From Chloroflexota bacterium (GTDB lineage Bacteria > Chloroflexota > Limnocylindria > Limnocylindrales > CSP1-4): a DNA stretch of 64,000 bases. Positions 1 through 64,000 of the stretch are shown piece after piece. The stretch is from positions 3,452-67,451 of the forward strand of contig JBDTQW010000002.1 in the NCBI GenBank assembly GCA_039931975.1, written 5' to 3'. Under the pieces are notes generated by a model. It did no database searches. It was not told the DNA's origin and saw only the letters and a list, made by a program, of their open reading frames with translations. The position numbers and the translations under genes were made by a program. Numbering within the stretch: position 1 is the first letter of the stretch; each line of letters begins with the position of its first letter.

Positions 1-387
1 GGCATGGAGCACGGTGTGCACGACCTCGAGGGCATCCTTGCCGGTTGAGTGCTTGCCGACGGGCACGCCTCGGCCGTCGTCCGTGACGGTCACGGTGCCG
101 TCGGCCGCGATGGTGACGTCGATCCGGCTGGCGTGCCCGGCCATCGCCTCGTCGATCGAGTTGTCGACGACCTCCCAGACGAGGTGATGCAGGCCGCGGC
201 TGTCAGTCGAGCCGATGTACATGCCCGGGCGACGTCGGACCGCCTCGAGTCCCTCCAGGACCTGGATGCTCTCCGCAGTGTATGTCGATGCCCCCTTCCG
301 ACCCGAGGCGCGCCTCGCCGGTGCGGGCGGCGGACTCGTGACGGCGCCGGTGGCCGTGCTCGCCGGGGTAGTGGATCGCTCGGTCAC
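1..387 (-). CDS. gyrB: DNA gyrase subunit B, N-terminal fragment (continues beyond window start)
   Basis: Minus-strand translation reads ...[94 protein letters not shown], the GyrB GHKL ATPase N-terminus. It is in frame to position 1. The candidate GTG start at 387 overlaps the parB stop (GTGA). It is absent from the ORF track because it is edge-truncated. The start codon is uncertain. Confidence 0.9.
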
Positions 388-1247
388 GCGGGTCCTCCGG
401 TCAGGCGCTCATACAGGCGCCCGAGCTCCTCGTCGCTGTAGAACTCGATGACGATCCGGCCGCCGCGGCGCGTACGTGCGAGCGACACCTTGGTACCCAG
501 CGCCCGTCGAAGGTCCTCCTCCACCCGCTCGGCATCGGGATCGCCCGGGCGAACCGACGCTCCGGCCTTCGGCCCCGGTGCCTGCAGACGCCGGACCAGC
601 TCCTCCACCTGGCGGACAGACAGGCCTCGGGCGATCACGACCTCGAGCAAGCCGATCTGCTCGGGAACGTCCAGGCCGGCCATGGCCCGAGCGTGGCCCT
701 CGCTGATCGTCCCTTCACCGACGGCAGCCTGCAGTGCTGGATCGAGCTCGAGGAGGCGCAGGGTGTTGGCGACGGTCGAGCGAGCGCGCCCAACCTTCTG
801 GGCGACCTCCTCCTGGGAGTACTCGAACTCGTCGATCAGCTGGCGGTACGCGCGCGCTTCCTCGAGCGGATTGAGGTCCGACCGCTGGACGTTCTCGACG
901 AGCGCCAACTCGAGCTGGTGACGGTCGGCGAGCTCGCGTACGACGGCGGGGATCCGCGTCAGGCCCGCCAGGCGAGCGGCACGGACGCGACGCTCACCTG
1001 CGACGAGCCGGTAGCCCTCCAATGTCTCGGTCACGAGGACCGGCTGAAGCACGCCGTGCTCGGCGATGCTCGCCGCTAGCGCCTCGAGCTCGGCGCCGCC
1101 CATCGATCGCCGCGGCTGATAGGGGTTGGCAACGATCCGATCGAGGGCGATCTCGGTCGGCGCCTCCACAGCGCCGACTCGCCCTGGGATCAGCGACGCG
1201 AGCCCGCGCCCGAGGGCGGATGGGCGCTCGCCGGGCCGGGCGGTCAC
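384..1247 (-). CDS. parB: Chromosome partitioning protein ParB (Spo0J)
   Basis: It occupies the C-terminal 287 aa of track ORF 384..1655. Motifs seen: [23 protein letters not shown] (ParB box) and an HTH segment [22 protein letters not shown]. The GTG at 1247 overlaps the parA stop (GTGA). The upstream part of the ORF is R/P/G-rich junk overlapping parA. Confidence 0.93.
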
Positions 1248-2101
1248 AGGTCCACCGTCGTGAGGGATCGGGCGGGGGCCAGAGCCGGGGCCGCCGCGGC
1301 CACGGCCGCCCCGTCGGCGCCGTGGGCGACAGTCCCGCGTCCGTCTCGCTTCATGAACTCCACGGTGAGGTCGCGATAAGCGTCGGCACCCTTGGATTCT
1401 GGCCGGTAGAGGGCAATGGGCAGGCCGTGGCTGGGGGCCTCCGACAGCCGGATGCTTCGGGGCACGACGGTCTTGTACACCAGCGAGCCGAGATGTCGTC
1501 GGACCTCTGCGGCGACCTCCGTCGCGAGGTTCGTCCGTGCGTCGAACATGGTGAGCACGACCCCCTTGATGGCGAGATCCGGGTTCAATTGATCGCGGAC
1601 CAGGTTGATGGTGGCGGTGAGCTGGGTCAGGCCCTCGAGGGCGTAGTACTCGCACTGGATGGGGATGAGTACCGAATCGGCGGCGGTGAGCGCGTTGACA
1701 GTCAGCAACCCGAGCGAAGGCGGGCAGTCCAGGATCACGTAGTCGTATTCCGCCGCGACCCCGGCCAGCGCACTGGCCAGCCGGTGCTCCCGAGCGATGA
1801 ACCCGGCGAGCTCGACCTCGGCGCCGGCGAGCGCGAGCGATGAGGGGATGAGATCCAATCGGAGGATGGGAGTCCGCATCACCAGCTCGGTCATCGGGAC
1901 CGAACCGAGGAGCGCGTCGTAGACCGATCGTTCCACGTCCCGCTTCTCGATGCCGAACCCGCTGGTGGCGTTCCCTTGTGGATCCAGATCGATGACGAGC
2001 ACCCGTTCGCCGGCGAGGGCGAGATAGGTCGCGAGATTGACCACCGTGGTGGTCTTCCCGACGCCGCCCTTCTGGTTGGTGCAGGCGATCGTCTGGCCCA
2101 T
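1244..2101 (-). CDS. parA: Chromosome partitioning ATPase ParA/Soj
   Basis: Begins MGQTIACTNQKGGVGKTTT, a deviant Walker A. The ATG at 2101 was verified in the DNA as cat at 2099..2101. Sits directly upstream of parB. Confidence 0.93.
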   Translation of the reverse strand: MGQTIACTNQKGGVGKTTTVVNLATYLALAGERVLVIDLDPQGNATSGFGIEKRDVERSVYDALLGSVPMTELVMRTPILRLDLIPSSLALAGAEVELAGFIAREHRLASALAGVAAEYDYVILDCPPSLGLLTVNALTAADSVLIPIQCEYYALEGLTQLTATINLVRDQLNPDLAIKGVVLTMFDARTNLATEVAAEVRRHLGSLVYKTVVPRSIRLSEAPSHGLPIALYRPESKGADAYRDLTVEFMKRDGRGTVAHGADGAAVAAAAPALAPARSLTTVDL

Positions 2102-2135
2102 CAGGCCCCAGGTCCGAGGGTGCTCACAAGCGTAG

Positions 2136-2144
2136 ATTCTACCA
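2136..2144 (-). promoter_or_regulatory. Putative extended -10 element (TGGTAGAAT) of the parAB-gyrB unit
   Basis: The minus strand reads ...ccagaTGGTAGAATctacg..., ending 34 nt upstream of the parA ATG. The GGTAnAnT shape recurs at other operon heads in this window. Confidence 0.4.
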
Positions 2145-2269
2145 TCTGGAGGCCCTTTCCACTCCCACGCCGCTCCTCCGCTCGGCTTGCGGCGGACGTG
2201 CACCGATCTTCCCAGACGACCCTGCACTATGAATCAACCGAGCCGGTTCGGGCGTCCCTGTCGTGGCCG

Positions 2270-2285
2270 CGTGTCACGTGGAACG
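2270..2285. promoter_or_regulatory. Degenerate parS-like half site
   Basis: cgtgtCACGTGGAACg keeps the CACGTGGAAC core and one arm, but the other arm is diverged. Confidence 0.3.
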
Positions 2286-2335
2286 CTACTGACGTTCGCA
2301 TGCGAGCGCCCGCCCACGGCCGCGCCGGACGCACG

Positions 2336-2351
2336 TGTTCCACGTGAAACG
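2336..2351. promoter_or_regulatory. parS centromere-like site, copy 1
   Basis: TGTTCCACGTGAAACg matches the canonical parS 16-mer TGTTNCACGTGAAACA at 15 of 16 positions. Located about 235 bp upstream of parA. Confidence 0.8.
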
Positions 2352-2376
2352 TCCCCACGGCCGCGCCGGACGCACG

Positions 2377-2392
2377 TGTTCCACGTGAAACG
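2377..2392. promoter_or_regulatory. parS centromere-like site, copy 2
   Basis: Identical 16-mer TGTTCCACGTGAAACg, 41 bp from copy 1. Confidence 0.8.
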
Positions 2393-2493
2393 TCTGGGTC
2401 GGGGGCCGTGCTGAAGTAGAAATCGTGGTGTCTTCTCGGGAGTCCGTGAACCTGGTCGGCGCTCGGCGGGTAGACACGCTCAAGCCCGGGCGA

Positions 2494-2523
2494 TTGCCCG
2501 TTTTGGAAGGCCCTCGGTATACT
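2494..2523 (+). promoter_or_regulatory. Putative sigma-70-type promoter for mreD-mrdA-rodA (TTGCCC-18-TATACT)
   Basis: The -35-like ttgccc is at 2494..2499 and the -10 tatact is at 2518..2523, about 90 nt upstream of the mreD ATG. This is a pattern match only. Confidence 0.3.
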
Positions 2524-2613
2524 CGCGGCTGACGTGGCCGCAGCTCGGTCGTCGCGGTCGTCGCGCAGCCGTTCGAGCGGCCGGGAACGACGCCGAGGTT
2601 CGACCCCCATCTG

Positions 2614-3114
2614 ATGCGTCTGACACTCGCCGCAGTCGGCGCCGTCGTCGCGGCGCTCCTTCAGCTGACGATCGTCCCGTATCTCAGGGCCGGCAACGCG
2701 CAACCGGATCTCGTCCTAGTGTTCGCCGTCACGGCGACCATCGCCGGCAGCGTCGAGGCCGGCCTTCTCTCGGCATTCATCGGCGGCTTGATGATCGACC
2801 TTCTCGCCCCTCGGCCGCTCGGCATGACGGCATTCATGCTGCTTCTGTCGGTCGGTCTCGCCGCGATCCTCGGACGCGCGCTCGATCGCGTCCGAGTCAT
2901 CGCCCCGGTCATCGCTGTTTTCCTGGGTAGCTGCCTGAGCAGCGCGCTGTTCCTGTTCCTCTTTGGCGCCCTGCGCGACCGCATCCCGGTTCCCAGCCCA
3001 GTCCAGGCGATCTTGCCCGATGCCATCTACAGCGCTGCGGTGGCGGCCGTCGTGGGAACGATCGCGGTCGCGATCCGCCAGCGGGCCGCCGAGCGGGAGC
3101 GGGTCGCGTGGTAG
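2614..3114 (+). CDS. mreD: Rod shape-determining protein MreD
   Basis: A 166-aa polytopic protein. Its N-terminus LQLTIVPYLRAGNAQPDLVLVFAVTATIAGSVEAGLLSAFIGGLMIDLL is typical of MreD. It overlaps the start of the PBP2 gene. Confidence 0.7.
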   Translation: MRLTLAAVGAVVAALLQLTIVPYLRAGNAQPDLVLVFAVTATIAGSVEAGLLSAFIGGLMIDLLAPRPLGMTAFMLLLSVGLAAILGRALDRVRVIAPVIAVFLGSCLSSALFLFLFGALRDRIPVPSPVQAILPDAIYSAAVAAVVGTIAVAIRQRAAERERVAW

Positions 3115-5003
3115 CCCCGACGATGATCGACGAGCGGCCCGGTCGGGAGCGACAGCTCATCCGCCTCCTGGTCTTCGGGATCGTGGTGATCATCGGCGTC
3201 AGCGGCCTGACCGCCCGACTCGTCTACCTCCAGTTTGTGCGGGGCCAGGTCTACCAGGCCCGCGCCGAACAGAATCGTACGGTCAAACAGCCGGTCCCGT
3301 CGACGCGGGGCCTGATCTACGACCGTGACGGTCGACTTCTCGTCTTGAACGAGCCGAGCTACGCGATCAAGGTCCGACCATCCGACCTGCCCTTCCCGCA
3401 GCGGGCCGAGGTGGTCGCGCGTCTGTCCTCACTGCTCGGCATCGAGGCGGCCGAGATCAACATGACGATCGACTCGAATCCCGGATCGCGCTTCGACCTG
3501 GTCCGCGTCGCCCAGGATGTCCCGGTCGCCACCGCGAACATCATCGCCGAGGAGCGGCTGGCGCTGCCGGGGGTGGAAGTCGCTGTGGAGTCGAAGCGCC
3601 ACTACGTCGACGGGGCGTTGATGTCGCAGCTCATCGGCTACACCGGTCCGATCGATGCGGAGGCCCTCAAGGAGCTCAAGGACCAGGGCTACCAGCCCGA
3701 CGACTTCATCGGCCGAGCGGGGGTCGAATCGTCATACGAGGCCACGCTCCGCGGCACCTACGGCCAGGAGACCGTCGAGCGGGACGCCGCCGGGCGCAAG
3801 CTCCAGGTCCTCTCGACCGACCAGGCCGCCCAGGCGGGGGACTCGCTGAACCTGACGATCGACACCCGGGAGCAACGCCTCGCCGAGAAGGCCGTGACCT
3901 GGGCGATGCGCAAGGCCGGCCTGAAGCGCGGCGTGATGATCGTGATGAACCCGCAGACCGGCGAGGTCCTGGCCATGGTCAGCCTGCCGACGTACAACAA
4001 CAACAAGTTTGCCGAAGGGATCAGCCGCAAGGACTTCCAGGCGCTCCTCAAGAACCCGGAGAAGCCGCTTCTCAACCACGCCATCAACGAGCAGTACCCA
4101 CCCGGATCTACCTACAAGCTGGTGACCGGGCTGGGGGTGCTCGCGGACAAGAAGCTCGGCACCACCGAGCTCGTCCAGACGAAGCCCTATATCCAGATCG
4201 GACCCGACCGGTATTGGGATTGGAACCACTCCGGGTTCGGCCGGCTCGACATCCGAAGCGGCTTCGCCCACTCGAGCGACACGTTCTTCTACCAGATGGC
4301 CCAGCGGCTCGGGATCGAGCGGCTCGCGTACTGGGCGCGTCAGCTGGGGTTCGGAGCCAAATCCGGGATCGACCTCCCGGGCGAGGTCCCCGGGATCGTC
4401 CCAGACAACAAATGGAAGCAGAACACGTTCGGACAGGAGATCTTCCCCGGAGAGGTCCTCCAGGCCGGCATCGGCCAGGGATACGACACCTCCACCCCTC
4501 TCCAGATCCTGAACGCCTACGCGACTCTGGCCAACGGCGGCAGGCTCTACCAACCCCAAGTTGTGCGGGAGATCGTCGACACGGACGGCACGGTCGTCCG
4601 GCCGTTCGCGCCAAAGCTGATCCGGAAAGTCAAGACTTCGGCCGCAAACTTCAGGATCATGCGACTCGGGGCACGCGAGGTCGTGACCAGTCGCCACACG
4701 TTCAACCTCGCGGACCTGCCGATCGTCGTCGCGGGCAAGACCGGCACGGCCGAGTTTGGCGTGAAGGATTCGAAGGGCCGGCTGCCCTTCCACAACTGGT
4801 TCGTGGCTTTCGTTCCCAAGCACAGGGACGTGGCCAAGCCCGATTCCGAGCTTGCGGTGATCGGCTTCGCCTACGACTCGAACACCGTGGGCAACACCGC
4901 GACCGAGATGGTCAAGTACTACCTCCAGCTCCACTACAAGCTCAAGACCGATCTGCGCCGCACGGACCTCCTCCGGCGGGGCAACTTCTACGGCGGCAAT
5001 TGA
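3108..5003 (+). CDS. mrdA: Penicillin-binding protein 2 (elongasome transpeptidase)
   Basis: Has an N-terminal TM segment and the motifs STYK (SxxK), SSD (the SxD/N position) and KTGTA. Sits next to rodA. Confidence 0.92.
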   Translation: MVAPTMIDERPGRERQLIRLLVFGIVVIIGVSGLTARLVYLQFVRGQVYQARAEQNRTVKQPVPSTRGLIYDRDGRLLVLNEPSYAIKVRPSDLPFPQRAEVVARLSSLLGIEAAEINMTIDSNPGSRFDLVRVAQDVPVATANIIAEERLALPGVEVAVESKRHYVDGALMSQLIGYTGPIDAEALKELKDQGYQPDDFIGRAGVESSYEATLRGTYGQETVERDAAGRKLQVLSTDQAAQAGDSLNLTIDTREQRLAEKAVTWAMRKAGLKRGVMIVMNPQTGEVLAMVSLPTYNNNKFAEGISRKDFQALLKNPEKPLLNHAINEQYPPGSTYKLVTGLGVLADKKLGTTELVQTKPYIQIGPDRYWDWNHSGFGRLDIRSGFAHSSDTFFYQMAQRLGIERLAYWARQLGFGAKSGIDLPGEVPGIVPDNKWKQNTFGQEIFPGEVLQAGIGQGYDTSTPLQILNAYATLANGGRLYQPQVVREIVDTDGTVVRPFAPKLIRKVKTSAANFRIMRLGAREVVTSRHTFNLADLPIVVAGKTGTAEFGVKDSKGRLPFHNWFVAFVPKHRDVAKPDSELAVIGFAYDSNTVGNTATEMVKYYLQLHYKLKTDLRRTDLLRRGNFYGGN

Positions 5004-6163
5004 TGGGTGTCCTGAAGGCCGAGCCGGCCAGGGCCCAGGATTGGGCCGCGCGATCCGTCGGCGCCGCCTGGCGATCGTTCGACTGGCAGATGATCGTGTT
5101 CGCCGTGCTCCTGGTAGCGATCGGCCAGGCTCTGGCATACAGCAACACCATCGCTGCGGGTGACGGCGCGTTCGAGGCGGGCTCGACCTTCGCCCGCGGC
5201 CTGGTCTGGGCCGCGTTCGCGGTCGTCGCCTTCGTCGTGGCCACCGCGTTCGATTACAAGTGGCTGCGGACGTTCGCCTGGCCCCTCTACCTGGTCAACC
5301 TCGGGCTCCTCGGCGTCACCCTGCTGATCGGCGATGGCGTCAGCGGAGCCGCCCGCTGGATCCCGCTCGGACCCTTCCAGTTCCAGTTCAGCGAGCTGGC
5401 CAAGATCCTGATGATCATCGTGCTGGCCAACTACCTCGCCAACCGGGAAGACAAGCTCGGCTCGATCCGGACGATCCTGGGCGCCTGCGTCCTGGTGGTC
5501 CCGGCCTGGATCCTCATCCTGAAGCAGCCCGACCTCGGCACGTCGCTGGTGCTGGCCGGGATCCTCGCCGGGATGCTGTTCATGTCCGGCGCGAGCATCC
5601 GCTGGCTGGCCGTCCTGGGCGGCGCGGTCGTGGCAGCGGTCCCCATCGCGTGGACCTACCTCCTGCTCGACTACCAGAAGCAGCGCCTGCTTAGCTTCCT
5701 CGACCCCGCGGCCGATCCGCAGGGCTCCGGCTATCAGCTGCTCCAGGGCCAGATCGCCGTCGGTTCCGGCGGGCTCCTGGGCAAGGGACTGACCAACGGC
5801 ACGCAGAACCAGCTCGATTTCCTGCCGGTGCAGACCACCGACTTCGTCTTCGCCCTGCTGGCCGAGGAGCTCGGTTTCGTTGGGGCGATCCTGCTCCTCG
5901 GGCTGTTCGTCGCTCTCATCTGGCGGATCTTGGTCACGGCCTGGCGAGCGCGCGATCCGTTCGGCCTGGGCATCGCCTCGGGTGTGGCCTCGATGCTCCT
6001 GTTCCAGTTGATCGTCAACGTGGGCATGGTCATCGGGGTGATGCCGATCACCGGCATCCCGTTGCCGTTCATCACCCACGGTGGGGCGTCGATCATCAGC
6101 ATCGCGATCGGCCTGGGGATCCTTCAGAGCATCAACATCCGCCAGGGCCGCGCCGAGTGGTGA
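5003..6163 (+). CDS. rodA: Peptidoglycan glycosyltransferase RodA (SEDS family)
   Basis: Occupies the C-terminal 386 aa of track ORF 4214..6163. The ATG at 5003 overlaps the mrdA TGA (TGATG). SEDS hallmarks seen: GAARWIPLGPFQFQFSELAKI, TDFVFA and PLPFITHGGAS. Confidence 0.93.
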   Translation: MGVLKAEPARAQDWAARSVGAAWRSFDWQMIVFAVLLVAIGQALAYSNTIAAGDGAFEAGSTFARGLVWAAFAVVAFVVATAFDYKWLRTFAWPLYLVNLGLLGVTLLIGDGVSGAARWIPLGPFQFQFSELAKILMIIVLANYLANREDKLGSIRTILGACVLVVPAWILILKQPDLGTSLVLAGILAGMLFMSGASIRWLAVLGGAVVAAVPIAWTYLLLDYQKQRLLSFLDPAADPQGSGYQLLQGQIAVGSGGLLGKGLTNGTQNQLDFLPVQTTDFVFALLAEELGFVGAILLLGLFVALIWRILVTAWRARDPFGLGIASGVASMLLFQLIVNVGMVIGVMPITGIPLPFITHGGASIISIAIGLGILQSINIRQGRAEW

Positions 6164-6214
6164 CGGGGACGACTGCGCAACCAGATACGCCCGGCTAGGT
6201 GGCCTGATTAGGGC

Positions 6215-6256
6215 GAGCCACCGGCCGTCGAAACCGCCTTCGGCCGCGCGTGGCTC
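6215..6256. terminator. GC-rich hairpin between convergent rodA and the J-domain gene (possible bidirectional terminator)
   Basis: gagccac-cggccg [13-nt loop] cggccg-cgc-gtggctc gives a 7+6 bp stem with a 3-nt bulge. There is no clear U-tract. Confidence 0.4.
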
Positions 6257-6262
6257 ACGGTC

Positions 6263-6973
6263 CTAGCGCCGGCGAAACAGGCCGCGTCGCTCGTCTTCGA
6301 CCTGGCTGCTGCGCCGCCGGCCGGCGTTGCGCAGCAGACCGTCGACCTCGTCGCGATAGGCTCGACCGATCGCCATCCGGTCCAGCCACTCCAGGTATTC
6401 GAGGTCCTTCCGGGCGATCTCGCCCAGTGACCAGCCAGCATATCGACCGAAGTTGAGGACGGTTCCGGACGGATCGCCGGGCGGCGGACCCGCAGCGCCT
6501 TCTCCGTCGGCGGTGCGCATCCGACTCGGGTCGTAGCCGCCACCGAGGGTCGACCGGCCGCTGGTCCAATCGCGCGACACGGTCTGGGGCCGAATCGGCG
6601 CTCCTTGGCCACCGGCGGTCGCCGGATCGCCCGCGCCACCCGGCCCGGCCCCGCCCGGGCCAGCAGATCCGCTCACGCCGGTCGGCCCTCGCTCGCCGGC
6701 AGGCCAAGAGCCCGCGCCAGCTCCCTGTCCTGCCGATCGCTCTCGGGCCACCCGCTCGCGGTCGAAGGTCTCGCGCCGGATCGGGTCGCCGAGGAGTTCC
6801 ATCGCGCGGTTGATCTCGAGCATCCGCGCGGCCGCGTCTGGCCCCGGGCTGACGTCCGGGTGGAACTTGCGGGCGAGCCGGCGGTAGACCAGCGCGATGA
6901 TCTCCAGGTCCGCCTCGGGGTCGACCTGGAGCACCTTGTACGGGTCGAAGTCGGGGGCAGGGCCGCGAGTCAC
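6263..6973 (-). CDS. J-domain (DnaJ-like) protein with C-terminal FGRYxGWSLxEI...YLEWL motif
   Basis: The N-terminus DPYKVLQVDPEADLEIIALVYRRLARKFHPD carries the HPD J-domain signature. A G/P-rich linker follows. The C-terminus NFGRYAGWSLGEIARKDLEYLEWL resembles the DUF3820 / ExoX-C-terminal-like motif. The GTG start overlaps the upstream stop (GTGA). Confidence 0.8.
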   Translation of the reverse strand: MTRGPAPDFDPYKVLQVDPEADLEIIALVYRRLARKFHPDVSPGPDAAARMLEINRAMELLGDPIRRETFDRERVARERSAGQGAGAGSWPAGERGPTGVSGSAGPGGAGPGGAGDPATAGGQGAPIRPQTVSRDWTSGRSTLGGGYDPSRMRTADGEGAAGPPPGDPSGTVLNFGRYAGWSLGEIARKDLEYLEWLDRMAIGRAYRDEVDGLLRNAGRRRSSQVEDERRGLFRRR

Positions 6974-8235
6974 TTGACGCTCTCCGCGCCGACGTCGGCG
7001 GCGAACTGCCCTCCCGCCGCCTCCATCGCCTCGACCCCGGCTGCCGTCGATGGGAGCTCCCGGTCGCTCGCGTCGCCGGTCTCGTCGGTGTCCACCTCAG
7101 ATGCCCGCCGGAAGACGTACTTGAAGACATCCCGGAAGGCGGCGGTGACGGGCAGGGCCAGGATCGCGCCGAGAAGACCGAAGATCGCGCCGCCGATGAT
7201 CAGCGCGGTGATGATCAGGCTCGGATGGAGGTCGATCGCGTCGCTCTGGATCTTGGGAACGAGGACGTTGTTCTCGATCTGCTGGATGGCCAGGTACAGC
7301 AGCAATGCAGCCAGGGCCGGGCCAGGACCGGCCGTGAGGCCGAGGAGCACCGCCGGTACGGCCGAGATGATCGGACCGATGATCGGGATGAGTTCGCCGA
7401 ACGCGGCAATGATCGCCAGCAGCACGGCGAACCGACCGAAGATGGGGTCGACCGTGAGGCCCAGCACGGTCAGTCCGATGAAGGACGCGAGGCCGACGAC
7501 GCCACCGAGGATCAGCTGCCCGCGGACCCACTTGCCGAAGACCTCGTGCACGATCCCGGCGATCGCCCAGGTGTCGCGACGCCACGGCGCCGGCAGGGAT
7601 CGATCCACCGCGGCCTGTAGCCGTGGGCGGTCCTTGAGCAGGAAGAAGAGCCACGCCGGCAAGATCAGGTAGCCGAAGATCGAAGTCACGAACGAGGCGG
7701 CACTGTCGATGATCGGCTGGAGGAATCCGATGTCGAGATTGTTGAAGGCGTCGAGCGTCGCGGCCACGATCGAGTCGGCGATCGTGCGCAGCTCCGCCGG
7801 CAGTCCCATCCGGTCGTAGAGCTCGTTGAGGTGGTTGAGCTGGTACTGGATGAGCTTGACGATGTCGGGCAGCTCGGTCGTGAACGTCGCGATCTGCTGG
7901 ACGAGCGGAGGGATCGCGATCGCCAGGGCGAGGGCAATGATGGCCACCGAGATCGCGTACACGAGCAGGACCGCCAGCCAACGCGGCATCCCGACCCGAG
8001 CGAATCGCTCCACTAGCGGATCGAGGAGATAGGCCAGCAGCAGGCCGACCACGAACGGGCGGACGGCCGAGCCGGCCGCGAACAACACGATCGCGATGAG
8101 CATCGCCGCGGAGATGAGCACCGCCACTCGCGGCGTCGGCGGCTTGATGCGGACCGTCGGGTCGGCGCAGGGGTCGGCCTCGGAGCTCGGATCCACGCTC
8201 AGCGCCGACGCGACCGTTCGGGCGTCGTCCTCCAT
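6970..8235 (-). CDS. AI-2E family transporter (PerM/UPF0118-type permease)
   Basis: A 421-aa polytopic protein with the typical family core: ...LLPAWLFFLLKDRP..., GELIPIIGPIISAVPAVL and LPVTAAF. The start is not verified. Confidence 0.8.
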   Translation of the reverse strand: MEDDARTVASALSVDPSSEADPCADPTVRIKPPTPRVAVLISAAMLIAIVLFAAGSAVRPFVVGLLLAYLLDPLVERFARVGMPRWLAVLLVYAISVAIIALALAIAIPPLVQQIATFTTELPDIVKLIQYQLNHLNELYDRMGLPAELRTIADSIVAATLDAFNNLDIGFLQPIIDSAASFVTSIFGYLILPAWLFFLLKDRPRLQAAVDRSLPAPWRRDTWAIAGIVHEVFGKWVRGQLILGGVVGLASFIGLTVLGLTVDPIFGRFAVLLAIIAAFGELIPIIGPIISAVPAVLLGLTAGPGPALAALLLYLAIQQIENNVLVPKIQSDAIDLHPSLIITALIIGGAIFGLLGAILALPVTAAFRDVFKYVFRRASEVDTDETGDASDRELPSTAAGVEAMEAAGGQFAADVGAESVK

Positions 8236-8255
8236 CGTCGGTCAGACTAGCAGAC

Positions 8256-8981
8256 GTGGACGACCGTTCCGGAGAGCGCCGCGCCGAGCCTCGTCAGCGC
8301 TGGCGGATCGTCTTCGCCCGATCCGCGCCGCCCTCGCCGGAGCATGGCGACGGGGTCGCAGGATGGGAGACGGCGCTCACCGCGGCCAGGCTGCCCGTGG
8401 CCTTCAGCCAGGGCCGCACTGCACGGCCACGGGTGTCGCTCGCCGCCGCATTGCCGATCGGCGTGGCCGGCGAGGCCGAACTGGCCGATGTCGTCCTGAC
8501 GGAACGCCTCACCCGATCCGAGCTGCGGTCCCGTCTCGAAGGGCGGCTGCCCGACGGCCATCGCCTCGTCGACCTGTTCGATGTCTGGCTCGGCGAGCCG
8601 TCGCTGGCCGCCAGCCTGGCTGCCGCCGACTATCGAGTCGACGTTCGAGGAACGAGCGCTGCCGACCTGGGCGGAGCGTGCGACGCACTGCTCGCCTCCA
8701 CCAAGCTCGAACGAACGCGCTCCAAGGGCGAGGGCCGCTCGGTTGCCTACGACCTGAGGCCCCTGCTGCTGCGCCTGGACGCGCTCCCCGGAGCGGCGGT
8801 GTCGGACGCGGCTGACGGGACGGCCACCCTGAGCATGCGCCTGCACCACGGTCAGGAAGGTGGCGCCGGCCGGCCGGACGAAGTCGTCCTCGCCCTCGGC
8901 GAGTGGCTCAGCCGTCCCGTGTCGGTTGCGAGCGCAGTTCGCGAGCGCTTGTTGACGTCCGACGAGCTGCCGTGCGGTTGA
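8256..8981 (+). CDS. DUF2344 / TIGR03936-type protein (radical-SAM-linked family, stand-alone)
   Basis: RWRIVFAR...LPVAFSQGRTARPRVSLAAALPIGVAGEAELADVVL matches my recollection of the DUF2344 core (SQGFnPrP..f..aLp.G..S.aE). It sits upstream of rplU, as in many genomes. Confidence 0.6.
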   Translation: MDDRSGERRAEPRQRWRIVFARSAPPSPEHGDGVAGWETALTAARLPVAFSQGRTARPRVSLAAALPIGVAGEAELADVVLTERLTRSELRSRLEGRLPDGHRLVDLFDVWLGEPSLAASLAAADYRVDVRGTSAADLGGACDALLASTKLERTRSKGEGRSVAYDLRPLLLRLDALPGAAVSDAADGTATLSMRLHHGQEGGAGRPDEVVLALGEWLSRPVSVASAVRERLLTSDELPCG

Positions 8982-9093
8982 CGCTCGGCCGCGCTCGCCG
9001 TACCATCGGCGTTCGCCCGACCCCGGTCGGCGTCTCACCCTGTCCCACGCAGCGATCGACCACGGTCGGTCGCGACGACCACCCCGAGGATCC

Positions 9094-9750
9094 ATGTACG
9101 CAGTCATCGAGACCGGCGGGAAGCAGTATCGCGTCGAGGTCGGCACCCAGCTCGAGGTCGAGCTGATCGATGCCAAGGCCGGCGACACGGTCAGCATCGA
9201 ACGCGTCCTCCTCGTCGCGGACGGTGACACGGCGACCATCGGACGGCCGGTGGTGAGCGAGGCCAGTGTCCGCGCCGAGGTTCTGCGCCAGGAACGCGGC
9301 GAGAAGGTCATCTCATTCAAGTACCGTCCGAAGGCTCGACGGCGCGTGAAGAAGGGCCATCGCCAGGAGCTCCACGTCCTGCGCATCGCCGACATCGTGC
9401 TCAACGGTAAGAGCGCCGCGGAGGCGGTTCGGAAGGCCGAGACCGAGGCGAAGAGCGAGCGCCAGCGGCTCGAGGAGGCGGCCCGTCGCCAGGCGGCCGA
9501 AGACGCAGCCCTTGCCGCCAAGCTCGCCGCGGCCAAGGCGCCCAAGGCCGAGCCGAAGGCCGGCCCGAAGGCAAAGACCGGAGCCAAGCCGGCATCGACG
9601 GCCAAGCCGGCGCCGACCGCCAAGAAGCCACCCGCCGCCAGGTCCACGCCCGCCGCCAAGTCCCAAGCCAAGGCCACCGCGCCCAAGAAGCCCGGTGCCG
9701 CCAAACCGACCGCCGCGAGGAAGCCGCGCGCCACGAAGAAGGACGAGTAG
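9094..9750 (+). CDS. rplU: 50S ribosomal protein L21 with a ~115-aa Ala/Lys/Pro-rich C-terminal extension
   Basis: MYAVIETGGKQYRVEVG...FKYRPKARRRVKKGHRQELHVLRI is the L21 core. The tail is AKAPKAEPKAGPKAKTGAKPASTAKPAPTAKKPPAA.... An SD (GAGGA) lies upstream. Confidence 0.95.
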   Translation: MYAVIETGGKQYRVEVGTQLEVELIDAKAGDTVSIERVLLVADGDTATIGRPVVSEASVRAEVLRQERGEKVISFKYRPKARRRVKKGHRQELHVLRIADIVLNGKSAAEAVRKAETEAKSERQRLEEAARRQAAEDAALAAKLAAAKAPKAEPKAGPKAKTGAKPASTAKPAPTAKKPPAARSTPAAKSQAKATAPKKPGAAKPTAARKPRATKKDE

Positions 9751-9756
9751 ACCCAG

Positions 9757-10023
9757 ATGGCCCACAAGAAGGCAGGCTCAAGCTCGAAGAACGGCCGCGA
9801 CAGCGTCGGCCAGCGACTCGGCGTCAAGGTCGGCGACGGCCAGATCGTGCCCGCCGGCTCGATCATCGTGCGCCAGCGCGGGATGACCTTCCTCTCCGGC
9901 GATGGAACCGGCCTCGGCCGCGACTACACCGTCTTCGCGACGGTCACCGGCAAGGTCCGCTTCGAGCACCAGACCAAGTCCAAGAAGCGTATTCGCGTCG
10001 AAGCCGTCGCGGCCGAGGCGTAA
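9757..10023 (+). CDS. rpmA: 50S ribosomal protein L27
   Basis: [29 protein letters not shown]...IIVRQRG is a canonical L27. Confidence 0.97.
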
Positions 10024-10095
10024 TCGCAGCCAGCACCGCAGCCGACGACCACCGGCGGGCAGGACCCGTACGGACGGCGCCGGAGGAGAACCGAC

Positions 10096-10308
10096 GTGAA
10101 GCCCGACATCCATCCCAAATACTTCCAGGCCGAGGTCCATTGCGGATCGTGTGGGACGACATTCACGGTCGGGTCCACTCGGCAGGAGCTCCGGGTCGAC
10201 GTGTGCAGCAACTGCCACCCGTTCTTCACCGGCAAGCAGACGATCATCGACACCGCCGGCCAGGTCGAGCGCTTCCAGAAGCGCCTGGAACGGTCCGCTC
10301 GCGCGTAG
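10096..10308 (+). CDS. rpmE: 50S ribosomal protein L31 (Zn-ribbon, C+ type)
   Basis: MKPDIHPKYF...HCGSCG...CSNCHPFFTGKQ. An SD (GGAGGAG) lies upstream of the GTG start. Confidence 0.96.
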   Translation: MKPDIHPKYFQAEVHCGSCGTTFTVGSTRQELRVDVCSNCHPFFTGKQTIIDTAGQVERFQKRLERSARA

Positions 10309-10315
10309 ACCCGAA

Positions 10316-10330
10316 CGAAGCGGGGCTTCG
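10316..10330 (+). terminator. Small hairpin downstream of rpmE
   Basis: cgaagc-ggg-gcttcg has a 6-bp stem and starts 8 nt after the rpmE stop. It is weak and has no U-tract. Confidence 0.25.
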
Positions 10331-10432
10331 CCGCACCGCCGAGCGTCCGGCCGTACGCCGACCCACCTCGACCCACGAGGGCGACGAGACCGAGCCTGGT
10401 CGTCCCGCTCGGGTCGCCCGCCCGTGAGCCGG

Positions 10433-10438
10433 TAGACT
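10433..10438 (+). promoter_or_regulatory. -10-like TAGACT, 6 nt upstream of the DUF1385 ATG (predicts a leaderless mRNA)
   Basis: ccGGTAGACTgcctcgATG with no Shine-Dalgarno. The ATG is supported by the conserved DUF1385 N-terminus. Confidence 0.45.
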
Positions 10439-10444
10439 GCCTCG

Positions 10445-11461
10445 ATGGCGCGCTATACCTACGGTGGTCAGGCCCTGATCGAGGGCGTCCTAATGCGCGG
10501 TCGCAACGCGATCGCGGTGGCGTTTCGCAGCCCCGAAGGCGGCATCGTCTGGGCCACGGAACGGCTCGACTCCGGGTTCCACGGAAGCCGCTGGGCACGG
10601 TTGCCCTTCCTGCGCGGACTGGTCGTGCTGTACGAGACGCTGATCGTCGGCACGCGCTGGCTGGTCCGCTCGGCCTCGCTGGCCGCCTCCGAGGAGGGCG
10701 CCGAGCTCGGCCGCGGCGCGATCGCGGTCATGCTCGGGGTGACCCTGGCCGCCGGGATCGGCGTCTTCTTCCTGCTGCCCTTGATCATCGCCACGTTCAC
10801 CACCAGCCAGATCGACAACGGCCTGGTCCAGCACCTCGTCGAAGGGCTCGTGCGGGTCGGGATCTTTCTGGGCTACCTCGTCCTGATCGCCCAGGCCAAG
10901 GACGTCCGGCGCGTGTTCCAGTACCACGGCGCGGAGCACATGACGATCCACGCGCTCGAGGCCGAGGACCCGCTGACGACGGCCGCGGTGCGCAGGTACC
11001 CGACGGCCCACCAGCGGTGCGGGACGGAGTTCCTGGTCGTGGTCATCGCTCTGTCGATCGTGATGTTCAGTCTCGTCGGGCGACAGAGCCCGCTGGTCAT
11101 GGTCGGCAGCCGGATCGTGCTCATCCCGGTGATCGCGGGCGTCGGCTACGAGCTCCTGCGGCTGGGCGCCAGGTACCGGGCGAATCCCGTGGTCCGCGCG
11201 ATCATGTGGCCGGGCATCCTCGTCCAGAAGATCACCACCCGGCAGCCGACTGACGACATGATCGAGGTCGCGATCGTGTCGATGGAGGAGGCCCTGACCG
11301 CCGACGGCGAGCCCATCCCGGACGGCAGTGCCATGTTTGAGCGCGAGCCGCTGGCCGAGGCCGAGGCTCGGATCAAGGCCAAGCGCGCCGCCGAGCTGGG
11401 CGCGAGCGAGGGCGCTAGCGAGGGCGGCAGCGAGACCGAGCGACCCGCCACCGAAGCATGA
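10445..11461 (+). CDS. DUF1385 family membrane protein (YqhQ-like)
   Basis: [21 protein letters not shown]..., YHGAEHM and a HQRCGTEF motif. In a conserved position upstream of prfA-prmC. Confidence 0.85.
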
Positions 11462-12579
11462 TCGGCGACCGGCTCCGCGAGGTCGTGGCCCGCCACGAGG
11501 CGATCCAGGCGGAGCTGGTCCTGCCCGAAACGTCGACGGACCCCGACGCCCTGCGCCGCCTCGGCCGCGAGCTGGCCCGGCTGGAGCCTGTGGTGGCGGC
11601 CGTCCACCGCCTGGCCGACACCCGCGCCGAGCTGGCCGGCGCACGCCAGATGCGCGACTCCGAATCTGACGATGAGCTGCGCGGGATGGCCCGTGACGAG
11701 GTGGTCAGGCTGGAGGCCGACGAGGCCCGCCTCATCGAGGAGCTCAAGGTGCTCCTGCTCCCACGCGATCCGGCCGACGACGGTGACGTGATCATGGAGA
11801 TCCGGGCCGGTGCCGGCGGCGAGGAGGCGGCGCTGTTCGCCGCCGAGCTGCTCCGGATGTACCTGCGTTATGCCGAGCGCCATCGCTTCGCCGCGGAGGC
11901 GATCTCGCTCAACGAGACGGGCATCGGCGGGCTCAAGGAGGCGATCCTCGAGATCAGCGGCGACGGCGCCTACTCGCGCCTGAAATTCGAGGGCGGCGTC
12001 CATCGCGTCCAGCGGGTGCCGGCCACCGAGTCGTCCGGCCGGATCCACACCTCGACCGCGACGGTCGTGGTCCTGCCCGAGGTCGAGGAGAACGAGATCG
12101 TCATCGACGAGGACCGGGATCTCCGGATCGAGGTCAAGCGTTCGTCGGGGCCCGGGGGACAGTCGGTGAACACGACCGACTCGGCAGTCCGGATCACCCA
12201 CCTGCCCTCGGGGCTCGTCGTCGAGATCCAAGACGAGAAGAGCCAGCACAAGAACAAGGCCAAGGCGCTGTCGGTGCTGCGCGCCAGGCTCCAGGACCTC
12301 GAGCTCCAGAAGCAGCGCGCCGAGAACTCGGCCGCCCGGCGCTCGATGATCGGGGCCGGCGATCGTTCCGACAAGATCCGGACCTACAATTTTCCCCAGG
12401 ACCGGGTGACCGATCACCGGATCGGGATGGACCTGTCGAACCTGCCCAAGGTGCTCGACGGCGATCTCGACCGGCTCGTCGACGCCCTGATCACGACCGA
12501 CCAGGCGGAGCGCCTGACCGCGCTCCTCGATGACGACGGCGACGACCCTTCGGCGGGCGCGCCGAGCCGCCGCACGTAG
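11458..12579 (+). CDS. prfA: Peptide chain release factor 1
   Basis: Carries the RF1 tripeptide in RVPATES (PxT) and the GGQ motif in [23 protein letters not shown]. The ATGA overlaps the upstream gene. Confidence 0.97.
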
Positions 12580-12583
12580 CCCC

Positions 12584-13480
12584 GTGGCGACCGTCGAAGA
12601 GCTCCTGCGTGCCGGGATCGAGCGGCTCCGCGCGTCCGGCTCCGAGAGCCCCCGGCTCGACGCCGAGCTCCTGCTCGCCCGGAGGGTCGGTCTCGACCGG
12701 ACCCGGATCGTGGCCTATCCGGAGGCACCGGTCGGCGAGTCGGCTGCCGCGGCATACGACACGGACCTCGCCCGGCGCGAGATGGGCGAGCCGATCGCGT
12801 ACATCCGGGGGATCAAGGAGTTCCACGGTCTGGCCTTCGTGGCAGACCCGCGTGCGCTGATCCCGCGGCCCGAGACCGAACGGCTGGTCGAGCTGGCTGA
12901 GTCCGAGGTGGTGACCCGGCTGCTGGCCGCACCGCGCCCGCCGGGCACCCGGCCGGTCCGGGTCGTCGACATCGGCACGGGCAGTGGCCCGATCGCGATC
13001 GCGCTGGCCGTGGCACTCCGCCGCCGACGGATGCTTGGCGACGTGCGGATCATGGCGACCGACCTCGCCCCCGAGGCGCTTCAGCTCGCTCGCGAGAACG
13101 CTGTCGGGCACGGCGTTGCCGACCGTATCGAGTTCATCGTGACCGATCTCCTGCCGCTGGACGGGGAACTGCTCGATGTCGTCGCGGCGAACCTGCCGTA
13201 TATCCCGTCCGCGGTCGTGGATGAGCTGCCGGTCGCAGCATCGTTCGAGCCCCGCGAGGCGCTCGACGGCGGCCCCGACGGCCTGGACGTCATTCGCGCG
13301 TTGCTCGACCGATTGCCCCGGGTGCTCCGTCGCGACGGCGTGGCGCTCCTCGAGATCGGCTCGGACCAGGCCCAGGTTCTGGCGGCGGAAGCTGCCACGC
13401 GAATGCCCGGCTGGGCCTGCGAAGTCCTCTCCGACCTCGCCGGTCTGCCCAGGGTGGCGCGGCTCGAGCCTGCCGCCTAA
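12584..13480 (+). CDS. prmC: Release-factor glutamine N5-methyltransferase PrmC/HemK
   Basis: Has the SAM motif VVDIGTGSGPIAIAL and the catalytic tetrapeptide NLPY, a variant of NPPY. The track ORF starts at 12530 inside prfA. I prefer the in-frame GTG at 12584, 5 nt after the prfA stop. The start is uncertain. Confidence 0.88.
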   Translation: MATVEELLRAGIERLRASGSESPRLDAELLLARRVGLDRTRIVAYPEAPVGESAAAAYDTDLARREMGEPIAYIRGIKEFHGLAFVADPRALIPRPETERLVELAESEVVTRLLAAPRPPGTRPVRVVDIGTGSGPIAIALAVALRRRRMLGDVRIMATDLAPEALQLARENAVGHGVADRIEFIVTDLLPLDGELLDVVAANLPYIPSAVVDELPVAASFEPREALDGGPDGLDVIRALLDRLPRVLRRDGVALLEIGSDQAQVLAAEAATRMPGWACEVLSDLAGLPRVARLEPAA

Positions 13481-13484
13481 GGCC

Positions 13485-14408
13485 GTGCCGGACCCCCGTT
13501 TCCCGATCCGGTTGCTCGCGCTCGACCTCGACGGAACGCTGATCGGGCCAGACCTACGTCTCTGGCCGCGGACGCGCGCGGCGATCCTGGCAGCGGTCGG
13601 CAGGGGTGTCCATGTGTCCCTTGCAACCGGCCGGATGCCGACGAGTGCCCAGCCCTTCGCGGCCGAGCTCGGCCTGCACGACCCCGTCATCGCCTACCAG
13701 GGCGCCCTGGTCCGCGCCGCGCCCCCGGCCGATCGAGCCCTGGGCCGGCTGATCTATCACCGGCCACTTCCGGCCGACGTCGCTCGCGAGACGATTCGCT
13801 GGACGCGAGAACGAGGTTTCGCGCCGCACCTGAACCATCTCGAACGCTTCATCATCCCGGCCGGAGACCCACGGACTGACGACTACTCGGCATTCCTTGG
13901 GGCACACGCGGAGATCGTGCCCGACCTCGAGGGCTGGATCCGGCGACCGGTGTCGAAGGTACTGGCCGTCGGCCCGACCGGCGCGCCGCTGGCGTTCCTC
14001 GAGGCCGCCCGGACCCACTTCGCCGGGCGGGCGGAGGTCACCGTCAGTCACCCCGAGTTCCTCGAGTTCCTGGCGCCGGGTGTATCGAAGGGCCAGGCCG
14101 TGCGCTGGCTGGCCCGGCGCCTGCGCATCCCACTCGAGCAGACCCTGGCGATTGGCGATCAGTACAACGACTTCGAGATGATCGCGGCGGCCGGTCACGG
14201 CGTGGCCATGCCATCGGCGCCACCCGCCGTCCAGGGGGCGGCTCGCTACGTAGCGGCCCCACTGGCCGACGAGGGCGCCGCCGAAGTCATCGAGCTGCTA
14301 GTCCTGGCCGGCCAGGACGCGCCGGGCAACGTCGACCGGATCCGACCGGGCGGCGCAGCGGCGGCCGTGGCCGGCCCGCTCGTCCGACCGAGCGCGGCAT
14401 CCCGATGA
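13485..14408 (+). CDS. Cof-type HAD-IIB family hydrolase
   Basis: IRLLALDLDGTL is HAD motif I; also ...SLATGR... and ...AIGDQYNDFEMI.... The in-frame GTG at 13485 lies 5 nt after the prmC stop. The upstream part of track ORF 13176..14408 overlaps prmC and is discarded. Confidence 0.82.
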   Translation: MPDPRFPIRLLALDLDGTLIGPDLRLWPRTRAAILAAVGRGVHVSLATGRMPTSAQPFAAELGLHDPVIAYQGALVRAAPPADRALGRLIYHRPLPADVARETIRWTRERGFAPHLNHLERFIIPAGDPRTDDYSAFLGAHAEIVPDLEGWIRRPVSKVLAVGPTGAPLAFLEAARTHFAGRAEVTVSHPEFLEFLAPGVSKGQAVRWLARRLRIPLEQTLAIGDQYNDFEMIAAAGHGVAMPSAPPAVQGAARYVAAPLADEGAAEVIELLVLAGQDAPGNVDRIRPGGAAAAVAGPLVRPSAASR

Positions 14409-15061
14409 GCGCGACGATCCTGGTCGACGACGAGGCCGGACGTGGGGCGGCCATAGCCGCGCTTCGCCGAGGCGGGCTCGTGGCGCTGCCGACGGACACG
14501 GTCTACGGCCTGGCTGTCGGGCTCGAGGCGATCGGGGGTCTCGGGCGGCTGTTCGCGGCCAAGCACCGGCCGCTCGACAAGGCGATCGTCCTGCTCCTCG
14601 CCGATCACCGCCAGGCAGAATCGGTCGGTCTCCTGGACGCGGCGGCCCACGTTCTCGTCTCGGCATTCTGGCCCGGGGGCCTGACCCTGGTCGTGCCGCT
14701 CCGTCCCGACGCGGCTCTGCCGGCCGAGCTGACCGGTGGCACGGGAACCATCGGACTCAGGCTGCCCGCCCATGACGCGCCGCGTGCCCTGGCGGCTGCT
14801 GTCGGCCCGCTGCCCGTCACCTCGGCGAATCGATCCGGGGAGGCGGCCGCGACCGATGCCGCGCAGGTCCTGGATCAACTCGGCGACAGCGCCGACCTGG
14901 AGCTCATCCTCGACGGTGGACCAGTCCCCGGCGGCGTGGCGTCGACCGTGGTCGATTGCGCCGCCGGACCCGCGCGGATCCTCCGAGCGGGCGCCATCAC
15001 GGTCGATGCGCTGGCGGCCGTTCTCGACGAGGCCGAGCTGGAGCACCGCCTGCGCGGCTGA
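14405..15061 (+). CDS. tsaC: L-threonylcarbamoyladenylate synthase (TsaC/Sua5/YwlC family)
   Basis: GGLVALPTDTVYGLAV...RLFAAKHRPLDKAIVLL...SANRSGE. In the syntenic position of Rv1301. The ATGA overlaps the HAD gene. Confidence 0.88.
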   Translation: MSATILVDDEAGRGAAIAALRRGGLVALPTDTVYGLAVGLEAIGGLGRLFAAKHRPLDKAIVLLLADHRQAESVGLLDAAAHVLVSAFWPGGLTLVVPLRPDAALPAELTGGTGTIGLRLPAHDAPRALAAAVGPLPVTSANRSGEAAATDAAQVLDQLGDSADLELILDGGPVPGGVASTVVDCAAGPARILRAGAITVDALAAVLDEAELEHRLRG

Positions 15062-15178
15062 CCCCTGGGACCGGGTCAGACGAGGGAGCGGTGCCCGCGC
15101 CCAGGTCGACCGTTGTGGGACGATTGCGCCGGTCGCCGGCGACCCCGGGCGATCGCGAACGCAGACCGAGGGACCCCG

Positions 15179-16507
15179 ATGACCGCCACTGCCCCCACGG
15201 GACTCGCCTGGGCCCCGATCTCCGATGTCGATCCCGAGCTATGGGCGGCGATGGTCGGCGAGCGCCACCGTCAACACGACAAGATCGAGCTCATCGCCAG
15301 CGAGAACTACGTCTTCGGGGCCGTTCTCGAGGCGCAGGGGAGCTGGCTCACGAACAAGTACGCCGAGGGCTTGCCGGGCAAGCGCTACTACGGCGGCTGC
15401 GAATATATCGACATCGCCGAGCGCCTCGCCCAGGAGCGCGCCCTCGCGCTCTTCCCCGGTTCCGAGCACGTCAACGTCCAGCCCCACTCTGGCGCCCAGG
15501 CCAACATGGCGGCCTACCTGAGCTCCGTCAGCCCCGGCGATCGGGTCCTCGGCATGAAGCTTGATCAGGGTGGGCATCTGACCCATGGGATGGCGCTCAA
15601 CTTCAGCGGCCGGTTCTATGAGATCCATGGCTACGGGGTCAGCCGCGACGACGAGCGCATCGACTACGACGCCCTCGAGCAGCAGGCGGGCCAGGTCCGG
15701 CCCAGGCTGATCATCGGCGGGGCGAGTGCTTATCCTCGGATCATCGACTTCGAGCGGATGGCCGACATCGCTCACTCCGTCGGCGCGCTCCTGTGGGTCG
15801 ATATGGCCCACGTGGCCGGGCTGGTCGCCACCGGTCTTCATCCCAGTCCCTTCCCGCACGCCGACATCGTCACCACGACGACCCACAAGACCCTCCGCGG
15901 CGCCCGCGGCGGGCTCATCTTCAGCCGACGAGAGCTGCCGTCGACGGCCGATCCGGCCGACTTCCCGATGGTCAAGCCGAACCTGGCCGCAACGATCGAC
16001 CGGAGCGTCTTCCCGGGCATCCAGGGCGGTCCCCTCGAGCACGTGATCGCCGCCAAGGCGGTCGCCTTCAAGCTGGCTCTGACCGACGACTTCCGGGATT
16101 ACCAGCAGCGAGTCGTGGACAACGCCCGGGTCCTGGCCGAGACCCTCGCCGGGGAGGGGCTGCGGCTCATCTCCGGCGGTACCGACAACCATCTCATCCT
16201 GGCCGACGTGACCTCGTTCGGGGTCACGGGCAAGGAGGCCGAGCACGTCCTCGACGAGATCGGCATCACCGTCAACAAGAACGGCATCCCGTTCGACGCG
16301 AACCCGCCGAACACGGCGTCGGGGATCCGGGTCGGGACGCCGGCGACGACCACCCGCGGCTTCGGCGAGGCCGAGATGCGCGATATCGGTCGGATCATCG
16401 TCGAGGCGATCCGGCGGCGGGACGAACCGGCCACCCAGGCTCGCCTCACCGAGGAAGTCGCGTCGATCGTCGCTCGCTTCCCCGTGCCCGGCCTCACCGA
16501 GGCCTGA
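15179..16507 (+). CDS. glyA: Serine hydroxymethyltransferase
   Basis: [22 protein letters not shown]-like ([13 protein letters not shown]), and [15 protein letters not shown] containing the PLP lysine. The ATG at 15179 is preceded by GAGGGA. Confidence 0.97.
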
Positions 16508-17655
16508 TGAGGTTCATCCCCGACGTCGGGGCGATCGTCCCGGCGCTCGTCGTCGCGTTCGGGTCGGCGGCCCTGCTCGCGCTCCTCCTGACGCCCGCCG
16601 TTCGGCGCTTCGCCCGGGCATTTGGCATGGTCGACCGCCCCGAGGCTCGCCGGGTGAACGTCCGCCCGATCCCACGCGGCGGCGGGTTGGCGGTCGCGGC
16701 GGCCTTCCTGACGGTCGCGGTGGTGGCCGTCATCGTCGCCGACCGGCGCCTCGTCGGGCCGATCGTGATCCCGGGCACCGTGGAACCCAGGGCGCTCGGC
16801 GCGCTGCTCATCGGAGGCCTGGTGGCGGCGGCGATCGGCTTCCTCGACGACGTCCTCCAGATCCGCGCCCGCTGGCAGCTGGTCGGTCAGGTGGCCGTCG
16901 CCCTGGGTGCGGCCGTCCTCGGGGTGTCCGTCGACAGCATCGCAAACCCGTTCGGCCCGGGCCAGATCCGGCTCGAAGCCTTTGCTGGGGCGTTCACGGT
17001 CATCTGGATCGTCGGCATGATCAACAGCATCAACTTCATCGACGGGCTCGATGGCCTGTCATCCGGGATTGCGTTGATCGCCGCCGCTACGCTGGGCTTG
17101 ATCAGCCTCACCACCGCCGTCGGCCCGTTTGGCCAGCCGTTCATCGCCATCCTATGCTTCGTGTTGGCGGGAGCATTGCTTGGGTTCCTGCGCTGGAACT
17201 TCCACCCGGCGACGATTTTCGTCGGAACCAGCGGCGTGATGTTCATCGGCTACACCCTGGCGGTCCTGTCGATCCTCGGCTCAGCCAAGGTGGCCATCGC
17301 CCTGCTGGTCCTCGGCGTGCCGATCATCGACACGTTCTGGATCATCGTGCGGCGGTTGGTGAACCGCCGCTCGCCGTTCACCCCGGACCGAGGCCACGTC
17401 CACCACCGCCTGCTCGATCTCGGCCTCAGCCACACGCTGACCGTCCTGCTGATCTACGTCATCACGGCCGCCCTGGCCGCCCTGACCTTCCTGCTCTCGA
17501 GCGCGGCCCAGCAGCTCTATGCCTTCCTGGGCGTCGTCGTGGGCTCGGGGATCATCCTGTTCCTGCTGACCGGGCGTCACTCGGTCCAGGAGGATCTCGA
17601 GGCCGATTCCTATGTCGACGATCCGGTCGAGGCCCGACAGCCCGCCGACCCCTGA
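16507..17655 (+). CDS. wecA: Polyprenol-phosphate GlcNAc-1-phosphate transferase (WecA/Rfe, MraY-like GT4 family)
   Basis: MINSINFIDGLDGLSSG, many TM segments, and HVHHRLLDLG. It sits between glyA and the atp operon, as rfe/Rv1302 does. TGATG overlaps the glyA stop. Confidence 0.82.
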   Translation: MRFIPDVGAIVPALVVAFGSAALLALLLTPAVRRFARAFGMVDRPEARRVNVRPIPRGGGLAVAAAFLTVAVVAVIVADRRLVGPIVIPGTVEPRALGALLIGGLVAAAIGFLDDVLQIRARWQLVGQVAVALGAAVLGVSVDSIANPFGPGQIRLEAFAGAFTVIWIVGMINSINFIDGLDGLSSGIALIAAATLGLISLTTAVGPFGQPFIAILCFVLAGALLGFLRWNFHPATIFVGTSGVMFIGYTLAVLSILGSAKVAIALLVLGVPIIDTFWIIVRRLVNRRSPFTPDRGHVHHRLLDLGLSHTLTVLLIYVITAALAALTFLLSSAAQQLYAFLGVVVGSGIILFLLTGRHSVQEDLEADSYVDDPVEARQPADP

Positions 17656-17814
17656 CCGTCCGGCCGTCCCGGCCGTGGCTCCGACCGCTGCCCGGTCCCC
17701 GCGGTGCGCCGACGCACCGGTGGTACTTCCCCATTAGTACCCCCCGGTCGGAGCAGTGTTAGCATCCGGCCCACGAGGCCGCCCCGAGTGCTCCGGTCCG
17801 GTCCTTAGGGGGTC

Positions 17815-18930
17815 ATGACCGAACAGCTGATCCTGGCTACGGCGATCGCGCTTGTCGCCCTGGCGCTGACCTTCGAGATCGTCGAGACCTGGCGATGGCG
17901 TGGTTCCGAGAACCGACCGCCGTCGCGCTTAGCCGTGCTGCGATTCCTACGCCGTATCCCGGGCGCGCTCGTCGGCATGGTCGCCCTCCAGGGCTGGCGA
18001 AGCCCGGGCGATGGCAGCGATCGGGCCATGGCGACACAGGTTGCCACAGGCCGACCCGGCCAGCCGCCCGGTCCGCCCCATGTCCAGCCCCACCGGATCG
18101 TCGTGTCCGGCACACACTCCGTCAGCGCTGCCAGCCCGGCCAACGAATGGATGGTCGCACCGACTGCGATCGGGGGGCATGTCCCACGGCAGTGGGCTGG
18201 GCATCCGCGGGCGCGACTGATCCGGGACACCCTGGGCGCGGCCCTGGTCCTCGTCGGTCTGGTCGTCGCGTTCGCGAACCTGCTGCCGGTCAAGTCCGAT
18301 CCCGACGGCGGCGTCCTCGCGGCGACAGGCCTCCCCGATTTCACTCCTGTGGTCATCACCCCACAGCCGGCCGGGTCGCCCCTAGCCCTCGGCCCGGTCG
18401 GATCACCTGCGACCCCGAACGGGACTCCGGCACCCGGCGTGACCCCGGCCCCGATCTCGACCCCTCCCGGCTCGAATCCGACCTCCGGCGTCCCACCGGT
18501 CTCGGGGCCGACGACCGCCCCAGGCCAGCCACCGCCCACCAACCCGCCACCGCCCACGCCGCCACCACCGACCAACCCGCCACCGACGCCGCCCCCGCCC
18601 ACACCGCCCCCAACTACCCCGCCACCGCCCACCCCGCCACCACCGACGCCACCCCCACCGACTCAGGCACCCGCGCCCGGGATCACCTCGTTCACGGGCC
18701 CCTCGAATGCCCTTCCTCTTCAGGCCGTCACGTTCAGCTTCAGCTTCGAAAACGCCACGCGCTGGCGGATCACCTATGGCGATGGCGCACAAGCCGCATG
18801 CAATGCGAATTGCGGTACATCGGGCTCGCGGACACATTCGTACATCCTCGGGTCCTACACCGTCGAGCTGACCGTGTTCGGGGCAGGAGGCTCGTCGGAC
18901 GCCGCCAGCCGGACAATCTCCGCTCCGTAG
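17815..18930 (+). CDS. Membrane-anchored proline-rich protein with C-terminal PKD-like domain
   Basis: Two hydrophobic segments (LILATAIALVALALTF and LGAALVLVGLVVAFANLL), then a ~110-aa Pro/Thr linker including PPPTNPPPPTPPPPTNPPPTPPPPTPPPTTPPPPTPPPPTPPPPT. The C-terminus VTFSFSF...WRITYGDG...HSY...YTVELTVFGAGG is PKD-like. An alternative start ATG lies at 18151. Confidence 0.6.
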   Translation: MTEQLILATAIALVALALTFEIVETWRWRGSENRPPSRLAVLRFLRRIPGALVGMVALQGWRSPGDGSDRAMATQVATGRPGQPPGPPHVQPHRIVVSGTHSVSAASPANEWMVAPTAIGGHVPRQWAGHPRARLIRDTLGAALVLVGLVVAFANLLPVKSDPDGGVLAATGLPDFTPVVITPQPAGSPLALGPVGSPATPNGTPAPGVTPAPISTPPGSNPTSGVPPVSGPTTAPGQPPPTNPPPPTPPPPTNPPPTPPPPTPPPTTPPPPTPPPPTPPPPTQAPAPGITSFTGPSNALPLQAVTFSFSFENATRWRITYGDGAQAACNANCGTSGSRTHSYILGSYTVELTVFGAGGSSDAASRTISAP

Positions 18931-19019
18931 CAGGTCGTCGGCGGCGCCACTGCGACGCGGCGGCCGCAATCATTCGTGACCCAGGTTTGCCCGTCGTCCG
19001 GGCGGGCTGCTATCATCCG

Positions 19020-19241
19020 ATGGCTTTGTCGGGTCAGGCCGGAGCCTATTTCGCCCTGTTTTCTGAGATCGGCTTCCTCCTGCTGGTCAGTACCCTCATG
19101 GGTGCGCTGGTCGGGAACTGGATCGACAAGCAACTGGGAACTCCCGGCGTCTTTCTGATCGTCGGGTTCCTCGGGGGAGCGGGGATCGGCGCCATCGGGA
19201 TCTACCGACTGATCAACAGGTTCCTGGCGCGGTTCGACTGA
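19020..19241 (+). CDS. atpZ: AtpZ/AtpI-type small membrane protein of the F-ATPase operon
   Basis: A 73-aa two-TM protein (FALFSEIGFLLLVSTLMGALVGNWIDKQLGT...FLIVGFLGGAGIGAIGIY) directly upstream of atpB. It is only the tail of track ORF 17895..19241. Confidence 0.65.
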   Translation: MALSGQAGAYFALFSEIGFLLLVSTLMGALVGNWIDKQLGTPGVFLIVGFLGGAGIGAIGIYRLINRFLARFD

Positions 19242-19270
19242 CGGACCTCACGTCCGACCGATAACGTCGA

Positions 19271-19294
19271 GAGCGCGGCACGACTGCCGCGCTC
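19271..19294 (+). terminator. 10-bp GC hairpin between atpZ and atpB (possible attenuator)
   Basis: gagcgcggca-cgac-tgccgcgctc is a perfect stem, followed by ctgtgtgtgg. Confidence 0.35.
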
Positions 19295-19311
19295 CTGTGT
19301 GTGGAGCGAGC

Positions 19312-20355
19312 GTGTCGAGCGATCAGGCCGCAACACCGGCACCCGCCGAGGACGTCGAAGCCGTCCCGGTGCCGGCCGAGCGGAGCAACAAGCGCAGGAA
19401 CATCGTCGCCTTTCTCGTGGCGATCGTCGTGCTCGACGTCCTCGCGTTCGTGTTCGTCCCGCCCTATCCGATCGGCGAACCCGGCAAGCCGGTGAGCGGC
19501 ATCGGCGACCTGATCAAGGCCAACCTCGAGCTGCCCGCACCCCACGTCATCTTCGACCTGGCGCCGAACGACCCCGTACCGGAAGGGGCCATCCTGTCGC
19601 TCCATCCGAGCATCACCAACACGATCCTGTCGACCTGGGTCGTGATGGCGGTCGTCCTGCTCATCGCCTACTTCGGCACTCGCCGGCTCCGGATGGTCCC
19701 GGGCGGCTATCAGAACCTGCTCGAGTTGACCTGGGAGAAGCTCGAGGATTGGGCGGTCTCGCTCGGCGGCGCCGAGGCGGCGCGACACGTCTCGCTGTTC
19801 GTCGCGTTCTTCCTCTTCATCCTGTTCTCCAACTGGAGCGGTCTGATCCCGTTCTTCGGCAAGATCGAGGCCTTGCGGGCCCCGACGAGCGACCTGAACG
19901 TCACCGTCGGGCTGGCCCTGGTCGCGTTCATCTACTTCCACTTCCGGGGCTTCCAGGCGCTCGGCGTGCGGGGCTATCTCGGCAAGTTCTTCGTCTTCAG
20001 CGGGTTCAAGAACGGCCCGGCCAACGGGGTGATCGACCTCTTCGTCGGGTTCATCGAGTTCATGCTCGAATTCATCAAGCCAGTGACGCTGTCGATGCGA
20101 CTCTTCGGCAACATCTATGGCGGCGAGGTCGCCCTCGGCGTGATCACGGCACTGACGATCGCGATCATCCCGTTCCTGATGATCTCGCTGGAGGTCATGC
20201 TCAACGGCGTCCAGGCCCTGATCTTTTCCACCCTGGCCCTGATGTATACGCTCATCGCGGTCGAAAGCCACCACGTCGAGGAGCATCCCTCGGCATACGA
20301 GGAGGAGGCACTCGACTCGGCCCCGACTGGCGGCGTTGCGGCGGCCGCACACTGA
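19312..20355 (+). CDS. atpB: F-type ATP synthase subunit a
   Basis: SMRLFGNIYGGEV contains the essential Arg. The protein is polytopic. The GTG at 19312 has GGAG 5 nt upstream. The track start at 19297 is also possible. Confidence 0.93.
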   Translation: MSSDQAATPAPAEDVEAVPVPAERSNKRRNIVAFLVAIVVLDVLAFVFVPPYPIGEPGKPVSGIGDLIKANLELPAPHVIFDLAPNDPVPEGAILSLHPSITNTILSTWVVMAVVLLIAYFGTRRLRMVPGGYQNLLELTWEKLEDWAVSLGGAEAARHVSLFVAFFLFILFSNWSGLIPFFGKIEALRAPTSDLNVTVGLALVAFIYFHFRGFQALGVRGYLGKFFVFSGFKNGPANGVIDLFVGFIEFMLEFIKPVTLSMRLFGNIYGGEVALGVITALTIAIIPFLMISLEVMLNGVQALIFSTLALMYTLIAVESHHVEEHPSAYEEEALDSAPTGGVAAAAH

Positions 20356-20431
20356 CTCGACCGGCGCGGGCGCCGGTCACCAGCAACGGCAACAACCCGG
20401 TGAACCCCGGGAAATAGGAGGAAGGCAACCC

Positions 20432-20641
20432 ATGGAACACATCGGCGCAGGTCTCGCGGCACTCGGCGTCATCGGACCCGGCATCGGAATCGGGATCCTG
20501 ACCGGTCTCGCGGCCACCGCGATCGGACGGAACCCCGATGCCACGCCCAGCATCCGGGCGCAGTTCATCCTCGGCGCAGCGTTCGCCGAGGGCCTTGGCG
20601 TTCTGGCCATCGTCGTCGCGATCCTCGCGATCGTCCTCTAG
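20432..20641 (+). CDS. atpE: F-type ATP synthase subunit c
   Basis: A 69-aa hairpin protein with GIGIGILTG...RNPD...FAEGLGVLAIVVA, including the carboxylate Glu. A strong SD (AGGAGGAAGG) lies upstream of the ATG. Confidence 0.96.
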   Translation: MEHIGAGLAALGVIGPGIGIGILTGLAATAIGRNPDATPSIRAQFILGAAFAEGLGVLAIVVAILAIVL

Positions 20642-20669
20642 GGCAAGCAGTCGCTCGAGGAGTCCGATC

Positions 20670-21239
20670 GTGGATCTGTTCGGGATCGTCGGCGCGTTGC
20701 CCGGCGGCGGTGCCGTCGTGCCGTCAGCCGAAGCTGGCGGCGGCCTCGCCATCAACGGCTTCTGGATCATCGTCTCGTCGCTCAACTTCATCGTCTTCCT
20801 GGTCGTCCTCAACCTGCTCTTCGGCGGGACGATCCGGAAGATGCTCGGAGATCGCCGGACGCGGATCGAGCAAGGCCTGGCCGATGCCGAGGCCGCCCGG
20901 CTTGATCGTGAGAAGTCGGCTGCGGAAGCCGCCGAGACGATCGCCGAGGCGCGCCACGAGGCGAAGGAGATCCTCGACCGCGCCCAGAAGGTCGCCCAGG
21001 ACACCCGTGAAGCCGAGTTGGCCGCCACCCGCGAGGAGCTCGAGCGGTTACGCGCCCGGGCTGCGTCGGACATCGAGGCCGAGAAGAAGCGTGCCTTGGC
21101 GGATCTGCGCGCCCAGGTCGCCGACCTCGCCCTGGCCGCCGCCGGCCACGTCGTCGGCGAGACCATGAGCGACGAGCGCCAGCGCCGCCTCGTCGAGGAG
21201 TTCCTGCGCGATACCAGCGACACCAAGGCTGATCGCTGA
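20670..21239 (+). CDS. atpF: F-type ATP synthase subunit b
   Basis: An N-terminal TM segment (FWIIVSSLNFIVFLVVLNLLF) followed by a long charged helix. GTG start at 20670. The exact start is uncertain. Confidence 0.88.
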   Translation: MDLFGIVGALPGGGAVVPSAEAGGGLAINGFWIIVSSLNFIVFLVVLNLLFGGTIRKMLGDRRTRIEQGLADAEAARLDREKSAAEAAETIAEARHEAKEILDRAQKVAQDTREAELAATREELERLRARAASDIEAEKKRALADLRAQVADLALAAAGHVVGETMSDERQRRLVEEFLRDTSDTKADR

Positions 21240-21784
21240 TGGCCCGTCAGTCGACGGCCGCCCGGCGCTACGCGGAGGCGGCGTTCGAGATCGCCCTCCG
21301 CGACCGGACCGTCGACGCGTGGCGTCGCGAGCTCGACGACGTGGCCGGGGTCCTGACCGATCCGGCCGTGGCCGACGTCCTCCGCAACCCGTCGATCCCC
21401 ACGGCTGTCCGCGAGGATGCCGTCCGCAAGGGACTCGGTAAGAGCCTCAGCGGCCCGGTGCTCAATCTGATCCTGTTCATGATCCGGCGCGGCCGCATCG
21501 AGGACATAGCCCAGGTCGCCGCCGAGTTCGGGCGCCTGGTCGACCAGCGCAACGGGATCGTTCACGCAACCGCTACGACGGCCCTGCCGCTCGACAAGGC
21601 AGAGATCAGCGCGCTCACCGCCCAGCTCGAGCAGATGACCGGCGGAACCGTCCGATTGATCGTCGAGACCGATCCGGGATTGCTCGGGGGCCTCGTCGTC
21701 CGGGTCGGCGACCGCCTCATCGATGGGAGCGTGCGAGGTCGCCTCGAGCGACTCCGCAACCAGCTCGTGTCAGGCGCCCTCTAG
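21239..21784 (+). CDS. atpH: F-type ATP synthase subunit delta
   Basis: 181 aa; ARRYAEAAFEIA... is OSCP-like. Sits between atpF and atpA. ATGA-type overlap (tgATGg). Confidence 0.9.
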   Translation: MARQSTAARRYAEAAFEIALRDRTVDAWRRELDDVAGVLTDPAVADVLRNPSIPTAVREDAVRKGLGKSLSGPVLNLILFMIRRGRIEDIAQVAAEFGRLVDQRNGIVHATATTALPLDKAEISALTAQLEQMTGGTVRLIVETDPGLLGGLVVRVGDRLIDGSVRGRLERLRNQLVSGAL

Positions 21785-21796
21785 GAGAACCAGCCA

Positions 21797-23335
<1,539 letters not shown>

Positions 23336-23363
23336 GGCCGGATCCCAGGGAAGCGCACAGACC

Positions 23364-24215
23364 GTGGCCAGCCAACGAGACATCCGTCGTCGGATCGGCT
23401 CCGTGAAGAACATCGCCCAGATCACTCGGGCGATGCAGTTTGTCGCGGCGAGCAAGCTCAAGCGCGCCCAGGACGCCACCCTCGCATCGCGGCCATACAG
23501 CGACAAGCTGGAGGAGGTCCTGGCCGACCTGGCCACGGTCCTCAGCGGCGAGGACCATCCACTTCTCATCGTCCCTGAGGGGGGCAAACGGCTGATCGTC
23601 CTGATCACGACCGATCGACCCCTGGCAGGGCCGTTCACCTCGAACGCTGTTCGTTTCGCCTCGCGCGAGATCACCGAGCACCAGGGCGACCTCGCGGTCG
23701 TTAGCGTCGGCCGCAAGGGCCGCGACGCGATGCGCCGAGCGCGGGTGCCGATCGAGGCTCACTTCGCCGGGTTCGGCGACCGGCCCTCGTTCGCAGACGT
23801 CCTGGCGCTCGCCCGACTGGTCAGCGAGGACTACCTGTCCGGTGACTACAGCCGGATCGACGTGGTCTTCTCGCTGTTCGTGTCCACGCTCGTCCAGCGC
23901 CCCGTGCTGGCCCAGATCCTGCCCGTCGTGCCGTCCGAGGACACCGAAGGCATCCCGGGCAACCAGTTCACCTTCGAGCCCAGCGCCGGTGCCGTCCTCG
24001 AGCAGCTCTTGCCGAGGTACGTTGCGACCCGCCTGTACCAGGCGGTGCTCGAAGCGAAGGCGAGCGAAGAATCCAGCCGGATGGTGGCGATGAAGAACGC
24101 CACCGAAAACGCCGAGGACCTCATCGAGGACCTCACCCTCAGCTACAACAAGGTTCGCCAGGCGAACATCACCCGCGAGATGATCGAGATCGCGACCGGC
24201 GCGCAGGCCCGCTGA
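23364..24215 (+). CDS. atpG: F-type ATP synthase subunit gamma
   Basis: N-terminus IRRRIGSVKNIAQITRAMQFVAASKL and C-terminus ...ITREMIEIATGAQA. Confidence 0.96.
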   Translation: MASQRDIRRRIGSVKNIAQITRAMQFVAASKLKRAQDATLASRPYSDKLEEVLADLATVLSGEDHPLLIVPEGGKRLIVLITTDRPLAGPFTSNAVRFASREITEHQGDLAVVSVGRKGRDAMRRARVPIEAHFAGFGDRPSFADVLALARLVSEDYLSGDYSRIDVVFSLFVSTLVQRPVLAQILPVVPSEDTEGIPGNQFTFEPSAGAVLEQLLPRYVATRLYQAVLEAKASEESSRMVAMKNATENAEDLIEDLTLSYNKVRQANITREMIEIATGAQAR

Positions 24216-25703
<1,488 letters not shown>

Positions 25704-25705
25704 CG

Positions 25706-26134
25706 ATGACCATCCGGCTCGAGATCGTCACCCCGGAGCGGCTCGCCTACGAGGACGATGTCGACGCTGTGACGTTGCCCGGGATCGAAGGCGAGTTGGG
25801 CGTCCTACCTCATCACGCGCCGCTCATCACGACCCTCGGGCTGGGCGAGCTGCGCATCCGCAAGGGTGGCGCCGAGGAGGCCTTCGCCATCGTGGGCGGG
25901 TTCCTGCAGGTGCGCCCGGACAAGGTGGTGGTCATGGCCGAGACCGCCGACATGGCTTCCGAGATCGACCTCGAACGGGCGCAGGAGGCTCGACGCGAGG
26001 CCGAGAAGGCGATCGCCGCCGGGCTCCACGAGCCGGCCGACCTGGCTGCCGCCAGGGCCGCGCTGCAACAGGCTCTCCTCCGGATCCGGGTGTCCGAGCG
26101 CCGTCACCGCGAGGGTCCGCGGCGGCGCGGATAG
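25706..26134 (+). CDS. atpC: F-type ATP synthase subunit epsilon
   Basis: 142 aa; LEIVTPERLAYEDDVDAVTLPGIEGELGVLPHHAPLIT. Confidence 0.95.
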   Translation: MTIRLEIVTPERLAYEDDVDAVTLPGIEGELGVLPHHAPLITTLGLGELRIRKGGAEEAFAIVGGFLQVRPDKVVVMAETADMASEIDLERAQEARREAEKAIAAGLHEPADLAAARAALQQALLRIRVSERRHREGPRRRG

Positions 26135-26141
26135 GGGGACG

Positions 26142-27518
26142 GTGGCTGACGCGAGACCGTTCCATTGGGAGTTCCAGCCCGAGCCGGTCGTCCATGAGGT
26201 GTTCCGGATCGAGGGCGGGCGGCCGCTCGAGGGGACGGTCACGGTCAGTGGCGCCAAGAACGCGGCGCTCAAGCTGCTCGCCGCAGCGACCCTGACCGGG
26301 GAGCGTTGCCGATTCAGCAACGTTCCCGAGATCGAAGATGTGCGGGTCATGGCGGACACCCTGCGCGACCTGGGGGTGACCGTCGATCATCCCGCCGAGA
26401 ACGTGTACGAGGTGGCCTCGGGCGACGTCGAGTGGCTGTTCGTGCCGCTCGAGGCGGCGGCCAAGATGCGGGCCAGCTTCATCCTGCTCGGCCCGCTCCT
26501 GTCGCGCTTCGGGCGGGTGATCATCAGCAACCCGGGCGGCGACCGGATCGGGCGCCGGCCGGTCAACCTCCACGTCGATGCGATGCGTGCCCTTGGTGCC
26601 GAGATCGAGTATCGCAACGGCTACTACCTGGCCAAGGCACCGGGGCGTCTGCGCGGGTCCGAAGTCCATTTCCCCTTCGTGACCGTGATGGGCACCGAGA
26701 ATGCCATGCTGGCCGCGGTCCTGGCCGACGGACACACCGTGATCCGGCCTGCTGCCCAGGAGCCCGAGGTCGACGACCTGATCGATTTCCTCCGGAAGAT
26801 GGGCGCGGAGATCGAGCGGACGAGCCCGGACACGATCGAGATCGAGGGCCGCAGACGTCTTCGCGGGGCAGATCATCGGGTGGTCCCGGACCGGATCGAA
26901 GCCGGGACGTTCGTCGTGGCTGCGGCGGTGACCGGCGGGCGGGTGACCCTCCAGGAAGCGCCATGTGCTCACCTCGGGGCGTTCATCGAGCTCCTCGAGC
27001 GGGTCGGGGTCGACGTATCCTGTGGCCGCGACACGATCCAGGTCTCGGGCGGCGGCGGTGACGCCTTCCGCGCCATCGACGTCGAGACGGCACCTTATCC
27101 CGGCCTCGCAACCGACCTGCAGCCACCCACCTGCGTCCTGCTGACGCAGGCACAAGGTGACAGCCGCGTCCACGAGGCGATCTTCGAGGACCGGCTCGAA
27201 TTCCTCGGCGAACTCCGCCGGATGGGTGCCACCGTCGACATCTCAGATCCGCACCACGCCACGATCCGTGGCCCGAGCCAGCTGCACGGGGCAGAGCTCG
27301 AGATCGGCGACCTGCGCGCAGGTGCGTCGATGATCCTGGCTGCCCTGGCGGCTGACGGCATCTCGACCATCCACGGCGCCCACCACGTGCACCGGGGGTA
27401 TGAGAACATCGGGCGGAAGTTCCAGGAGCTCGGCGCCCGGATCGAGCGCTTCGCCGAGCCCGCCGGGCCGGACGCCCCAGCCGAGACCGACCCGGACCCC
27501 ACATCCGAAAGGAAGTAA
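26142..27518 (+). CDS. murA: UDP-N-acetylglucosamine 1-carboxyvinyltransferase MurA (Asp-type active-site loop)
   Basis: [27 protein letters not shown]; active-site loop [15 protein letters not shown]. The GTG at 26142 follows AGGGGGA. An alternative GTG at 26199 would give the classical MFRIEGG-type N-terminus. Confidence 0.95.
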
Positions 27519-27529
27519 GCCACTCCTCC

Positions 27530-28528
27530 ATGAAGATCGGCATCGACCTCGGCACAGCGAATGTCCTGGTCTATGTCCAGGGCAAGGGCATCGTCATCCA
27601 GGAGCCATCGGTCGTGGCCGTGGACGACCAGAATCGGATCGTGGCCGTCGGCGAGGACGCCCGCGAGATGATCGGCCGGACGCCGGGCAACATCCAGGCC
27701 ATCAGACCGATGAAGGACGGGGTCATCGCGGACTACGTCATCACGGAGGCGATGCTCAGCCACTTCATCGGCAAGGTGAAGAAAGGCCGGGTCAACTTCA
27801 CCAAGCCGGACGTGATGATCAGCGTGCCGGCCGGGGTGACCTCGGTGGAGAAGCGCGCTGTCCGCGACGCGGCCTTGAAGGCCGGCGCTGGCGAGGCCTA
27901 CCTCATCGAAGAGCCCCTCGCGGCAGCGATCGGCGCCAACGTCCCGATCAGCGGGCCTTCCGGGAACATGGTCATCGACATCGGCGGCGGCACGAGCGAG
28001 ATCGCCGTCATCGCCCTCGGCGGGATCGTCGTGTCGACCAGCCTGCGCGTCGGCGGCAACAAGTTCGACGAGGCGATCGCGACCTACATCCGCAAGAAGT
28101 ACAACCTGATGATCGGCGATCGGACGGCCGAGGACGTCAAGATCCAGATCGGCACGGCCCTCCCGCTCGATCGTGAGCTCCAGATGGAGGTCCGTGGGCG
28201 CGACCTGATCGCCGGCCTGCCGCGAACCATCCCGATCACGAGCTCCGAGGTGATGGAGGCCATCGAGGCGCCGCTCCAGCAGCTGGTCACGGCCGTCCGC
28301 TCCGTGCTCGAGCAGACTCCGCCCGAACTGAGCTCCGACATCATCGACAAGGGCATGGTCATGTCCGGAGGCGGCTCGCTGCTGCGCAACATCGACAAGC
28401 TTCTGACCCAGGTGACCGGCGTCCCCTGCCACGTCGCCGAGAATGCCCTCGACTGCGTCGCTTTGGGCACGGGCATCGCCCTTGAGCACTTCGACTTCTT
28501 CAAGAAGTCCCTTGTCCAGCAGGTCTGA
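27530..28528 (+). CDS. mreB: Rod shape-determining protein MreB
   Basis: [14 protein letters not shown]..., [15 protein letters not shown] and [18 protein letters not shown] are the actin-fold phosphate and adenosine motifs. Confidence 0.97.
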
Positions 28529-28625
28529 CAATCCCGCTCATCCCCGCTACTCCTATCAGTCACCGGAGCCCGTGCTCGAGCAAGGGCGCGGGGGTACTGG
28601 CGCCGAAGCGAGTCAGGCCGAAGGC

Positions 28626-29381
28626 ATGTTGAGCGCTGGCGACGGGACCCCGACGGCGTTCACGGCACGCGCCTTCGTCGACCTCCACTGCCATACACGA
28701 GGCAGCTTCGACTCCCTCAGCGATCCGGCAGCCGTTGTCCGGGCCGCCCGCAGCCGCGGGTTGACCCACCTGGCGATCACGGACCACGATCGGGTCGACG
28801 AAGCCCTGCGCGCCCGCGACAACGCTCCGCCCGAGTTGACGATCATCGTCGGCTCGGAGGTGAGGACTCGCGACGGCGACCTCATCTGCCTGTTCCTCGA
28901 ACGGTCCATCCCGCCAGGCCTGCCCGCCATCGAGGCCATCGCCGCGGCCCGCGAGCAGGGCGGCCTGGTCGGGATCCCCCATCCGTTCGATCGCTACCGC
29001 AGCTCGCTCCTCAACGATCCTCACCTCGCGGACCTGGCCGATCACGTCGACTGGGTCGAGACCTGGAATGCCCGGATCGTCGGCCGTTCGGGGAACGAGC
29101 GGGCCGCCGAGTTCGCGCGCGCTCACCGGCTGCCCGGGGTCGCGGTTTCCGACGCCCACTCGGTCCTCGAGGTAGGCCTGGCCTACAGCGTCCTCGAAGG
29201 GGATCCGTCGACGGCAGCCGGCCTGCTCCGCGCGCTGCCATCCGCCGCGCTCGTCCCGGGTCGGGCATCCTATGTCGCACGGCTGCTCACGCCGGTCGCC
29301 AAGCTGGTCCAGCGGACCCGCGGCAACCGCAGGGTGCCGCTCGAGCCGGCTGACGATCCTCGGGCGAGAAGGGACTCATGA
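28626..29381 (+). CDS. PHP-domain metal-dependent phosphoesterase
   Basis: VDLHCHTRGSFDS...LAITDHD...GIPHPFD...AVSDAH is the His/Asp ladder of PHP domains. The ATG at 28626 is preceded by GAAGG. Confidence 0.82.
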   Translation: MLSAGDGTPTAFTARAFVDLHCHTRGSFDSLSDPAAVVRAARSRGLTHLAITDHDRVDEALRARDNAPPELTIIVGSEVRTRDGDLICLFLERSIPPGLPAIEAIAAAREQGGLVGIPHPFDRYRSSLLNDPHLADLADHVDWVETWNARIVGRSGNERAAEFARAHRLPGVAVSDAHSVLEVGLAYSVLEGDPSTAAGLLRALPSAALVPGRASYVARLLTPVAKLVQRTRGNRRVPLEPADDPRARRDS

Positions 29382-30478
29382 GCGACGATCCCACGAGGGG
29401 GGCGCCGGCCGACCGCCCGGCATCGCCGGACGACGATCAGGTCACTGCGGACCAACTGTCGCTCGGCCGGCGCCTTCGCCAACCGCGCACGATCGTGTCC
29501 ATCGTCCTGCCCATCCTCCTGCTGGTGCTGTTCAGCCGGGCGCTACCCGGTTTCAAGCTGGACGAGCTGCCGGGTTACATCGGCGAGTCCAACAAGCTCC
29601 TGCTGCTGGCCGGCCTCGGCGTGTTCTACGTCGGCTTCCCGCTGCGCGGTCTGCGCTGGGCCCTGCTCATCAGGGGGACTGGATTTCGGCTCCGGGTTCG
29701 CGATTCGACCGGGATCATCTTCATCTCATGGCTGGTCAACTGCCTCGTCCCGGCCAAGCTGGGTGACGTCTACCGGGCCTACCTGCTCAAGATCAACAGC
29801 CCGGTCTCGCTCAGCCGGACATTCGGAACGGTCTTCATCGAACGGATCCTCGACCTGTTCGCGATCGTCGTCCTGGGGCTCGCCTCGGGCTTCATCAGCT
29901 TCCGCAAGGGCCTGCCGCCCCAGGTCCAGTTGGTCTTCGCCATCGGCGTGGTGCTGGTCGTGGTCCTCGCCGCGGGCCTGCTCACGATGCGCAATTTCGG
30001 ACGGCGGATCATCGTCCGTCTGCCGCTGCCGCACCAGGTGGTCGAGCTGTACGACCGGTTCGAGGAGGGGGTCTTTTCGGCGGTCGGCTTGCGCTCGCTC
30101 CCCGGCCTGGTGGTCCTGACCGGGATGATCTGGACGACCGAGGCGCTCCGTCTGTACCTGGTGATCCTGGCGTTTGGCTTTCCGGACGTGCAGGTCGGAC
30201 CCAGCGGTGCCTTCTTCGTCGCACTGACCGGTTCCCTGCTGACCGCGGTCCCGTTGACGCCGGCGGGGATCGGCGTGGTCGAGGCCGGTATCGTCGCGGT
30301 CCTGACCCTGGTCTACAACGTCCCGCAGACCGAGGCCCTCGCGATCACTCTCGTCGATCGGGCGATCAGCGTCGTGTCGATCATCATCCTGGGCAGCATC
30401 GCCTATGCGATCTCGCCGCTGCGGCGCGGCCGCGGGATCGCAGAGGCCCAGGCGCCGGAAGCCCGCTCCGGCGCCTGA
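29378..30478 (+). CDS. UPF0104 / LPG-synthase-TM (flippase-like) family membrane protein
   Basis: A 366-aa polytopic protein. LVNCLVPAKLGDVYRAYLLK and ...PLTPAGIGVVEAGIVAVL are typical of the family. ATGA overlaps the PHP gene. Confidence 0.7.
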   Translation: MSDDPTRGAPADRPASPDDDQVTADQLSLGRRLRQPRTIVSIVLPILLLVLFSRALPGFKLDELPGYIGESNKLLLLAGLGVFYVGFPLRGLRWALLIRGTGFRLRVRDSTGIIFISWLVNCLVPAKLGDVYRAYLLKINSPVSLSRTFGTVFIERILDLFAIVVLGLASGFISFRKGLPPQVQLVFAIGVVLVVVLAAGLLTMRNFGRRIIVRLPLPHQVVELYDRFEEGVFSAVGLRSLPGLVVLTGMIWTTEALRLYLVILAFGFPDVQVGPSGAFFVALTGSLLTAVPLTPAGIGVVEAGIVAVLTLVYNVPQTEALAITLVDRAISVVSIIILGSIAYAISPLRRGRGIAEAQAPEARSGA

Positions 30479-30681
30479 CGAGACAGCCGCGCTGAGGCGC
30501 GTTCGATCGCACTCGACGCGGTGCGTGCTGGACGCCGCCCGGTGCCAGAACGCCACAGTCGTGGGCCACAGGACCGCCTGCGACCCCACCGTACCCGTCT
30601 TTGCCGCGCCCCGGTCGGCGCCGTGGGTCCGGTACGAACGGGTGATGGGGGAGGCACCACCCTTCGGCCGATAGTTGCTTC

Positions 30682-31287
30682 GTGACCCCGGGGACGTCCC
30701 GGCCCCTCGCCAACGGAGCGACCAAGCAGCCGATGACGACCCAGAACGGACGAGCATTCAACGAATGGCTACGAGCTCAGCTCAAAGCCAAGAAGATGTC
30801 GCAGCGCCAGCTCGCCCAGCAGTCCGGCGTCGACCACTCGACGATCTCGCGACTCATCCGGGGCGACCGGATGCCCTCGCTGGGCACCGCGACGAAGCTT
30901 GCCCGCGGCCTGCGCGAACTGCGCGACGACGCCGACACCCCCCAGTACCTGGGCCTCATGTCGTCCGGCTCGGCCAACCCGACCGCCCGAGTCGAATACG
31001 CCCTGCGCTCCGACGACGTCCTCGGCGAGCCACAGGTTCGCCAGATCATGGAGTACTACCTGGCCGTGCGGATGCGCCGTCTCGGTCGGACGTATGGTCC
31101 CGGCGTAGAGCCGACCCGACCGCTCCCGTCGCCCTACCTCCGTGGCGGAGGCGCTGCGCCCAGCCCGATGGGTGCGGGCAGCTCCGGAACCTCGACCAGC
31201 ACGAGCACGATCAACGGACAGACCCGCCTGGGGACTGTCCGCTCCTCGAACCGGCCACCGTCGGGGCGACCGACCAGCCGCTACTGA
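30682..31287 (+). CDS. XRE-family helix-turn-helix transcriptional regulator
   Basis: The HTH segment is MSQRQLAQQSGVDHSTISRLIRGDRMPSLGTATKLARGL. The C-terminal half is low complexity. Candidate starts are the GTG at 30682 (ATAGTT lies 5 nt upstream, so possibly leaderless) and the ATG at 30733. Confidence 0.75.
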   Translation: MTPGTSRPLANGATKQPMTTQNGRAFNEWLRAQLKAKKMSQRQLAQQSGVDHSTISRLIRGDRMPSLGTATKLARGLRELRDDADTPQYLGLMSSGSANPTARVEYALRSDDVLGEPQVRQIMEYYLAVRMRRLGRTYGPGVEPTRPLPSPYLRGGGAAPSPMGAGSSGTSTSTSTINGQTRLGTVRSSNRPPSGRPTSRY

Positions 31288-31340
31288 CCTAGCCTTCACC
31301 GACCCGGACACGCCCTCCACGTCCGGGTCACGGGGAATCG

Positions 31341-31379
31341 CGAACGCCGGCCCACTGGGGGGGTCGGCGTTCGTTTCTT
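31341..31379 (+). terminator. Intrinsic terminator downstream of the XRE regulator gene
   Basis: cgaacgccg [15-nt loop] cggcgttcg is a 9-bp perfect stem, followed immediately by TTTCTT. Confidence 0.6.
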
Positions 31380-31410
31380 GGGCTCGTTCCCGAGGTCGAC
31401 CCCAGCCCGG

Positions 31411-33057
31411 CTAGGGTCGAGGCACGTAGACGGACAGGGTTCGACCGGCGGCGGGGGCCCAGCGGTCGACCAGGTCGACCGGTACCGGCCAGGAGCCTTG
31501 CAGCGCGGCCTCTTCGGCCGGACCGCCGCAGTCAGTCACGAACAGGTCGTCGCACAGGACCACGACCGCAGCAGCTGGATCCGGCGCGGGGTCGCCGGCC
31601 GCAGGCGTGGCATTGCCCGGCAGATCGATGACGACCTCCCGCCGACCCCTTGCCAACGGGAAGCCATAGGCCTCGGTCGACTTGAACACCGGCACACCGA
31701 TCATGTGGATCGGCCGGGCGCCGGCGGCTACCTCGATCCGCTCGCCGGCCTGCCGTGCGGCCGGCCAGCCCCCGTCCGGGGCGACCAGCGGCGGCCACAG
31801 GGTGACGTTCCAGACCGCGAGCCCGACGAGGGCCACGACCAGTCCGAGCCGAACCGCCGGCTCTCCTCCGGCGGTGCCGGCCGGCACCGTTTGCCCGACC
31901 TCGCCACCGTCCTCGATGGCCGGCCTCGCCATGGCGTGTCCGCCCTCGGCTCGCTCGTGGCCTCGCCACACGGCCGCGACGACGAGCCCCAGGGCCACGA
32001 ATACGATGGGGTCAAGGAATGCGTGGTAGTGGTCGACCGGGAGCGGCGTCACACTCGCCAGCGCCGAGGCGCCCAGCGACAGCACGAGCCAGCCGATCAG
32101 CAGCGTCGCACCGAGCCAGCGAGCCCCCGTCCGTTCACGTCCGTGAGCCGAGGTGGCGCGCCAGGCGAGGCCCGCTGCCACGAGCATGCCGGCCACCACG
32201 CCAACCGCCAATCCGCCGGTGAGGAGACCGGTCAGCGGCCACGCCAGGATCCGGAGCCCGACGAACAGGAATCGAAGAGGCAGGTCGGCCGAAAGCCCCG
32301 TGCCGCCCGAGGCCAGGAACGCGAACGCTGCCCGTGTTTCGCTGAACTCTTGCCCGAGCTCATGGGCGATCAACGGCAGGTACCCCGCGACGAAGACCGC
32401 GATCGCGCCAAGTCCTGCCAGCCTCAGCCTCCGGCGGTCCGCGCCGGGCGGAGTCGCCCTGCGTGCCACGAGCCACAGGCCGACGATGGCCGGCAGCAGC
32501 GCGATCCCGAGGACGTGCGACTGGATCGTCACCGCCAGACCCGCCGCCGAGACCAGCCACCAGACAGGTCGACCTGTGGTCCGCGCCCGCCACGCGGCAG
32601 CCAACGCGGCGATGCTCGCGAGGGCGACGAGGTTGGGATTCCAGATGAACGTGGACGACGCGATCGCGCTCGACGACAAGGCCATCGCCAGCCCGGCCAC
32701 GAACCCGGCGAGTGGGCCGCCGATGGACCGAGCCAGCCACCAGGTTACGGCTACTGCCGCGACCCCGGCCACGGCGATCTCGGTCACCACGGCGGTCGGG
32801 TACGCTCCCGACACGAAGGCTGCCGGCGCGAGCAGGTAGTAGAGCAGCGCTCCGTGGTGGATCGCGCCGATCGAGGTGGGCGGTCCTAGGAGCGGGAGGG
32901 TCCCGTTACGGACGAGCCCGAGCAGGACCAGCATCTCCTGGCCCTGGTCCGCGTCCCACGTGCCTCGACCCGGCAGGCCGATGAACCGGACCAGCACGGC
33001 CAGCAGGACGATCGCTCCCAGCCCGAACAGCTCGCGTCGATCGAGCGACGGCTTCAC
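31411..33057 (-). CDS. GT-C fold membrane glycosyltransferase, PMT_2/GT39 (ArnT-like) family
   Basis: A 548-aa protein with about 10 or more TM segments, an N-terminal loop RGTWDADQGQEM and a C-terminal soluble domain. The GTG start overlaps the nfo stop (GTGA). Confidence 0.7.
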   Translation of the reverse strand: MKPSLDRRELFGLGAIVLLAVLVRFIGLPGRGTWDADQGQEMLVLLGLVRNGTLPLLGPPTSIGAIHHGALLYYLLAPAAFVSGAYPTAVVTEIAVAGVAAVAVTWWLARSIGGPLAGFVAGLAMALSSSAIASSTFIWNPNLVALASIAALAAAWRARTTGRPVWWLVSAAGLAVTIQSHVLGIALLPAIVGLWLVARRATPPGADRRRLRLAGLGAIAVFVAGYLPLIAHELGQEFSETRAAFAFLASGGTGLSADLPLRFLFVGLRILAWPLTGLLTGGLAVGVVAGMLVAAGLAWRATSAHGRERTGARWLGATLLIGWLVLSLGASALASVTPLPVDHYHAFLDPIVFVALGLVVAAVWRGHERAEGGHAMARPAIEDGGEVGQTVPAGTAGGEPAVRLGLVVALVGLAVWNVTLWPPLVAPDGGWPAARQAGERIEVAAGARPIHMIGVPVFKSTEAYGFPLARGRREVVIDLPGNATPAAGDPAPDPAAAVVVLCDDLFVTDCGGPAEEAALQGSWPVPVDLVDRWAPAAGRTLSVYVPRP

Positions 33058-34064
33058 CGGGGCGCCCCGGGGCGTCCACCACGGTCTGTCGCAGGCTCTT
33101 CGACGGCGTCCTCATCCGCCGCTGGATGTGTGCGCGATCGACTACCGCGCAGGTTCATCGCCCCCGGCGGAAGCTCGGCCAGCGGCCGGCCTGCGAGGAG
33201 ATCGCGGACCCTGGCCGCGTTCACGGCGTCGTAGCCTTCGTCCATCCCCGGTGTCTCGAGGTAGTAGGCGGCGCCCGCCAGTCGAGGGTGGGTGAGCAGG
33301 GCCCGCATCCCATCGGCGCCGATCGAGCCCGCTCCGATGTGCTGATGGCGGTCCATCCGCGACCCGAGCTCCGAGTGCGAGTCGTTGAGGTGGATCATCG
33401 CCAATCGATCGAGCCCGATCAGCCGGTCGAACTCGTTGACCAGGCGATCGACCTCGGCCGGATCCGAGATGCGATAGCCGGCGCCCCACAGGTGGGCCGT
33501 GTCGAGACAGACCGCGGCCTGCGAGCTCGGTACCCCTCTGGCCGCGATGGCATCGAGGACGCCGGCGATCTCCTCGAGGGTGCTACCAAGCCCATCGCCG
33601 CTCCCAGCCGAGTTCTCCAGGACGAGCGTCGCGGCGTCCGGTCCGCGGTCGACCTCGGCCAGGACCCTGGCGACGCCGTCGGCAAGGCGCGTCGTGCCGG
33701 TCGCAACGTCCGTCCCGCGATGGGATCCGATGTGGACGTTGACGTAGCGCGCACCGAACGCTGGTGCCACCCGCAGCTCGGTCGCCAGCACGTCGATCGA
33801 CCGCTCGGCGAAGGCCCGGTCGGAGCCTGCGAGGTTGACTAGGTAGGCGGCGTGGATCGCGATCGGTCCAAGCTCGAGCTCATCGACGCGAGTCCGGAAT
33901 GCCGGCAACTCCTTGGGCGGCGCGCCTCGTCGGCGCCAGGCGGTCGGGTTGTCGCTGAAGATCTGGAGCGTGTCGAGCCCGATGGCATGCGCACGCTCCG
34001 CGGCGCGGACCATCCCGTGGCCGAGCGGGAGGTGGGCGCCGATGCGTCGGCCGTCGGGGTCCAT
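33054..34064 (-). CDS. nfo: Endonuclease IV (deoxyribonuclease IV)
   Basis: MDPDGRRIGAHLP...LQIFSDNPTAW...IHAAYLVNLAG...VNVHIGSH...LVLENSAG...CLDTAHLWGAGY...IHLNDS gives the full set of Nfo metal-ligand motifs. The ATG at 34064 was verified in the DNA. There is a ~45-aa C-terminal extension. It occupies the lower 336 aa of the artefactual 701-aa track ORF. Confidence 0.92.
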   Translation of the reverse strand: MDPDGRRIGAHLPLGHGMVRAAERAHAIGLDTLQIFSDNPTAWRRRGAPPKELPAFRTRVDELELGPIAIHAAYLVNLAGSDRAFAERSIDVLATELRVAPAFGARYVNVHIGSHRGTDVATGTTRLADGVARVLAEVDRGPDAATLVLENSAGSGDGLGSTLEEIAGVLDAIAARGVPSSQAAVCLDTAHLWGAGYRISDPAEVDRLVNEFDRLIGLDRLAMIHLNDSHSELGSRMDRHQHIGAGSIGADGMRALLTHPRLAGAAYYLETPGMDEGYDAVNAARVRDLLAGRPLAELPPGAMNLRGSRSRTHPAADEDAVEEPATDRGGRPGAPR

Positions 34065-34163
34065 CCCGGCATCGTACGGTCTAGCGCTGATACCGCGTCC
34101 GGCGCCCACCGCGGGCCGCGAACGTGAACACCTCGTGCAGCGCTCCGACAGGGCGGGGCGACG

Positions 34164-34172
34164 TGGTAGGTT
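34164..34172 (+). promoter_or_regulatory. Extended -10-like TGGTAGGTT, 6 nt upstream of the DUF2087 ATG (predicts a leaderless mRNA)
   Basis: gacgTGGTAGGTTcccgtcATG with no SD. Confidence 0.4.
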
Positions 34173-34178
34173 CCCGTC

Positions 34179-34442
34179 ATGGAACGACCGTCCTACGAGG
34201 ACAAGGTCATCCGGGCATTCATCCGCGAAGACCGGCTGGTGTCCATCCCTGCCCGGGACAAGAAACGCCGGGTGATCCTGCGGTTCTTGGTCGAGCGTTG
34301 CTTCGTCGAGGATCGAGCCTACCCCGAGAAGGAGATCAACCAGCGGCTGGCGCTCTACCATCCCGACGTCGCGGCGCTCCGGCGCTATCTCGTCGAGGCA
34401 GGGTTCATGACCCGGGACGCGGGGGAGTACCGTCGCGCCTGA
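34179..34442 (+). CDS. DUF2087 domain protein
   Basis: 87 aa; VIRAFIREDRLVSIPARDKKRRVILRFLVERCF...YPEKEINQRLALYHPDVAALRRYLVEAGFMTRD matches the DUF2087 pattern as I recall it. Confidence 0.65.
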   Translation: MERPSYEDKVIRAFIREDRLVSIPARDKKRRVILRFLVERCFVEDRAYPEKEINQRLALYHPDVAALRRYLVEAGFMTRDAGEYRRA

Positions 34443-34498
34443 CGGTCGCCGGCGACCAGGCGGCTGGCGCGAGGGGCGGAGCGCGCTGGCCGACCCCC

Positions 34499-35098
34499 TC
34501 AGCCAGCGGCTGTCGCGCCTCGGCCCGCGACGCCCGGAGCATAGGACCCGCCGATGACCGGCTCGATCAACCCGAAGTCGCCGTCGGAACGGCGGTAGAC
34601 GAGCGCCAGCTGCTCGTTCTCGGCGTTGACGAACAGGAAGAAGCTGTGGCCGAGCTCCTCCATCCGGGCGATCGCGTCCTCCTCGAACATCGGCTCGATC
34701 GCGAAGCGCTTCGTCTTGACGATCCGGCGCGGCCGCCCGGCGTCGGCCGTCCCGTCCGCCAGGCGACTCAGGAGGTGCTTCTCCTCCGTCGGTCGGGCGC
34801 GTACGCGGGGCTTCTCGCGATGGTCGACCGCCTGGCGCTCGAGCTTGTCGATCACGACGTCGATGGCCGCTTCGTGGCTGACCGCGGCGGCTCGGCTGCG
34901 CAGGGGCCGGCCGTCGATGACCAGGGTGACCTCGACGATCCGTGAAACGTCCTGGCTGCGGTGGTGCTCCACGGACAGCTCGACGAGGGCGTCGCTCCGG
35001 TCGTCCAGGATCCGCTCGATGCGAGCCAGCTTCCGCTCGGCGCGACGTCGAAGGGCCTCGGGGACTTCGAAGTTCTTGCCCCTGACGATCGTCCTCAC
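34499..35098 (-). CDS. hpf: Ribosome hibernation promoting factor, long form
   Basis: The N-terminal sigma-54-modulation/RaiA fold is RGKNFEVPEALRRRAERKLARIERIL. The C-terminal dimerisation domain is IVKTKRFAIEPMFEEDAIARMEELGHSFFLFVNAENEQLALVYRRSDGDFGLIEP. GTG start with GGGGAGG upstream. Confidence 0.92.
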   Translation of the reverse strand: MRTIVRGKNFEVPEALRRRAERKLARIERILDDRSDALVELSVEHHRSQDVSRIVEVTLVIDGRPLRSRAAAVSHEAAIDVVIDKLERQAVDHREKPRVRARPTEEKHLLSRLADGTADAGRPRRIVKTKRFAIEPMFEEDAIARMEELGHSFFLFVNAENEQLALVYRRSDGDFGLIEPVIGGSYAPGVAGRGATAAG

Positions 35099-35185
35099 GG
35101 AACCTCCCCGAGGCCCTTGGCGCGCGGACGTCGCCGTGATGGTGACGCCGATGCCGCACCCAGACGGCCTCCTCGTCGTCCAGCG

Positions 35186-35191
35186 AGTATA
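35186..35191 (-). promoter_or_regulatory. Putative -10 (TATACT) for hpf
   Basis: The minus strand reads gggccTATACTcgctgg about 88 nt upstream of the hpf GTG, in the comFC-hpf spacer. Confidence 0.3.
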
Positions 35192-35214
35192 GGCCCGTGG
35201 TCGACCCGCTCGGG

Positions 35215-35910
35215 TCAGCGCTCGCGAGCGACGGTCAGCCCGGACACCGCCAGGGCACCCGCGGCCATCAGTGTCTCAGCGCATGCCGCGAGCGTCGCGC
35301 CAGTGGTCGTCACGTCGTCGATGACGATGACCCAGCGGCCATGCACCCTGGTCTCGGTCCCACCGGGGCAAAGTCGGAAGGCGCCGGACACGTTGGCTCC
35401 GCGGCGAGCTCGATCGAGGTCGAACTGGGCGATGGTCCGCCGATGGCGCTCGAGGATCGCTGCGGTCGTCAGCCCGAGACGAGCTCCGACGACGTCGGCC
35501 AGGAGCGCGGCCTGATCGTATCCCCGCTCGCGCGCCCGATCGGCATGGACGGGCACCGGGACGACCAGGTCGCCGCCCGCACCCGCTCGCCGCCAGCGCT
35601 GGGCGGCCGCCTCGCCGAGCGGCTCGGCCAGCCGCCGCTCGCCCGAGTACTTCAGGGCATGGAGGGCGGCCCGGACCGTGCCTGCGAAGGGCGCGGCCCA
35701 TTCGATCTGGACCAGCGGTGCAGGCAGCTGGGCCGGCAGGCCGATCGGTGCGCCCGGCGCACGCTCGAGTCGGACCGCAAGTGACGGCCGACAGGCCGGG
35801 CAGATCGGGTCGCCTTCGCGGCCGCAACCTGGGCACCTCGCCGGCAGCGCCAGATCGAGCAGTCGATGGGCGAGCCCCGGCACCCAGGGATGGTGCCATG
35901 CAGGGCTCAT
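35215..35910 (-). CDS. comFC: ComF family protein (ComFC-type phosphoribosyltransferase-fold)
   Basis: The N-terminal Zn-finger is CPGCG...CPAC. The C-terminal PRTase motif is VIVIDDVTTTGATL. Confidence 0.88.
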   Translation of the reverse strand: MSPAWHHPWVPGLAHRLLDLALPARCPGCGREGDPICPACRPSLAVRLERAPGAPIGLPAQLPAPLVQIEWAAPFAGTVRAALHALKYSGERRLAEPLGEAAAQRWRRAGAGGDLVVPVPVHADRARERGYDQAALLADVVGARLGLTTAAILERHRRTIAQFDLDRARRGANVSGAFRLCPGGTETRVHGRWVIVIDDVTTTGATLAACAETLMAAGALAVSGLTVARER

Positions 35911-35928
35911 CCGGCAGTTACCCTCGGG

Positions 35929-36420
35929 TCACCGCCCCTCGAGCAGGATCCGGTCGCCCTGGGCCGTCCCGGTCCGCTCGATCGTGCCGGTCGGCAGCTC
36001 CAGGGTCCCGTGGGCGCCCCGGACGTACCAGACGATGCCTCGCCACGGACGCACGGTGCGTCGTATGCCGACCACCTCGCGCGTGCCGTCTGCCGGCGAC
36101 GGATGGCCGACGAACACGCAGTCGATCGCGAACCGCATGAACATCATGTGGATCCCGTTGCTGCCGGGCAGCCACAGCCCAGCATCCTCAGGGAGTTCGC
36201 GCCGACCCATGAGGCCACGGAACTTGGCCCACAGCGAATCGGCCGACTCGAGTGAGTCGGCCAGGACGCTCTGCCGGGTGACGTTGGAGGCGCGCAGGAT
36301 CGTCGATCCGCCGCTCGGACGAAGGCCCGTGCGGGCGCGGGTCAGCTGACCTTGAGGTTCTTGACGATCAGGATGATGGCCGGCCCGAGGATGACGATGA
36401 AGAGCGACGGGAAGATGCAT
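35929..36420 (-). CDS. DUF192 domain protein
   Basis: The DUF192 core is ADSLWAKFRGLMGRRELPEDAGLWLPGSNGIHMMFMRFAIDCVFV.... There is no ATG/GTG/TTG between the tadC stop and the conserved core. The nearest canonical in-frame start is the ATG at 36420, 79 nt inside tadC. The start is therefore uncertain. Confidence 0.6.
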   Translation of the reverse strand: MHLPVALHRHPRAGHHPDRQEPQGQLTRARTGLRPSGGSTILRASNVTRQSVLADSLESADSLWAKFRGLMGRRELPEDAGLWLPGSNGIHMMFMRFAIDCVFVGHPSPADGTREVVGIRRTVRPWRGIVWYVRGAHGTLELPTGTIERTGTAQGDRILLEGR

Positions 36421-37268
36421 CCGACCAGCGGGAACAGCATCTTGATCGGCGCCTTCGCGGCCATCTCCTCGGCGCGCTGGCGGCGCTCGATCCGGAGCTG
36501 CTCTGACTGGACCTGGAGGACCTTCGAGATCGACACGCCGAGCTGCTCGGCCTGGATGATTGCGCCGATGAAGTTGGTGAGCGGCGCCACCTCGGTTCGC
36601 GGGACCATGTCGCGCAGGGCTTCCCGGCGCGACTTTCCGACGCGAACCTCGGCCAGCGCCCGGCGGAACTCGTCGGACAACGGGCCCTTGAGCTTCTCGA
36701 CCACCTTGGCCAGCGCGGCGTCGAAGCCGAGACCGGCCCGGACGGAGATCGTCAGCAGGTCGAGTGTGTCCGGGATCATGATCAGGATCGCCTTCTGGCG
36801 AGCCTTGATCCGCCGTCCCAGCCAGAATTCCGGGGCGATGAAGCCGATCAGACCGCCGACCATCGCGCCGAGGATCCCGCCGATGATCCCCATGTTGAGG
36901 ACGGCCAGGGCGAGCAGGAAGGTCAGGATCGAGAAGATGATCGTGAAGATGCCCTTGATCCCGAGCCACTCGGTGACGCCCAGGTCGCCCGGGTTGCCGG
37001 CAAGCGCCAGCCGCTTCTGGGTCCGGTCGCCGAACGACTGACTCGTCACCCGGCCGACGGTGCCGGACATCCGGCTGGCCAGCGGGCGGAGGGTCCGCTC
37101 GAGGAAGGGCTGCTGAAGCTCAAGCTCTTCGAGGTTCTTGGCCTGCATCGTCCCGAGCTGGGTGAGGCGGGCCTGGACCGGGTCGACCGATCGACCGCCG
37201 GCGAGCCCGAAGACGATCAGCAGGATCGCCGCCGCCGCGATCGCGGCCACGAGAAGGGGAAGGATCAT
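36342..37268 (-). CDS. tadC: Tad pilus inner-membrane platform protein TadC (T2SS F domain)
   Basis: A 308-aa protein with the T2SSF-type topology and core (PDTLDLLTISVRAGLGFDAALAKV). It is paralogous to the upstream gene. Confidence 0.88.
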   Translation of the reverse strand: MILPLLVAAIAAAAILLIVFGLAGGRSVDPVQARLTQLGTMQAKNLEELELQQPFLERTLRPLASRMSGTVGRVTSQSFGDRTQKRLALAGNPGDLGVTEWLGIKGIFTIIFSILTFLLALAVLNMGIIGGILGAMVGGLIGFIAPEFWLGRRIKARQKAILIMIPDTLDLLTISVRAGLGFDAALAKVVEKLKGPLSDEFRRALAEVRVGKSRREALRDMVPRTEVAPLTNFIGAIIQAEQLGVSISKVLQVQSEQLRIERRQRAEEMAAKAPIKMLFPLVGCIFPSLFIVILGPAIILIVKNLKVS

Positions 37269-37269
37269 G

Positions 37270-38286
37270 TCAGACCTCGATGTCGACGATCTTGCGGATC
37301 GCCATGAAGCCGAGGAACATCATGAACCCACCGAAGAACAGGATGATCACGCCGACGGGCAACCCGGCGACCGCGACCTCCTTGTCGAACATCGGCTGCA
37401 TGAAGCCCGGTGCGGCGATGAACAGGAACATGGCCAGGCCGATCGGCAGGAACCCGACGACGTAGCCCGACAGACGCTGCTGGGCCGTCAGGGTCCGGAT
37501 CTCGCCCTTGATCCGGACTCGCTCACGAATGGTGAACGCGATCGAGTCGAGGATCTCGGCAAGGTTGCCGCCGACGGTGTGCTGGATGGAGATGGCCGTG
37601 GCCATCAGCTCGAGGTCGTCCGACTTGACCCGCCGGACCATGTTCTCGAGGGCCTGGTCGAACGGCAGGCCAAGGTTGACCTCGCGGATGACCCGGCCGA
37701 ACTCGGTCGAAACCGGCGGTCGCGACTCGCGCACCACCATCTCGATGGCCTGGAGGAACGAAGAGCCGGCGCGGAGCGCGTTGGCGATCAGGGTGATCGT
37801 GTCAGGCAGCTGCTTGTTGAAGGCGTTGAGCCGTCCGCTCTTGCGCCGTCCCAGCCAGAAGCGCGGCAGCCAGAAGCCGACGAGCCCGCCGATGAGCAGG
37901 AACAGCGGATTTCCGAGCGCCGGGAAGACGAACGAGAGCAGGAGCATGACCACCGGAACGCCGACGATCGAGCCGCCCCAGATCAGCAGGAACTCGCTCG
38001 GCTTGAGCTTGAGGTCGGCGCGGGCCAGGTCGCGCTGCAGGTTCGCCCCGAAGTCGCGCTGCTCGACGACCTTGTTGAGGCTCGCCAGCGCCTGGCTCTG
38101 GGCGATCAAGTCGGAGATCGCGCCCTGGCCGGTCGAGGTCGACTTGACCTTGTCCGGCTTCCCCGCGGCGTAGCGCTCGAGGCGCGCGCTGATGCCCGAG
38201 CTGCCGCCCGACGACGCCAGACCGAACGCGATCAGCAGGATGGCGAGGGCAGTGATCCCGGCTACAACGAGCGTCATCGACTCCAC
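37270..38286 (-). CDS. tadB: Tad pilus inner-membrane platform protein TadB (T2SS F domain)
   Basis: 338 aa; LPDTITLIANALRAGSSFLQAIEMV. Sits directly downstream of tadA. Confidence 0.88.
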   Translation of the reverse strand: MESMTLVVAGITALAILLIAFGLASSGGSSGISARLERYAAGKPDKVKSTSTGQGAISDLIAQSQALASLNKVVEQRDFGANLQRDLARADLKLKPSEFLLIWGGSIVGVPVVMLLLSFVFPALGNPLFLLIGGLVGFWLPRFWLGRRKSGRLNAFNKQLPDTITLIANALRAGSSFLQAIEMVVRESRPPVSTEFGRVIREVNLGLPFDQALENMVRRVKSDDLELMATAISIQHTVGGNLAEILDSIAFTIRERVRIKGEIRTLTAQQRLSGYVVGFLPIGLAMFLFIAAPGFMQPMFDKEVAVAGLPVGVIILFFGGFMMFLGFMAIRKIVDIEV

Positions 38287-38311
38287 GAGTGGGTCTCCTA
38301 GTTCTCGGCGG

Positions 38312-39727
38312 TCAGTAGTTGAAGCCGAACAGGCCCGGGGGCAGGTGGATGCCCTGGATTTCGAACTTCTCGACGAACTTCGGGCGGATCCCGGTCGGCT
38401 TCAGCCGGCCCTGGATCTTGCCCTCGATCACTCCGGACTGCTCGAAGACGAAAACGTCCTGCATGACGATGACGTCGCCTTCCATGCCCTGGACCTCGGT
38501 GATGTTGACGATCTTTCGGGTGCCGTCCTTGAGACGGCTCTGCTGGACGATCAGGTCGACGGCCGAGGCGACCTGCTCGCGAATCGCCCGGAGGGGCAGG
38601 TCCACGCCGGCCATCAGGACCATCGTCTCGAGGCGGGACAACATGTCGCGGGGCGAGTTTGCGTGGCCGGTGGACATCGAGCCGTCATGGCCGGTGTTCA
38701 TGGCCTGAAGCATATCGAGTGCTTCGCCCGAGCGGCACTCCCCGACGATGATCCGATCGGGCCGCATCCGGAGCGAGTTCCGGACGAGGTCGCGGATCGC
38801 GATCGCGCCCTTGCCCTCGATGTTCGGTGGGCGCGACTCGAGGGTGACCACGTGCTCCTGGCGAAGCTGGAGCTCGGCCGCGTCCTCGATGGTGATGATC
38901 CGCTCGTCGTTGGGGATGAACGAAGACAGGACGTTGAGCGTCGTGGTCTTGCCCGAGCCGGTACCGCCCGACACGAAGATGTTCAAGCGGGCCTCGACGC
39001 AGGCCTTGAGGAAGTCGAACATGTCGGCGGTCGCGGTCCCGAACCGGATGAGATCGTCCACCGTGAAGGGCGAGGCGGAGAACTTGCGGATCGTGATGAC
39101 CGGCCCGACCAGCGACAGCGGCGGGATGATGGCGTTCACTCGGGACCCGTCGGTCAGTCGGGCGTCGACCATCGGCGACGACTCGTCGACGCGCCGGCCG
39201 ATCGGGGCGATGATCCGATCGATGATCCGCATCACGTGGTCGTCGTTCTGGAAGACGACGTTGGTCAGCTCGAGCTTGCCCGAGCGCTCGATGTAGACCT
39301 GGCGCGGGCCGTTGACCATTACCTCGGTGATGCTCTCATCGCGCAGGAGCGGCTCGAGCGGCCCGAGGCCGATGATCTCGTCCGTGATCTGCTCGAGCAT
39401 CCGCACCCTTTCGGCACGGGTCAGGGCGAGGCCTTCCTCGTCGATGACCTTGCCGAAGATCTCCTCGATCTGGCGCCGGACCTCGACCTGATTGGACAGG
39501 TCGAGCTTCGGATCCAGGTCCTGGATGACCCGGTTCTGGATGCGGAACTTGACATCGCGGAAGGATTCCCGAACGGGGCCCTGCGACATCATCCGCGTCG
39601 ACGGCGTCGGCGGCGACGTTCCGACCGGACCGGCCGGACCCCCGCCCGCCGGTGCCGGTAGGTTTTCCGAGGGTCCACCCGGAGACGAGCCAGGACGAGC
39701 GCTCTCGATCCGCTTTAGGAGGGACAT
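38312..39727 (-). CDS. tadA: Tad pilus secretion ATPase TadA/CpaF
   Basis: Walker A is VSGGTGSGKTTTLN. Also seen: the Asp box, Walker B (RIITIEDAAEL) and the His box (TGHDGSMSTGHAN). The N-terminal ~45 aa are a P/G-rich extension. Confidence 0.95.
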   Translation of the reverse strand: MSLLKRIESARPGSSPGGPSENLPAPAGGGPAGPVGTSPPTPSTRMMSQGPVRESFRDVKFRIQNRVIQDLDPKLDLSNQVEVRRQIEEIFGKVIDEEGLALTRAERVRMLEQITDEIIGLGPLEPLLRDESITEVMVNGPRQVYIERSGKLELTNVVFQNDDHVMRIIDRIIAPIGRRVDESSPMVDARLTDGSRVNAIIPPLSLVGPVITIRKFSASPFTVDDLIRFGTATADMFDFLKACVEARLNIFVSGGTGSGKTTTLNVLSSFIPNDERIITIEDAAELQLRQEHVVTLESRPPNIEGKGAIAIRDLVRNSLRMRPDRIIVGECRSGEALDMLQAMNTGHDGSMSTGHANSPRDMLSRLETMVLMAGVDLPLRAIREQVASAVDLIVQQSRLKDGTRKIVNITEVQGMEGDVIVMQDVFVFEQSGVIEGKIQGRLKPTGIRPKFVEKFEIQGIHLPPGLFGFNY

Positions 39728-39763
39728 CGCCTTACACCCCTTCAGGCCCGTTCGGGCCGACTG

Positions 39764-41017
39764 CTACCGCCATGCGAACAGCGACTTGCGAGAGCCCGTC
39801 TTGGCATCCTCGGACACCGCCTCCTTACGATCGCCACCGGTGATGGCGGTCGCAAGGCGGAGGATGTCCTGGGACACCTGGGCCTCTCGGTTGGACAAGA
39901 CGAACGGCACGCCGCGATTGAGGGCGTAGACCACGCTGCGCCCGTCGCTCACGATCGTGTGGTCGACCTTTCGGCCGATCGAATGCTCGACGTCCGCGAG
40001 GCGGATGCCGAGCGTGGAATCGGCTCGATTCAGGATGAGCTTGACCTTCGAGGCCTCGTATCCGAGCTGGTCGGCGACTTCTAGGAAGAGTCGCATGTTC
40101 TTGATGCTCGTGATCTCGAGGGTGAGGGCCGTCAGGATGGTGTCCGCCTGGTCGAGGATCGCCAGCGTGGTATCGCTGAAGTTCGCGGTGCAATCCACGA
40201 CGACCAGGTCGTTGGTGGCGCGGAGCACCTCGAGAACCTTGCGGATCCCGACCGGGGTGATCATCTCGGCCATCTCGGGAGACGGCGGGGCCAGCAGGAC
40301 GCGCACGCCCGACGAGTGGTTGATGACGAACGTGTCGATCGACTCAGGCTCGCCGCCGGCCTCCATCTCTGGGACCAGGTCGGCGATCGACTTGTTCTTC
40401 GGGTTCAGGTTCAGGAGCACGCCGACGTCGCCGAACTGGAACGATCCATCGACGAGGACGGTCTTCATGCCGAGGTCGGCCGCGGCCGCCACTGCGAAGT
40501 TGACGGCGATCGTGGTCCGGCCCACCCCGCCCTTGGGGCTGAACACGGCAACGATCTGGCCGGGTTCCCGACCCGCGCCTCGTGCGGCCTTGGCTGCCGC
40601 GGCGGCGACGTTGGTGACGGTGATCCGGCCCTGCTTCTCGCGCTCTCGCGTGTACACCTGGCGGATCGACGCGGTGAGCTCATCGCTGCTGAAGGGCTTG
40701 ACCAGGAACTCACGAGCGCCGGCGAGCATCGATCGGCGGAGGTAGTCGGCCTCACCCTGGACGGACATCATCACCACCGAGGCGGTCGGCACCTCGGTGG
40801 CCATCTGCTCGGTGGCAGCGATCCCGTCCATGTCGGGCATGTTGATGTCCATCAGCACCACGTCCGGGTGTACCCGGCTGGCCATCTCCAGCGCTTGGCG
40901 GCCGGAATCGGCCGCCCCGACCACCTCGATGTCGCTCTCGAACCCGAGGAGCTTGGTGAGGTGGTCTCGCGTCTCGGCGATGTCGTCGACGATGAGGACC
41001 TTGATCATGTCTGCCAT
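39764..41017 (-). CDS. cpaE: CpaE/TadZ-like ParA/MinD-family ATPase fused to a canonical response-regulator receiver domain
   Basis: The REC domain has VLIVDD, LMDINMPDMDG, MMSVQG and LVKPF. The ATPase domain has VFSPKGGVGRTTIAVN, a deviant Walker A in which the P-loop Lys is replaced by Arg. Confidence 0.88.
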   Translation of the reverse strand: MADMIKVLIVDDIAETRDHLTKLLGFESDIEVVGAADSGRQALEMASRVHPDVVLMDINMPDMDGIAATEQMATEVPTASVVMMSVQGEADYLRRSMLAGAREFLVKPFSSDELTASIRQVYTREREKQGRITVTNVAAAAAKAARGAGREPGQIVAVFSPKGGVGRTTIAVNFAVAAAADLGMKTVLVDGSFQFGDVGVLLNLNPKNKSIADLVPEMEAGGEPESIDTFVINHSSGVRVLLAPPSPEMAEMITPVGIRKVLEVLRATNDLVVVDCTANFSDTTLAILDQADTILTALTLEITSIKNMRLFLEVADQLGYEASKVKLILNRADSTLGIRLADVEHSIGRKVDHTIVSDGRSVVYALNRGVPFVLSNREAQVSQDILRLATAITGGDRKEAVSEDAKTGSRKSLFAWR

Positions 41018-41096
41018 GGTGTGGCGTTCAGCCTTCGGTGCCGCTGGTTGCGATGGACGAGTTGGTCGTTCGGTGCTTCGTTTTGGTGGACTGGCT

Positions 41097-41134
41097 GACG
41101 GGCGCGGGATCCGCTGGGATCTGGCGCGCCCGTC
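41097..41134 (-). terminator. 10-bp GC hairpin in the cpaB-cpaE spacer (possible attenuator or processing site)
   Basis: gacgggcgcg [18-nt loop] cgcgcccgtc is a perfect stem with no U-tract. It lies in a 195-nt non-coding gap inside an otherwise compact operon. Confidence 0.35.
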
Positions 41135-41212
41135 GCCGTTGGTTCAACGCGGTGTTGTTCCGGATGGCGTTCGCGGAGAGTGGAGAGGTGGAACGCCTCC
41201 GTCACCTGCCGC

Positions 41213-42169
41213 CTACTTCGGAAGGATGGCCTCGACGATCTGCGGGGGCAGGACCCCGTACTCGTCAACGAGAGTCTTGAGGATGACGCCGGTCGTCGCA
41301 TCGGTGGCCGGCTCGGTCGGGTTCCCAGCGTCGTCGACGAAGTCCTTCGGCGAGCGCAGGACGAGGCTGATACAACCTTCGACCTGGGCGTACTTGATGA
41401 CTTCGGCCTGCTGAGCGGTGACCGCCAGGATGACGATCTCCTTCTGGCCATTGAGGGTCGTCCCGCCGGAGCCCGGCGCGGGCGAGGCCTGGGCGACGGT
41501 CTGGTCGACCGGCGGCAGCTGAGTCCCGACGACCTGCATGTTCTGCAGGAGCATCTTGACCGACAGGCTGCTGCCGAGGTCAGGGATCGACGTCACGGCG
41601 TCGGTCTGGCTGTCGACGGTCAGGAACGGGAAGGAGGTACCGCACTGGGTGGTGCCGCCATCGCCCTGGCCCTGCCAGCCGATACCGACGATCGCATCGA
41701 CCCGGTCACCGACATTGATCAGGGTCCCGACGCCGGTCACCTGGTCGACCTGCACCGACTGGGCACGGGAGCCCTTCGGCAGGAGCGGGCCCGGAGGCTG
41801 CGCGCCTGGATTGCCGGTCGCGAACATCGATTGGGTGATCTGGGCGTTCTTCGTCACGTTGGTCCGGACGATCTGGCCGACGATCTGCCCCGGATCGCCG
41901 ACAGCCCCAGAAAGGCGGTTCTCGATCAGGACCTTGTGCGTCTGCAGCATGTCCGAGCGGATCTGCGTCCCGAGGGGGATATCGACCGCCGCTGTGACTG
42001 TGTCCAGCTCGGTGACCGGCTGGTTGCCGGTATTCGACCCTTGCGGGCTGCTGAACAGGAACACGATCGCGACGAACGCAACCGCTGCGAGGACGACCCC
42101 GACGAGCAGGATCAACCGATTCGATCTCTTCAAAACCACTCTCCCCAGCCGTGTGACAGGTGGCACCAC
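41213..42169 (-). CDS. cpaB: Flp pilus assembly protein CpaB/RcpC (SAF-domain)
   Basis: An N-terminal TM segment (LILLVGVVLAAVAFVAIVF) followed by an SAF/RcpC-like body. A more likely start is the GTG at 42139 or the TTG at 42133, which follow GGGGAGAG. Confidence 0.85.
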   Translation of the reverse strand: MVPPVTRLGRVVLKRSNRLILLVGVVLAAVAFVAIVFLFSSPQGSNTGNQPVTELDTVTAAVDIPLGTQIRSDMLQTHKVLIENRLSGAVGDPGQIVGQIVRTNVTKNAQITQSMFATGNPGAQPPGPLLPKGSRAQSVQVDQVTGVGTLINVGDRVDAIVGIGWQGQGDGGTTQCGTSFPFLTVDSQTDAVTSIPDLGSSLSVKMLLQNMQVVGTQLPPVDQTVAQASPAPGSGGTTLNGQKEIVILAVTAQQAEVIKYAQVEGCISLVLRSPKDFVDDAGNPTEPATDATTGVILKTLVDEYGVLPPQIVEAILPK

Positions 42170-42194
42170 TGTAGCATCGGGGAAAGGGGACGCG

Positions 42195-42203
42195 ACTATA
42201 CCA
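42195..42203 (-). promoter_or_regulatory. Putative extended -10 (TGGTATAGT) for the cpaB-tad operon
   Basis: The minus strand reads ggccttTGGTATAGTcgcg, 25 to 60 nt upstream of the candidate cpaB starts. Confidence 0.45.
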
Positions 42204-42358
42204 AAGGCCTAGGACCATTAGGAGGAAATGGCCAGAAATCCAGCCCGATTCGTGCGTGGAAGGCGTTCTGGGCCTCCCCGGGGAGCCATCGCACCGGCGG
42301 TCGGTGGGAGGGGTTCCGGAGAGGTTTCCCACCCCGTCCGCATAGGACCCTTTACGGG

Positions 42359-42402
42359 CTCGCACCGGACTCGCACCGGACTCGCACCGGACTCGATCGG
42401 GC
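42359..42402. repeat. 11-bp tandem direct repeat, 3 perfect copies plus 1 degenerate
   Basis: The plus strand has ctcgcaccgga three times (42359..42391), then ctcgatcgggc (7/11 match). On the minus strand the unit is tccggtgcgag. It lies between the flp1 terminator and the cpaB promoter. Confidence 0.9.
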
Positions 42403-42445
42403 CCCGCACGAAGTCTCACCGAAGGGTGGTCGACCGCCGGAATCG

Positions 42446-42478
42446 ACGAGCGGTCCTCCTGATCGAAGGACCGCTCGT
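42446..42478 (-). terminator. 12-bp hairpin downstream of flp1
   Basis: acgagcggtcct [9-nt loop] aggaccgctcgt is a perfect stem. On the minus strand it is followed by cgattccgg. Confidence 0.55.
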
Positions 42479-42519
42479 TCGGCGTTCGGGATGGCCAGCC
42501 CAGGCTCGGCTGGGTGAGG

Positions 42520-42693
42520 CTAGATCGAGGTGCCGACTCGACTGAGGATGGTGCTGATCTGGCTGCCCAGGAACAGCAGGGCAAGGATCGCGACGATCGC
42601 GATCAGGGCAAGGATCAGGGCGTATTCGGCCAGACCCTGGCCTCGCTCACCGGTTCGTGAAGGAAGGATGAATGCGCGGATGCACGCCAACAC
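42520..42693 (-). CDS. flp: Flp/Fap family type IVb pilin, copy 1
   Basis: A 57-aa product: VLACIRAFILPSRTGERG|QGLAEYALILALIAIVAILALLFLGSQISTILSRVGTSI. It carries the G/xxxxEY prepilin processing motif and a hydrophobic core. GTG at 42693, with AAGGAGG 11 nt upstream. Confidence 0.85.
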   Translation of the reverse strand: MLACIRAFILPSRTGERGQGLAEYALILALIAIVAILALLFLGSQISTILSRVGTSI

Positions 42694-42784
42694 CGATATC
42701 GAGTCCTCCTTTCCCAGAAGTCCCTCGCCGGGGCGAGGGCACCCGCCGGGTCGCATCGAGGGGTTCGGTCCCGGTGGGAGCGCC

Positions 42785-42813
42785 ACACTATGGGGCGGTC
42801 GAGAGGGTGTCAA
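42785..42813 (-). promoter_or_regulatory. Putative promoter for flp1 (TTGACA-17-TAGTGT)
   Basis: The minus strand reads TTGACAccctctcgaccgccccaTAGTGT, with a consensus -35 and a 17-nt spacer. It begins 23 nt after the flp2 terminator and ends about 90 nt upstream of flp1. Confidence 0.5.
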
Positions 42814-42836
42814 TACGATTCGCCCCGGGAATCGAT

Positions 42837-42865
42837 GACGCCGGGCCCTGTGAGGGCCCGGCGTC
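42837..42865 (-). terminator. 12-bp hairpin downstream of flp2
   Basis: gacgccgggccc-tgtga-gggcccggcgtc is a perfect stem. On the minus strand it is followed by atcgattccc. Confidence 0.6.
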
Positions 42866-42924
42866 AGTCGGTATGTGGTGAGCCTCGTCGGTTAGAGCCC
42901 GACGGGCTTCCGCGGTTGTCGGTG

Positions 42925-43095
42925 CTAGACCGAGTTACCGACGGTGCTGAGGATCTTGCTGACCTGTCCACCGAGGAACAGCAGCGCGATGATCGCGACG
43001 ATCGCGATAAGGGCGAGGATCAGCGCGTACTCGGCCAGTCCCTGGCCCTCCTCGTCGCGGTTCAACCACGAGAGAAATGAATTGACGAGCGCCAT
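42925..43095 (-). CDS. flp: Flp/Fap family type IVb pilin, copy 2
   Basis: A 56-aa product: MALVNSFLSWLNRDEEG|QGLAEYALILALIAIVAIIALLFLGGQVSKILSTVGNSV. AGGAGG lies 9 nt upstream of the ATG at 43095. The track ORF start at 43122 is less likely. Confidence 0.88.
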   Translation of the reverse strand: MALVNSFLSWLNRDEEGQGLAEYALILALIAIVAIIALLFLGGQVSKILSTVGNSV

Positions 43096-43144
43096 GCCGT
43101 TAGGCCTCCTGGATGATTGCACACCCCCAGTCGAGGGCGACGTG

Positions 43145-43150
43145 AATATA
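43145..43150 (-). promoter_or_regulatory. Putative -10 (TATATT) for flp2
   Basis: An AT-rich hexamer that stands out in GC-rich DNA, about 50 nt upstream of the flp2 ATG. No convincing -35 is present. Confidence 0.35.
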
Positions 43151-43213
43151 GGTGAGCCGCCAGCATTGCGACATTAGCCGGATGGTACCGGTCGGCGATG
43201 ACCTATGGGTCCC

Positions 43214-43366
43214 TCATGGCAGCTGGCTGCTGAGCCAGTCGAGAGCGGCAGCGACCTGGTCGTCGAAGAACACCAGCAGGACGACGACCACGAGGATCGA
43301 GCAGCCCAGGACGATCCCGTATTCCACCAGACCCTGACCTGCGGGCGATCGGCCCAGGCTGCGCAC
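43214..43366 (-). CDS. Divergent Flp-like pilin, copy 3
   Basis: A 50-aa product: VRSLGRSPAG|QGLVEYGIVLGCSILVVVVLLVFFDDQVAAALDWLSSQLP. It has the same G/QGLxEY motif. The GTG start lies 28 nt after the kinase stop, with no obvious SD. Confidence 0.55.
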   Translation of the reverse strand: MRSLGRSPAGQGLVEYGIVLGCSILVVVVLLVFFDDQVAAALDWLSSQLP

Positions 43367-43394
43367 GTCCGGCTCGGTCGGCACGGGCGCCGGT

Positions 43395-44681
43395 TCAGTG
43401 GGCCGGCGGCAGGTCGACCGTGATACGGACCTCCGAGCCGTCGTCGGCAAGCTCGGCCCGGGCGCCAATGGTCGCTGCTCGAGCCTGCACGTCTCGCCAC
43501 GACTTGAGCGGGAGGCCGATCGGGGCGACGCTCGCCGCCTGGGCCGCGGCCTTCTCGTCGCGGCGGTCCTCGATCATGGCCGCCAGGGCGGCCGGCATCT
43601 CGGCCTCGGGCTTGGGCCGTCGGCGCATACGCCCGCCACTCGGCTCGCCATCGTTCGAGGCCCCGGACTCCTCGGGGGCGGCCTCATCGACCGTCTCCCG
43701 GATGGACCGGACGACGGCCTCGAGCGTGCCCTTGGTCCAATCGAGACGCAGCTCGACTCGCTCGGGATGGCCGGTGAGGTAGCCCGCCAGCGACTCCTCG
43801 ACCATCCGGAACATGCCTGACTCGAGCTCCATCGGTAACCGCCGATCCGCGCCCATCGATTCGAAGTCGACCAGCACCTGGGCCCGTCGACCGCGGTCTC
43901 GGGCCGATCGCCGGAGAGTCGGGACCAGCCCGAGGTCGTCGAGGACCATCGGCCGCACATCGAAGATGAACGACTTCGTGGCGTCGAGCGTGGACTGGAC
44001 CATCGCGATGAGCTCGCGCGTCTCGGGCTTGGCTGCAGCCGGATCGCTCGAGATCAGCCGGTCGACGATCTGCGCCTGGAGCACGATGTTGGTCAGGCTC
44101 TGGGCCGGGCCGTCATGCATCGCGCGGGCGATATCGCGGCGGAGGTCTTCCTGGGCCGCCAGGATCATCCGAGAGACGGCGGTCGACACCCGCGCGCCGG
44201 CCTCGCCACCACTCGCCGCGCCGGTGCCGCGCTCGTCGACCTCGCCGCTGTCGTCCCCGGGGCGAGAGAGCATGGGGATCGAACCACCGTCGGGCATCGT
44301 CCGGAGCTGGCTGGCGAACCCGGCCATCGCGTCGCGGTAGCGGCGCAGGACCTTGACCTTGCCATTGAGGACGTCGACCTGCGACTCCATCACGATCGCT
44401 CGTCGGGTCAGAGCGAGGAGCTGGGCGCTCTGTTCGAGGAGCCCCGCCGGATCAGAGGGCGACTCGCGTCCCGCCGTGACGCGGGCCGCCATGGCCGCCC
44501 GCTTCGCCTCGTGCCGCTCGCTCTCGCCCGTCGCCTGCTGGATGAGCATGCCGATCTCGACCAGCTCGCCATCGAGGACGGCCACGTCGTGCTCGACGCG
44601 TGCCGCTAGGGCGGCCGGGCTGTCGTACCGGTCGGTCTCTGCGTCCCGGATGGACGTCGTCGGTCCTGGTGGTGTCGTCAT
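43395..44681 (-). CDS. Soluble DegS-like HisKA_3 histidine kinase homologue with degenerate ATP-binding domain
   Basis: The H-box is IARAMHDGPAQSL. The N-box position reads VEESLAGYLTGHP, with no Asn. There is no DxGxG, and a ~60-aa charged insert sits where G1 should be. The C-terminus IGARAELADDGSEVRITVDLP aligns with the paralogue's terminus. No TM segment; the N-terminus is coiled-coil-like. Confidence 0.8.
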   Translation of the reverse strand: MTTPPGPTTSIRDAETDRYDSPAALAARVEHDVAVLDGELVEIGMLIQQATGESERHEAKRAAMAARVTAGRESPSDPAGLLEQSAQLLALTRRAIVMESQVDVLNGKVKVLRRYRDAMAGFASQLRTMPDGGSIPMLSRPGDDSGEVDERGTGAASGGEAGARVSTAVSRMILAAQEDLRRDIARAMHDGPAQSLTNIVLQAQIVDRLISSDPAAAKPETRELIAMVQSTLDATKSFIFDVRPMVLDDLGLVPTLRRSARDRGRRAQVLVDFESMGADRRLPMELESGMFRMVEESLAGYLTGHPERVELRLDWTKGTLEAVVRSIRETVDEAAPEESGASNDGEPSGGRMRRRPKPEAEMPAALAAMIEDRRDEKAAAQAASVAPIGLPLKSWRDVQARAATIGARAELADDGSEVRITVDLPPAH

Positions 44682-44720
44682 CGCTACCCGCGGATGGACT
44701 CTGCTAGGGTCGTCGCCCGA

Positions 44721-45464
44721 TCAATCCTCGGGCATCCGGATCCAGCCCTGGCGCATGGCATAGACCACGGCCTGGGTCCGGTCGTTGACCGACAGCTTGC
44801 GCAGGATCGAGCTCATGTGGTTCTTGACGGTCTGCTCGCTGATCGACAGGGCGTAGGCGACCTGCTTGTTCGTCATGCCCTGGGCGATGTTGTCGAGGAT
44901 CTCGACCTCGCGCGGAGACAATGGGGCGAAGATCGGGGCCGCATCCTGACCGTAGACGGCTAGCTCCCGGAACTCCTTCAGCACTCGGGATGCGACCGCC
45001 GGCTTGGCGAAGACCTTGTCGTTGATGAGGTACTCACCGGCGGACACGCGGCGGATGATCGTGACCAGGTCGTCGGGGCCGACGTCCTTGAGGATGAATG
45101 CCGCGGCACCGGCCTTGATCGCGTCGAACAGAGCGTCCTCTTCCTCGTTCTGGGCGAGGACGATGATCCCGACCGAGGGCAACTCGCGCTTGATCCGCTG
45201 GGTCGTCTCGATCCCGCCAGGGCTGGGCAGGGTCAGGTCCATCAGGATGATGTCGGGCGAGGTGTCCAGGGCGAGCTCGATGGCGCTTCGACTGTCGTCG
45301 GCCTCGCCTACGATGAGGAAGTCGGGCTCGCGCTCGAGGAGGCCGCGCACGCCCATCCGGAACAGGGCGTGGTCATCGACCAGGAGCAGCTTGGTCTGCT
45401 CCACATTGCGTCGATCGGGCCCTCCCCGGCGGCGGTCGGGACCCGGGTAGTCGATATCCGTCAT
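44721..45464 (-). CDS. NarL/LuxR-family response regulator
   Basis: The REC domain has LLLVDDH, ILMDLTLP and LKD. The C-terminal LuxR HTH is LSPREVEILDNIAQGMTNKQVAYALSISEQTVKNHMSSILRKL. The N-terminal extension is 24 aa and contains GPDRRRGGPDRRN. Confidence 0.93.
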   Translation of the reverse strand: MTDIDYPGPDRRRGGPDRRNVEQTKLLLVDDHALFRMGVRGLLEREPDFLIVGEADDSRSAIELALDTSPDIILMDLTLPSPGGIETTQRIKRELPSVGIIVLAQNEEEDALFDAIKAGAAAFILKDVGPDDLVTIIRRVSAGEYLINDKVFAKPAVASRVLKEFRELAVYGQDAAPIFAPLSPREVEILDNIAQGMTNKQVAYALSISEQTVKNHMSSILRKLSVNDRTQAVVYAMRQGWIRMPED

Positions 45465-46597
45465 GTGCTCTCCTTTTCGAGCGGGACAACTAGCCGAACC
45501 ACCGTTCCGGCGTCCGGACGAGATGACACTTCCAGCGCGGCGCCGATGAGCTCGGCGCGCTCACGCATGAACTGAAGACCGAAGTTGCGCCGGCTACGGC
45601 TGGCAGCCGCCCCGACGTCGAAGCCCAGCCCGTCGTCGCGGACCTCGACGGTCCATGCGCCGTCCTCGAGCCGGGAGACGATGCTGGTCCGCGTCGACTT
45701 GGCGTGCTTGCGCACGTTATGGAGCGCTTCCTGGACGACCCGCAGGACGACTGTCTGCTGGGCGTCGGCGAGCATGTCGGCCGGCGCCTGGAGGTCGGTC
45801 TCGACGGTGCTGTCGGACAGCGCCGCCATCGTCTCGGCCGCATCGACGATCGAGCCATCGAGACCGAGGTCGTCGAGGAGCGGAGGGCGAAGCTGGCTGA
45901 TGAACGTTCGGACGTCGCCGAGCTCGCGGCGGAGCAGTTCGCGCATGAAGCGCAGCTCCGTCCGGGCGAGGCGCGGGTCGCCGTCCATCACCCGATCGAT
46001 GTACTCGACCTGGAAGATCGCGTTGGAGAGGGCCTGAGCCGGTCCATCGTGGATCTCCTGGGCAAGCCGGGATCGCTCGGCTTCCTGGGCCTCGACGATG
46101 CGCATCTCGACATCGTGCGGCCGATCCGTTCCGTGTCCTTCCGGAACGAGGCTGGCGTCGCCACGCTCGAGGAACAGCCAGGTGCTCTCCAGGCTGCGGT
46201 GGGCCAGCTCGAAGCGAGCCAGCTCGGCCTGATGGGCGCCGACGTCAATCTCGAGCCGCTCGAGATCCGAGCGCAGGGCATTGACCTCGGCATCGTCCGC
46301 GCCAGCTTCTGCCGCCCCGGCTGCGCTGACGCGGCCCGATTCGGCGCGGGCATCGGCCTCCGCGAGCTGCTCGCGGCGAGGCCGACGCACGAGGGCATCG
46401 AGCTCCTCGCGGAGGGCCTGGTAGCGGCCAAGCTCTTCGAGGTGGGCGGCCCGGTAGCGTCCGGCCACGGCATCGAGACTGTTGGCGGCATAAGCCAACG
46501 CGGCCTTTGCCTCAGCGTGGAGCTCGTCGAAGCGGCCATCCCGAGCATCGCCCACTCGCGTGCCGTCCATGTCGCCCGAGTATAGGGGTCCGGGCAT
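45461..46597 (-). CDS. Soluble DegS-like HisKA_3 histidine kinase (canonical catalytic domain)
   Basis: The H-box is LAQEIHDGPAQAL, the N-box QEALHNVRKHA, G1 RDDGLGFD and G2 GLQFMRERAELIGAAL. No TM segment. The ATG at 46597 overlaps the upstream GT gene stop (TGATG), and the stop overlaps the RR start (ATGA). An alternative ATG lies at 46570. Confidence 0.9.
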   Translation of the reverse strand: MPGPLYSGDMDGTRVGDARDGRFDELHAEAKAALAYAANSLDAVAGRYRAAHLEELGRYQALREELDALVRRPRREQLAEADARAESGRVSAAGAAEAGADDAEVNALRSDLERLEIDVGAHQAELARFELAHRSLESTWLFLERGDASLVPEGHGTDRPHDVEMRIVEAQEAERSRLAQEIHDGPAQALSNAIFQVEYIDRVMDGDPRLARTELRFMRELLRRELGDVRTFISQLRPPLLDDLGLDGSIVDAAETMAALSDSTVETDLQAPADMLADAQQTVVLRVVQEALHNVRKHAKSTRTSIVSRLEDGAWTVEVRDDGLGFDVGAAASRSRRNFGLQFMRERAELIGAALEVSSRPDAGTVVRLVVPLEKEST

Positions 46598-48234
46598 CAG
46601 GGACAGCCGATCTCGAAGACCAGGGTCTTCGCTAGGGAGCGAGCATCCGCCGGGTCGCTCGGCGGAGGGCCGAGGTCGAGCGCGTGGAAGCAGTCGGCCC
46701 CTGGCACCGCCGATGCCAGGACCTCCGGCCATCGCCCATGGTCGTCGTCGGCCATGACCAGGTACCGCGTGCCGCTGAACGCAGCCGCCAGCTCCATCAC
46801 GGCGGCCGGGCTCTCGTCGGGCAGGGCCAGAGTACGGATCCGCAGCGCTTCGGCTAGCCAGATCGGGAAGTCAGTCACGACCGGCCCGGAGGTGGCATCC
46901 AGGGGGCGGCCGATGGCGGCCATCCGTTCGGCCAACAGCTCGTAGCGCCGGGCGACCTGGGCGGATTGGTCGGCGTACCCGGTGAGGGCGACGCTGAACA
47001 GCATCGCCGAGGCGATCGTCAGCGTGGGTCCAAGCCAGGCCACCGGCCGGGTCCAGCCGCGCCAGGCACCGGCGCGCTCGACCAGCGCATCGAGGGCCAA
47101 CAGGGCGCTGACGATGAGCAGCACGTGGATCGCCCCGGCAGCGTGGAGGAAGGTGCCCCACGTCGTCGCCACCGGGAAGAGCAGGCTGGTGACCAGGAAG
47201 CTGACGATGGCGAACATGACCAACGGTCGAAGGGAGCGCGCCCGGCCGGTCCACGGCAGCGCCGCTAGTCCGATCAGCGAGACCGGGAAGCCCGGGGCCA
47301 GGAGGACGTTTGCAAGGTTGTGCCACATCCCCTCGATCCGGAGCTCGAACAGGCGGGCCGGACCGATGGCCAGGTAGCGGGCCAGCGTCGGCGGGTCCCT
47401 GAAGGCAAAGATGTCGAAACCGGTGACCGACAGGGCGTTGGCCAACGCCTGGCCAGGCAACGGGTTGCCGAAGGCGATCCAGTCGCGGATCGCCCAGGGA
47501 GCGAAGACGAGCACGGCGACCGCGGCCGGGACCAGGACCAGGCCGCGGCGCAGTCCACGTGCGCCCTGCCACCACGCGAGACCGGCCCAGGTCAGGGCGA
47601 TGAGGGCGGCCTCGTTGCGGGTCAGGGCCGCCAGGCCCAGGACGAGACCCAGCCCGAGGAGGCGACCGTCGCGCAGGAGGCTGCCCGATGGCGGTGCGCG
47701 CAGCAGGCGGGTCATCAGCAGGGTCCCGGTCAGGGCCAGGGCGGCGAAGGGCATGGTCGAGTCGGGCAGTGCGCCGAACAGGACGAGCGGGAGGAAGACC
47801 GCGGCGGTCAGGCCGGTCCCGATGGCCAGCGTCCGTGCTCGGCCGACCGGGAAGTCGCGCTCCTCGGCGACATCCGCGGCGAGGCGCCAGGCGAGGACGG
47901 GCACGAGCGAGCCGACCAGGACGGCTGAGATCTTGGCCGCGTCAAACGTCGGACCCAGGAGAGCCATCGCCGGCAGCGTCAACACGCTTGGCAGCGGCAG
48001 CCAGACCTCGAACGCAGGCCGCGGGAAGACGAGCGGTGGGGTCTGGAAGCTCCAGATCGCGTCACTGACCAGCCCTCTGCCCTCGATCACGTTGCGGGCC
48101 ACACCGACGTAATAGGCCGTGTCCTCGGGGGTCGGGAAAGCGAGGCTGGAGGCGAACACGACCCGGACGGCCAGTGCCGCCACGAAGACCAACCCGGCGC
48201 TCAGCCACGCCTCGCGCGCCGTCATCGGACGCAT
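46597..48234 (-). CDS. GT-C fold membrane glycosyltransferase, PMT_2/GT39-like, paralogue A
   Basis: 545 aa and polytopic. The first-loop acidic motif is PTPEDTAYYVGVARN. It has a C-terminal soluble domain. Confidence 0.7.
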   Translation of the reverse strand: MRPMTAREAWLSAGLVFVAALAVRVVFASSLAFPTPEDTAYYVGVARNVIEGRGLVSDAIWSFQTPPLVFPRPAFEVWLPLPSVLTLPAMALLGPTFDAAKISAVLVGSLVPVLAWRLAADVAEERDFPVGRARTLAIGTGLTAAVFLPLVLFGALPDSTMPFAALALTGTLLMTRLLRAPPSGSLLRDGRLLGLGLVLGLAALTRNEAALIALTWAGLAWWQGARGLRRGLVLVPAAVAVLVFAPWAIRDWIAFGNPLPGQALANALSVTGFDIFAFRDPPTLARYLAIGPARLFELRIEGMWHNLANVLLAPGFPVSLIGLAALPWTGRARSLRPLVMFAIVSFLVTSLLFPVATTWGTFLHAAGAIHVLLIVSALLALDALVERAGAWRGWTRPVAWLGPTLTIASAMLFSVALTGYADQSAQVARRYELLAERMAAIGRPLDATSGPVVTDFPIWLAEALRIRTLALPDESPAAVMELAAAFSGTRYLVMADDDHGRWPEVLASAVPGADCFHALDLGPPPSDPADARSLAKTLVFEIGCP

Positions 48235-49910
48235 CGCGGGTCGTCGGCAGCGAGGCAGACGGGAAAGAGGGCCGCGTCCGAGCCGCTCCCGCTGGGCGGT
48301 GCTCCGGCGGCACCGAGCGCCGTGGCGGCACCCAGCGCCCCATCGGCCCCGGCCGGGATCGTGGCAGGTTCACGCCAGATGGCCCGGCCGATCCAACTCG
48401 CGCGAGGCGCGTCGTCCTGCAGGAGACCGGCCAGCGCCTGAACCGTGTCGCGCCGCTCGACCAGCAGCCACCGTGCTCCGTACGCCTGGGCGACGCGCTC
48501 GACGGTAGCGATGGCGTCGTCCGGGGCGACGACTCCCGGATGGCCGGTCCAGTACTTCACGCCTCCGGTGTCGAGGCTCATGACCACGTCGCTGGGCGCG
48601 GCCCCCGCCTGGGCCAGGGCGGTCCCGGCGGCGACCTTGATGGCGCGCTCCTCCGCCCAGGCGGTCCGGGTCGCGAACGAGAACCCGATCCCGACGAGCA
48701 TGGTCAGCACGACGGCGCCGCCGACGAATACCCGGCTGGCCTCAGCCGCATCCCAGCCCCGACGCCGGAGAGCGACCCAGGCGACGAGGCCGACGACGCC
48801 CTCCAGGGCCAGGATCGAGGCCTGCGGGGCGAGGGCGATCGCCGAATGGATGAACGTGCCGTTCGGCACGTGGACCGCCGAGATCAGCGCGGAGAACGCG
48901 AACAGGATGGCGGCATAGACGAAGAACGGGGTGAAGTACGGTGAGCTGCGGCGCAGCCAGGCGCCCACGACGATCAGTGGCGCGAGGACCAATCCCGCGA
49001 CCAGGACGACAAAGCTGATGACCGCCTGCGCCAGACCAACGAGCCGGCTCGAGACGAGCGGGCCGAGGCCCTGGCCGAGGAAGGTCGACAGGGTCGGGTG
49101 ACCCTCGATCGAGTTCATCTCGGCGAGCGATCGGATCCACAGGATCCGGCCCGACGCCGACGACGGCGAGATCGAGCCGAAGACGGCCAGCTGACGCGCC
49201 CACCAGGGCCCCATGACCAGCACGAACAGGCCGAGCGAGGCGATCGCCGACCACCACGGCAGGACTGCCGGCCGAGCCGTCCGCCAGGCCCGGTACCGAT
49301 GCCACAGGAAGAGCAGCCCGAGTGCGGCCCCCACCAGGACGCCGTCGTTCCGGGCCAGCATCGCCAGGCCGACCAGCGCGCCCGCCGCGGCGAACGCCCG
49401 GGCGTCTCCCTTGAGGCCGCGGGCGCCCAGCCACAGGGCGCCGAGGACGATCGGCTGGTAGAGCGAGAAGTTGTCCGGCTGGGCCATGAATACCACCGCC
49501 GCAGGGACCGCCACGAGCAGACCCGCCCCGAGCGCGACATCGCGCCGCGCTCCGGCCTCGGTGGCGAAGGCCCAGGTCATCGGCGCGGCGAGCGAGCCGA
49601 TCAGGGCGAAGGGCAGGGCCGACGCCCAGGCGGTGGGGCCAAGAACGGCCAGGAACGGGACCTGGACCAGCGCGGCCAGCGGCATCCAATGGGCGTTGCT
49701 GGGGATCGGCAGGGTCGGTTGGGCCGGGATCGAGCCGCCAAGGTCGACGAAGGTCCAGATGAAGTCGATGTTGAATCCGTGCCCGGCCTGGAGGGCCCGA
49801 GCGACGTTGACGTAATAGTAGGAATCAACGTAGGCCGGGTCCGGATATTGAGCGATCAAGACCAGCCGCACGAGCGCGGCGAACGCGTAGAGACCGAGGG
49901 CGGTTCGCAT
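48222..49910 (-). CDS. GT-C fold membrane glycosyltransferase, PMT_2/GT39-like, paralogue B
   Basis: 562 aa and polytopic. The first loop is PDPAYVDSYYYVNVARAL. It has a C-terminal soluble domain and overlaps paralogue A by 13 nt. Confidence 0.7.
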   Translation of the reverse strand: MRTALGLYAFAALVRLVLIAQYPDPAYVDSYYYVNVARALQAGHGFNIDFIWTFVDLGGSIPAQPTLPIPSNAHWMPLAALVQVPFLAVLGPTAWASALPFALIGSLAAPMTWAFATEAGARRDVALGAGLLVAVPAAVVFMAQPDNFSLYQPIVLGALWLGARGLKGDARAFAAAGALVGLAMLARNDGVLVGAALGLLFLWHRYRAWRTARPAVLPWWSAIASLGLFVLVMGPWWARQLAVFGSISPSSASGRILWIRSLAEMNSIEGHPTLSTFLGQGLGPLVSSRLVGLAQAVISFVVLVAGLVLAPLIVVGAWLRRSSPYFTPFFVYAAILFAFSALISAVHVPNGTFIHSAIALAPQASILALEGVVGLVAWVALRRRGWDAAEASRVFVGGAVVLTMLVGIGFSFATRTAWAEERAIKVAAGTALAQAGAAPSDVVMSLDTGGVKYWTGHPGVVAPDDAIATVERVAQAYGARWLLVERRDTVQALAGLLQDDAPRASWIGRAIWREPATIPAGADGALGAATALGAAGAPPSGSGSDAALFPVCLAADDPRCVR

Positions 49911-49919
49911 CGCCGGTGC

Positions 49920-49928
49920 AGCCTAGCA
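49920..49928 (-). promoter_or_regulatory. Extended -10-like TGCTAGGCT, 9 nt upstream of the ATG at 49910
   Basis: The minus strand reads ggTGCTAGGCTgcaccggcgATG with no SD. It heads the minus-strand block 49910 to about 43214. Confidence 0.35.
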
Positions 49929-50010
49929 CCGGGCACCCCGGACTCAGCCCGGTACGAATCACCCATGACCGGCGCCATCCGGGGCGGTATTGAGCCGCGT
50001 TCGCGGGGGG

Positions 50011-50016
50011 TAGCAT
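50011..50016 (+). promoter_or_regulatory. -10-like TAGCAT, 9 nt upstream of the ATG at 50026
   Basis: gggGGTAGCATcgccctcggATG with no SD. It is divergent from the previous element. Confidence 0.35.
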
Positions 50017-50025
50017 CGCCCTCGG

Positions 50026-50874
50026 ATGAGCCTCTCGAACCGGTTCTGGACCCTGACCCCACCCTCGCCGATCGTGCGTCGCGCGCTGCGCGACGGACTC
50101 GCCTTCGCTGGCCTCGCCTTCGCCGCGTACCTGTTTCTCGTGGTGGCTCCGACGGCCGGGACGTTCGGCTTCGATGCCTATGCCTACTGGTCGCTCGACC
50201 TGACCAACCCGTACGCCGTACCTGCCGGGACCTTCGGTGCGTTCACCTACACGCCGGTGATCGCGCGGCTGTTCGCTACGTTCGGCCTGCTGAGCTGGCC
50301 GGCCTTCGTCTGGCTCTGGTCGGCCCTCCTGGTCGCGACCGTCGTGTGGCTCGGTTGGCGGAACGCGCTCCTGCTCTTGGCCTTCCCACCGGTCGCGCTC
50401 GAGCTGTACCACGGCAACGTCCACCTCCTCATGGCGGCGGCGATCGCACTCGGTTTCCGCTATCCAGTCGCCTGGTCGTTCGTGCTGCTGACCAAGGTGA
50501 CCCCGGGAGTCGGCCTGGTCTGGTTCGCCGTCCGCCGGGAGTGGCGACCTCTGGCGATCGCACTCGGCTCTACCGCGGTGGTCGTCGTGGCTTCTCTGCT
50601 GATCGACGGCAGCCTATGGATAGCCTGGCTCGACGAGAGCATCCTCAAGACGGCCAGCGGCGCGCCATTCAACCAGTTCTCGATCGCGATCCCGCTCCTC
50701 GTCCGGTTGCCGGTGGCGGTGCTGCTCGTCGCCTGGGGCGCTCTGACCGACCGGCGCTGGACGGTCCCGGTGGCAGCGACCCTGGCCCTGCCCATCCTGT
50801 GGCCCAGTGGCTTGGCCGTCCTCGCCGCGCTGTGGCCGATCCTCCAGCGCCGGCCGGAGCTCGAGCCAGCCTGA
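50026..50874 (+). CDS. DUF2029/GT87-like polyprenol-phosphate-sugar-dependent glycosyltransferase
   Basis: 282 aa and polytopic. Seen: GFDAYAYWSL...FTYTPVIARLF and ...LTKVTPGVGLVWF. Confidence 0.65.
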   Translation: MSLSNRFWTLTPPSPIVRRALRDGLAFAGLAFAAYLFLVVAPTAGTFGFDAYAYWSLDLTNPYAVPAGTFGAFTYTPVIARLFATFGLLSWPAFVWLWSALLVATVVWLGWRNALLLLAFPPVALELYHGNVHLLMAAAIALGFRYPVAWSFVLLTKVTPGVGLVWFAVRREWRPLAIALGSTAVVVVASLLIDGSLWIAWLDESILKTASGAPFNQFSIAIPLLVRLPVAVLLVAWGALTDRRWTVPVAATLALPILWPSGLAVLAALWPILQRRPELEPA

Positions 50875-50884
50875 GATTCCCGAG

Positions 50885-52015
50885 TCAGCGCTGCGGCTGG
50901 GGCTGCGGGGCGTCGACCGGGTCGGGCTCGAGCCAGGCTGGCCAGCGCTCACCGGCGGCCAGGGCGCCGCTGACCAGGGCGACCCCCAGCCACAGACCGA
51001 CCAGCGTGTAGCTGGCGATGCACAGCGCCGCGACGAGGGCCAGTTCGCGTCGGACGGTCAGCATCGCCGGCAGGAGCGTGAGCACCCCGAACATGCGCAG
51101 GCTCGGGCTGCCGACGATCATCAGGATCCCCAGCCACGCCGCGGCCCGGTGACGTGGGAGGAAGAAGGTGGCGACCATCGTGCCCAGCGCGAGCGCCAGG
51201 CCGGCGCCAGCCGGCAAGCCTCGCGCCAGGCCGGCCCCACCAAGGATCCAGGCCGGATCCGCGGCGCGTCCGAGCTGGGACAGCCAGTCGAGCCATAGCG
51301 CAGGCCCCGTCAGCGCCAGGCTGAGGATCATCGTGACGCCGAGGGTGGTGAGACCCAGCAGCGCCGCTCCCGGCCGGCGCCGCACGAGGAGGATCCATGG
51401 GTGCGCCTGTGATGGCTTGACGGCACCGTTGACGACCGCGAGCAGCCCGTCCACCCAGGCCGGCCGGGCGTCCTCACCGGGGACCCGCTCGAGCGGATGG
51501 AACCCGGCTCGCGCCGGCGGCTTGAACAGAAGACCGACAAATGCGGCGAAGAGGATGACCTGCACGTTCCCGCCGAGCAGCCCCTCGAGGAACGGCGGCC
51601 AGAGGAGGACGAACGGGACCCAGGGCCACGGGATCGCCAGTCGCCGGCACGTCCAGATCGCCACGGCCACCCCGACGGCCAACCATGCGGCGACCACAAG
51701 CCCGGCGGGCAGGCGTGCCAGGGGCGCGATGACCGGGAGCACGAACGGCGGGTACAGGAACGGCAGATCGGGTCCGACCGGGGCTTGAAAGCTGGCGGCC
51801 AGATACGGCTGACCGCCATCCAGCCATCGTCGTGCGGCGCGCAGCGGTATCTCGACGTCGACTCCGACCGGATACCCGACGAGGAGGTCCTTCACGGCTA
51901 GGACCACCGCGATCCCGGTAAGGATCCATAGCCCGCACCGGAGCAACCTGTCGGGCATGCCCGACGCGTCCAGGGCGCCCGCTACCGGCGATCGTCCGGC
52001 CATGGTCGGTGGCAT
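50885..52015 (-). CDS. DUF2029/GT87-like glycosyltransferase
   Basis: 376 aa and polytopic. Seen: VDVEIPLRAARRWLDGGQPYL...FLYPPFVLPVIAPLA. It is convergent with the previous gene across a 10-bp gap. Confidence 0.65.
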   Translation of the reverse strand: MPPTMAGRSPVAGALDASGMPDRLLRCGLWILTGIAVVLAVKDLLVGYPVGVDVEIPLRAARRWLDGGQPYLAASFQAPVGPDLPFLYPPFVLPVIAPLARLPAGLVVAAWLAVGVAVAIWTCRRLAIPWPWVPFVLLWPPFLEGLLGGNVQVILFAAFVGLLFKPPARAGFHPLERVPGEDARPAWVDGLLAVVNGAVKPSQAHPWILLVRRRPGAALLGLTTLGVTMILSLALTGPALWLDWLSQLGRAADPAWILGGAGLARGLPAGAGLALALGTMVATFFLPRHRAAAWLGILMIVGSPSLRMFGVLTLLPAMLTVRRELALVAALCIASYTLVGLWLGVALVSGALAAGERWPAWLEPDPVDAPQPQPQR

Positions 52016-52022
52016 CCGGCCG

Positions 52023-52028
52023 AATGTA
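52023..52028 (-). promoter_or_regulatory. -10-like TACATT, 7 nt upstream of the ATG at 52015
   Basis: The minus strand reads cggtgTACATTcggccggATG with no SD. Confidence 0.4.
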
Positions 52029-52105
52029 CACCGTGCTCGGACCCGCTCGCGGCCGTGAGTCGTTCCGGGTCGTCACCCGCGGGCCACCCGCACGGCCGGT
52101 CGCCT

Positions 52106-52114
52106 TGCTAGCCT
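52106..52114 (+). promoter_or_regulatory. Extended -10-like TGCTAGCCT, 6 nt upstream of the ATG at 52121 (leaderless head of the 52121-62954 operon)
   Basis: ccTTGCTAGCCTtccggcATG with no SD. Confidence 0.45.
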
Positions 52115-52120
52115 TCCGGC

Positions 52121-53377
52121 ATGCAGCCAATGCGCGACCGGACGTCGGGCTCGGACCCGGCCGAGACCGATCGTCGAACACTGGCATTCGGCCTGGGGGC
52201 CGTCGCTCTCTCGTTCCTCATCTACGTGCTGGCCAGCCTTCGATTCGATGCTGGTCGGCCTGACTTCTTCTACCTGGCGGACGCCTTCCTGCACGGCCGC
52301 CTGTGGCTGGACCGGACATTCGGGCCGTGGGACAACGTGATCATCGGCGACCGCGTATACGTCCCGTTCGCCCCGTTCCCGGCCATCGCCTTCACTCCGC
52401 TCGTCGCGTTGATCGGACCGGTCGCGGCTGATCGTTGGGAGCAGATCATCGACGCAGCTATCGCTGCGATCGATGTCGGCCTGTGCTGGTGGCTGATGGG
52501 TCGGCTGGGGGTGCGGACCGTGGTCGAACGGATCTGGCTCGTCTTCCTGCTCGGGTTCAGTACCCAGATCCTGTGGGTGACGACCCGCGGCGGCGTGTGG
52601 CACACGGGCCACCTCATCGCGATGCTGCTCACCTTGACGGGTCTGGTCGAGACGTTCGGCCGGCGACGCCCGTGGCTCCTCGGCCTGTTGGTTGGAGCCG
52701 CCTTCCTGACCAGGGCGCCGCTCGCTCTCGCCGCCCCGTTCTTCGCCTGGGTCGTGGCCGACCGGGAAGGGGTGCGCTCATTATTCGCTCCCTCATCGTG
52801 GCCGTGGCGTTCGTGGCTGGTCTATGGCATCGCCATCGCCCCGGCGGTCTTGTTCGCGCTGTGGTACAACGCGGTGCGGTTCCGATCGCCACTAGAGTCG
52901 GGGTATGGGCTGGCGTCGCTCCCCGAGTTCCTGGCGGTGGAGCGCGCTCAAGGCCTCTTCTCGATCAGCCACCTCAACGCGAACATCGACTACCTGCTGC
53001 TCAAGCTGCCGAAGCTGTTCGAGAGCCGCCCCGACGGCTCGATCGCCTGGTTCCTGCCACCTCGACCGGACGGACTTGGCATGTCGATCCTGCTGACCAG
53101 CCCGGGCCTGCTCCTGGCGCTGCGGGCCGACTGGCGCTCGCGGATGACCATCGCCCTCGGGCTGACTGCCCTCGCCGTCCTGATCCCGAGCCTGCTCTAC
53201 TACGGCGGCGGGTGGCTTCAGTACGGCTACCGCTATGCGCTGGACTCCATCCCCTTCGTCATCGCGATGGTGGGACTTGCGGTCGCTCGCCATGGCCTCC
53301 CGGCCTGGGGCAAGGTGCTCATCGTGTTCGGCATGGTGATCAACGTGCTCGGGGTGTACTGGGCGTACAACCTCTGA
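52121..53377 (+). CDS. GT-C fold membrane glycosyltransferase (ArnT/PMT-like, family unassigned)
   Basis: 418 aa and polytopic. The first loop is PDFFYLADAFLHGRLWLD...DRVYVPFAPFPAIAF. Confidence 0.6.
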   Translation: MQPMRDRTSGSDPAETDRRTLAFGLGAVALSFLIYVLASLRFDAGRPDFFYLADAFLHGRLWLDRTFGPWDNVIIGDRVYVPFAPFPAIAFTPLVALIGPVAADRWEQIIDAAIAAIDVGLCWWLMGRLGVRTVVERIWLVFLLGFSTQILWVTTRGGVWHTGHLIAMLLTLTGLVETFGRRRPWLLGLLVGAAFLTRAPLALAAPFFAWVVADREGVRSLFAPSSWPWRSWLVYGIAIAPAVLFALWYNAVRFRSPLESGYGLASLPEFLAVERAQGLFSISHLNANIDYLLLKLPKLFESRPDGSIAWFLPPRPDGLGMSILLTSPGLLLALRADWRSRMTIALGLTALAVLIPSLLYYGGGWLQYGYRYALDSIPFVIAMVGLAVARHGLPAWGKVLIVFGMVINVLGVYWAYNL

Positions 53378-53405
53378 TGGACGGCGGCCATCGCGTGACG
53401 GTCTC

Positions 53406-54485
53406 GTGACGCCCCTGCGTGGCCTGATCGGGGCCGTGGCGCTGTCCCGGGCGATCGTCCTCCTGGCGGCGTTCCTGGCCGAGAACGTCGTCGCTCGGAA
53501 TCCGGCCCTGACCTCGGGTGACAGCTCGCCGATCCTGCGAAGCCTGACGTCGTGGGACGGCTGGTGGTATTTGGGGATCGTCCGCGATGGCTATCACGTC
53601 CAGCCGATCGTGGACGCGTATCACGACTATGCGTTCCTGCCGGTGTGGCCGGGGCTGATCCGGGTGCTCTCGTGGCCCTGGCCCGAATACGCGGGGCTCG
53701 TCAGCATCATCGTGGCCAACACGTGCTTCGTCATCGGGCTGGCCCTGTTCGTGAAGCTCGGCCGGGTCGCCCTGGGCGACGATCGGGCCGTCCGCGGCGC
53801 CGCCTTGCTCGCGCTCATGCCCTTCAGCGCAGTCTTCTCGATGGCCTATGCCGAGAGTCTCTTCCTGGTCCTTTCCGCCGGCGCTTTCCTGGCCGCGGAA
53901 CGGGACCGCCGGACCCTGGCCGGGATCCTGCTCGGGGTGGCAGCGTTGACCAGGTTGCAGGGGGCCGTCCTGGCGCTGCCGGTCTGGCTGATCCTGGTCC
54001 TGCGTGACGGTCGGCGCCTTCGCCCGACCCAGGCCTGGGTCCTCCTGGGACCGCTGGCCGCGATCGGATTCGTGGCGGCGGTGGGCATGTTCACAGGAGG
54101 TTCTGACGCCTATGGGGCTGCGCAGGCTGCCTGGGGCCGGGCTGGGCTCGGGGCCGCCGCCGCGGACCAGTCTCTGGCCGGATCGTTCTCGATCATCAAC
54201 GCGGTGCAGCTCCTGACCCTGCTAATGGCCGTGTTCGGCCTGGTCTACATCCGCGCCGATCGGATCCCGTTGCCGTACGTTCTCGTCGTGGTGCTGCCGC
54301 TTCTGCTGGTCTTCGCCAGCGGAACGCTCGAGTCGGTCGGACGACACGTGACCAGCGCCGTGCCCAACGCCTGGATCCTCGCCGGACGCCGGTCGACCTG
54401 GTTCCGGATAGGCTGGCCTGCGGTGTCAGCGATAACTCTGCTTGTGATCAGTACGGCGATGTTCGCCGGGAGGTTTGTTCCGTGA
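53406..54485 (+). CDS. PIG-V / Mannosyl_trans2-like (GT76-like) membrane mannosyltransferase
   Basis: SWDGWWYLGIVRDGY...YAFLPVWPGLIR matches the PIG-V family signature as I recall it (WDa.wY..IA..GY...aFfPlyP). About 9 TM segments. Confidence 0.6.
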   Translation: MTPLRGLIGAVALSRAIVLLAAFLAENVVARNPALTSGDSSPILRSLTSWDGWWYLGIVRDGYHVQPIVDAYHDYAFLPVWPGLIRVLSWPWPEYAGLVSIIVANTCFVIGLALFVKLGRVALGDDRAVRGAALLALMPFSAVFSMAYAESLFLVLSAGAFLAAERDRRTLAGILLGVAALTRLQGAVLALPVWLILVLRDGRRLRPTQAWVLLGPLAAIGFVAAVGMFTGGSDAYGAAQAAWGRAGLGAAAADQSLAGSFSIINAVQLLTLLMAVFGLVYIRADRIPLPYVLVVVLPLLLVFASGTLESVGRHVTSAVPNAWILAGRRSTWFRIGWPAVSAITLLVISTAMFAGRFVP

Positions 54486-56884
54486 CTGACGGCCCCGCGA
54501 TCAGCCGACGCGTGATCCTGGACATCTTCATTCTGTCCGGTGCCGCCGGGTTGATCTACGAGGTGGTCTGGGCCCGTCAGCTCGTGCTCGTGTTCGGGAA
54601 CACCACTCAGGCGGTTTCGGCGATCCTGACCGGATTCTTCGGCGGGATGGCCATCGGCAGTGCCCTTGGAGGTCGTCTGGCGGACCGCATCCGACGGCCG
54701 CTCCGGATGTACGGCCTTCTCGAGGTGATCCTGGTCGTGGTCGTCGTGCTGACCCCGATCACCTTCCGTCTGCTGCACGAGGTCTATCGCGGGGTGTTCT
54801 CCTCGCTGGAGTCGAGCCCGGGCCTCCTCGCCCTGGTCCGGTTCGGGCTCGCTCTGGTCGCGCTCAGCCCGGCCACGATCCTGATGGGCGCGACGCTGCC
54901 CACGCTGACCCGATACCTGACCCAGCACGCCGATCAACTGTCGGATGCCTTCGGCCGACTGTATGCCGCCAACACGCTCGGGGCGATCGTCGGGACGATC
55001 CTGGCCGGCTTCATCCTCATCGAGCTGCTCGGCCTGTCCGGGACCCTGCTCGTCGGTGCTGCCTGCTCCGCCGGGGCCGCAGCGATCGCACTGCTGCTCG
55101 ACCGACGCGTCGCGGGTTCGGAGACACGGCCTGGCGCGACCCCGATCGCGGAAGCTGCTCCGGCCGAGCCGACGACCGTCCTCGCTCCACTCTCGCCGAC
55201 CCCGACCGCGCCTTCCCCGGCCGCAGCTCCGAGCCGGACGCCCACGGCTCTTCGGATCGGGGTCCTGGTCGCGTTCGTGTCCGGCCTCACGGCGCTCGGT
55301 TACCAGACGCTCTGGACGCGTCTGCTGGCCTCTGGGACCGGGAATTCGACCTATGTGTTCACGATGATCCTTTCGTTGTTTCTCATCGGCATCGCGCTTG
55401 GGGCGATCGCCTTCAACGTGCTCCGGCCGCGGATCCGGAACACGGTCGGGTTGCTGGCGTTCACCCAGCTGGTCACGGCCGTCCTCGCCGTTGTTGGGGC
55501 GATCTGGGTGATCCCGGCCGCCTCGCACGGCATCCTTGAGCTGTCCGGATCACCGGGCGCGCTTTTCGGCAGCTTCCTTCGGACGAGCGCGTTGGTCGTC
55601 CTGCCAGCGACGTTCGTGATGGGCCTCAGCTTCCCTGCCGCCTCGGCCCTCGTGGCCGGCCGCGACAGCGAGATCGGCAGCCGGGCCGGCCTCGTCCTTG
55701 CCGTGAACACGACCGGGGCGATCGTCGCGACGTTCCTCATCCCATTCGTGGTGATCCCGGCGATCGGATCGCCGGCGACGCTGGCCTTGCTCGCGATCGT
55801 GAACGCCGGGCTGGCAGTCGTGCTCGCCCTCAGCGGTGGACTTGCGGGGCGGGTCGTACGTGGCGGGATCGCCATCGCTGGCACGGCGGCCATCGTCCTG
55901 ATCGTCGCAGCGGTCGGCGTCGGCGGCCTGTTCGTCGATCCTTCGATCGCCCGGATCGAGAAGGCGGGTGGCAACGTCCTCCACACGGCCGAGGACGAGA
56001 TCGCATCCGTGCAGGCGGGGCTCGACAAGAACGGGACAAAGCACCTCTGGGTGACCGGCACGGCGATGACCCTGCTGACCGTCGACGCCAAGCTGATGCC
56101 GGTCCTGCCGCTGATCGCCCGCCCGAACTCCACGTCGGCCGCCGTCGTGGCATTCGGGATGGGCTCGGCGTTCCGGGGCGCACTGATCGCCGGGCTCAAG
56201 ACTGACGCCGTCGAGCTGGTCCCATCCGTGCCCAAGATGTTCGGCACGTACTACGACGACGCGGCCAGCGTGCTCGCGAACCCAAACGGCCGGGTGATCA
56301 TCGCCGACGGCCGGAATCACATCGAGCTGACCGAGCGCCGCTACGACATCATTGTGACCGACCCGCCGCCGCCGATCGAGAGCGCCGGCGTGTCGGTAAT
56401 CTCGTCGGAGGGCTACTACGCGGCCGGCAAGGACCGTCTGAACCCAGGTGGGGTGATGATGCAATGGGTGCCTTGGGGTCAGACCCTCGAGGAATTCCTG
56501 GCCCACGTCCGCTCGTTCCGAGCCGTCTACCCGCAGGTGCTGATCGCCTTCGGACCGGGCGGCTATGGCCTGTTCATGCTCGGATCCGAGGACCCGATCA
56601 GTTTCGATCCAGCCAACATCGCAACCATTCTGGCCCGCCCCGGCGTGACCGAGGACCTGTCCTCGGCGTTCGATTCGCCGGAGCATGACGTAGCCGGTTG
56701 GGCGAGGAAGATCCCGTCCCTGGTCTGGATCTCGGGCAACGACGTCGCCCGGGTGGCGGGCGAAGGTTCGCTGATCACCGACGATCATCCCCTGCCCGAG
56801 TACTTCCTCCTGCGTCACGCGTTCGGCGCGCGGTCGCCGCAGGTCAGCCCGGGGCTGCTGATCCAGCTCTCGACGAGCCCCTAG
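54482..56884 (+). CDS. Fused polytopic membrane domain + spermidine-synthase-fold (class I MTase-like) protein
   Basis: 800 aa. About 12 to 14 TM segments in the N-terminal ~500 aa, interrupted by a P/A/T-rich loop. The C-terminus is VAFGMGSAF...YDIIVTDPPPPIESAGVSVISSEGYYAAGKDRLNPGGVMMQW, a spermine/spermidine synthase-like fold. The start overlaps the upstream stop (GTGA). Confidence 0.7.
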   Translation: MTDGPAISRRVILDIFILSGAAGLIYEVVWARQLVLVFGNTTQAVSAILTGFFGGMAIGSALGGRLADRIRRPLRMYGLLEVILVVVVVLTPITFRLLHEVYRGVFSSLESSPGLLALVRFGLALVALSPATILMGATLPTLTRYLTQHADQLSDAFGRLYAANTLGAIVGTILAGFILIELLGLSGTLLVGAACSAGAAAIALLLDRRVAGSETRPGATPIAEAAPAEPTTVLAPLSPTPTAPSPAAAPSRTPTALRIGVLVAFVSGLTALGYQTLWTRLLASGTGNSTYVFTMILSLFLIGIALGAIAFNVLRPRIRNTVGLLAFTQLVTAVLAVVGAIWVIPAASHGILELSGSPGALFGSFLRTSALVVLPATFVMGLSFPAASALVAGRDSEIGSRAGLVLAVNTTGAIVATFLIPFVVIPAIGSPATLALLAIVNAGLAVVLALSGGLAGRVVRGGIAIAGTAAIVLIVAAVGVGGLFVDPSIARIEKAGGNVLHTAEDEIASVQAGLDKNGTKHLWVTGTAMTLLTVDAKLMPVLPLIARPNSTSAAVVAFGMGSAFRGALIAGLKTDAVELVPSVPKMFGTYYDDAASVLANPNGRVIIADGRNHIELTERRYDIIVTDPPPPIESAGVSVISSEGYYAAGKDRLNPGGVMMQWVPWGQTLEEFLAHVRSFRAVYPQVLIAFGPGGYGLFMLGSEDPISFDPANIATILARPGVTEDLSSAFDSPEHDVAGWARKIPSLVWISGNDVARVAGEGSLITDDHPLPEYFLLRHAFGARSPQVSPGLLIQLSTSP

Positions 56885-56894
56885 ACTGCGCCAG

Positions 56895-57731
56895 ATGGAC
56901 GAGCTGACCGGTACGGCGGCGTTCGAGTCGCTCACGCTCGTCCTGCCGGCCTACAACGAGGAGACGCGCCTCGGGCCGGCGCTCGACGAGCTGTTCGGCT
57001 ACCTGCGAAGGCGCGGCGGTCCTCCACGCGAGGGCGCTCCCGCCTCGGGTAACCTGCCCGACGCGATCCAGGTCCTGGTCGTCGACGATGGCAGCACCGA
57101 TGCCACGGCCGATCTCGTCCGTGCCCGGCCGGAGGCCGCCGCCGGAGTCCGCGAGGTCGGCTCGGCCAACCCGTGGCGGGGTGCCTGGCTCGAGCTCCTG
57201 TCGGTGCCCCACGGCGGTAAGGGCGCTGCAGTGCGGGCGGGCATGCTCGCGGCCGGCAGCGATGCGATCGTCTTCACGGACGCCGACATGGCCACCCCGC
57301 CCGACCAGATCCCGGGCCTGGTGGCTGCCCTGGGGTCAGCCGATGTGGCCCTCGGGAGCCGGGTCCAGCCGGACGGGTCCGACATGCGCCGGACCCAGCC
57401 CGGGTTGCGGCGGCTCCTGGGCAAGGTATTCCACGCCCTGGCGGCCGTCTGGGTGACCGGTCCTGTACGTGACACGCAGTGCGGCTTCAAGGGCTTCTCG
57501 CGAGCAGCAGCCCACGACCTGTTCTCGGCACAGCGGATCACCAGCATCGTCTTCGACGTCGAGCTCATCTATCTTGCCCGCCGGCGGGGCTATCGCCTGG
57601 CGGTCGTCCCGATCCAGTGGTTCGACCGTCGCGGGTCGCGGATGCAGGCCAGCGCCGGGCTCGCCGCGCGGGTCGCCTGGGATCTGTTCCGGATCCCGCT
57701 GATCCACCGCCGGGTGTCTCGGCGCAGGTGA
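56895..57731 (+). CDS. GT2 polyprenol-phosphate mannose/glucose synthase (Ppm1/DPM1-like)
   Basis: LTLVLPAYNEE, VLVVDDGSTDAT and FTDADMATPPDQIP (the DxD motif). No TM segments. Typical length for a dolichol/polyprenol-P-sugar synthase. Confidence 0.8.
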   Translation: MDELTGTAAFESLTLVLPAYNEETRLGPALDELFGYLRRRGGPPREGAPASGNLPDAIQVLVVDDGSTDATADLVRARPEAAAGVREVGSANPWRGAWLELLSVPHGGKGAAVRAGMLAAGSDAIVFTDADMATPPDQIPGLVAALGSADVALGSRVQPDGSDMRRTQPGLRRLLGKVFHALAAVWVTGPVRDTQCGFKGFSRAAAHDLFSAQRITSIVFDVELIYLARRRGYRLAVVPIQWFDRRGSRMQASAGLAARVAWDLFRIPLIHRRVSRRR

Positions 57732-58858
57732 CCACGGGCCGGCTGTCGCGCCTCCGCGGCGCGCCCGTGCTCGGGCGGGTGCTGCCGGTCGTGGCGGTCG
57801 CCGTTGCCGTGATGGTCGTGGGTGCGGTCCTCGCGAATGCCGGCCCGACCATGGGCTTCGATGCGCGGGCCTATCTCGATGCCGCTCGACGGCTGCTCGA
57901 TGGCGGGGTCCTCTACGACACGTCCATCGACCAGGCGGGCGCCGCCGGGCTGTACTACTACTCGCCGCCGTTCACCCTCCTGGCCGTTCCGTTCGCCCTG
58001 CTGCAGGCTCCGCTCGACATCGCCGGCTGGACCGCGGCATTGCTCGCGGCCTTTCTCGTGGGCGTCGCCGTCCTGCCGGTCAGCCGGCCCGTCCGCTGGC
58101 TCATCGTGCTGTTGGCGGGGCTTTCCTGGCCCTTCGCCTACGCGATCAAGCTGGGACAGGTCGGCCCGATCCTGTTCCTGTGCTTCGCCATCGGGTGGCG
58201 CTGGATGGATCGACCGGTGCGGCTGGGCGCGGCCATGGCCATCGGGACGATCGTCAAGCTCCAGCCCGGCATCCTGTTCGTCTGGGCGATCCTTACGAGG
58301 CGCTGGGCGGCCGTCGGCGTCGGGCTCGTCGTTCTCGGCGCCGCCGCCGTCATCGCCACCGTGGTCTGCGGAGTCGACGCCTGGGCGGCATGGCTGACCA
58401 TCCTGCGCTCGATCAGCGCCCCGATCACGACGCCGCACAACTTCACCCCGGGGGCCGTGGCCTACCAGGTTGGCCTCGGCGAGGGGCAGGCGACGGCGAT
58501 CCAGGCCGTCAATACCCTCGCGGTCCTGGGCATCGTCCTGTGGGCCGCCGTACGGACGAGCCCCACCGTCGGCTACCTCACCGCAGCAACGGCCAGTCAG
58601 CTCTTGTCACCCGTGTTGTGGGACCACTATGCGATGCTCCTGCTCCTGCCGACGGCCTGGCTCCTGGAGCGTGGCCGCTGGTGGTCGGCGGTCATCCCGC
58701 TGTCGACCTCGATCGTTCTCATCTGGCTCCCGCCAGTCGTCTACCCGATCGCCTTCTGGGTCGCCCTGCTGGCGCCCATCGCGATCGATGCGCGTCCGGT
58801 CAGGCGCTTGCGCGCGCAACGACCTGGACTCGATCCGGTGCTATCCTCGGAGACGTGA
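57728..58858 (+). CDS. DUF2029/GT87-like glycosyltransferase
   Basis: GFDARAYLDAARRLLDGGVLY...YYYSPPFTLLAVPFA and ...IGTIVKLQPGILFVW. The GTG at 57728 overlaps the GT2 stop (GTGA). Confidence 0.7.
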   Translation: MTTGRLSRLRGAPVLGRVLPVVAVAVAVMVVGAVLANAGPTMGFDARAYLDAARRLLDGGVLYDTSIDQAGAAGLYYYSPPFTLLAVPFALLQAPLDIAGWTAALLAAFLVGVAVLPVSRPVRWLIVLLAGLSWPFAYAIKLGQVGPILFLCFAIGWRWMDRPVRLGAAMAIGTIVKLQPGILFVWAILTRRWAAVGVGLVVLGAAAVIATVVCGVDAWAAWLTILRSISAPITTPHNFTPGAVAYQVGLGEGQATAIQAVNTLAVLGIVLWAAVRTSPTVGYLTAATASQLLSPVLWDHYAMLLLLPTAWLLERGRWWSAVIPLSTSIVLIWLPPVVYPIAFWVALLAPIAIDARPVRRLRAQRPGLDPVLSSET

Positions 58859-60078
58859 CCAGCGCCCCCTTCGAGGTGGAGCCCGCCTGTCCGGGGGGCC
58901 CCCGCACGGCCCCGAGCCCGACTCCAGCCGCCCGACAACGCCATCTGGTGGCGCTCCGCCGCCCATTCGATTCCATCGGTACCTCGACTTGGGACGCCCT
59001 CGCCGATCGCAATCCGTGGGCGACGCCGTTCGCCCGGTGGGCTTTCCATCGCTCGTGGTGGGACGCCTACGGGGCGAGCGCCCACGACGAGACCATGGTC
59101 GTGCTCGACGCCGACCGCAGCTCCGATGCCGAGCCGATCGCGATCGTGCCGCTGATGCACCGTCACGAGGTCGAGCCGACCGATGCCCTCGGGCAGACCA
59201 CGCTCCGCCACGGCTCCGCGCTGCCCCTGATCCCCGTCGCACCGACCGCCAAGGCCGTCTTCTTCGGGGCGTCGTACCACGCCGACTATGCGACCGCCCT
59301 CGCCGCGCCGGAGGACCTCGACGCGGTGGCTGCTGCCGTCGTCGAGGCACTCGCCGGTCCGCCGGTTCCAGATGACGCCCACCCGGCGCCGTGGGACGTC
59401 GTGGATCTGCGCCGCCTGCGTTGCGGTGACCCCACCGCCAGCGCGCTGTCGGCGGCGTTCGGCCAGCGTGCTACCGAGCAGGCCTGGACCGTGGATCTCG
59501 AGCGTGAGGACGTCTGCCCGGTGACGACCATCCCGGCCGAGGTCTACGATCTCGATGGCTTCCTGGCCACCCTGGGCAAGAAGGAGCGTCACGAGATCCG
59601 GCGCAAGGCCCGCCGGGCCGAGGCCGCCGGCGAGGTGGCCTTGACCGAGTCGGTCGAGCCGCTGACCGACCTCCCCGCGTTCATCGACCTCCACCAGCGC
59701 CGCTGGGGCGATGCCGGCCTGTTTCGGCCGACTCCCGGTGGCGACGCGGGCCGGCGCTTCGTCCGCGAGCTGTTCGAGCGGTTCGGTCCCGACGGCCCGG
59801 CCAAACTGTGCTTCCTGACGGTCGGCGGGCGTCGGATCGGGGCGGGCATCACGTTCGAGTACGACGACACCATGGCCTATTACAACGCGGGCATCGACCC
59901 CGACGCCCGCGACCTGTCGCCGGGTGTGGTCATGGTCGCGAAGTACGTCGAGCGGGCGATCGCAACTGGCCGCCATCGACTCGACTTCCTGCGCGGCAAC
60001 GAGCCCTACAAGTACGAGTGGGGCGCGGTGGACGAACCGATCCAGCGGCTGCTCGTCCGACGCAGCGTCGACCGGTGA
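58855..60078 (+). CDS. CelD/BioF2-like GNAT-fold (Acetyltransf_6, FemAB-like) protein
   Basis: WDALADRNPWATPFARWAFHRSWWDAYG... and ...LDFLRGNEPYKYEWGA are hallmarks of the CelD/BcsL-like family. The GTG overlaps the upstream stop (GTGA). Confidence 0.65.
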   Translation: MTSAPFEVEPACPGGPRTAPSPTPAARQRHLVALRRPFDSIGTSTWDALADRNPWATPFARWAFHRSWWDAYGASAHDETMVVLDADRSSDAEPIAIVPLMHRHEVEPTDALGQTTLRHGSALPLIPVAPTAKAVFFGASYHADYATALAAPEDLDAVAAAVVEALAGPPVPDDAHPAPWDVVDLRRLRCGDPTASALSAAFGQRATEQAWTVDLEREDVCPVTTIPAEVYDLDGFLATLGKKERHEIRRKARRAEAAGEVALTESVEPLTDLPAFIDLHQRRWGDAGLFRPTPGGDAGRRFVRELFERFGPDGPAKLCFLTVGGRRIGAGITFEYDDTMAYYNAGIDPDARDLSPGVVMVAKYVERAIATGRHRLDFLRGNEPYKYEWGAVDEPIQRLLVRRSVDR

Positions 60079-60088
60079 GCGTCGACCG

Positions 60089-61288
60089 ATGAGCGCCCCG
60101 GCGCCCGGCGACCCCTGCCTCGAGCCCGTCGAGCGACCAGTCATCCCGGGTGGCCGGATCCGGGTCGTCGAGGTCCTCGCCACGGGCACCAACGGGGGCG
60201 CCCAGGAGCATGTCCTCGGGCTCCTGACTCGGATCGATCCGACCCGCTACGACGTCCACGTCCTGTCGCTTTCGCCGGGGAGCACGGTCCGCAAGCTCCA
60301 GCGAAACGGCATCTCCGTCACGGTCATCGACGAGCCCGACGACGCGATCGCGACCGGCGCCGTGGCCGCGCTCCTGGCCGAGCTCCGACCCGAGATCGTG
60401 CACAGCCACATGTACCGGGCCGAGCTCGTCGGGACGCGCGCGGCGATCGCCCTGGGCGAGATCGGGCGGCCTCGGCCGTACATCGTGTCGACGGTCCATT
60501 CGAGCCGGATCCGCTCGGAGGAGGACCGCCGGGTCCTGCGCCTCTTGACCCCGCGGATCGATCGCCTCATCGCGGTGTCGCGCTCGATTGTGGAAAAGCT
60601 CCACCACGAGGGTCGTGACACCGCCCCGATCTCGCTCATCCACAGCGGCGTGGACCTGGAGCGATACGACCACCAGGAGCCCTGCTGCACCCTGCGCGAG
60701 GAGTACGACCTGCCGAGCGAGGGTCCGATCGTGGGGGTCGTCGCCAGGCTCGAGCCCGAGAAGGGCCACCCGACCCTGCTCGAAGCGTGGCCGTCCGTCC
60801 TGGCCGCCGTGCCGGACGCGACGTTGCTCGTCGTCGGGGAGGGCAGCCGGCGGGAAGCCCTCGAGGCGCTAGCTCACGAGCTGGGCGTGGCCGAGAGGGT
60901 GGTCTTCACCGGTCGACGCGATGACGTCCCGGCGGTCACGGCGGCACTCGACGTAGCGGTCCTCCCGTCCTATCGCGAAGCGCAAGGGCTGACCATCCTC
61001 GAGGCGATGGCGCTGTCGCGCCCGATCGTCGCCTCGAACGTGGGAGGCATCCCCGAGATGGTCGAGGACGGGATCACCGGCCTGCTGGTGCCAGCGCACG
61101 ATGCCGACGCCCTGGGTGCGGCCATCGTCCGTCTGCTCCGCGATCACCCCCTGGCCGACACCCTGGGCCGAGCCGGTCATGATCTCGTCCACGACAAGTT
61201 CTGCATCGAGCGGATGGTTGCGGCCGTCGAGCAGATCTACGACGAAGGTGCCCGCACCCTGCGCCTGACTGAGGTCGCGGCGGGGTAG
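60089..61288 (+). CDS. GT4 (GT-B fold) glycosyltransferase
   Basis: The C-terminal domain is ...VVFTGRRDDVPAVTAALDVAVLPSYREAQGLTILEAMALSRPIVASNVGGIPEMVEDGITGLLV, the EX7E-type motif. Confidence 0.85.
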   Translation: MSAPAPGDPCLEPVERPVIPGGRIRVVEVLATGTNGGAQEHVLGLLTRIDPTRYDVHVLSLSPGSTVRKLQRNGISVTVIDEPDDAIATGAVAALLAELRPEIVHSHMYRAELVGTRAAIALGEIGRPRPYIVSTVHSSRIRSEEDRRVLRLLTPRIDRLIAVSRSIVEKLHHEGRDTAPISLIHSGVDLERYDHQEPCCTLREEYDLPSEGPIVGVVARLEPEKGHPTLLEAWPSVLAAVPDATLLVVGEGSRREALEALAHELGVAERVVFTGRRDDVPAVTAALDVAVLPSYREAQGLTILEAMALSRPIVASNVGGIPEMVEDGITGLLVPAHDADALGAAIVRLLRDHPLADTLGRAGHDLVHDKFCIERMVAAVEQIYDEGARTLRLTEVAAG

Positions 61289-61426
61289 CGCGTGGCCTTG
61301 GGACATATCCGCGGATAGTCTCGCCCGGCGATTGCGAGCAAGCTCTGGCCCAGGACCGGGTCTAGAGTGGGCGTCCGCCGAGGTCTGTAGTACTTCAGGG
61401 TGGTCGGGGAGGTGTCGCCTGGCGGC

Positions 61427-61432
61427 TAGCAT
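61427..61432 (+). promoter_or_regulatory. -10-like TAGCAT, 7 nt upstream of the ATG at 61440
   Basis: ggcggcTAGCATcgccgcgATG with no SD. It lies in a 151-bp gap after the GT4 gene. Confidence 0.4.
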
Positions 61433-61439
61433 CGCCGCG

Positions 61440-62954
61440 ATGGCACGACTGTCGGACGCCACGTCGGCACATGGCCGCAGGCTCCTCCTGACCTTGCCCG
61501 AACTCTGGGCGGTGCTGGCCGTCTTACTGCCGATCGTGGGAGCTCTCCTGGCCACGATCTCGACCGTCGACCTGGCCTATCACGTGCGCGCCGGCGGCAT
61601 CATCCTCGACCGCGGGACGCTGCCATCACCAGATGCGTTCACCTTCACCGCCGGCGGGCAACCGTGGGTCGACCAACAGTGGGCAGCCCAGGTCGCCCTC
61701 GCCGTCGTCCACCAGCTCGGTGGGTGGAGCTTGCTGGCCGTGTTGCGCGCCGGGTTGGTCGGCCTCGTGGCGTTGCTTGTGTTCCGAGCCTGTCGATCGG
61801 CCGGAGCGGGCACCCGGGTGGCGGCCTGGCTGGCCCTCGCTGGTTTCGGTGTCGGGATGGTTGCGCTGGGTTTGAGGCCCCAGTTGTTGGGGATGGTCCT
61901 GTTCGCCCTCACCCTAACGATCCTCGCCGGACGCCACCGACGCCAGGACCTTCTCTGGGCGATCCCGATCGTGGTCATGGTCTGGGCCAACGTCCATGGC
62001 TCGTTCTTCCTGGGGCCTGTGGCTGTCATCGTCGCCGCCATCCAGGACGCGGTCGAAGGCCGTCCCGGCCATCGTCGCGTGCTTGCCATCGCCCTGATCA
62101 GCCTGGGTACCAGCTTCGTCAGTCCGTATGGGCCAGCGGTGTGGACGTATGCCGTGGGCATCGCCGCGGACCCGACGATCCGGCGGCTCATCACTGAGTG
62201 GCAGCCGACCTCGCCGCTGTCGTTCGCCGGTGCGGCGTTCTACGCGTCAGTCGGTGGTGTCGTCGTGTTCCTCGCGGTCGTAACCCGCCGGGCCGGTCCG
62301 GGTCATCTCCGGCGTGCGTGGCCGACGGTCGCCTGGCTCATCCTGCTCGCGGCGATCGGGGCATTCGCCGAGCGGGGGGTCGCGTGGTGGTCGATCGCCG
62401 CGCCCGTCGCCGTCGCCGAACTCATCGGCCGCCGTCCGGCCGCAGGCAACCCCGTGACCGCACAGTCCCCCTCGGCGGGTGTCGCCCCGGCGTCGGGGAG
62501 CCTCATCGCGACCGGGATCGTCGGAATCCTGATCGTTGCCATGATCGGCCTCCTGCCGGTCTGGCGCGGCGGCGATGCGCTGTACGGACCCAACGGACTG
62601 CTGACGGATGCGCCGCGAGCTATCACCGAGACCGTCCTAGCCGAGGCCAAGCCCGGTGATCGGATCTGGAATGCTCAGCGCTGGGGCTCCTGGCTGGAAT
62701 TCGCGGCGCCGGCCGCTACTGTCGCGGTCGACTCGCGGATCGAGCTCATCCCGGCCGCCGCTTGGGCCGACCACCTCGCGCTGTCAAGCGGCGCATCGAA
62801 CTGGGCCGCGATCCTCGATCACTGGGACGTGCAGATGGTGGTCGCATCGACCAGCGAGCAGGAGGCGCTCATCCCGCTCCTCCGAGTCTCGCAGGATTGG
62901 CATCTAGCGCGCGACGACCCGGACGGCGTTGTCTTCGTCCGGGTCCGGCCCTGA
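61440..62954 (+). CDS. Large polytopic membrane protein, probable GT-C-type glycosyltransferase or glycan polymerase (family not recognised)
   Basis: 504 aa with about 12 TM segments. Seen: DLAYHVRAGGIILDRGTLPSPDAFTF...QPWVDQQWAAQV and WANVHGSFFLG, plus a C-terminal soluble domain. The 3' end overlaps the convergent gene by 51 nt. Confidence 0.45.
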   Translation: MARLSDATSAHGRRLLLTLPELWAVLAVLLPIVGALLATISTVDLAYHVRAGGIILDRGTLPSPDAFTFTAGGQPWVDQQWAAQVALAVVHQLGGWSLLAVLRAGLVGLVALLVFRACRSAGAGTRVAAWLALAGFGVGMVALGLRPQLLGMVLFALTLTILAGRHRRQDLLWAIPIVVMVWANVHGSFFLGPVAVIVAAIQDAVEGRPGHRRVLAIALISLGTSFVSPYGPAVWTYAVGIAADPTIRRLITEWQPTSPLSFAGAAFYASVGGVVVFLAVVTRRAGPGHLRRAWPTVAWLILLAAIGAFAERGVAWWSIAAPVAVAELIGRRPAAGNPVTAQSPSAGVAPASGSLIATGIVGILIVAMIGLLPVWRGGDALYGPNGLLTDAPRAITETVLAEAKPGDRIWNAQRWGSWLEFAAPAATVAVDSRIELIPAAAWADHLALSSGASNWAAILDHWDVQMVVASTSEQEALIPLLRVSQDWHLARDDPDGVVFVRVRP

Positions 62955-63926
62955 CCGACGCGAGGCTTCGAGCTCCCGAGTCATTGCGCCTGCGGCCTCG
63001 GATCGGACCCAAACGACCGGGACGATCGCGGCCATCATCGCCAGCGCGTCGAGCCACAGCGTCGGCGACGCTACGACGATGGCCACGATCAGGAGCGGCT
63101 CGCCGATCCGCGGCGTCAGCCGGCCTGCGATGACCGTCAGCACGAGGCCCGCCACCGCGCGTACTAGGTAGGGGATCGGAACCAGACCCGAGACGTCGCC
63201 CGGGCCACGCCCACGCATGGCGTCCACGAAGGCGGCCCACGCGCCGGGGTCGACGATGCCGCTGAGCGCGACGATGGCCAGCCCCAGCGCCACCGCGATC
63301 ATCGCGTCGCGCCACCTGCCTCGGACCAAGAGATACACGATCCCAAGGCCCGGTGCGAGCTTGACGATCGCACCGATCGCGAACATCCACGGCCAGCGCA
63401 GGATGGCCAGGGCGACGATCACGGCCAGGACCAAGTGGACGTTGCGAAACCAGAGCTCGACCGCCACGGGCACGAACGCGACCAGCGCCAGGGCGACGAG
63501 CGGACGACCGCGTCCGAGCCATAGCAGGCAGGCGAGGAGAAGGCCGGTCCACGCCCAGCTGAACTGCGTCGAGGACAGGAGGGCCGAGACTGGAGCCACG
63601 ACCTGGGCGAGCGGCGGCGGATACCAGTAGGCGTACGGGGTCACGGCCGTGGCGGTCGGGTCGTAGAGCGGCGCACCGCCGAGCAGCCGCTGGCCGGCCA
63701 GCCAGTAGGCATGCTCGTCTTGTGGGCTGGCCCAGCGGTTCACTGCAACCACCAGGAGCAGGCATCCGCCGACAGCCGCGAGGACCAGGAGAGCGGGCGC
63801 AGGGAGGCGCAGCCCGCGGACCGCGATCGGCTTCGTGAGGGTGCTCCGGACGGCTTGCGCCGCCGTGCCCAACCTACAGCCTCGTCGAGGCCCAGTACCG
63901 CTCGGCGAAGCCGGGAACCCCGCCAA
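62904..63926 (-). CDS. DUF2029/GT87-like glycosyltransferase
   Basis: QDEHAYWLAGQRLLGGAPLYD...YAYWYPPPLAQVVAPV and ...IGAIVKLAPGLGIVYLL. The track start is a TTG at 63926. An in-frame TTG at 63872, 2 nt after the upstream stop, is equally plausible. Confidence 0.65.
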   Translation of the reverse strand: MAGFPASPSGTGPRRGCRLGTAAQAVRSTLTKPIAVRGLRLPAPALLVLAAVGGCLLLVVAVNRWASPQDEHAYWLAGQRLLGGAPLYDPTATAVTPYAYWYPPPLAQVVAPVSALLSSTQFSWAWTGLLLACLLWLGRGRPLVALALVAFVPVAVELWFRNVHLVLAVIVALAILRWPWMFAIGAIVKLAPGLGIVYLLVRGRWRDAMIAVALGLAIVALSGIVDPGAWAAFVDAMRGRGPGDVSGLVPIPYLVRAVAGLVLTVIAGRLTPRIGEPLLIVAIVVASPTLWLDALAMMAAIVPVVWVRSEAAGAMTRELEASRRSGPDPDEDNAVRVVAR

Positions 63927-64000
63927 GGCTAGCCACCGATCGGCCGAACGAGCGGACGGTCTGGGCCATCGGCCCGACGCCGCCGAACAGGCGGTCGAGC
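63875..64000 (-). CDS. 3' end of an unidentified CDS running in from beyond the window
   Basis: An open minus-strand frame runs from the window edge: LDRLFGGVGPMAQTVRSFGRSVASLGGVPGFAERYWASTRL*. It is too short to assign. The call rests only on the open frame and co-orientation. Confidence 0.3.

Follow-up and report, generated by a model that had tools for sequence, protein, structure and literature searches.

The window analysed here, a stretch of 64,000 nucleotides of Chloroflexota DNA, contains two soluble histidine kinases flanking a single response regulator next to Flp pilus genes, and one of the two kinases no longer looks able to use ATP. What does such a protein do, and where did it come from? 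Our re-derived gene calls agree with the open reading frames and translations given by a first-pass annotation of the sequence. The minus-strand order is GT-C, GT-C, HK1, NarL-type response regulator (RR), pseudo-histidine kinase (psHK), three flp genes, cpaB, REC-CpaE, cpaF, tadB and tadC, and the trio indeed lies between glycosyltransferase-type (GT-C) genes and flp genes as first described:

48222..49910, minus strand: GT-C membrane glycosyltransferase (PMT_2), first in the conserved block (Pfam PMT_2, E 4.9e-8).
46597..48234, minus strand: polytopic GT-C-like membrane protein, from its translation and conserved synteny; its stop overlaps the HK1 start.
45461..46597, minus strand: HK1, soluble canonical HisKA_3 histidine kinase, 378 aa (Pfam HisKA_3 and HATPase_c).
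44721..45464, minus strand: RR, NarL/LuxR-type response regulator with REC and GerE HTH (Pfam and NCBIfam).
43395..44681, minus strand: psHK, pseudo-histidine kinase, 428 aa (Pfam HisKA_3 only).
43214..43366, minus strand: flp3 prepilin, 50 aa (G/QGLVEY; start GTG 43366).
42925..43122, minus strand: flp2 prepilin (Pfam Flp_Fap, E 1.5e-5, below Pfam's cut-off).
42520..42813, minus strand: flp1 prepilin (Pfam Flp_Fap, E 1.9e-5, residues 63-96, below Pfam's cut-off).
41213..42169, minus strand: cpaB-like gene, named from gene order and synteny.
39764..41017, minus strand: REC-CpaE/TadZ, a fusion of a receiver and a ParA/MinD-type ATPase (Pfam Response_reg, E 2e-28, and AAA_31).
38312-39727, minus strand: cpaF/tadA (Pfam T2SSE and T2SSF matches within the 36342..39727 block).
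37270-38286, minus strand: tadB (same matches).
36342-37268, minus strand: tadC (same matches).

The junctions are as tight as had been reported: the stop of the GT-C-like gene overlaps the HK1 start as TGATG at 46597, a start that agrees with homologue alignments; the HK1 stop overlaps the RR start as ATGA at 45461-45464; and the GTG of flp3 lies 28 nt past the psHK stop. A gap of 39 nt separates RR from psHK. The gene abutting HK1 had been called GT39-like; its overlap with HK1 stands, but a Pfam search with 46597..48234 gave no significant match, and the cut-off for PMT_2 is reached only by 48222-49910. The true start of flp1 is probably internal to its open reading frame. The cpaB-like gene has a conserved promoter, TTGGTATAGTCGC, at 42192-42204 and a leader motif at 42152-42169.

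Neither kinase appears to cross the membrane, as the annotation had stated; their highest 19-aa Kyte-Doolittle windows are 1.08 and 0.72, compared with 2.45 for the GT-C protein. HK1, described as fully canonical, carries every expected box (H183, N294, DxGxG at 321 and G2 at 340) and matches both HisKA_3 (E 2e-15) and HATPase_c (E 4e-11) in Pfam. By column counts these boxes are intact in 84-87 of 88 orthologues, and DxxxQ is kept in all 86 that could be aligned; in the tree, the HK1 sequences form one clade with support 100/99. HK1 is presumably the ATP-using kinase of the locus. RR matches Response_reg and GerE, with D76 as the acceptor Asp, and across 83 orthologues its HTH has a mean identity of 99% to that of the window's RR. 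The unusual N-terminal GPDRRRGGPDRR extension noted in this regulator is real, Arg-rich and conserved among orthologues, and an Arg-rich extension is also found in a sister family (f3). The receiver of REC-CpaE reads as canonical in translation (DD10-11, D57, S85, K107), making it a possible second phospho-acceptor beside RR.

In psHK, the phosphotransfer motifs and the ATP-binding motifs have had different fates. The Pfam match to HisKA_3 (PF07730, E 1.5e-11) covers residues 181-247, the H189-D190-x3-Q194 box (HDGPAQ) is intact, with the His189 codon CAT at 44115-44117, and column counts find His189, D190 and Q194 kept in 94/94 orthologues; in HisKA_3 kinases, DxxxQ serves as the phosphatase motif (PMC3510030). 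The reported loss of the N-box Asn and of G1 is confirmed, and the G2 Gly is gone too: the N-box Asn is replaced by G300, the G1 Asp by S326, the first G1 Gly by R328 and the G2 Gly by P391. The N-box Asn, the G1 Asp and the G2 Gly are each present in 0/94 orthologues, with Asn replaced by G or A, the G1 Asp by A, S or T, and the G2 Gly by Pro in 91. A Pfam search gave no HATPase_c (PF02518) match even at E<=1. When a profile of 47 psHK orthologues was compared with the PDB, DesK was matched over the DHp alone (positions 164-233), with no profile match in the CA region. Because HATPase_c is not matched, the DesK match is confined to the DHp and the motif residues are missing throughout, the claim that psHK cannot bind ATP conventionally is well supported. 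A profile check for intact ATP-lid residues in 43395..44681, proposed beforehand as one of two points that could refute the first reading, found none. The pseudo-CA has moved so far that a search with it recovers just 208 cluster representatives among 1.84 billion at E<=0.001 and no longer recognises ordinary HATPase_c domains.

The predicted domains of psHK are as follows:

44298..44618, minus strand: N-terminal helical hairpin/coiled coil, residues 22-128 (AF2 helices 22-73 and 78-128, pLDDT about 90).
43932..44183, minus strand: DHp (HisKA_3), residues 167-250 (Pfam; dN/dS 0.06).
43413..43931, minus strand: pseudo-CA, residues 251-423, Bergerat-like alpha/beta without N, G1 and G2 boxes (AF2).
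43596..43700, minus strand: variable charged disordered insert at the ATP-lid position, residues 328-362 (pLDDT below 50).

The insert had been described as about 60 charged residues, which is roughly right: it consists of some 35 disordered residues (328-362) and a new helix (363-385), and in the AF2 model this helix and the disordered loop together replace the ATP lid. Across the disordered insert, orthologues average 16% identity to the window protein, and dN/dS is 0.39. Modelled alone, the pseudo-CA reaches pLDDT 87 and pTM 0.73, and all 50 Foldseek matches listed from the PDB are histidine-kinase CA domains (VraS 4gt8, TMt 0.70; DesK 3ehg, TMt 0.76); for the DHp and CA region together, DesK is the closest structure among the 50 matches listed. 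We predict from these models that the C-terminal domain of psHK retains the histidine-kinase CA fold. Its dN/dS values are 0.09 and 0.17, versus 0.11 for the HK1 CA. The N-terminal hairpin, with dN/dS 0.23, is homologous to the N-termini of canonical HK2 kinases (described below) in tblastn alignments from q14-39, and is presumably an input or interaction domain. Alpha-1 of the DHp, HDGPAQSLTNIVLQAQIV, is (nearly) invariant and of HK2 type. The DHp, alpha-1, the coiled-coil N-terminal domain and the CA-shaped fold are all under purifying selection. Residues newly conserved in the pseudo-CA are R261, R263, W315, P363, M369, P391 and W395.

The locus encodes a two-component module linked to the Tad/Flp pilus, and of the module's two kinases one is now a conserved pseudo-kinase. 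A survey of relatives, suggested when the triad was first described, with a lack of synteny named as the other refuting outcome, places the trio beside flp/tad in 13/13 genomes of the family and at 80/80 further species loci, all Limnocylindria, with the PMT_2 GT-C gene upstream of HK1 in 13/13 genomes and at about 70/80 loci. Every known member of the family is an uncultured MAG. The two kinases are paralogues as claimed, but ancient ones: psHK forms a single clade (support 100/100, stem 2.21 substitutions per site) outside the HK1 clade, and this tree rules out a recent duplication as the source of the pair. Their DHps are 41% identical over 80 residues with unlike alpha-1 signatures, psHK retaining the HK2 type while that of HK1 differs.

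A canonical soluble DegS-like HisKA_3 kinase, HK2, adjoins flp/tad across many families of Chloroflexota and is often accompanied by a NarL-type RR; kinases of this type stand beside flp/tad in at least 13 families besides the window's. In two families (f34, f53) a canonical HK2 occupies the very position of psHK, lone HK2 genes adjoin flp/tad in others (f7, f9, f13, f17, f22, f24, f26, f27, f30, f45, f52, f54, f59), and RR-HK2 pairs occur in four (f4, f5, f9, f59). A second kinase, HK1, upstream of RR is found in a few lineages only. psHK is the degenerate positional orthologue of an ancestral Tad-linked HK2, and the ATP motifs were lost once, in the window's family (Limnocylindria), when HK1 was already part of the operon. 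In the sister family the arrangement is HK1-RR-flp: it kept HK1-RR and lost HK2 entirely, and therefore HK1 alone suffices as kinase.

What psHK contributes beside such a kinase is probably the removal or relay of phosphate instead of its generation. The annotation had offered phosphatase, phosphotransfer relay or heterodimer partner of the active kinase, and all three stay in contention; the most likely role is to act on RR as a phosphatase or phosphoryl sink that needs no ATP. In this mechanism HK1, the only ATP-using kinase, would phosphorylate D76 of RR and possibly the CpaE receiver. Dimers of psHK would dock the same receiver(s) as HK1, alpha-1 being in all likelihood the ancestral RR-docking helix, and take phosphoryl groups off by hydrolysis with the help of DxxxQ, by back-transfer to His189, or by both routes, while the pseudo-CA would keep the DHp competent for phosphatase action. 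One protein would then supply the kinase activity and the other the phosphatase/sink activity, each under an input domain of its own, and the output would be flp/tad transcription (perhaps of the GT-C genes too) via the nearly invariant RR HTH. The system may also control envelope-glycan genes, to judge from operon position alone. Taken as a whole, with HK1 as sole ATP-using kinase, psHK stripping phosphoryl from the receiver(s) and pilus transcription as the output, we hold this reading tentatively, at slightly under an even chance.

Precedents in HisKA_3 kinases bear on this proposal. In DesK, the complex of kinase and regulator adopts a distinct structure in the phosphatase state (PMC5231405), and truncation of the CA abolished the phosphatase function of ChrS (PMC9491836), which would explain why psHK has kept a CA-shaped domain. 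On the other side, DxxxQ is also present in HK1, and therefore a separate phosphatase is not obviously needed. In some kinases phosphatase action does not need a strictly retained His, and the strict retention of His189 fits a relay at least as well as a phosphatase. Also counting against a phosphatase is PhyT, which was long presumed to be one on the same grounds but turned out to be a phosphotransferase and showed no phosphatase activity in vitro (PMC5898713).

Degenerate histidine kinases as a class are already known, among them ChpT, Spo0B, PhyT, DivL and an evolved ChrS pseudokinase; new here is the evolutionary history of psHK from a Tad-linked HK2. The annotation knew of no characterised system with this layout, and none of exactly this layout was found in the literature searched. 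Two dimeric histidine phosphotransferases of histidine-kinase descent, ChpT (Caulobacter crescentus) and Spo0B (Bacillus subtilis), raise the possibility, unlikely but serious, that psHK is such a phosphotransferase, with His189 passing phosphoryl from one HK1-phosphorylated receiver to a second. Such a multi-step relay would connect pilin transcription, through RR, to the pilus assembly platform, through REC-CpaE. Like these proteins, psHK has a DHp-type hairpin with a conserved His and a Bergerat-like domain without predicted ATP binding, and its model, in which a loop and an extra helix stand in place of the lid, matches the architecture of ChpT; its best structural matches are the CA domains of DesK and VraS. 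The invariance of His189 and the two canonical receivers encoded in the same gene block are also consistent with a relay. In four families (f7, f17, f26, f54) the lone HK2 adjoins REC-CpaE and tblastn finds no RR orthologue within about 9 kb, which suggests that the HK2 lineage can serve REC-CpaE. A further precedent is PhyT (formerly PhyP) of Sphingomonas melonis, which shares with psHK a degenerate ATPase domain, a conserved His and a gene beside that of its regulator, and which relays phosphate from SdrG to PhyR and sequesters PhyR (PMC5898713). Unlike psHK, PhyT is membrane-anchored, is of HRxxN/HWE-HisKA_2 type and acts on an anti-anti-sigma factor, PhyR. Classical relays include a stand-alone receiver or a hybrid kinase, and this locus has neither. 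What sets psHK apart from ChpT and Spo0B is its HisKA_3 type, the complete HDxxxQ box, the long coiled coil of its N-terminal domain, and its place in an ordinary HK-RR operon that encodes neither a hybrid kinase nor a single-domain receiver. The PDB profile search shows no sequence homology to either protein, and both are absent among the Foldseek matches listed (two lists of 50); the likeness is analogous, with an independent origin from HK2. The ancestral RR-HK2 pairs point to RR as the direct partner, and psHK is absent from the sister family, which uses the same RR, REC-CpaE and tad genes.

It is rather improbable that psHK is a non-catalytic modulator that binds or heterodimerises with HK1, or sequesters or recruits RR, and so tunes HK1 output allosterically. 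Precedents are DivL acting on CckA, RetS on GacS, PhyT on PhyR, and the evolved ChrS pseudokinase (ChrS_CA-fs, Corynebacterium glutamicum). The last is, like psHK, of HisKA_3 class with CA function lost; the paralogous HrrS phosphorylates the shared NarL-type regulator, signalling by this paralogous kinase was enhanced independently of the His, and the phenotype is distinct from deletion (PMC9491836). ChrS_CA-fs, however, arose in the laboratory by a frameshift that cuts the CA short; its phosphatase function is lost and its His is dispensable. The psHK family, by contrast, is natural and ancient, its CA-shaped domain is conserved, and its His and DxxxQ do not vary. DivL (Caulobacter), RetS-type modulators and PsmA are kinase-like proteins repurposed to regulate another kinase (PMC4211667, PMC12963549); in DivL and PsmA the phospho-acceptor His is missing and a CA remains, the opposite of psHK, which keeps the His and has lost the ATP site. 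The conserved surface residues gained by psHK (R261, R263, W315, W395 and others) and its variable charged loop suggest a new binding surface, and the coiled-coil N-terminal domain is retained. A pure scaffold needs no His189, D190 or Q194, yet all are invariant, and the divergence of the two DHps and their alpha-1 helices does not favour heterodimers.

That psHK is still an autokinase, with a non-canonical pocket for ATP or some other nucleotide, is very unlikely: the Bergerat-like fold is retained under selection, but all residue classes that contact Mg-ATP in GHKL kinases are replaced in 94/94 orthologues, two new (near-)invariant Trp occupy core positions, the model has a disordered loop and helix instead of a lid, and the pseudo-CA recognises few sequences. 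A functionless, decaying remnant is hardly credible, even though the gene is wholly lost in the sister family, given a full-length open frame in 94 species-level genomes, dN/dS of 0.06-0.23 in every folded domain, and 93 positions at least 90% conserved from residue 160 onward, some of them gained after degeneration.

Among better-known systems, DegS of Bacillus subtilis is a soluble kinase that combines an N-terminal coiled coil with a HisKA_3 DHp and is paired with the NarL/LuxR-type RR DegU. On a comparison drawn in part from source annotations, psHK resembles DegS-DegU in solubility, coiled coil, DHp type and a neighbouring NarL-type RR, but its CA is degenerate; the DegS N-terminal sensor domain has no Pfam match in either kinase at E<=1, and the likeness of both kinases to DegS goes no further than being soluble with a coiled coil. 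In the DesK-DesR system, it is DesK that comes closest to psHK over DHp and CA among the Foldseek matches listed. The AbrC kinases of Streptomyces coelicolor are membrane-bound. [quoted passage not shown] The proteobacterial Tad-linked systems (PprAB and that of Pectobacterium), compared by their descriptions, have one ordinary kinase each, and in Pectobacterium the two-component system adjoins and controls the Flp/Tad pilus genes (PMC3767616).

The minus strand from 36.3 to 49.9 kb is one tightly packed gene block, in which two soluble kinase-like proteins flank a single response regulator:

48222-49910, minus strand: GT-C glycosyltransferase (PMT_2)
46597-48234, minus strand: second polytopic GT-C-like protein
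45461-46597, minus strand: HK1, soluble histidine kinase
44721-45464, minus strand: RR, NarL/LuxR response regulator
43395-44681, minus strand: psHK, second soluble kinase-like protein
3′ of psHK, minus strand: three flp prepilin genes
end of the block, minus strand: cpaB-like gene, REC-CpaE (a receiver fused to the CpaE/TadZ ATPase), cpaF/tadA, tadB, tadC and a DUF192 gene

The first-pass annotation described the unit as translationally chained, and the junctions it gave are exact: the GT-C-like stop and the HK1 start overlap as TGATG at 46597, the HK1 stop and the RR start overlap as ATGA at 45461-45464, and flp3, which carries a G/QGLVEY processing motif, has its GTG start at 43366, 28 nt downstream of the psHK stop. 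The gap between RR and psHK is 39 nt, and both kinases, annotated as TM-less, indeed have no hydrophobic segment. A scan of 42300-50200 found no sigma-70-like site and no minus-strand terminator, a result that is uninformative on transcription units. The source MAG is 2.65 Mb and 77% complete; full-length psHK is present in 14 of 15 sampled same-family relatives, and in the 15th the contig stops just past the flp genes. The proposed synteny of the triad with glycosyltransferase and flp/tad genes holds wherever the contig reaches, at 13/13 and 80/80 loci, in the conserved order GT-C, GT-C, HK1, RR, psHK, flp(n), cpaB, REC-cpaE, cpaF, tadB, tadC, DUF192. All psHK carriers are uncultured.

HK1 is canonical, as had been claimed: it matches both HisKA_3 and HATPase_c, and all of its boxes are intact in 84-87 of 88 orthologues. 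psHK, called degenerate, matches HisKA_3 only, with no HATPase_c even at E<=1, and BLAST aligns the two proteins only across the phospho-His domain (DHp; 41% identity over 80 residues). The orthologue set comprised 13 same-family genomes and 80 further species-level loci, and columns were counted on 94 psHK sequences. The phospho-His box, said to be kept, has His189, Asp190 and Gln194 in 94/94; the N-box Asn, said to be lost, is Gly in 52 and Ala in 42, and the G1 Asp, also said to be lost, is Ala, Ser or Thr in 78, 15 and 1, respectively. The first G1 Gly is mostly Arg in these sequences, and the G2 Gly has become Pro in 91/94. These counts confirm the degenerate downstream kinase, its motif losses being conserved across orthologues, and they support the reading that it cannot bind ATP conventionally, with the ATP site lost in 94 orthologues and HATPase_c unmatched. 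Compared with 1.84 billion cluster representatives, the pseudo-CA sequence (CA, ATP-binding domain) alone matched only 208 proteins at E<=0.001; the family is therefore narrow, and ordinary HATPase_c domains are no longer recognised.

To what extent the fold survives can be judged from predicted structures. The full-length AlphaFold2 model (pLDDT 73) has, in order, a helical hairpin at the N-terminus (residues 22-128, at a pLDDT of about 90), a disordered linker, the DHp helices (167-246) and a confident alpha/beta domain (252-423), which is interrupted by a disordered insert (328-362; window 43596-43700) and an extra helix (about 363-385). In Foldseek, the DHp and CA region superposes on that of DesK over about 260 aligned columns (E 6e-8). 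Modelled alone, the C-terminal domain reaches pLDDT 87 and pTM 0.73, and the 50 PDB matches listed for it are all kinase CA domains, among them DosS, VraS (4gt8, TMt 0.70) and the DesK CA (3ehg, TMt 0.76); the Bergerat-type fold has thus been retained while the ATP site has gone. The kinship with CA domains was recovered by fold comparison only. A PDB search with a profile of 47 psHK orthologues gave no match at E<=0.001; its sole match, at E about 1e-3, was the DHp of DesK, aligned to profile positions 164-233, and nothing matched the C-terminal half. At the lid position, the model places a loop and helix instead of an ATP lid, a change of the same kind as that in ChpT (PMC3433190).

The domains of psHK differ in constraint. 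Estimated by NG86 from samples of at most 150 orthologue pairs for each region, dN/dS is 0.06 in the DHp, 0.09 and 0.17 in the first and second parts of the pseudo-CA, 0.23 in the N-terminal hairpin and 0.39 in the insert; the corresponding values for HK1 are 0.07 (DHp) and 0.11 (CA). By this measure the pseudo-CA matches a functional catalytic domain in constraint. It also has newly conserved residues of its own (R261, R263, S275, S288, W315, P363, L366, M369, L390, P391 and W395), which together with the constraint marks neo- or sub-functionalisation, not decay. The insert is conserved in composition, not in sequence: it often holds a Gly/Arg/Lys-rich stretch (for example, GRGRGKGK) and then an acidic PEPE-like stretch, and in some orthologues (such as proteins P0081, P0094 and P0119) it is mostly missing.

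The history of the gene goes beyond the first reading. The best psHK homologue outside its own family is HK2, a canonical soluble kinase with the N-box Asn and DxGxG. Two families (f34 and f53) have an HK1-RR-HK2 layout in which HK2 is canonical. A single HK2-type kinase occurs in 13 others (f7, f9, f13, f17, f22, f24, f26, f27, f30, f45, f52, f54 and f59), where it adjoins flp genes and/or cpaB-REC-cpaE-cpaF-tadBC and often lies 3′ of a NarL-type RR; f9 and f59 also have a GT-C gene upstream. Common to all these HK2s is the alpha-1 signature HDGPAQS[LM]xN[LF][VI]LQAEI; the psHK alpha-1 is of this type (HDGPAQSLTNIVLQAQIV, invariant or nearly so), and that of HK1 differs (HDGPAQALSNAIFQVEYI). 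In a maximum-likelihood tree, HK1 forms one clade (100/99), outgroup HK1s included, and psHK forms another (100/100; stem of 2.21 substitutions per site) that is placed among the canonical HK2s. This separation rules out psHK as a recent HK1 duplicate, an origin also contradicted by its HK2-type N-terminus and alpha-1.

In f3, a sister family in the same class, the order is GT-C, HK1, RR, flp, cpaB, REC-cpaE, cpaF, tadB, tadC (loci L178-L183, from genomes G009, G034, G142, G293, G046 and G196), and neither an HK2 nor a psHK gene was found at these loci. At L180 the space between RR and flp is taken up by a membrane protein of 479 aa and an internally repetitive ORF of roughly 400 aa, and several f3 RRs have VIVDGH at the acidic pair instead of DD. 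Taken together, the layouts form a series for one gene at one genomic position within one phylum: a canonical kinase alone beside Tad genes, two canonical kinases flanking RR, and then either one kinase with a conserved ATP-blind derivative (the window) or one kinase only (f3). The kinase role evidently passed to HK1, and the window's family retained HK2 as an ATP-blind protein.

What psHK has retained bears on its function: His189, DxxxQ, the ancestral receiver-docking helix, a CA-shaped domain and a coiled-coil domain; its gene is invariably linked to HK1, RR, flp and tad. We propose that HK1 would give phosphate to RR at D76, perhaps also to the CpaE receiver, and that psHK would dock a receiver and then remove or take over the phosphoryl group. 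We tentatively favour psHK as a phosphatase or phosphoryl sink, a role to which we give a little short of an even chance, because in HisKA_3 kinases DxxxQ serves as the phosphatase motif (PMC3510030) and because the ancestral adjacency of RR and HK2 suggests RR as the partner. A third reason is that the HisKA_3 kinase ChrS lost its phosphatase function when the CA domain was truncated (PMC9491836), a finding that would account for the conservation of a CA-shaped domain. Against a phosphatase or sink, DxxxQ is present in HK1 too and His189 is strictly retained; so too, by analogy, does PhyT argue, which was presumed on the same grounds to be a phosphatase and proved a phosphotransferase (PMC5898713).

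Instead, psHK could be a Spo0B/ChpT/PhyT-like relay between RR and REC-CpaE, which is possible if rather unlikely. The REC-CpaE receiver (window 39764-41017) is fully canonical (DD10-11, D57, S85, K107), its ATPase has the Walker A motif KGGVGRTT, and its orthologues adjoin HK2-type kinases in many Chloroflexota families, which puts CpaE forward as a candidate for accepting phosphate directly. REC-CpaE has a lone HK2 as its neighbour in four families, with no RR orthologue within about 9 kb by tblastn, a hint that the HK2 lineage can serve CpaE. A full path from HK1 to a receiver, to psHK His189 and to a second receiver, coupling pilin transcription (RR) to the REC-CpaE assembly ATPase, is doubtful. 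It is likewise improbable that psHK is a non-catalytic modulator of HK1 or RR. A cryptic nucleotide-binding kinase is very improbable, psHK lacking the ATP-binding features of functional HisKA_3 kinases. A dead gene is scarcely credible: the dN/dS values, and reading frames that stay open in 94 genomes, rule out decay to a pseudogene.

What is known of degenerate histidine kinases comes from a few model systems: ChpT, Spo0B, PhyT and DivL. psHK may resemble kinase-derived phosphotransferases and pseudo-kinases in working mode; it is no sequence relative of theirs and arose independently, from a HisKA_3 kinase. Its retained His excludes it from the DivL type. If the relay were true, it would be of a kind not seen before, with psHK the first HisKA_3-derived Spo0B/ChpT analogue, of independent origin, and would give the first demonstrated case of a phosphorelay that gates assembly of the Tad pilus. 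Canonical HK2, pseudo-HK2 and no HK2 are natural intermediates for comparison. The transition from a working to a degenerate kinase is rarely visible, and the four-stage series provides a case in which kinase replacement, and the splitting or repurposing of kinase functions, can be tested. Small, soluble proteins such as these make for simple biochemical tests; this ease and the unusually clear evolutionary series are the strengths of the case, and its limits lie in the inferred function of psHK and in carriers that are all uncultured.

Chloroflexota Tad/Flp pili are thought to serve adhesion or motility, and a two-component module is linked to them across the phylum. In Chloroflexales, Tad pili are reported as the only pili (PMC7332563); the literature searched described no regulator of them. 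The HK1-RR-psHK arrangement recalls AbrC1/C2/C3, with two kinases and one regulator (PMC3098853), and the locus recalls the Pectobacterium system and PprAB, in which a two-component system flanks flp/tad (PMC3767616).

The unusual N-terminal extension reported for RR is real: it reads Y-x-G-P-[DE]-RRRGGPDRR and spans residues 1-23 (window 45396-45464). It is conserved across the class, including the psHK-less f3, whereas the RR orthologues in other Chloroflexota families lack it. That it arose together with the pseudo-CA is ruled out, f3 having ERRRGGDRR and no psHK; that the Arg-rich tail binds a ligand or partner is only a guess. A k-mer search of the psHK-cpaB interval for an RR site recovered a conserved cpaB promoter and leader motif. 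The extended -10-like element TTGGTATAGTCGC (42192-42204, minus strand) lies upstream of cpaB and is present as a single copy in each of 72-79 out of 80 related loci; 3′ of it is the conserved leader motif GTGGTGCCACCTGTCACA (42152-42169, minus strand). The ORF-called GTG start of cpaB (42169) falls inside this motif, and in relatives a Shine-Dalgarno sequence, GGGGAGAG, with a TTG/GTG start comes about 25 nt later; the true start is thus probably downstream of 42169. In many relatives (L037, L044, L106, L110 and others) the promoter is preceded by a direct repeat, ACCTTGC-N7/8-(A/C)CTTGC, about 45-75 nt upstream of the conserved TATAGT, and the window's subclade has other, CACGCTC-like repeats there. 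No RR binding site is assignable, since these repeats differ between subclades despite an RR HTH that is on average about 99% identical to the window's across the clade. At the other end of the tad block, in f7, f17, f26, f54 and f22 (L053, L156-L160, L165, L172), the DUF192 gene is followed after about 1 kb by a second cpaF-like ATPase gene.

Follow-up and report, generated by a model that had tools for sequence, protein, structure and literature searches.

A class-wide conserved locus of membrane sugar-transferases beside flp/tad pilus genes in Candidatus Limnocylindria

What does an uncultured soil bacterium of the Chloroflexota make with nine membrane sugar-transferases that are encoded, together with donor-supplying enzymes, in one stretch of its genome? 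We addressed this question in a window of 64,000 nucleotides, by which we mean the whole stretch of DNA analysed. An earlier note had described 13 coding sequences at positions 46597–63926 as a glycosylation island and had proposed a lipomannan-like lipoglycan or protein/pilin O-glycans as its product. All 13 are supported by GC3 frame analysis, but the locus does not end there: it continues past the window end into a gene for a PIG-L deacetylase, which the note had missed.

Enzymes encoded by the locus

Families were assigned with Pfam and NCBIfam profiles, BLASTP, a PDB sequence search and AlphaFold2 models submitted to Foldseek. Genes are named below by their first coordinate.

46597–48234, minus strand: GT-C transferase, PMT_2 paralogue, 545 aa (BLASTP to 48222)
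48222–49910, minus strand: GT-C transferase, PMT_2 family, 562 aa (PF13231, 4.9e-8, above the gathering score)
50026–50874, plus strand: short GT87 (DUF2029) GT-C transferase, 282 aa (PF09594, 1.8e-12)
50885–52015, minus strand: GT87 GT-C transferase, 376 aa (PF09594, 1.1e-11)
52121–53377, plus strand: sequence-orphan, predicted GT-C transferase, 418 aa, core gene (AlphaFold2 and Foldseek)
53406–54485, plus strand: PIG-V-like (Mannosyl_trans2) GT-C transferase, 359 aa (PF04188, 1.8e-7)
54482–56884, plus strand: MFS/spermidine-synthase-fold fusion, 800 aa, core gene (MFS_1, 5.5e-9; Spermine_synth, 8e-4)
56895–57731, plus strand: soluble GT2, polyprenyl-phosphate-sugar synthase-like, 278 aa, core gene (PF00535, 8.6e-19)
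57728–58858, plus strand: GT87 GT-C transferase, 376 aa, core gene (PF09594, 4.3e-22)
58855–60078, plus strand: cytoplasmic CelD/FemAB-like GNAT (Acetyltransf_6), 407 aa, core gene (PF13480, 2.1e-31)
60089–61288, plus strand: cytoplasmic GT4 glycosyltransferase, 399 aa (Pfam GT4 domains, 1.6e-42)
61440–62954, plus strand: sequence-orphan, predicted GT-C transferase, 504 aa (AlphaFold2 and Foldseek)
62904–63926, minus strand: GT87 GT-C transferase, convergent with 61440 (PF09594, 8.4e-12)
63877–64000, minus strand: 3′-terminal 41 codons of a gene for a PIG-L family deacetylase, the rest of which lies outside the window (tblastn)

The nine polytopic proteins can all be placed in GT-C, as the earlier note had read them: six by Pfam (four GT87, one PMT_2 and one PIG-V-like), a seventh by its paralogy to the PMT_2 protein, and the remaining two only by AlphaFold models and Foldseek. 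The proposed PMT_2-type pair is borne out by PF13231 on 48222 and by the similarity of 46597, which itself has no Pfam match, to that protein (28% over 521 aa, 4e-22). By hydropathy, 46597 has ∼8 transmembrane (TM) segments and ∼130 aa of soluble sequence at its C-terminus; the corresponding region of 48222 is ∼145 aa long. Every acidic or aromatic motif previously quoted lies directly after the first hydrophobic segment (PEDTAYY in 46597, YVDSYYY in 48222, GFDAYAYW in 50026, WDGWWY in 53406, GFDARAYLDAARRLLDG in 57728 and QDEHAYWLAGQRLL in 62904), and the N-terminus ahead of the motif is mostly positively charged. For 62904, the TTG start at 63926 overlaps the 3′ end of the PIG-L gene (63877–63999) and has therefore probably been placed too far upstream; the orthologue in locus L084 and the position of the PIG-L stop codon point to a probable start near 63875. 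The PIG-L segment itself is 83% identical to the C-terminus of the L084 PIG-L (PF02585).

Two proteins, 52121 and 61440, have no sequence match in Pfam, NCBIfam or the PDB, and on their structure models both are GT-C fold transferases. For 52121, which lacks a soluble domain, the model (pLDDT 84.4) retrieves only GT-C or GT-C-like proteins among its top 21 Foldseek matches, including AglB (2.4e-4), ALG12, PIG-U, AftD and ArnT (TMq 0.51); within the family, D48 is invariant and D54 nearly so in the RPDFFYLADAF segment following TM1. The 61440 model (pLDDT 86.8, pTM 0.88) has an extracytoplasmic α/β C-terminal domain of ∼120 aa, and its top 19 matches are all GT-C, among them STT3 (2e-6), DPY19, ArnT, AftA, AglB and PglB. 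Its D44, in STVDLAYH after TM1, is invariant in the family. This protein is 100% identical to ABI628_00705, an NCBI MAG protein annotated as hypothetical, and belongs to a family of 1,869 representatives at E ≤ 1e-30, with relatives encoded by at least 580 GTDB species genomes.

No TM segment is predicted in the GT2, the GNAT or the GT4. The GT2, with DDGSTD and DAD motifs, most closely resembles polyprenyl/dolichyl-phosphate sugar synthases, in line with the earlier suggestion: its best NCBIfam matches are Dol-P-hexose transferase, AglJ, PgfS, ArnC and PpgS, all below their equivalog cut-offs, and the PDB search returns ArnC (1e-7) and Pyrococcus DPMS (1e-6). Pfam and NCBIfam also agree with the earlier descriptions of the GT4, the GNAT and the fusion protein. 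The GT4 matches stp2 (8e-55), BshA (8e-38) and MshA (3e-32), each below cut-off, and its PDB matches include BshA, MshA and PimB′; the GNAT weakly matches pepcterm_femAB. The fusion corresponds to NF037959, fused MFS/spermidine synthase (2.5e-30), with ∼12 TM segments in its MFS-like N-terminal half and a spermidine-synthase fold in its C-terminal half. Compared with Bacillus subtilis SpeE (1iy9), the cofactor motif of that second half is degenerate, GGGDG becoming FGMGS and DSTEP becoming DPPPP.

From 53406 to 60078 the genes overlap or abut. GTGA overlaps occur at 54482, 57728 and 58855, and a 151-bp gap precedes 61440, both as described; the overlap at 57728 couples this GT87 translationally to the GT2. 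A −10-like element had been placed in the 151-bp gap; a consensus scan, however, finds no promoter-like site between 44 and 64 kb. Pfam families typical of Wzx/Wzy, ABC exporters and priming phosphoglycosyltransferases are missing from the 13 coding sequences, as the note had said, and likewise from the other scanned open reading frames of the window, which has no flippase of a recognised type.

Conservation in Candidatus Limnocylindria

This region makes up the core of a chromosomal locus conserved throughout the class Candidatus Limnocylindria (Chloroflexota). Since its G+C content equals that of the flanks and it occurs class-wide, it is not foreign DNA and the label ‘island’ is misleading. 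Relatives retain the cluster as a unit. Counting over 39 species-level loci with full flanks, we find the GNAT in 38, the GT4 in 38, the fusion in 33, 52121 in 31, the GT87 at 57728 in 30 and the GT2 in 29, and seven core genes co-travel in most of these species. The GNAT always adjoins the GT4, and the two adjoin a 61440-type GT-C in 38/39. The GT4 is the most conserved gene (median identity 74%, against 72% for the GT2). In 24 loci, a PIG-L gene is found no more than 10 kb downstream; 53406 is detected in nine, within the visible flank.

Could the 17 kb instead hold a number of separate outer-face glycosylation modules that draw on a common donor pool and stay side by side through regulation or by chance? 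Such modules might be 46597/48222 with the neighbouring two-component system, the GT2–GT87 pair, the GNAT–GT4–61440 triad and the extra GT87s. Variation among relatives is in keeping with this idea: there are two main gene orders, differing between clades; GT87 copies range from 0 to 4; 53406, 62904 and 50885 come and go; most relatives carry a second polyprenyl-phosphate-sugar synthase-like GT2 and an NDP-sugar dehydrogenase/epimerase fusion, both absent here; and elsewhere the 61440 family occurs alone with flp. We nevertheless consider it the least probable of the readings weighed here, given the overlapping or abutting genes, the co-travelling core and a wider arrangement that has been kept. 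L088, L089 and L090 all show the order kinase–regulator–kinase, 46597-like, 48222-like, GT87 and then the core. Their 52121 orthologues have identities of 80, 72 and 57%, respectively, to that of the window, and the 46597 orthologue in L090 is 61% identical. In L064, a kinase still stands beside the GT-C pair, and the core is present.

The flp/tad neighbourhood

Beyond 46597, on the side away from the core, lie the following genes.

43395–46732, minus strand: HisKA_3 kinase, LuxR/NarL-type response regulator and second HisKA_3 kinase (Pfam)
42520–43468, minus strand: three Flp-type pilin genes, 42520–42813, 42925–43122 and 43214–43468 (G-x-x-EY and hydrophobic motif)
36345–42169, minus strand: tad (Flp pilus) assembly operon encoding TadC, TadB, TadA/CpaF ATPase, CpaE and RcpC/CpaB (Pfam)

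The tad assignments rest on T2SSF (twice), T2SSE, Response_reg with AAA_31/ParA, and RcpC, CpaE carrying an N-terminal receiver domain; among the pilin genes, Flp_Fap (PF04964) gives E-values of 1.5e-5 and 1.9e-5, which do not reach its gathering score. The two-component genes, the last kinase of which probably starts near 46600, are co-directional with 46597/48222 upstream and with flp/tad downstream. In L088 and L089, flp occupies the same place, co-oriented and directly beyond the two-component system as in the window. The tad operon appears to be linked to the glycosylation locus. The Flp pilins are the candidate glycosylation substrate, and two of the three have Ser/Thr-rich mature C-termini, GSQISTILSRVGTSI and GGQVSKILSTVGNSV.

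A second lineage shows an association with flp independently. In eight loci (L033, L041, L069, L072, L078, L085, L086 and L087), a 61440-family GT-C is divergent from flp at a distance of 0.2–1.1 kb, and in a ninth (L040) it stands beside a tad operon; these come from MAGs mostly labelled Actinomycetota. LuxR regulators are present at flp-adjacent loci, and L085 and L087 also carry a GT87 beside flp. The earlier note listed pilin O-glycans as an alternative and cited no pilus genes. Given that flp and tad genes border the locus and that another lineage has the 61440 family next to flp, the protein/pilin option is at least as likely as the lipoglycan.

Lipid, surface polymer or pilin as acceptor

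The main rival, which refines the leading proposal of the note, is a lipid acceptor. The GT4 would glycosylate a membrane lipid with GlcNAc or a different sugar, which PIG-L would de-N-acetylate and the GNAT would re-acylate or aminoacylate; after flipping, the GT87, PIG-V-like and other GT-Cs would extend the product from polyprenyl-phosphate sugar to give a lipomannan- or GPI-like surface lipoglycan. The enzyme set parallels those of PIM/LM/LAM (GT4, acyltransferase, Ppm1, GT87) and of the GPI core (PIG-A-type GT4, PIG-L, DPM1, PIG-V), and PIG-L and PIG-V are matched directly by Pfam. The resemblance of the GT4 to MshA, BshA and PimB′ is consistent with this scheme, the very high class-wide conservation of GT4 and GT2 suggests a housekeeping envelope component, and a lipid acceptor fits the absent priming phosphoglycosyltransferase. 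However, a lipid-anchor gene (PI synthase, PatA-type acyltransferase) is missing from the locus, the GT4 is devoid of a PIGA domain and falls under all equivalog cut-offs, and neither the co-orientation with flp/tad nor the 61440 family and GT87 beside flp in the other lineage, without GT4, GNAT or PIG-L, would be explained. A mannose or lipomannan product is drawn from analogy alone: no enzyme attains an equivalog threshold, and relatives have the second GT2 and the dehydrogenase/epimerase fusion. We regard a lipoglycan as possible but doubtful. In proposing stepwise extension of an acceptor that already exists, the note took no account of the cytoplasmic GT4, GNAT and PIG-L, which look like primer-building or tailoring enzymes.

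More general glycosylation of surface proteins, S-layer or wall polysaccharide is improbable in our estimate. An oligosaccharide built on a polyprenyl carrier, in part by the GT4, would be transferred to proteins or wall polymers by an STT3/AglB-like 61440 and finished at the outer face from polyprenyl-phosphate sugars, after the model of Haloferax AglB/AglS, and would not be pilus-specific. Oligosaccharyltransferases are the best structural matches of 61440, but their TM-scores are just 0.4–0.55, equal to those of ArnT/AftA, and the invariant residues of its C-terminal domain include no obvious WWDYG-type motif. In favour of this reading are the AglJ and Dol-P-hexose transferase matches of the GT2, an Agl23-like GT-C and a flippase-like LPG_synthase_TM protein encoded 15–20 kb upstream, and the extra GT2, GT4, DegT, WbqC, GtrA and NDP-sugar dehydrogenase/epimerase genes of relatives. 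A Bac_transf phosphoglycosyltransferase adjoins tadC in L086, yet no priming enzyme of this kind occurs in the window or in the Limnocylindria loci examined.

The reading that we tentatively place first is a polyprenyl-phosphate-sugar-dependent, outer-face glycosylation system whose most likely acceptors are the Flp pilins of the adjacent Tad pilus, perhaps with other surface proteins. A precedent is TfpW of Pseudomonas aeruginosa, a GT-C whose gene adjoins pilA. TfpW decorates pilins with oligomers of D-arabinofuranose, built from a precursor that is linked to a lipid carrier, and both its loop 1 and its large C-terminal domain are periplasmic (bioRxiv 10.1101/2020.04.19.049825). Counting against pilins, cryo-EM of the Caulobacter Tad pilus reveals no glycan density (PMC10710030); 61440 lies ∼18 kb from flp in Limnocylindria, where its tightest partners are the GNAT and GT4; the GT87s of L085 and L087 have no BLASTP similarity to those of the window; and nine GT-Cs with GT4, GNAT and PIG-L make a large enzyme set for a pilin of ∼40 residues. 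The missing recognised flippase and priming phosphoglycosyltransferase also weigh against this reading, and the neighbourhood may merely reflect a shared cell-surface theme or shared regulation. Our literature search found no paper linking this cluster of Chloroflexota/Limnocylindria, or a GT-C enzyme, to Flp pilin glycosylation.

Family and fold assignments, conservation and gene neighbourhoods are shown by the data above, and for such a pilin or surface-protein system we infer from them a donor sugar, a flippase, an acceptor and an order of steps. The soluble GT2 would transfer a sugar from a nucleotide sugar to polyprenyl phosphate in the cytoplasm, and the lipid-linked sugar would cross the membrane, with the MFS-like half of 54482 as candidate flippase. 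The GT4, the FemAB/CelD-like GNAT and PIG-L would build or tailor the first part of the glycan, probably an amino-sugar. At the outer face, the sugars would be transferred by the nine GT-C fold enzymes, all of which have an acidic residue in the predicted first outer loop: those with a soluble outer domain (61440, 46597 and 48222) may start the chain, and the GT87 and PIG-V-like enzymes may extend it. The HisKA_3/LuxR two-component system that lies between the pilus and transferase genes may control the whole array.

Enzymes encoded by the locus

All 13 coding sequences of the locus, named here by their left coordinates in the window, are backed by GC3 frame analysis, and nine of them encode polytopic proteins that the earlier note had read as GT-C glycosyltransferases. 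That reading is borne out: Pfam profile HMMs place six of the nine in GT-C families above the gathering score, 46597 has no Pfam match and is assigned as a paralogue of 48222 (28% over 521 residues, E 4e-22), and 52121 and 61440 are assigned from AlphaFold2 models compared by Foldseek. The four GT87 proteins all pass the PF09594 gathering threshold of 25 bits.

Pfam matches of the locus proteins (left coordinate; family; match)
48222; PMT_2; 4.9e-8
50026; GT87; PF09594, 1.8e-12, 48.0 bits
50885; GT87; PF09594, 1.1e-11, 45.4 bits
53406; PIG-V / Mannosyl_trans2; 1.8e-7
54482; MFS_1 and Spermine_synth; 5.5e-9 and 8e-4
56895; GT2; PF00535, 8.6e-19, 68.5 bits
57728; GT87; PF09594, 4.3e-22, 79.4 bits
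58855; Acetyltransf_6; 2.1e-31
60089; GT4; 1.6e-42
62904; GT87; PF09594, 8.4e-12, 45.8 bits

All nine GT-C proteins have an Asp or Glu 1–20 residues past the first hydrophobic segment (topology from hydropathy and the positive-inside rule). Every motif quoted in the earlier note is located directly behind that segment, in most cases following a positively charged N-terminus. The GT2 (56895), GNAT (58855) and GT4 (60089) have no transmembrane segments. The GT-C fold and the adjacent GT2 suggest that the polytopic proteins take a lipid-phosphate-linked sugar donor. The GTGA overlaps and the 151-bp intergenic gap are both real; a consensus scan gives no support to the '-10-like element' proposed for this gap, and a promoter/terminator scan returned nothing exceeding shuffle expectation.

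The GT2 carries DDGSTD at position 64 and DAD at position 129, and its best NCBIfam and PDB matches are Dol-P-hexose transferase, AglJ, PgfS, ArnC, PpgS and DPMS. Its earlier description as a Ppm1/DPM1-type enzyme stands for this closest similarity to polyprenyl-phosphate glycosyltransferases but not for the sugar (e.g. mannose), because every NCBIfam equivalog score is far under its cut-off (e.g. 48 versus 375 bits) and the donor sugar cannot be named on that basis. The same holds for the GT87 proteins, whose best scores against the characterised mannosyltransferase model PRK13375 (42.2 bits for 57728 and 24.2 for 50885) are so far under its NCBIfam cut-off of 413 bits that sugar and linkage are not assignable. 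The GT2 is translationally coupled to a GT87, with eight further GT-C enzymes around them, and the sequence firmly predicts that the locus is a glycosylation machine for the outer face of the membrane.

The fusion protein 54482 meets the NCBIfam model 'fused MFS/spermidine synthase' (105.7 versus 40 bits), a family for which we know of no tested function. Its SpeE-like domain (residues ~540–690) scores 19.4 against Spermine_synth, under the Pfam gathering score of 22.9. Alignment to Bacillus subtilis SpeE (1iy9) shows that GGGDG is replaced by FGMGS and DSTEP by DPPPP. A true spermidine synthase or aminopropyltransferase is unlikely because the GGGDG and DxxD/EP motifs are degenerate. The DPPP resembles an amino-methyltransferase motif, (D/N)PPY. 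The MFS-like half is the sole transporter-like element of the locus and would be a candidate flippase.

The remaining cytoplasmic enzymes bear on how synthesis might begin. The GT4 resembles stp2, BshA, MshA and PimB', and a PIGA domain (PF08288) is absent from it at E≤0.01; the GNAT is FemAB/CelD-like; and a PIG-L family deacetylase is present, partially, at the window end. GlcNAc transfer followed by deacetylation and re-acylation is a classic combination, and since the GT4, GNAT and PIG-L together form it, they probably build or tailor a primer. The absence of an initiation step posited by the earlier note is contradicted by this set. No priming phosphoglycosyltransferase occurs among the window coding sequences scanned.

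Two of the GT-C proteins, 52121 and 61440, have no match in Pfam, NCBIfam or the PDB with single sequences or profiles, and PDB searches with 57728, 48222 and the 61440- and 52121-family alignments (A1 and A2) were equally without a match. The homologues listed for both proteins are all 'hypothetical', without a precomputed Pfam domain. AlphaFold2 models are confident for 61440 (38-homologue alignment, pLDDT 86.8, pTM 0.88) and 52121 (37-homologue alignment, pLDDT 84.4, pTM 0.87), and their top Foldseek matches in the PDB are exclusively GT-C proteins with probability 1.0 and TMq 0.40–0.55: STT3 (2e-6), DPY19, ArnT, AftA, AglB, PglB, ALG9 and AftB for 61440, and AglB (2.4e-4), ALG12, PIG-U, AftD, ArnT (TMq 0.51), ALG9, EmbB, Pmt4 and AftB for 52121. 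D44 is invariant in the 61440 family, as is D48 in the 52121 family, where D54 is nearly so. Profile–profile comparisons of A1 with A2, A2 with 53406 and A1 with 48222 detected no similarity. These proteins define two GT-C families that sequence models miss, and one is very large: 25,056 cluster representatives belong to the 61440 family when E≤1e-3 is required, and 1,869 when the limit is E≤1e-30.

Conservation and chromosomal setting

When each GTDB species was scanned through a single genome, at least 580 genomes proved to have a 61440 relative, and the best 80 of these are mostly labelled Chloroflexota or Limnocylindrales MAGs. All window proteins were compared by tblastn with the 39 loci having full 10-kb flanks. 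The core genes are present in 29–38 of the 39, showing that the cluster is conserved as a unit.

Core genes in the 39 loci (gene; loci; median identity)
58855, GNAT; 38/39; 64%
60089, GT4; 38/39; 74%
54482, MFS/SpeE fusion; 33/39; 61%
52121, GT-C; 31/39; 57%
57728, GT87; 30/39; 58%
56895, GT2; 29/39; 72%

Two gene orders dominate among the relatives' loci: 52121-53406-54482-GT2-GT87-GNAT-GT4-61440 in the window and close relatives, and GT2-GT87-52121-54482-GNAT-GT4-61440 in more distant members. The paralogues 46597 and 48222 were found in 1 of the 39 loci because a 10-kb flank is too short to reach them; every locus whose upstream DNA can be seen has both, and we reject their interpretation as rare accessories. 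Three further genomes (52121 orthologues at 80%, 72% and 57%) show a kinase, response regulator and kinase (HK-RR-HK), then 46597-like and 48222-like genes, then a divergent GT87 and the core, and in two of these flp genes lie just past the kinase.

Downstream of the 61440 orthologue, an NDP-sugar dehydrogenase/epimerase fusion is found in 32 of the 39 loci (median identity 81%) and a second, AglJ/PgfS/ArnC-like GT2 resembling polyprenyl-phosphate-sugar synthases in 31; in L002, one of the homologous loci, both occupy 11612–14091 directly after the 61440 orthologue. Most relatives have this second donor module, both parts of which are absent from the whole window. PIG-L is present in 24 of the 39 loci. 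A PCMT-like gene downstream in relatives was considered as a glycan methylase and rejected, being an ordinary protein-L-isoaspartate methyltransferase (263 bits versus a cut-off of 188 bits) with no relation to the locus. In loci from MFD long-read MAGs (L001, L002, L006, L007, L059, L079 and L081), many orthologues are fragmented in tblastn or appear fused or truncated, such as a 'GT2+GT87' protein of 545 aa and an Acetyltransf_6 of 121 aa; these calls are most likely assembly frameshift errors rather than real fusions.

The 61440 protein is 100% identical to the 'hypothetical' protein ABI628_00705 of an NCBI MAG labelled 'Chloroflexota bacterium', and its relatives are named Candidatus Limnocylindrales. 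The window G+C of 0.66–0.71 is compatible with the class Ca. Limnocylindria, for which medians of 68.9% G+C and 2.39 Mb are reported (PMC10608941). G+C is unchanged over 46.6–64 kb (0.68–0.71, flanks alike), and the genes around the locus (PBP2, RF1/PrmC, SHMT, the ATP synthase operon, MurA, MreB and HPF) belong to the core chromosome; the locus is therefore not compositionally foreign, and with synteny that is class-wide a horizontally acquired island is rejected. The earlier interpretation is partly supported, as an outer-face GT-C system with a polyprenyl-phosphate-sugar-synthase-like GT2, and not in its 'island' or its missing initiation step.

The locus extends past the window, as judged from the partial PIG-L gene at its end:

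63877–64000 (the window's final 123 bases), minus strand: PIG-L family deacetylase, C-terminal 41 residues, 83% identity to the L084 orthologue

In L084 the stop codon of PIG-L directly adjoins the orthologue of 62904, a GT87. In the window, the TTG codon annotated as the start of 62904 (63926) falls inside the PIG-L gene and is probably too far upstream; likewise, the kinase annotated at 45461–46732 probably has its true start near 46600.

A separate small module lies elsewhere in the window:

28443–33057: PHP-domain protein, LPG_synthase_TM 'flippase-like' protein (29378–30475) and a tenth GT-C (31411–33057)

The tenth GT-C has a sub-threshold PMT_2 match and a weak Agl23 match, and weak relatives of the flippase-like gene occur near the cluster in 4 of the 39 relatives (median identity 33%). 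This module could supply a lipid-linked-sugar flippase to the main locus.

Linkage to flp/tad genes and the proposed acceptor

Reading on along the minus strand from 48222 and 46597, the genes that come next, with no interruption, encode a HisKA_3 kinase, a LuxR-type response regulator and another kinase, and after these lie pilus genes:

42520–43468, minus strand: three Flp-type pilin genes, directly after HK-RR-HK and co-oriented
36345–42169, minus strand: complete tad operon (RcpC, CpaE(REC), TadA, TadB, TadC), after the flp genes and co-oriented

The receiver domain of CpaE is N-terminal. Two of the pilins, near-identical to each other, have tails rich in Ser/Thr; the third, which ends FFDDQVAAALDWLSSQLP, is divergent. 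After the tad operon come a double zinc ribbon protein, possibly ComF-like (35218–35910, minus strand), and a ribosome hibernation factor (34502–35098, minus strand); neither is glycan-related, and they mark the lower boundary of the surface-structure region.

A second neighbourhood is seen in the lowest-ranked loci, mostly labelled Actinomycetota. Here a 61440-family gene at 40–43% identity, without GNAT or GT4, is divergent from and 0.2–1.1 kb away from one to three flp genes and a complete tad operon, with two or three LuxR-type response regulators on its opposite side. The adjacency to flp is found in L033, L041, L069, L072, L078, L085, L086 and L087, and in L040 the tad operon is beside the 61440-family gene. 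A GT87 gene is also present at the flp-adjacent L085 and L087; neither has a BLASTP match to the window GT87s, and orthology with them is rejected. Mature Flp tails are Ser/Thr-rich both in the window and in the second neighbourhood. The nearest GT-C to flp in the window is 46597, at 3.1 kb, while 61440 is 18 kb away; L088 and L089 are arranged alike. As a separate observation, in L086 a WbaP-type Bac_transf phosphoglycosyltransferase (580–2067, minus strand) abuts tadC and the 61440-family GT-C abuts flp, which hints at en-bloc oligosaccharide transfer in the lineage of L086.

The earlier note predicted a lipomannan-like lipoglycan or protein/pilin O-glycans as product. We tentatively favor Flp pilins or other surface proteins as the acceptor, at somewhat less than even confidence, because the flp/tad, LuxR, GT87 and 61440 families are neighbors in two separate lineages, because 61440, 46597 and 48222 bear outer soluble domains, and because TfpW offers a precedent for transferring a lipid-carrier-linked monosaccharide onto a pilin. 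Outer soluble domains are typical of protein-modifying GT-Cs. Several points stand against a pilin acceptor: it is not obvious what the tight GNAT-GT4-61440 triad would do in pilin glycosylation, the transferases are many for so small a substrate, and the Caulobacter Tad pilus shows no glycan density by cryo-EM (PMC10710030). A lipoglycan product, which would fit the logic shared with mycobacterial lipoglycan synthesis discussed below, is the main rival and seems to us somewhat less likely, and a mosaic of several modules with no single product is possible. A more specific version of the pilin reading, which we consider doubtful, is that 61440-type proteins are Flp-pilin glycosyltransferases or oligosaccharyltransferases, and that the Limnocylindria locus is an expansion with GT4, GNAT, PIG-L, a polyprenyl-phosphate-sugar synthase and eight further GT-Cs.

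Comparison with known systems and implications

LM/LAM synthesis, GtrABC/YfhO, TfpW and the GPI core all pair a polyprenyl-phosphate sugar with a GT-C. Judged from its gene families, the locus is predicted to work like these systems and is a member of none at equivalog level. The mycobacterial and corynebacterial PIM-LM-LAM pathway (PimA/PimB' GT4, PatA, Ppm1 GT2, PimE and MptC GT87, and other GT-Cs) follows the same logic and shares some of the families: cytoplasmic GT4 steps come first, and outer-face GT87/GT-C extension then draws on a polyprenyl-phosphate sugar supplied by a soluble GT2. Clustering of the genes sets this locus apart from mycobacteria, where they are dispersed; the locus has no PI synthase or PatA homologue and reaches no equivalog score, adds the PIG-L deacetylase, FemAB/CelD-like GNAT and MFS/SpeE-like fusion, belongs to a different phylum (Chloroflexota) and is linked to flp/tad.

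TfpW is a GT-C encoded beside the pilin gene pilA. Its substrate is a type IVa pilin, not Flp, no sequence similarity to it was detected, genes of the DprE1/DprE2 donor type are absent here, and the locus encodes as many as nine GT-Cs together with further cytoplasmic enzymes. In P. aeruginosa Pa5196, TfpW arabinosylates the pilin; its loop 1 and its large C-terminal domain are both periplasmic, a lipid-linked monosaccharide is polymerised on pilin Ser/Thr, and a small flippase and cytoplasmic donor synthesis also take part (bioRxiv 10.1101/2020.04.19.049825). In GtrA/GtrB/GtrC and CsbB/GtcA/YfhO, a GT2 likewise makes a polyprenyl-phosphate sugar that passes through a flippase to a GT-C acting on a surface polymer, but the window has no GtrA-type flippase, there are many GT-Cs per GT2 here, and the GT4, GNAT and PIG-L partners have no counterpart there.

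With the eukaryotic/archaeal GPI-type core (PIG-A, PIG-L, DPM1, PIG-M, PIG-V, PIG-B) the locus shares direct Pfam matches to PIG-L and PIG-V, a GT4, a DPM1-like GT2 and several GT-Cs, and the 52121 model also resembles PIG-U. Neither a PIGA nor a PIG-M domain is present, and an ethanolamine-phosphate transferase and a transamidase catalytic subunit are absent as well; the likeness may go no further than convergent recruitment of these enzyme classes. PEP-CTERM/XrtA exopolysaccharide loci place an stp2 GT4 and a FemAB-family protein side by side, the same types as the pair at 58855–61288; stp2 is the best NCBIfam model for the GT4 (8e-55) and pepcterm_femAB a weak one for the GNAT (3e-4), both under cut-off, and the window has no exosortase, PEP-CTERM protein or Wzx/Wzy.

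A literature search returned no report on this cluster, on GT87/GT-C proteins in Chloroflexi, on Flp pilin glycosyltransferases or on GT-C-dependent Flp glycosylation; to our knowledge, Flp/Tad pilus glycosylation is essentially unexplored. On other pilus types, glycans of pilins matter for adhesion and phage resistance, and with this locus a connection of GT-C enzymes to Flp/Tad pili becomes concrete and testable. If the role proposed for 61440-type proteins is correct, Tad/Flp pili would have their first dedicated glycosylation system, common to Chloroflexota and Actinomycetota-labelled soil lineages, and the Limnocylindria machine, controlled by a two-component system, would build a complex glycan of the pilin or surface. 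By co-encoding a donor synthase, candidate flippase, putative primer enzymes and many GT-Cs, the locus is also useful for considering how LM/LAM- or GPI-like pathways evolved. Ca. Limnocylindria are abundant in soil and freshwater, have small genomes and have almost no experimental biology; that the class as a whole conserves 17+ kb for outer-face glycosylation suggests that these bacteria bear a major surface glycoconjugate.
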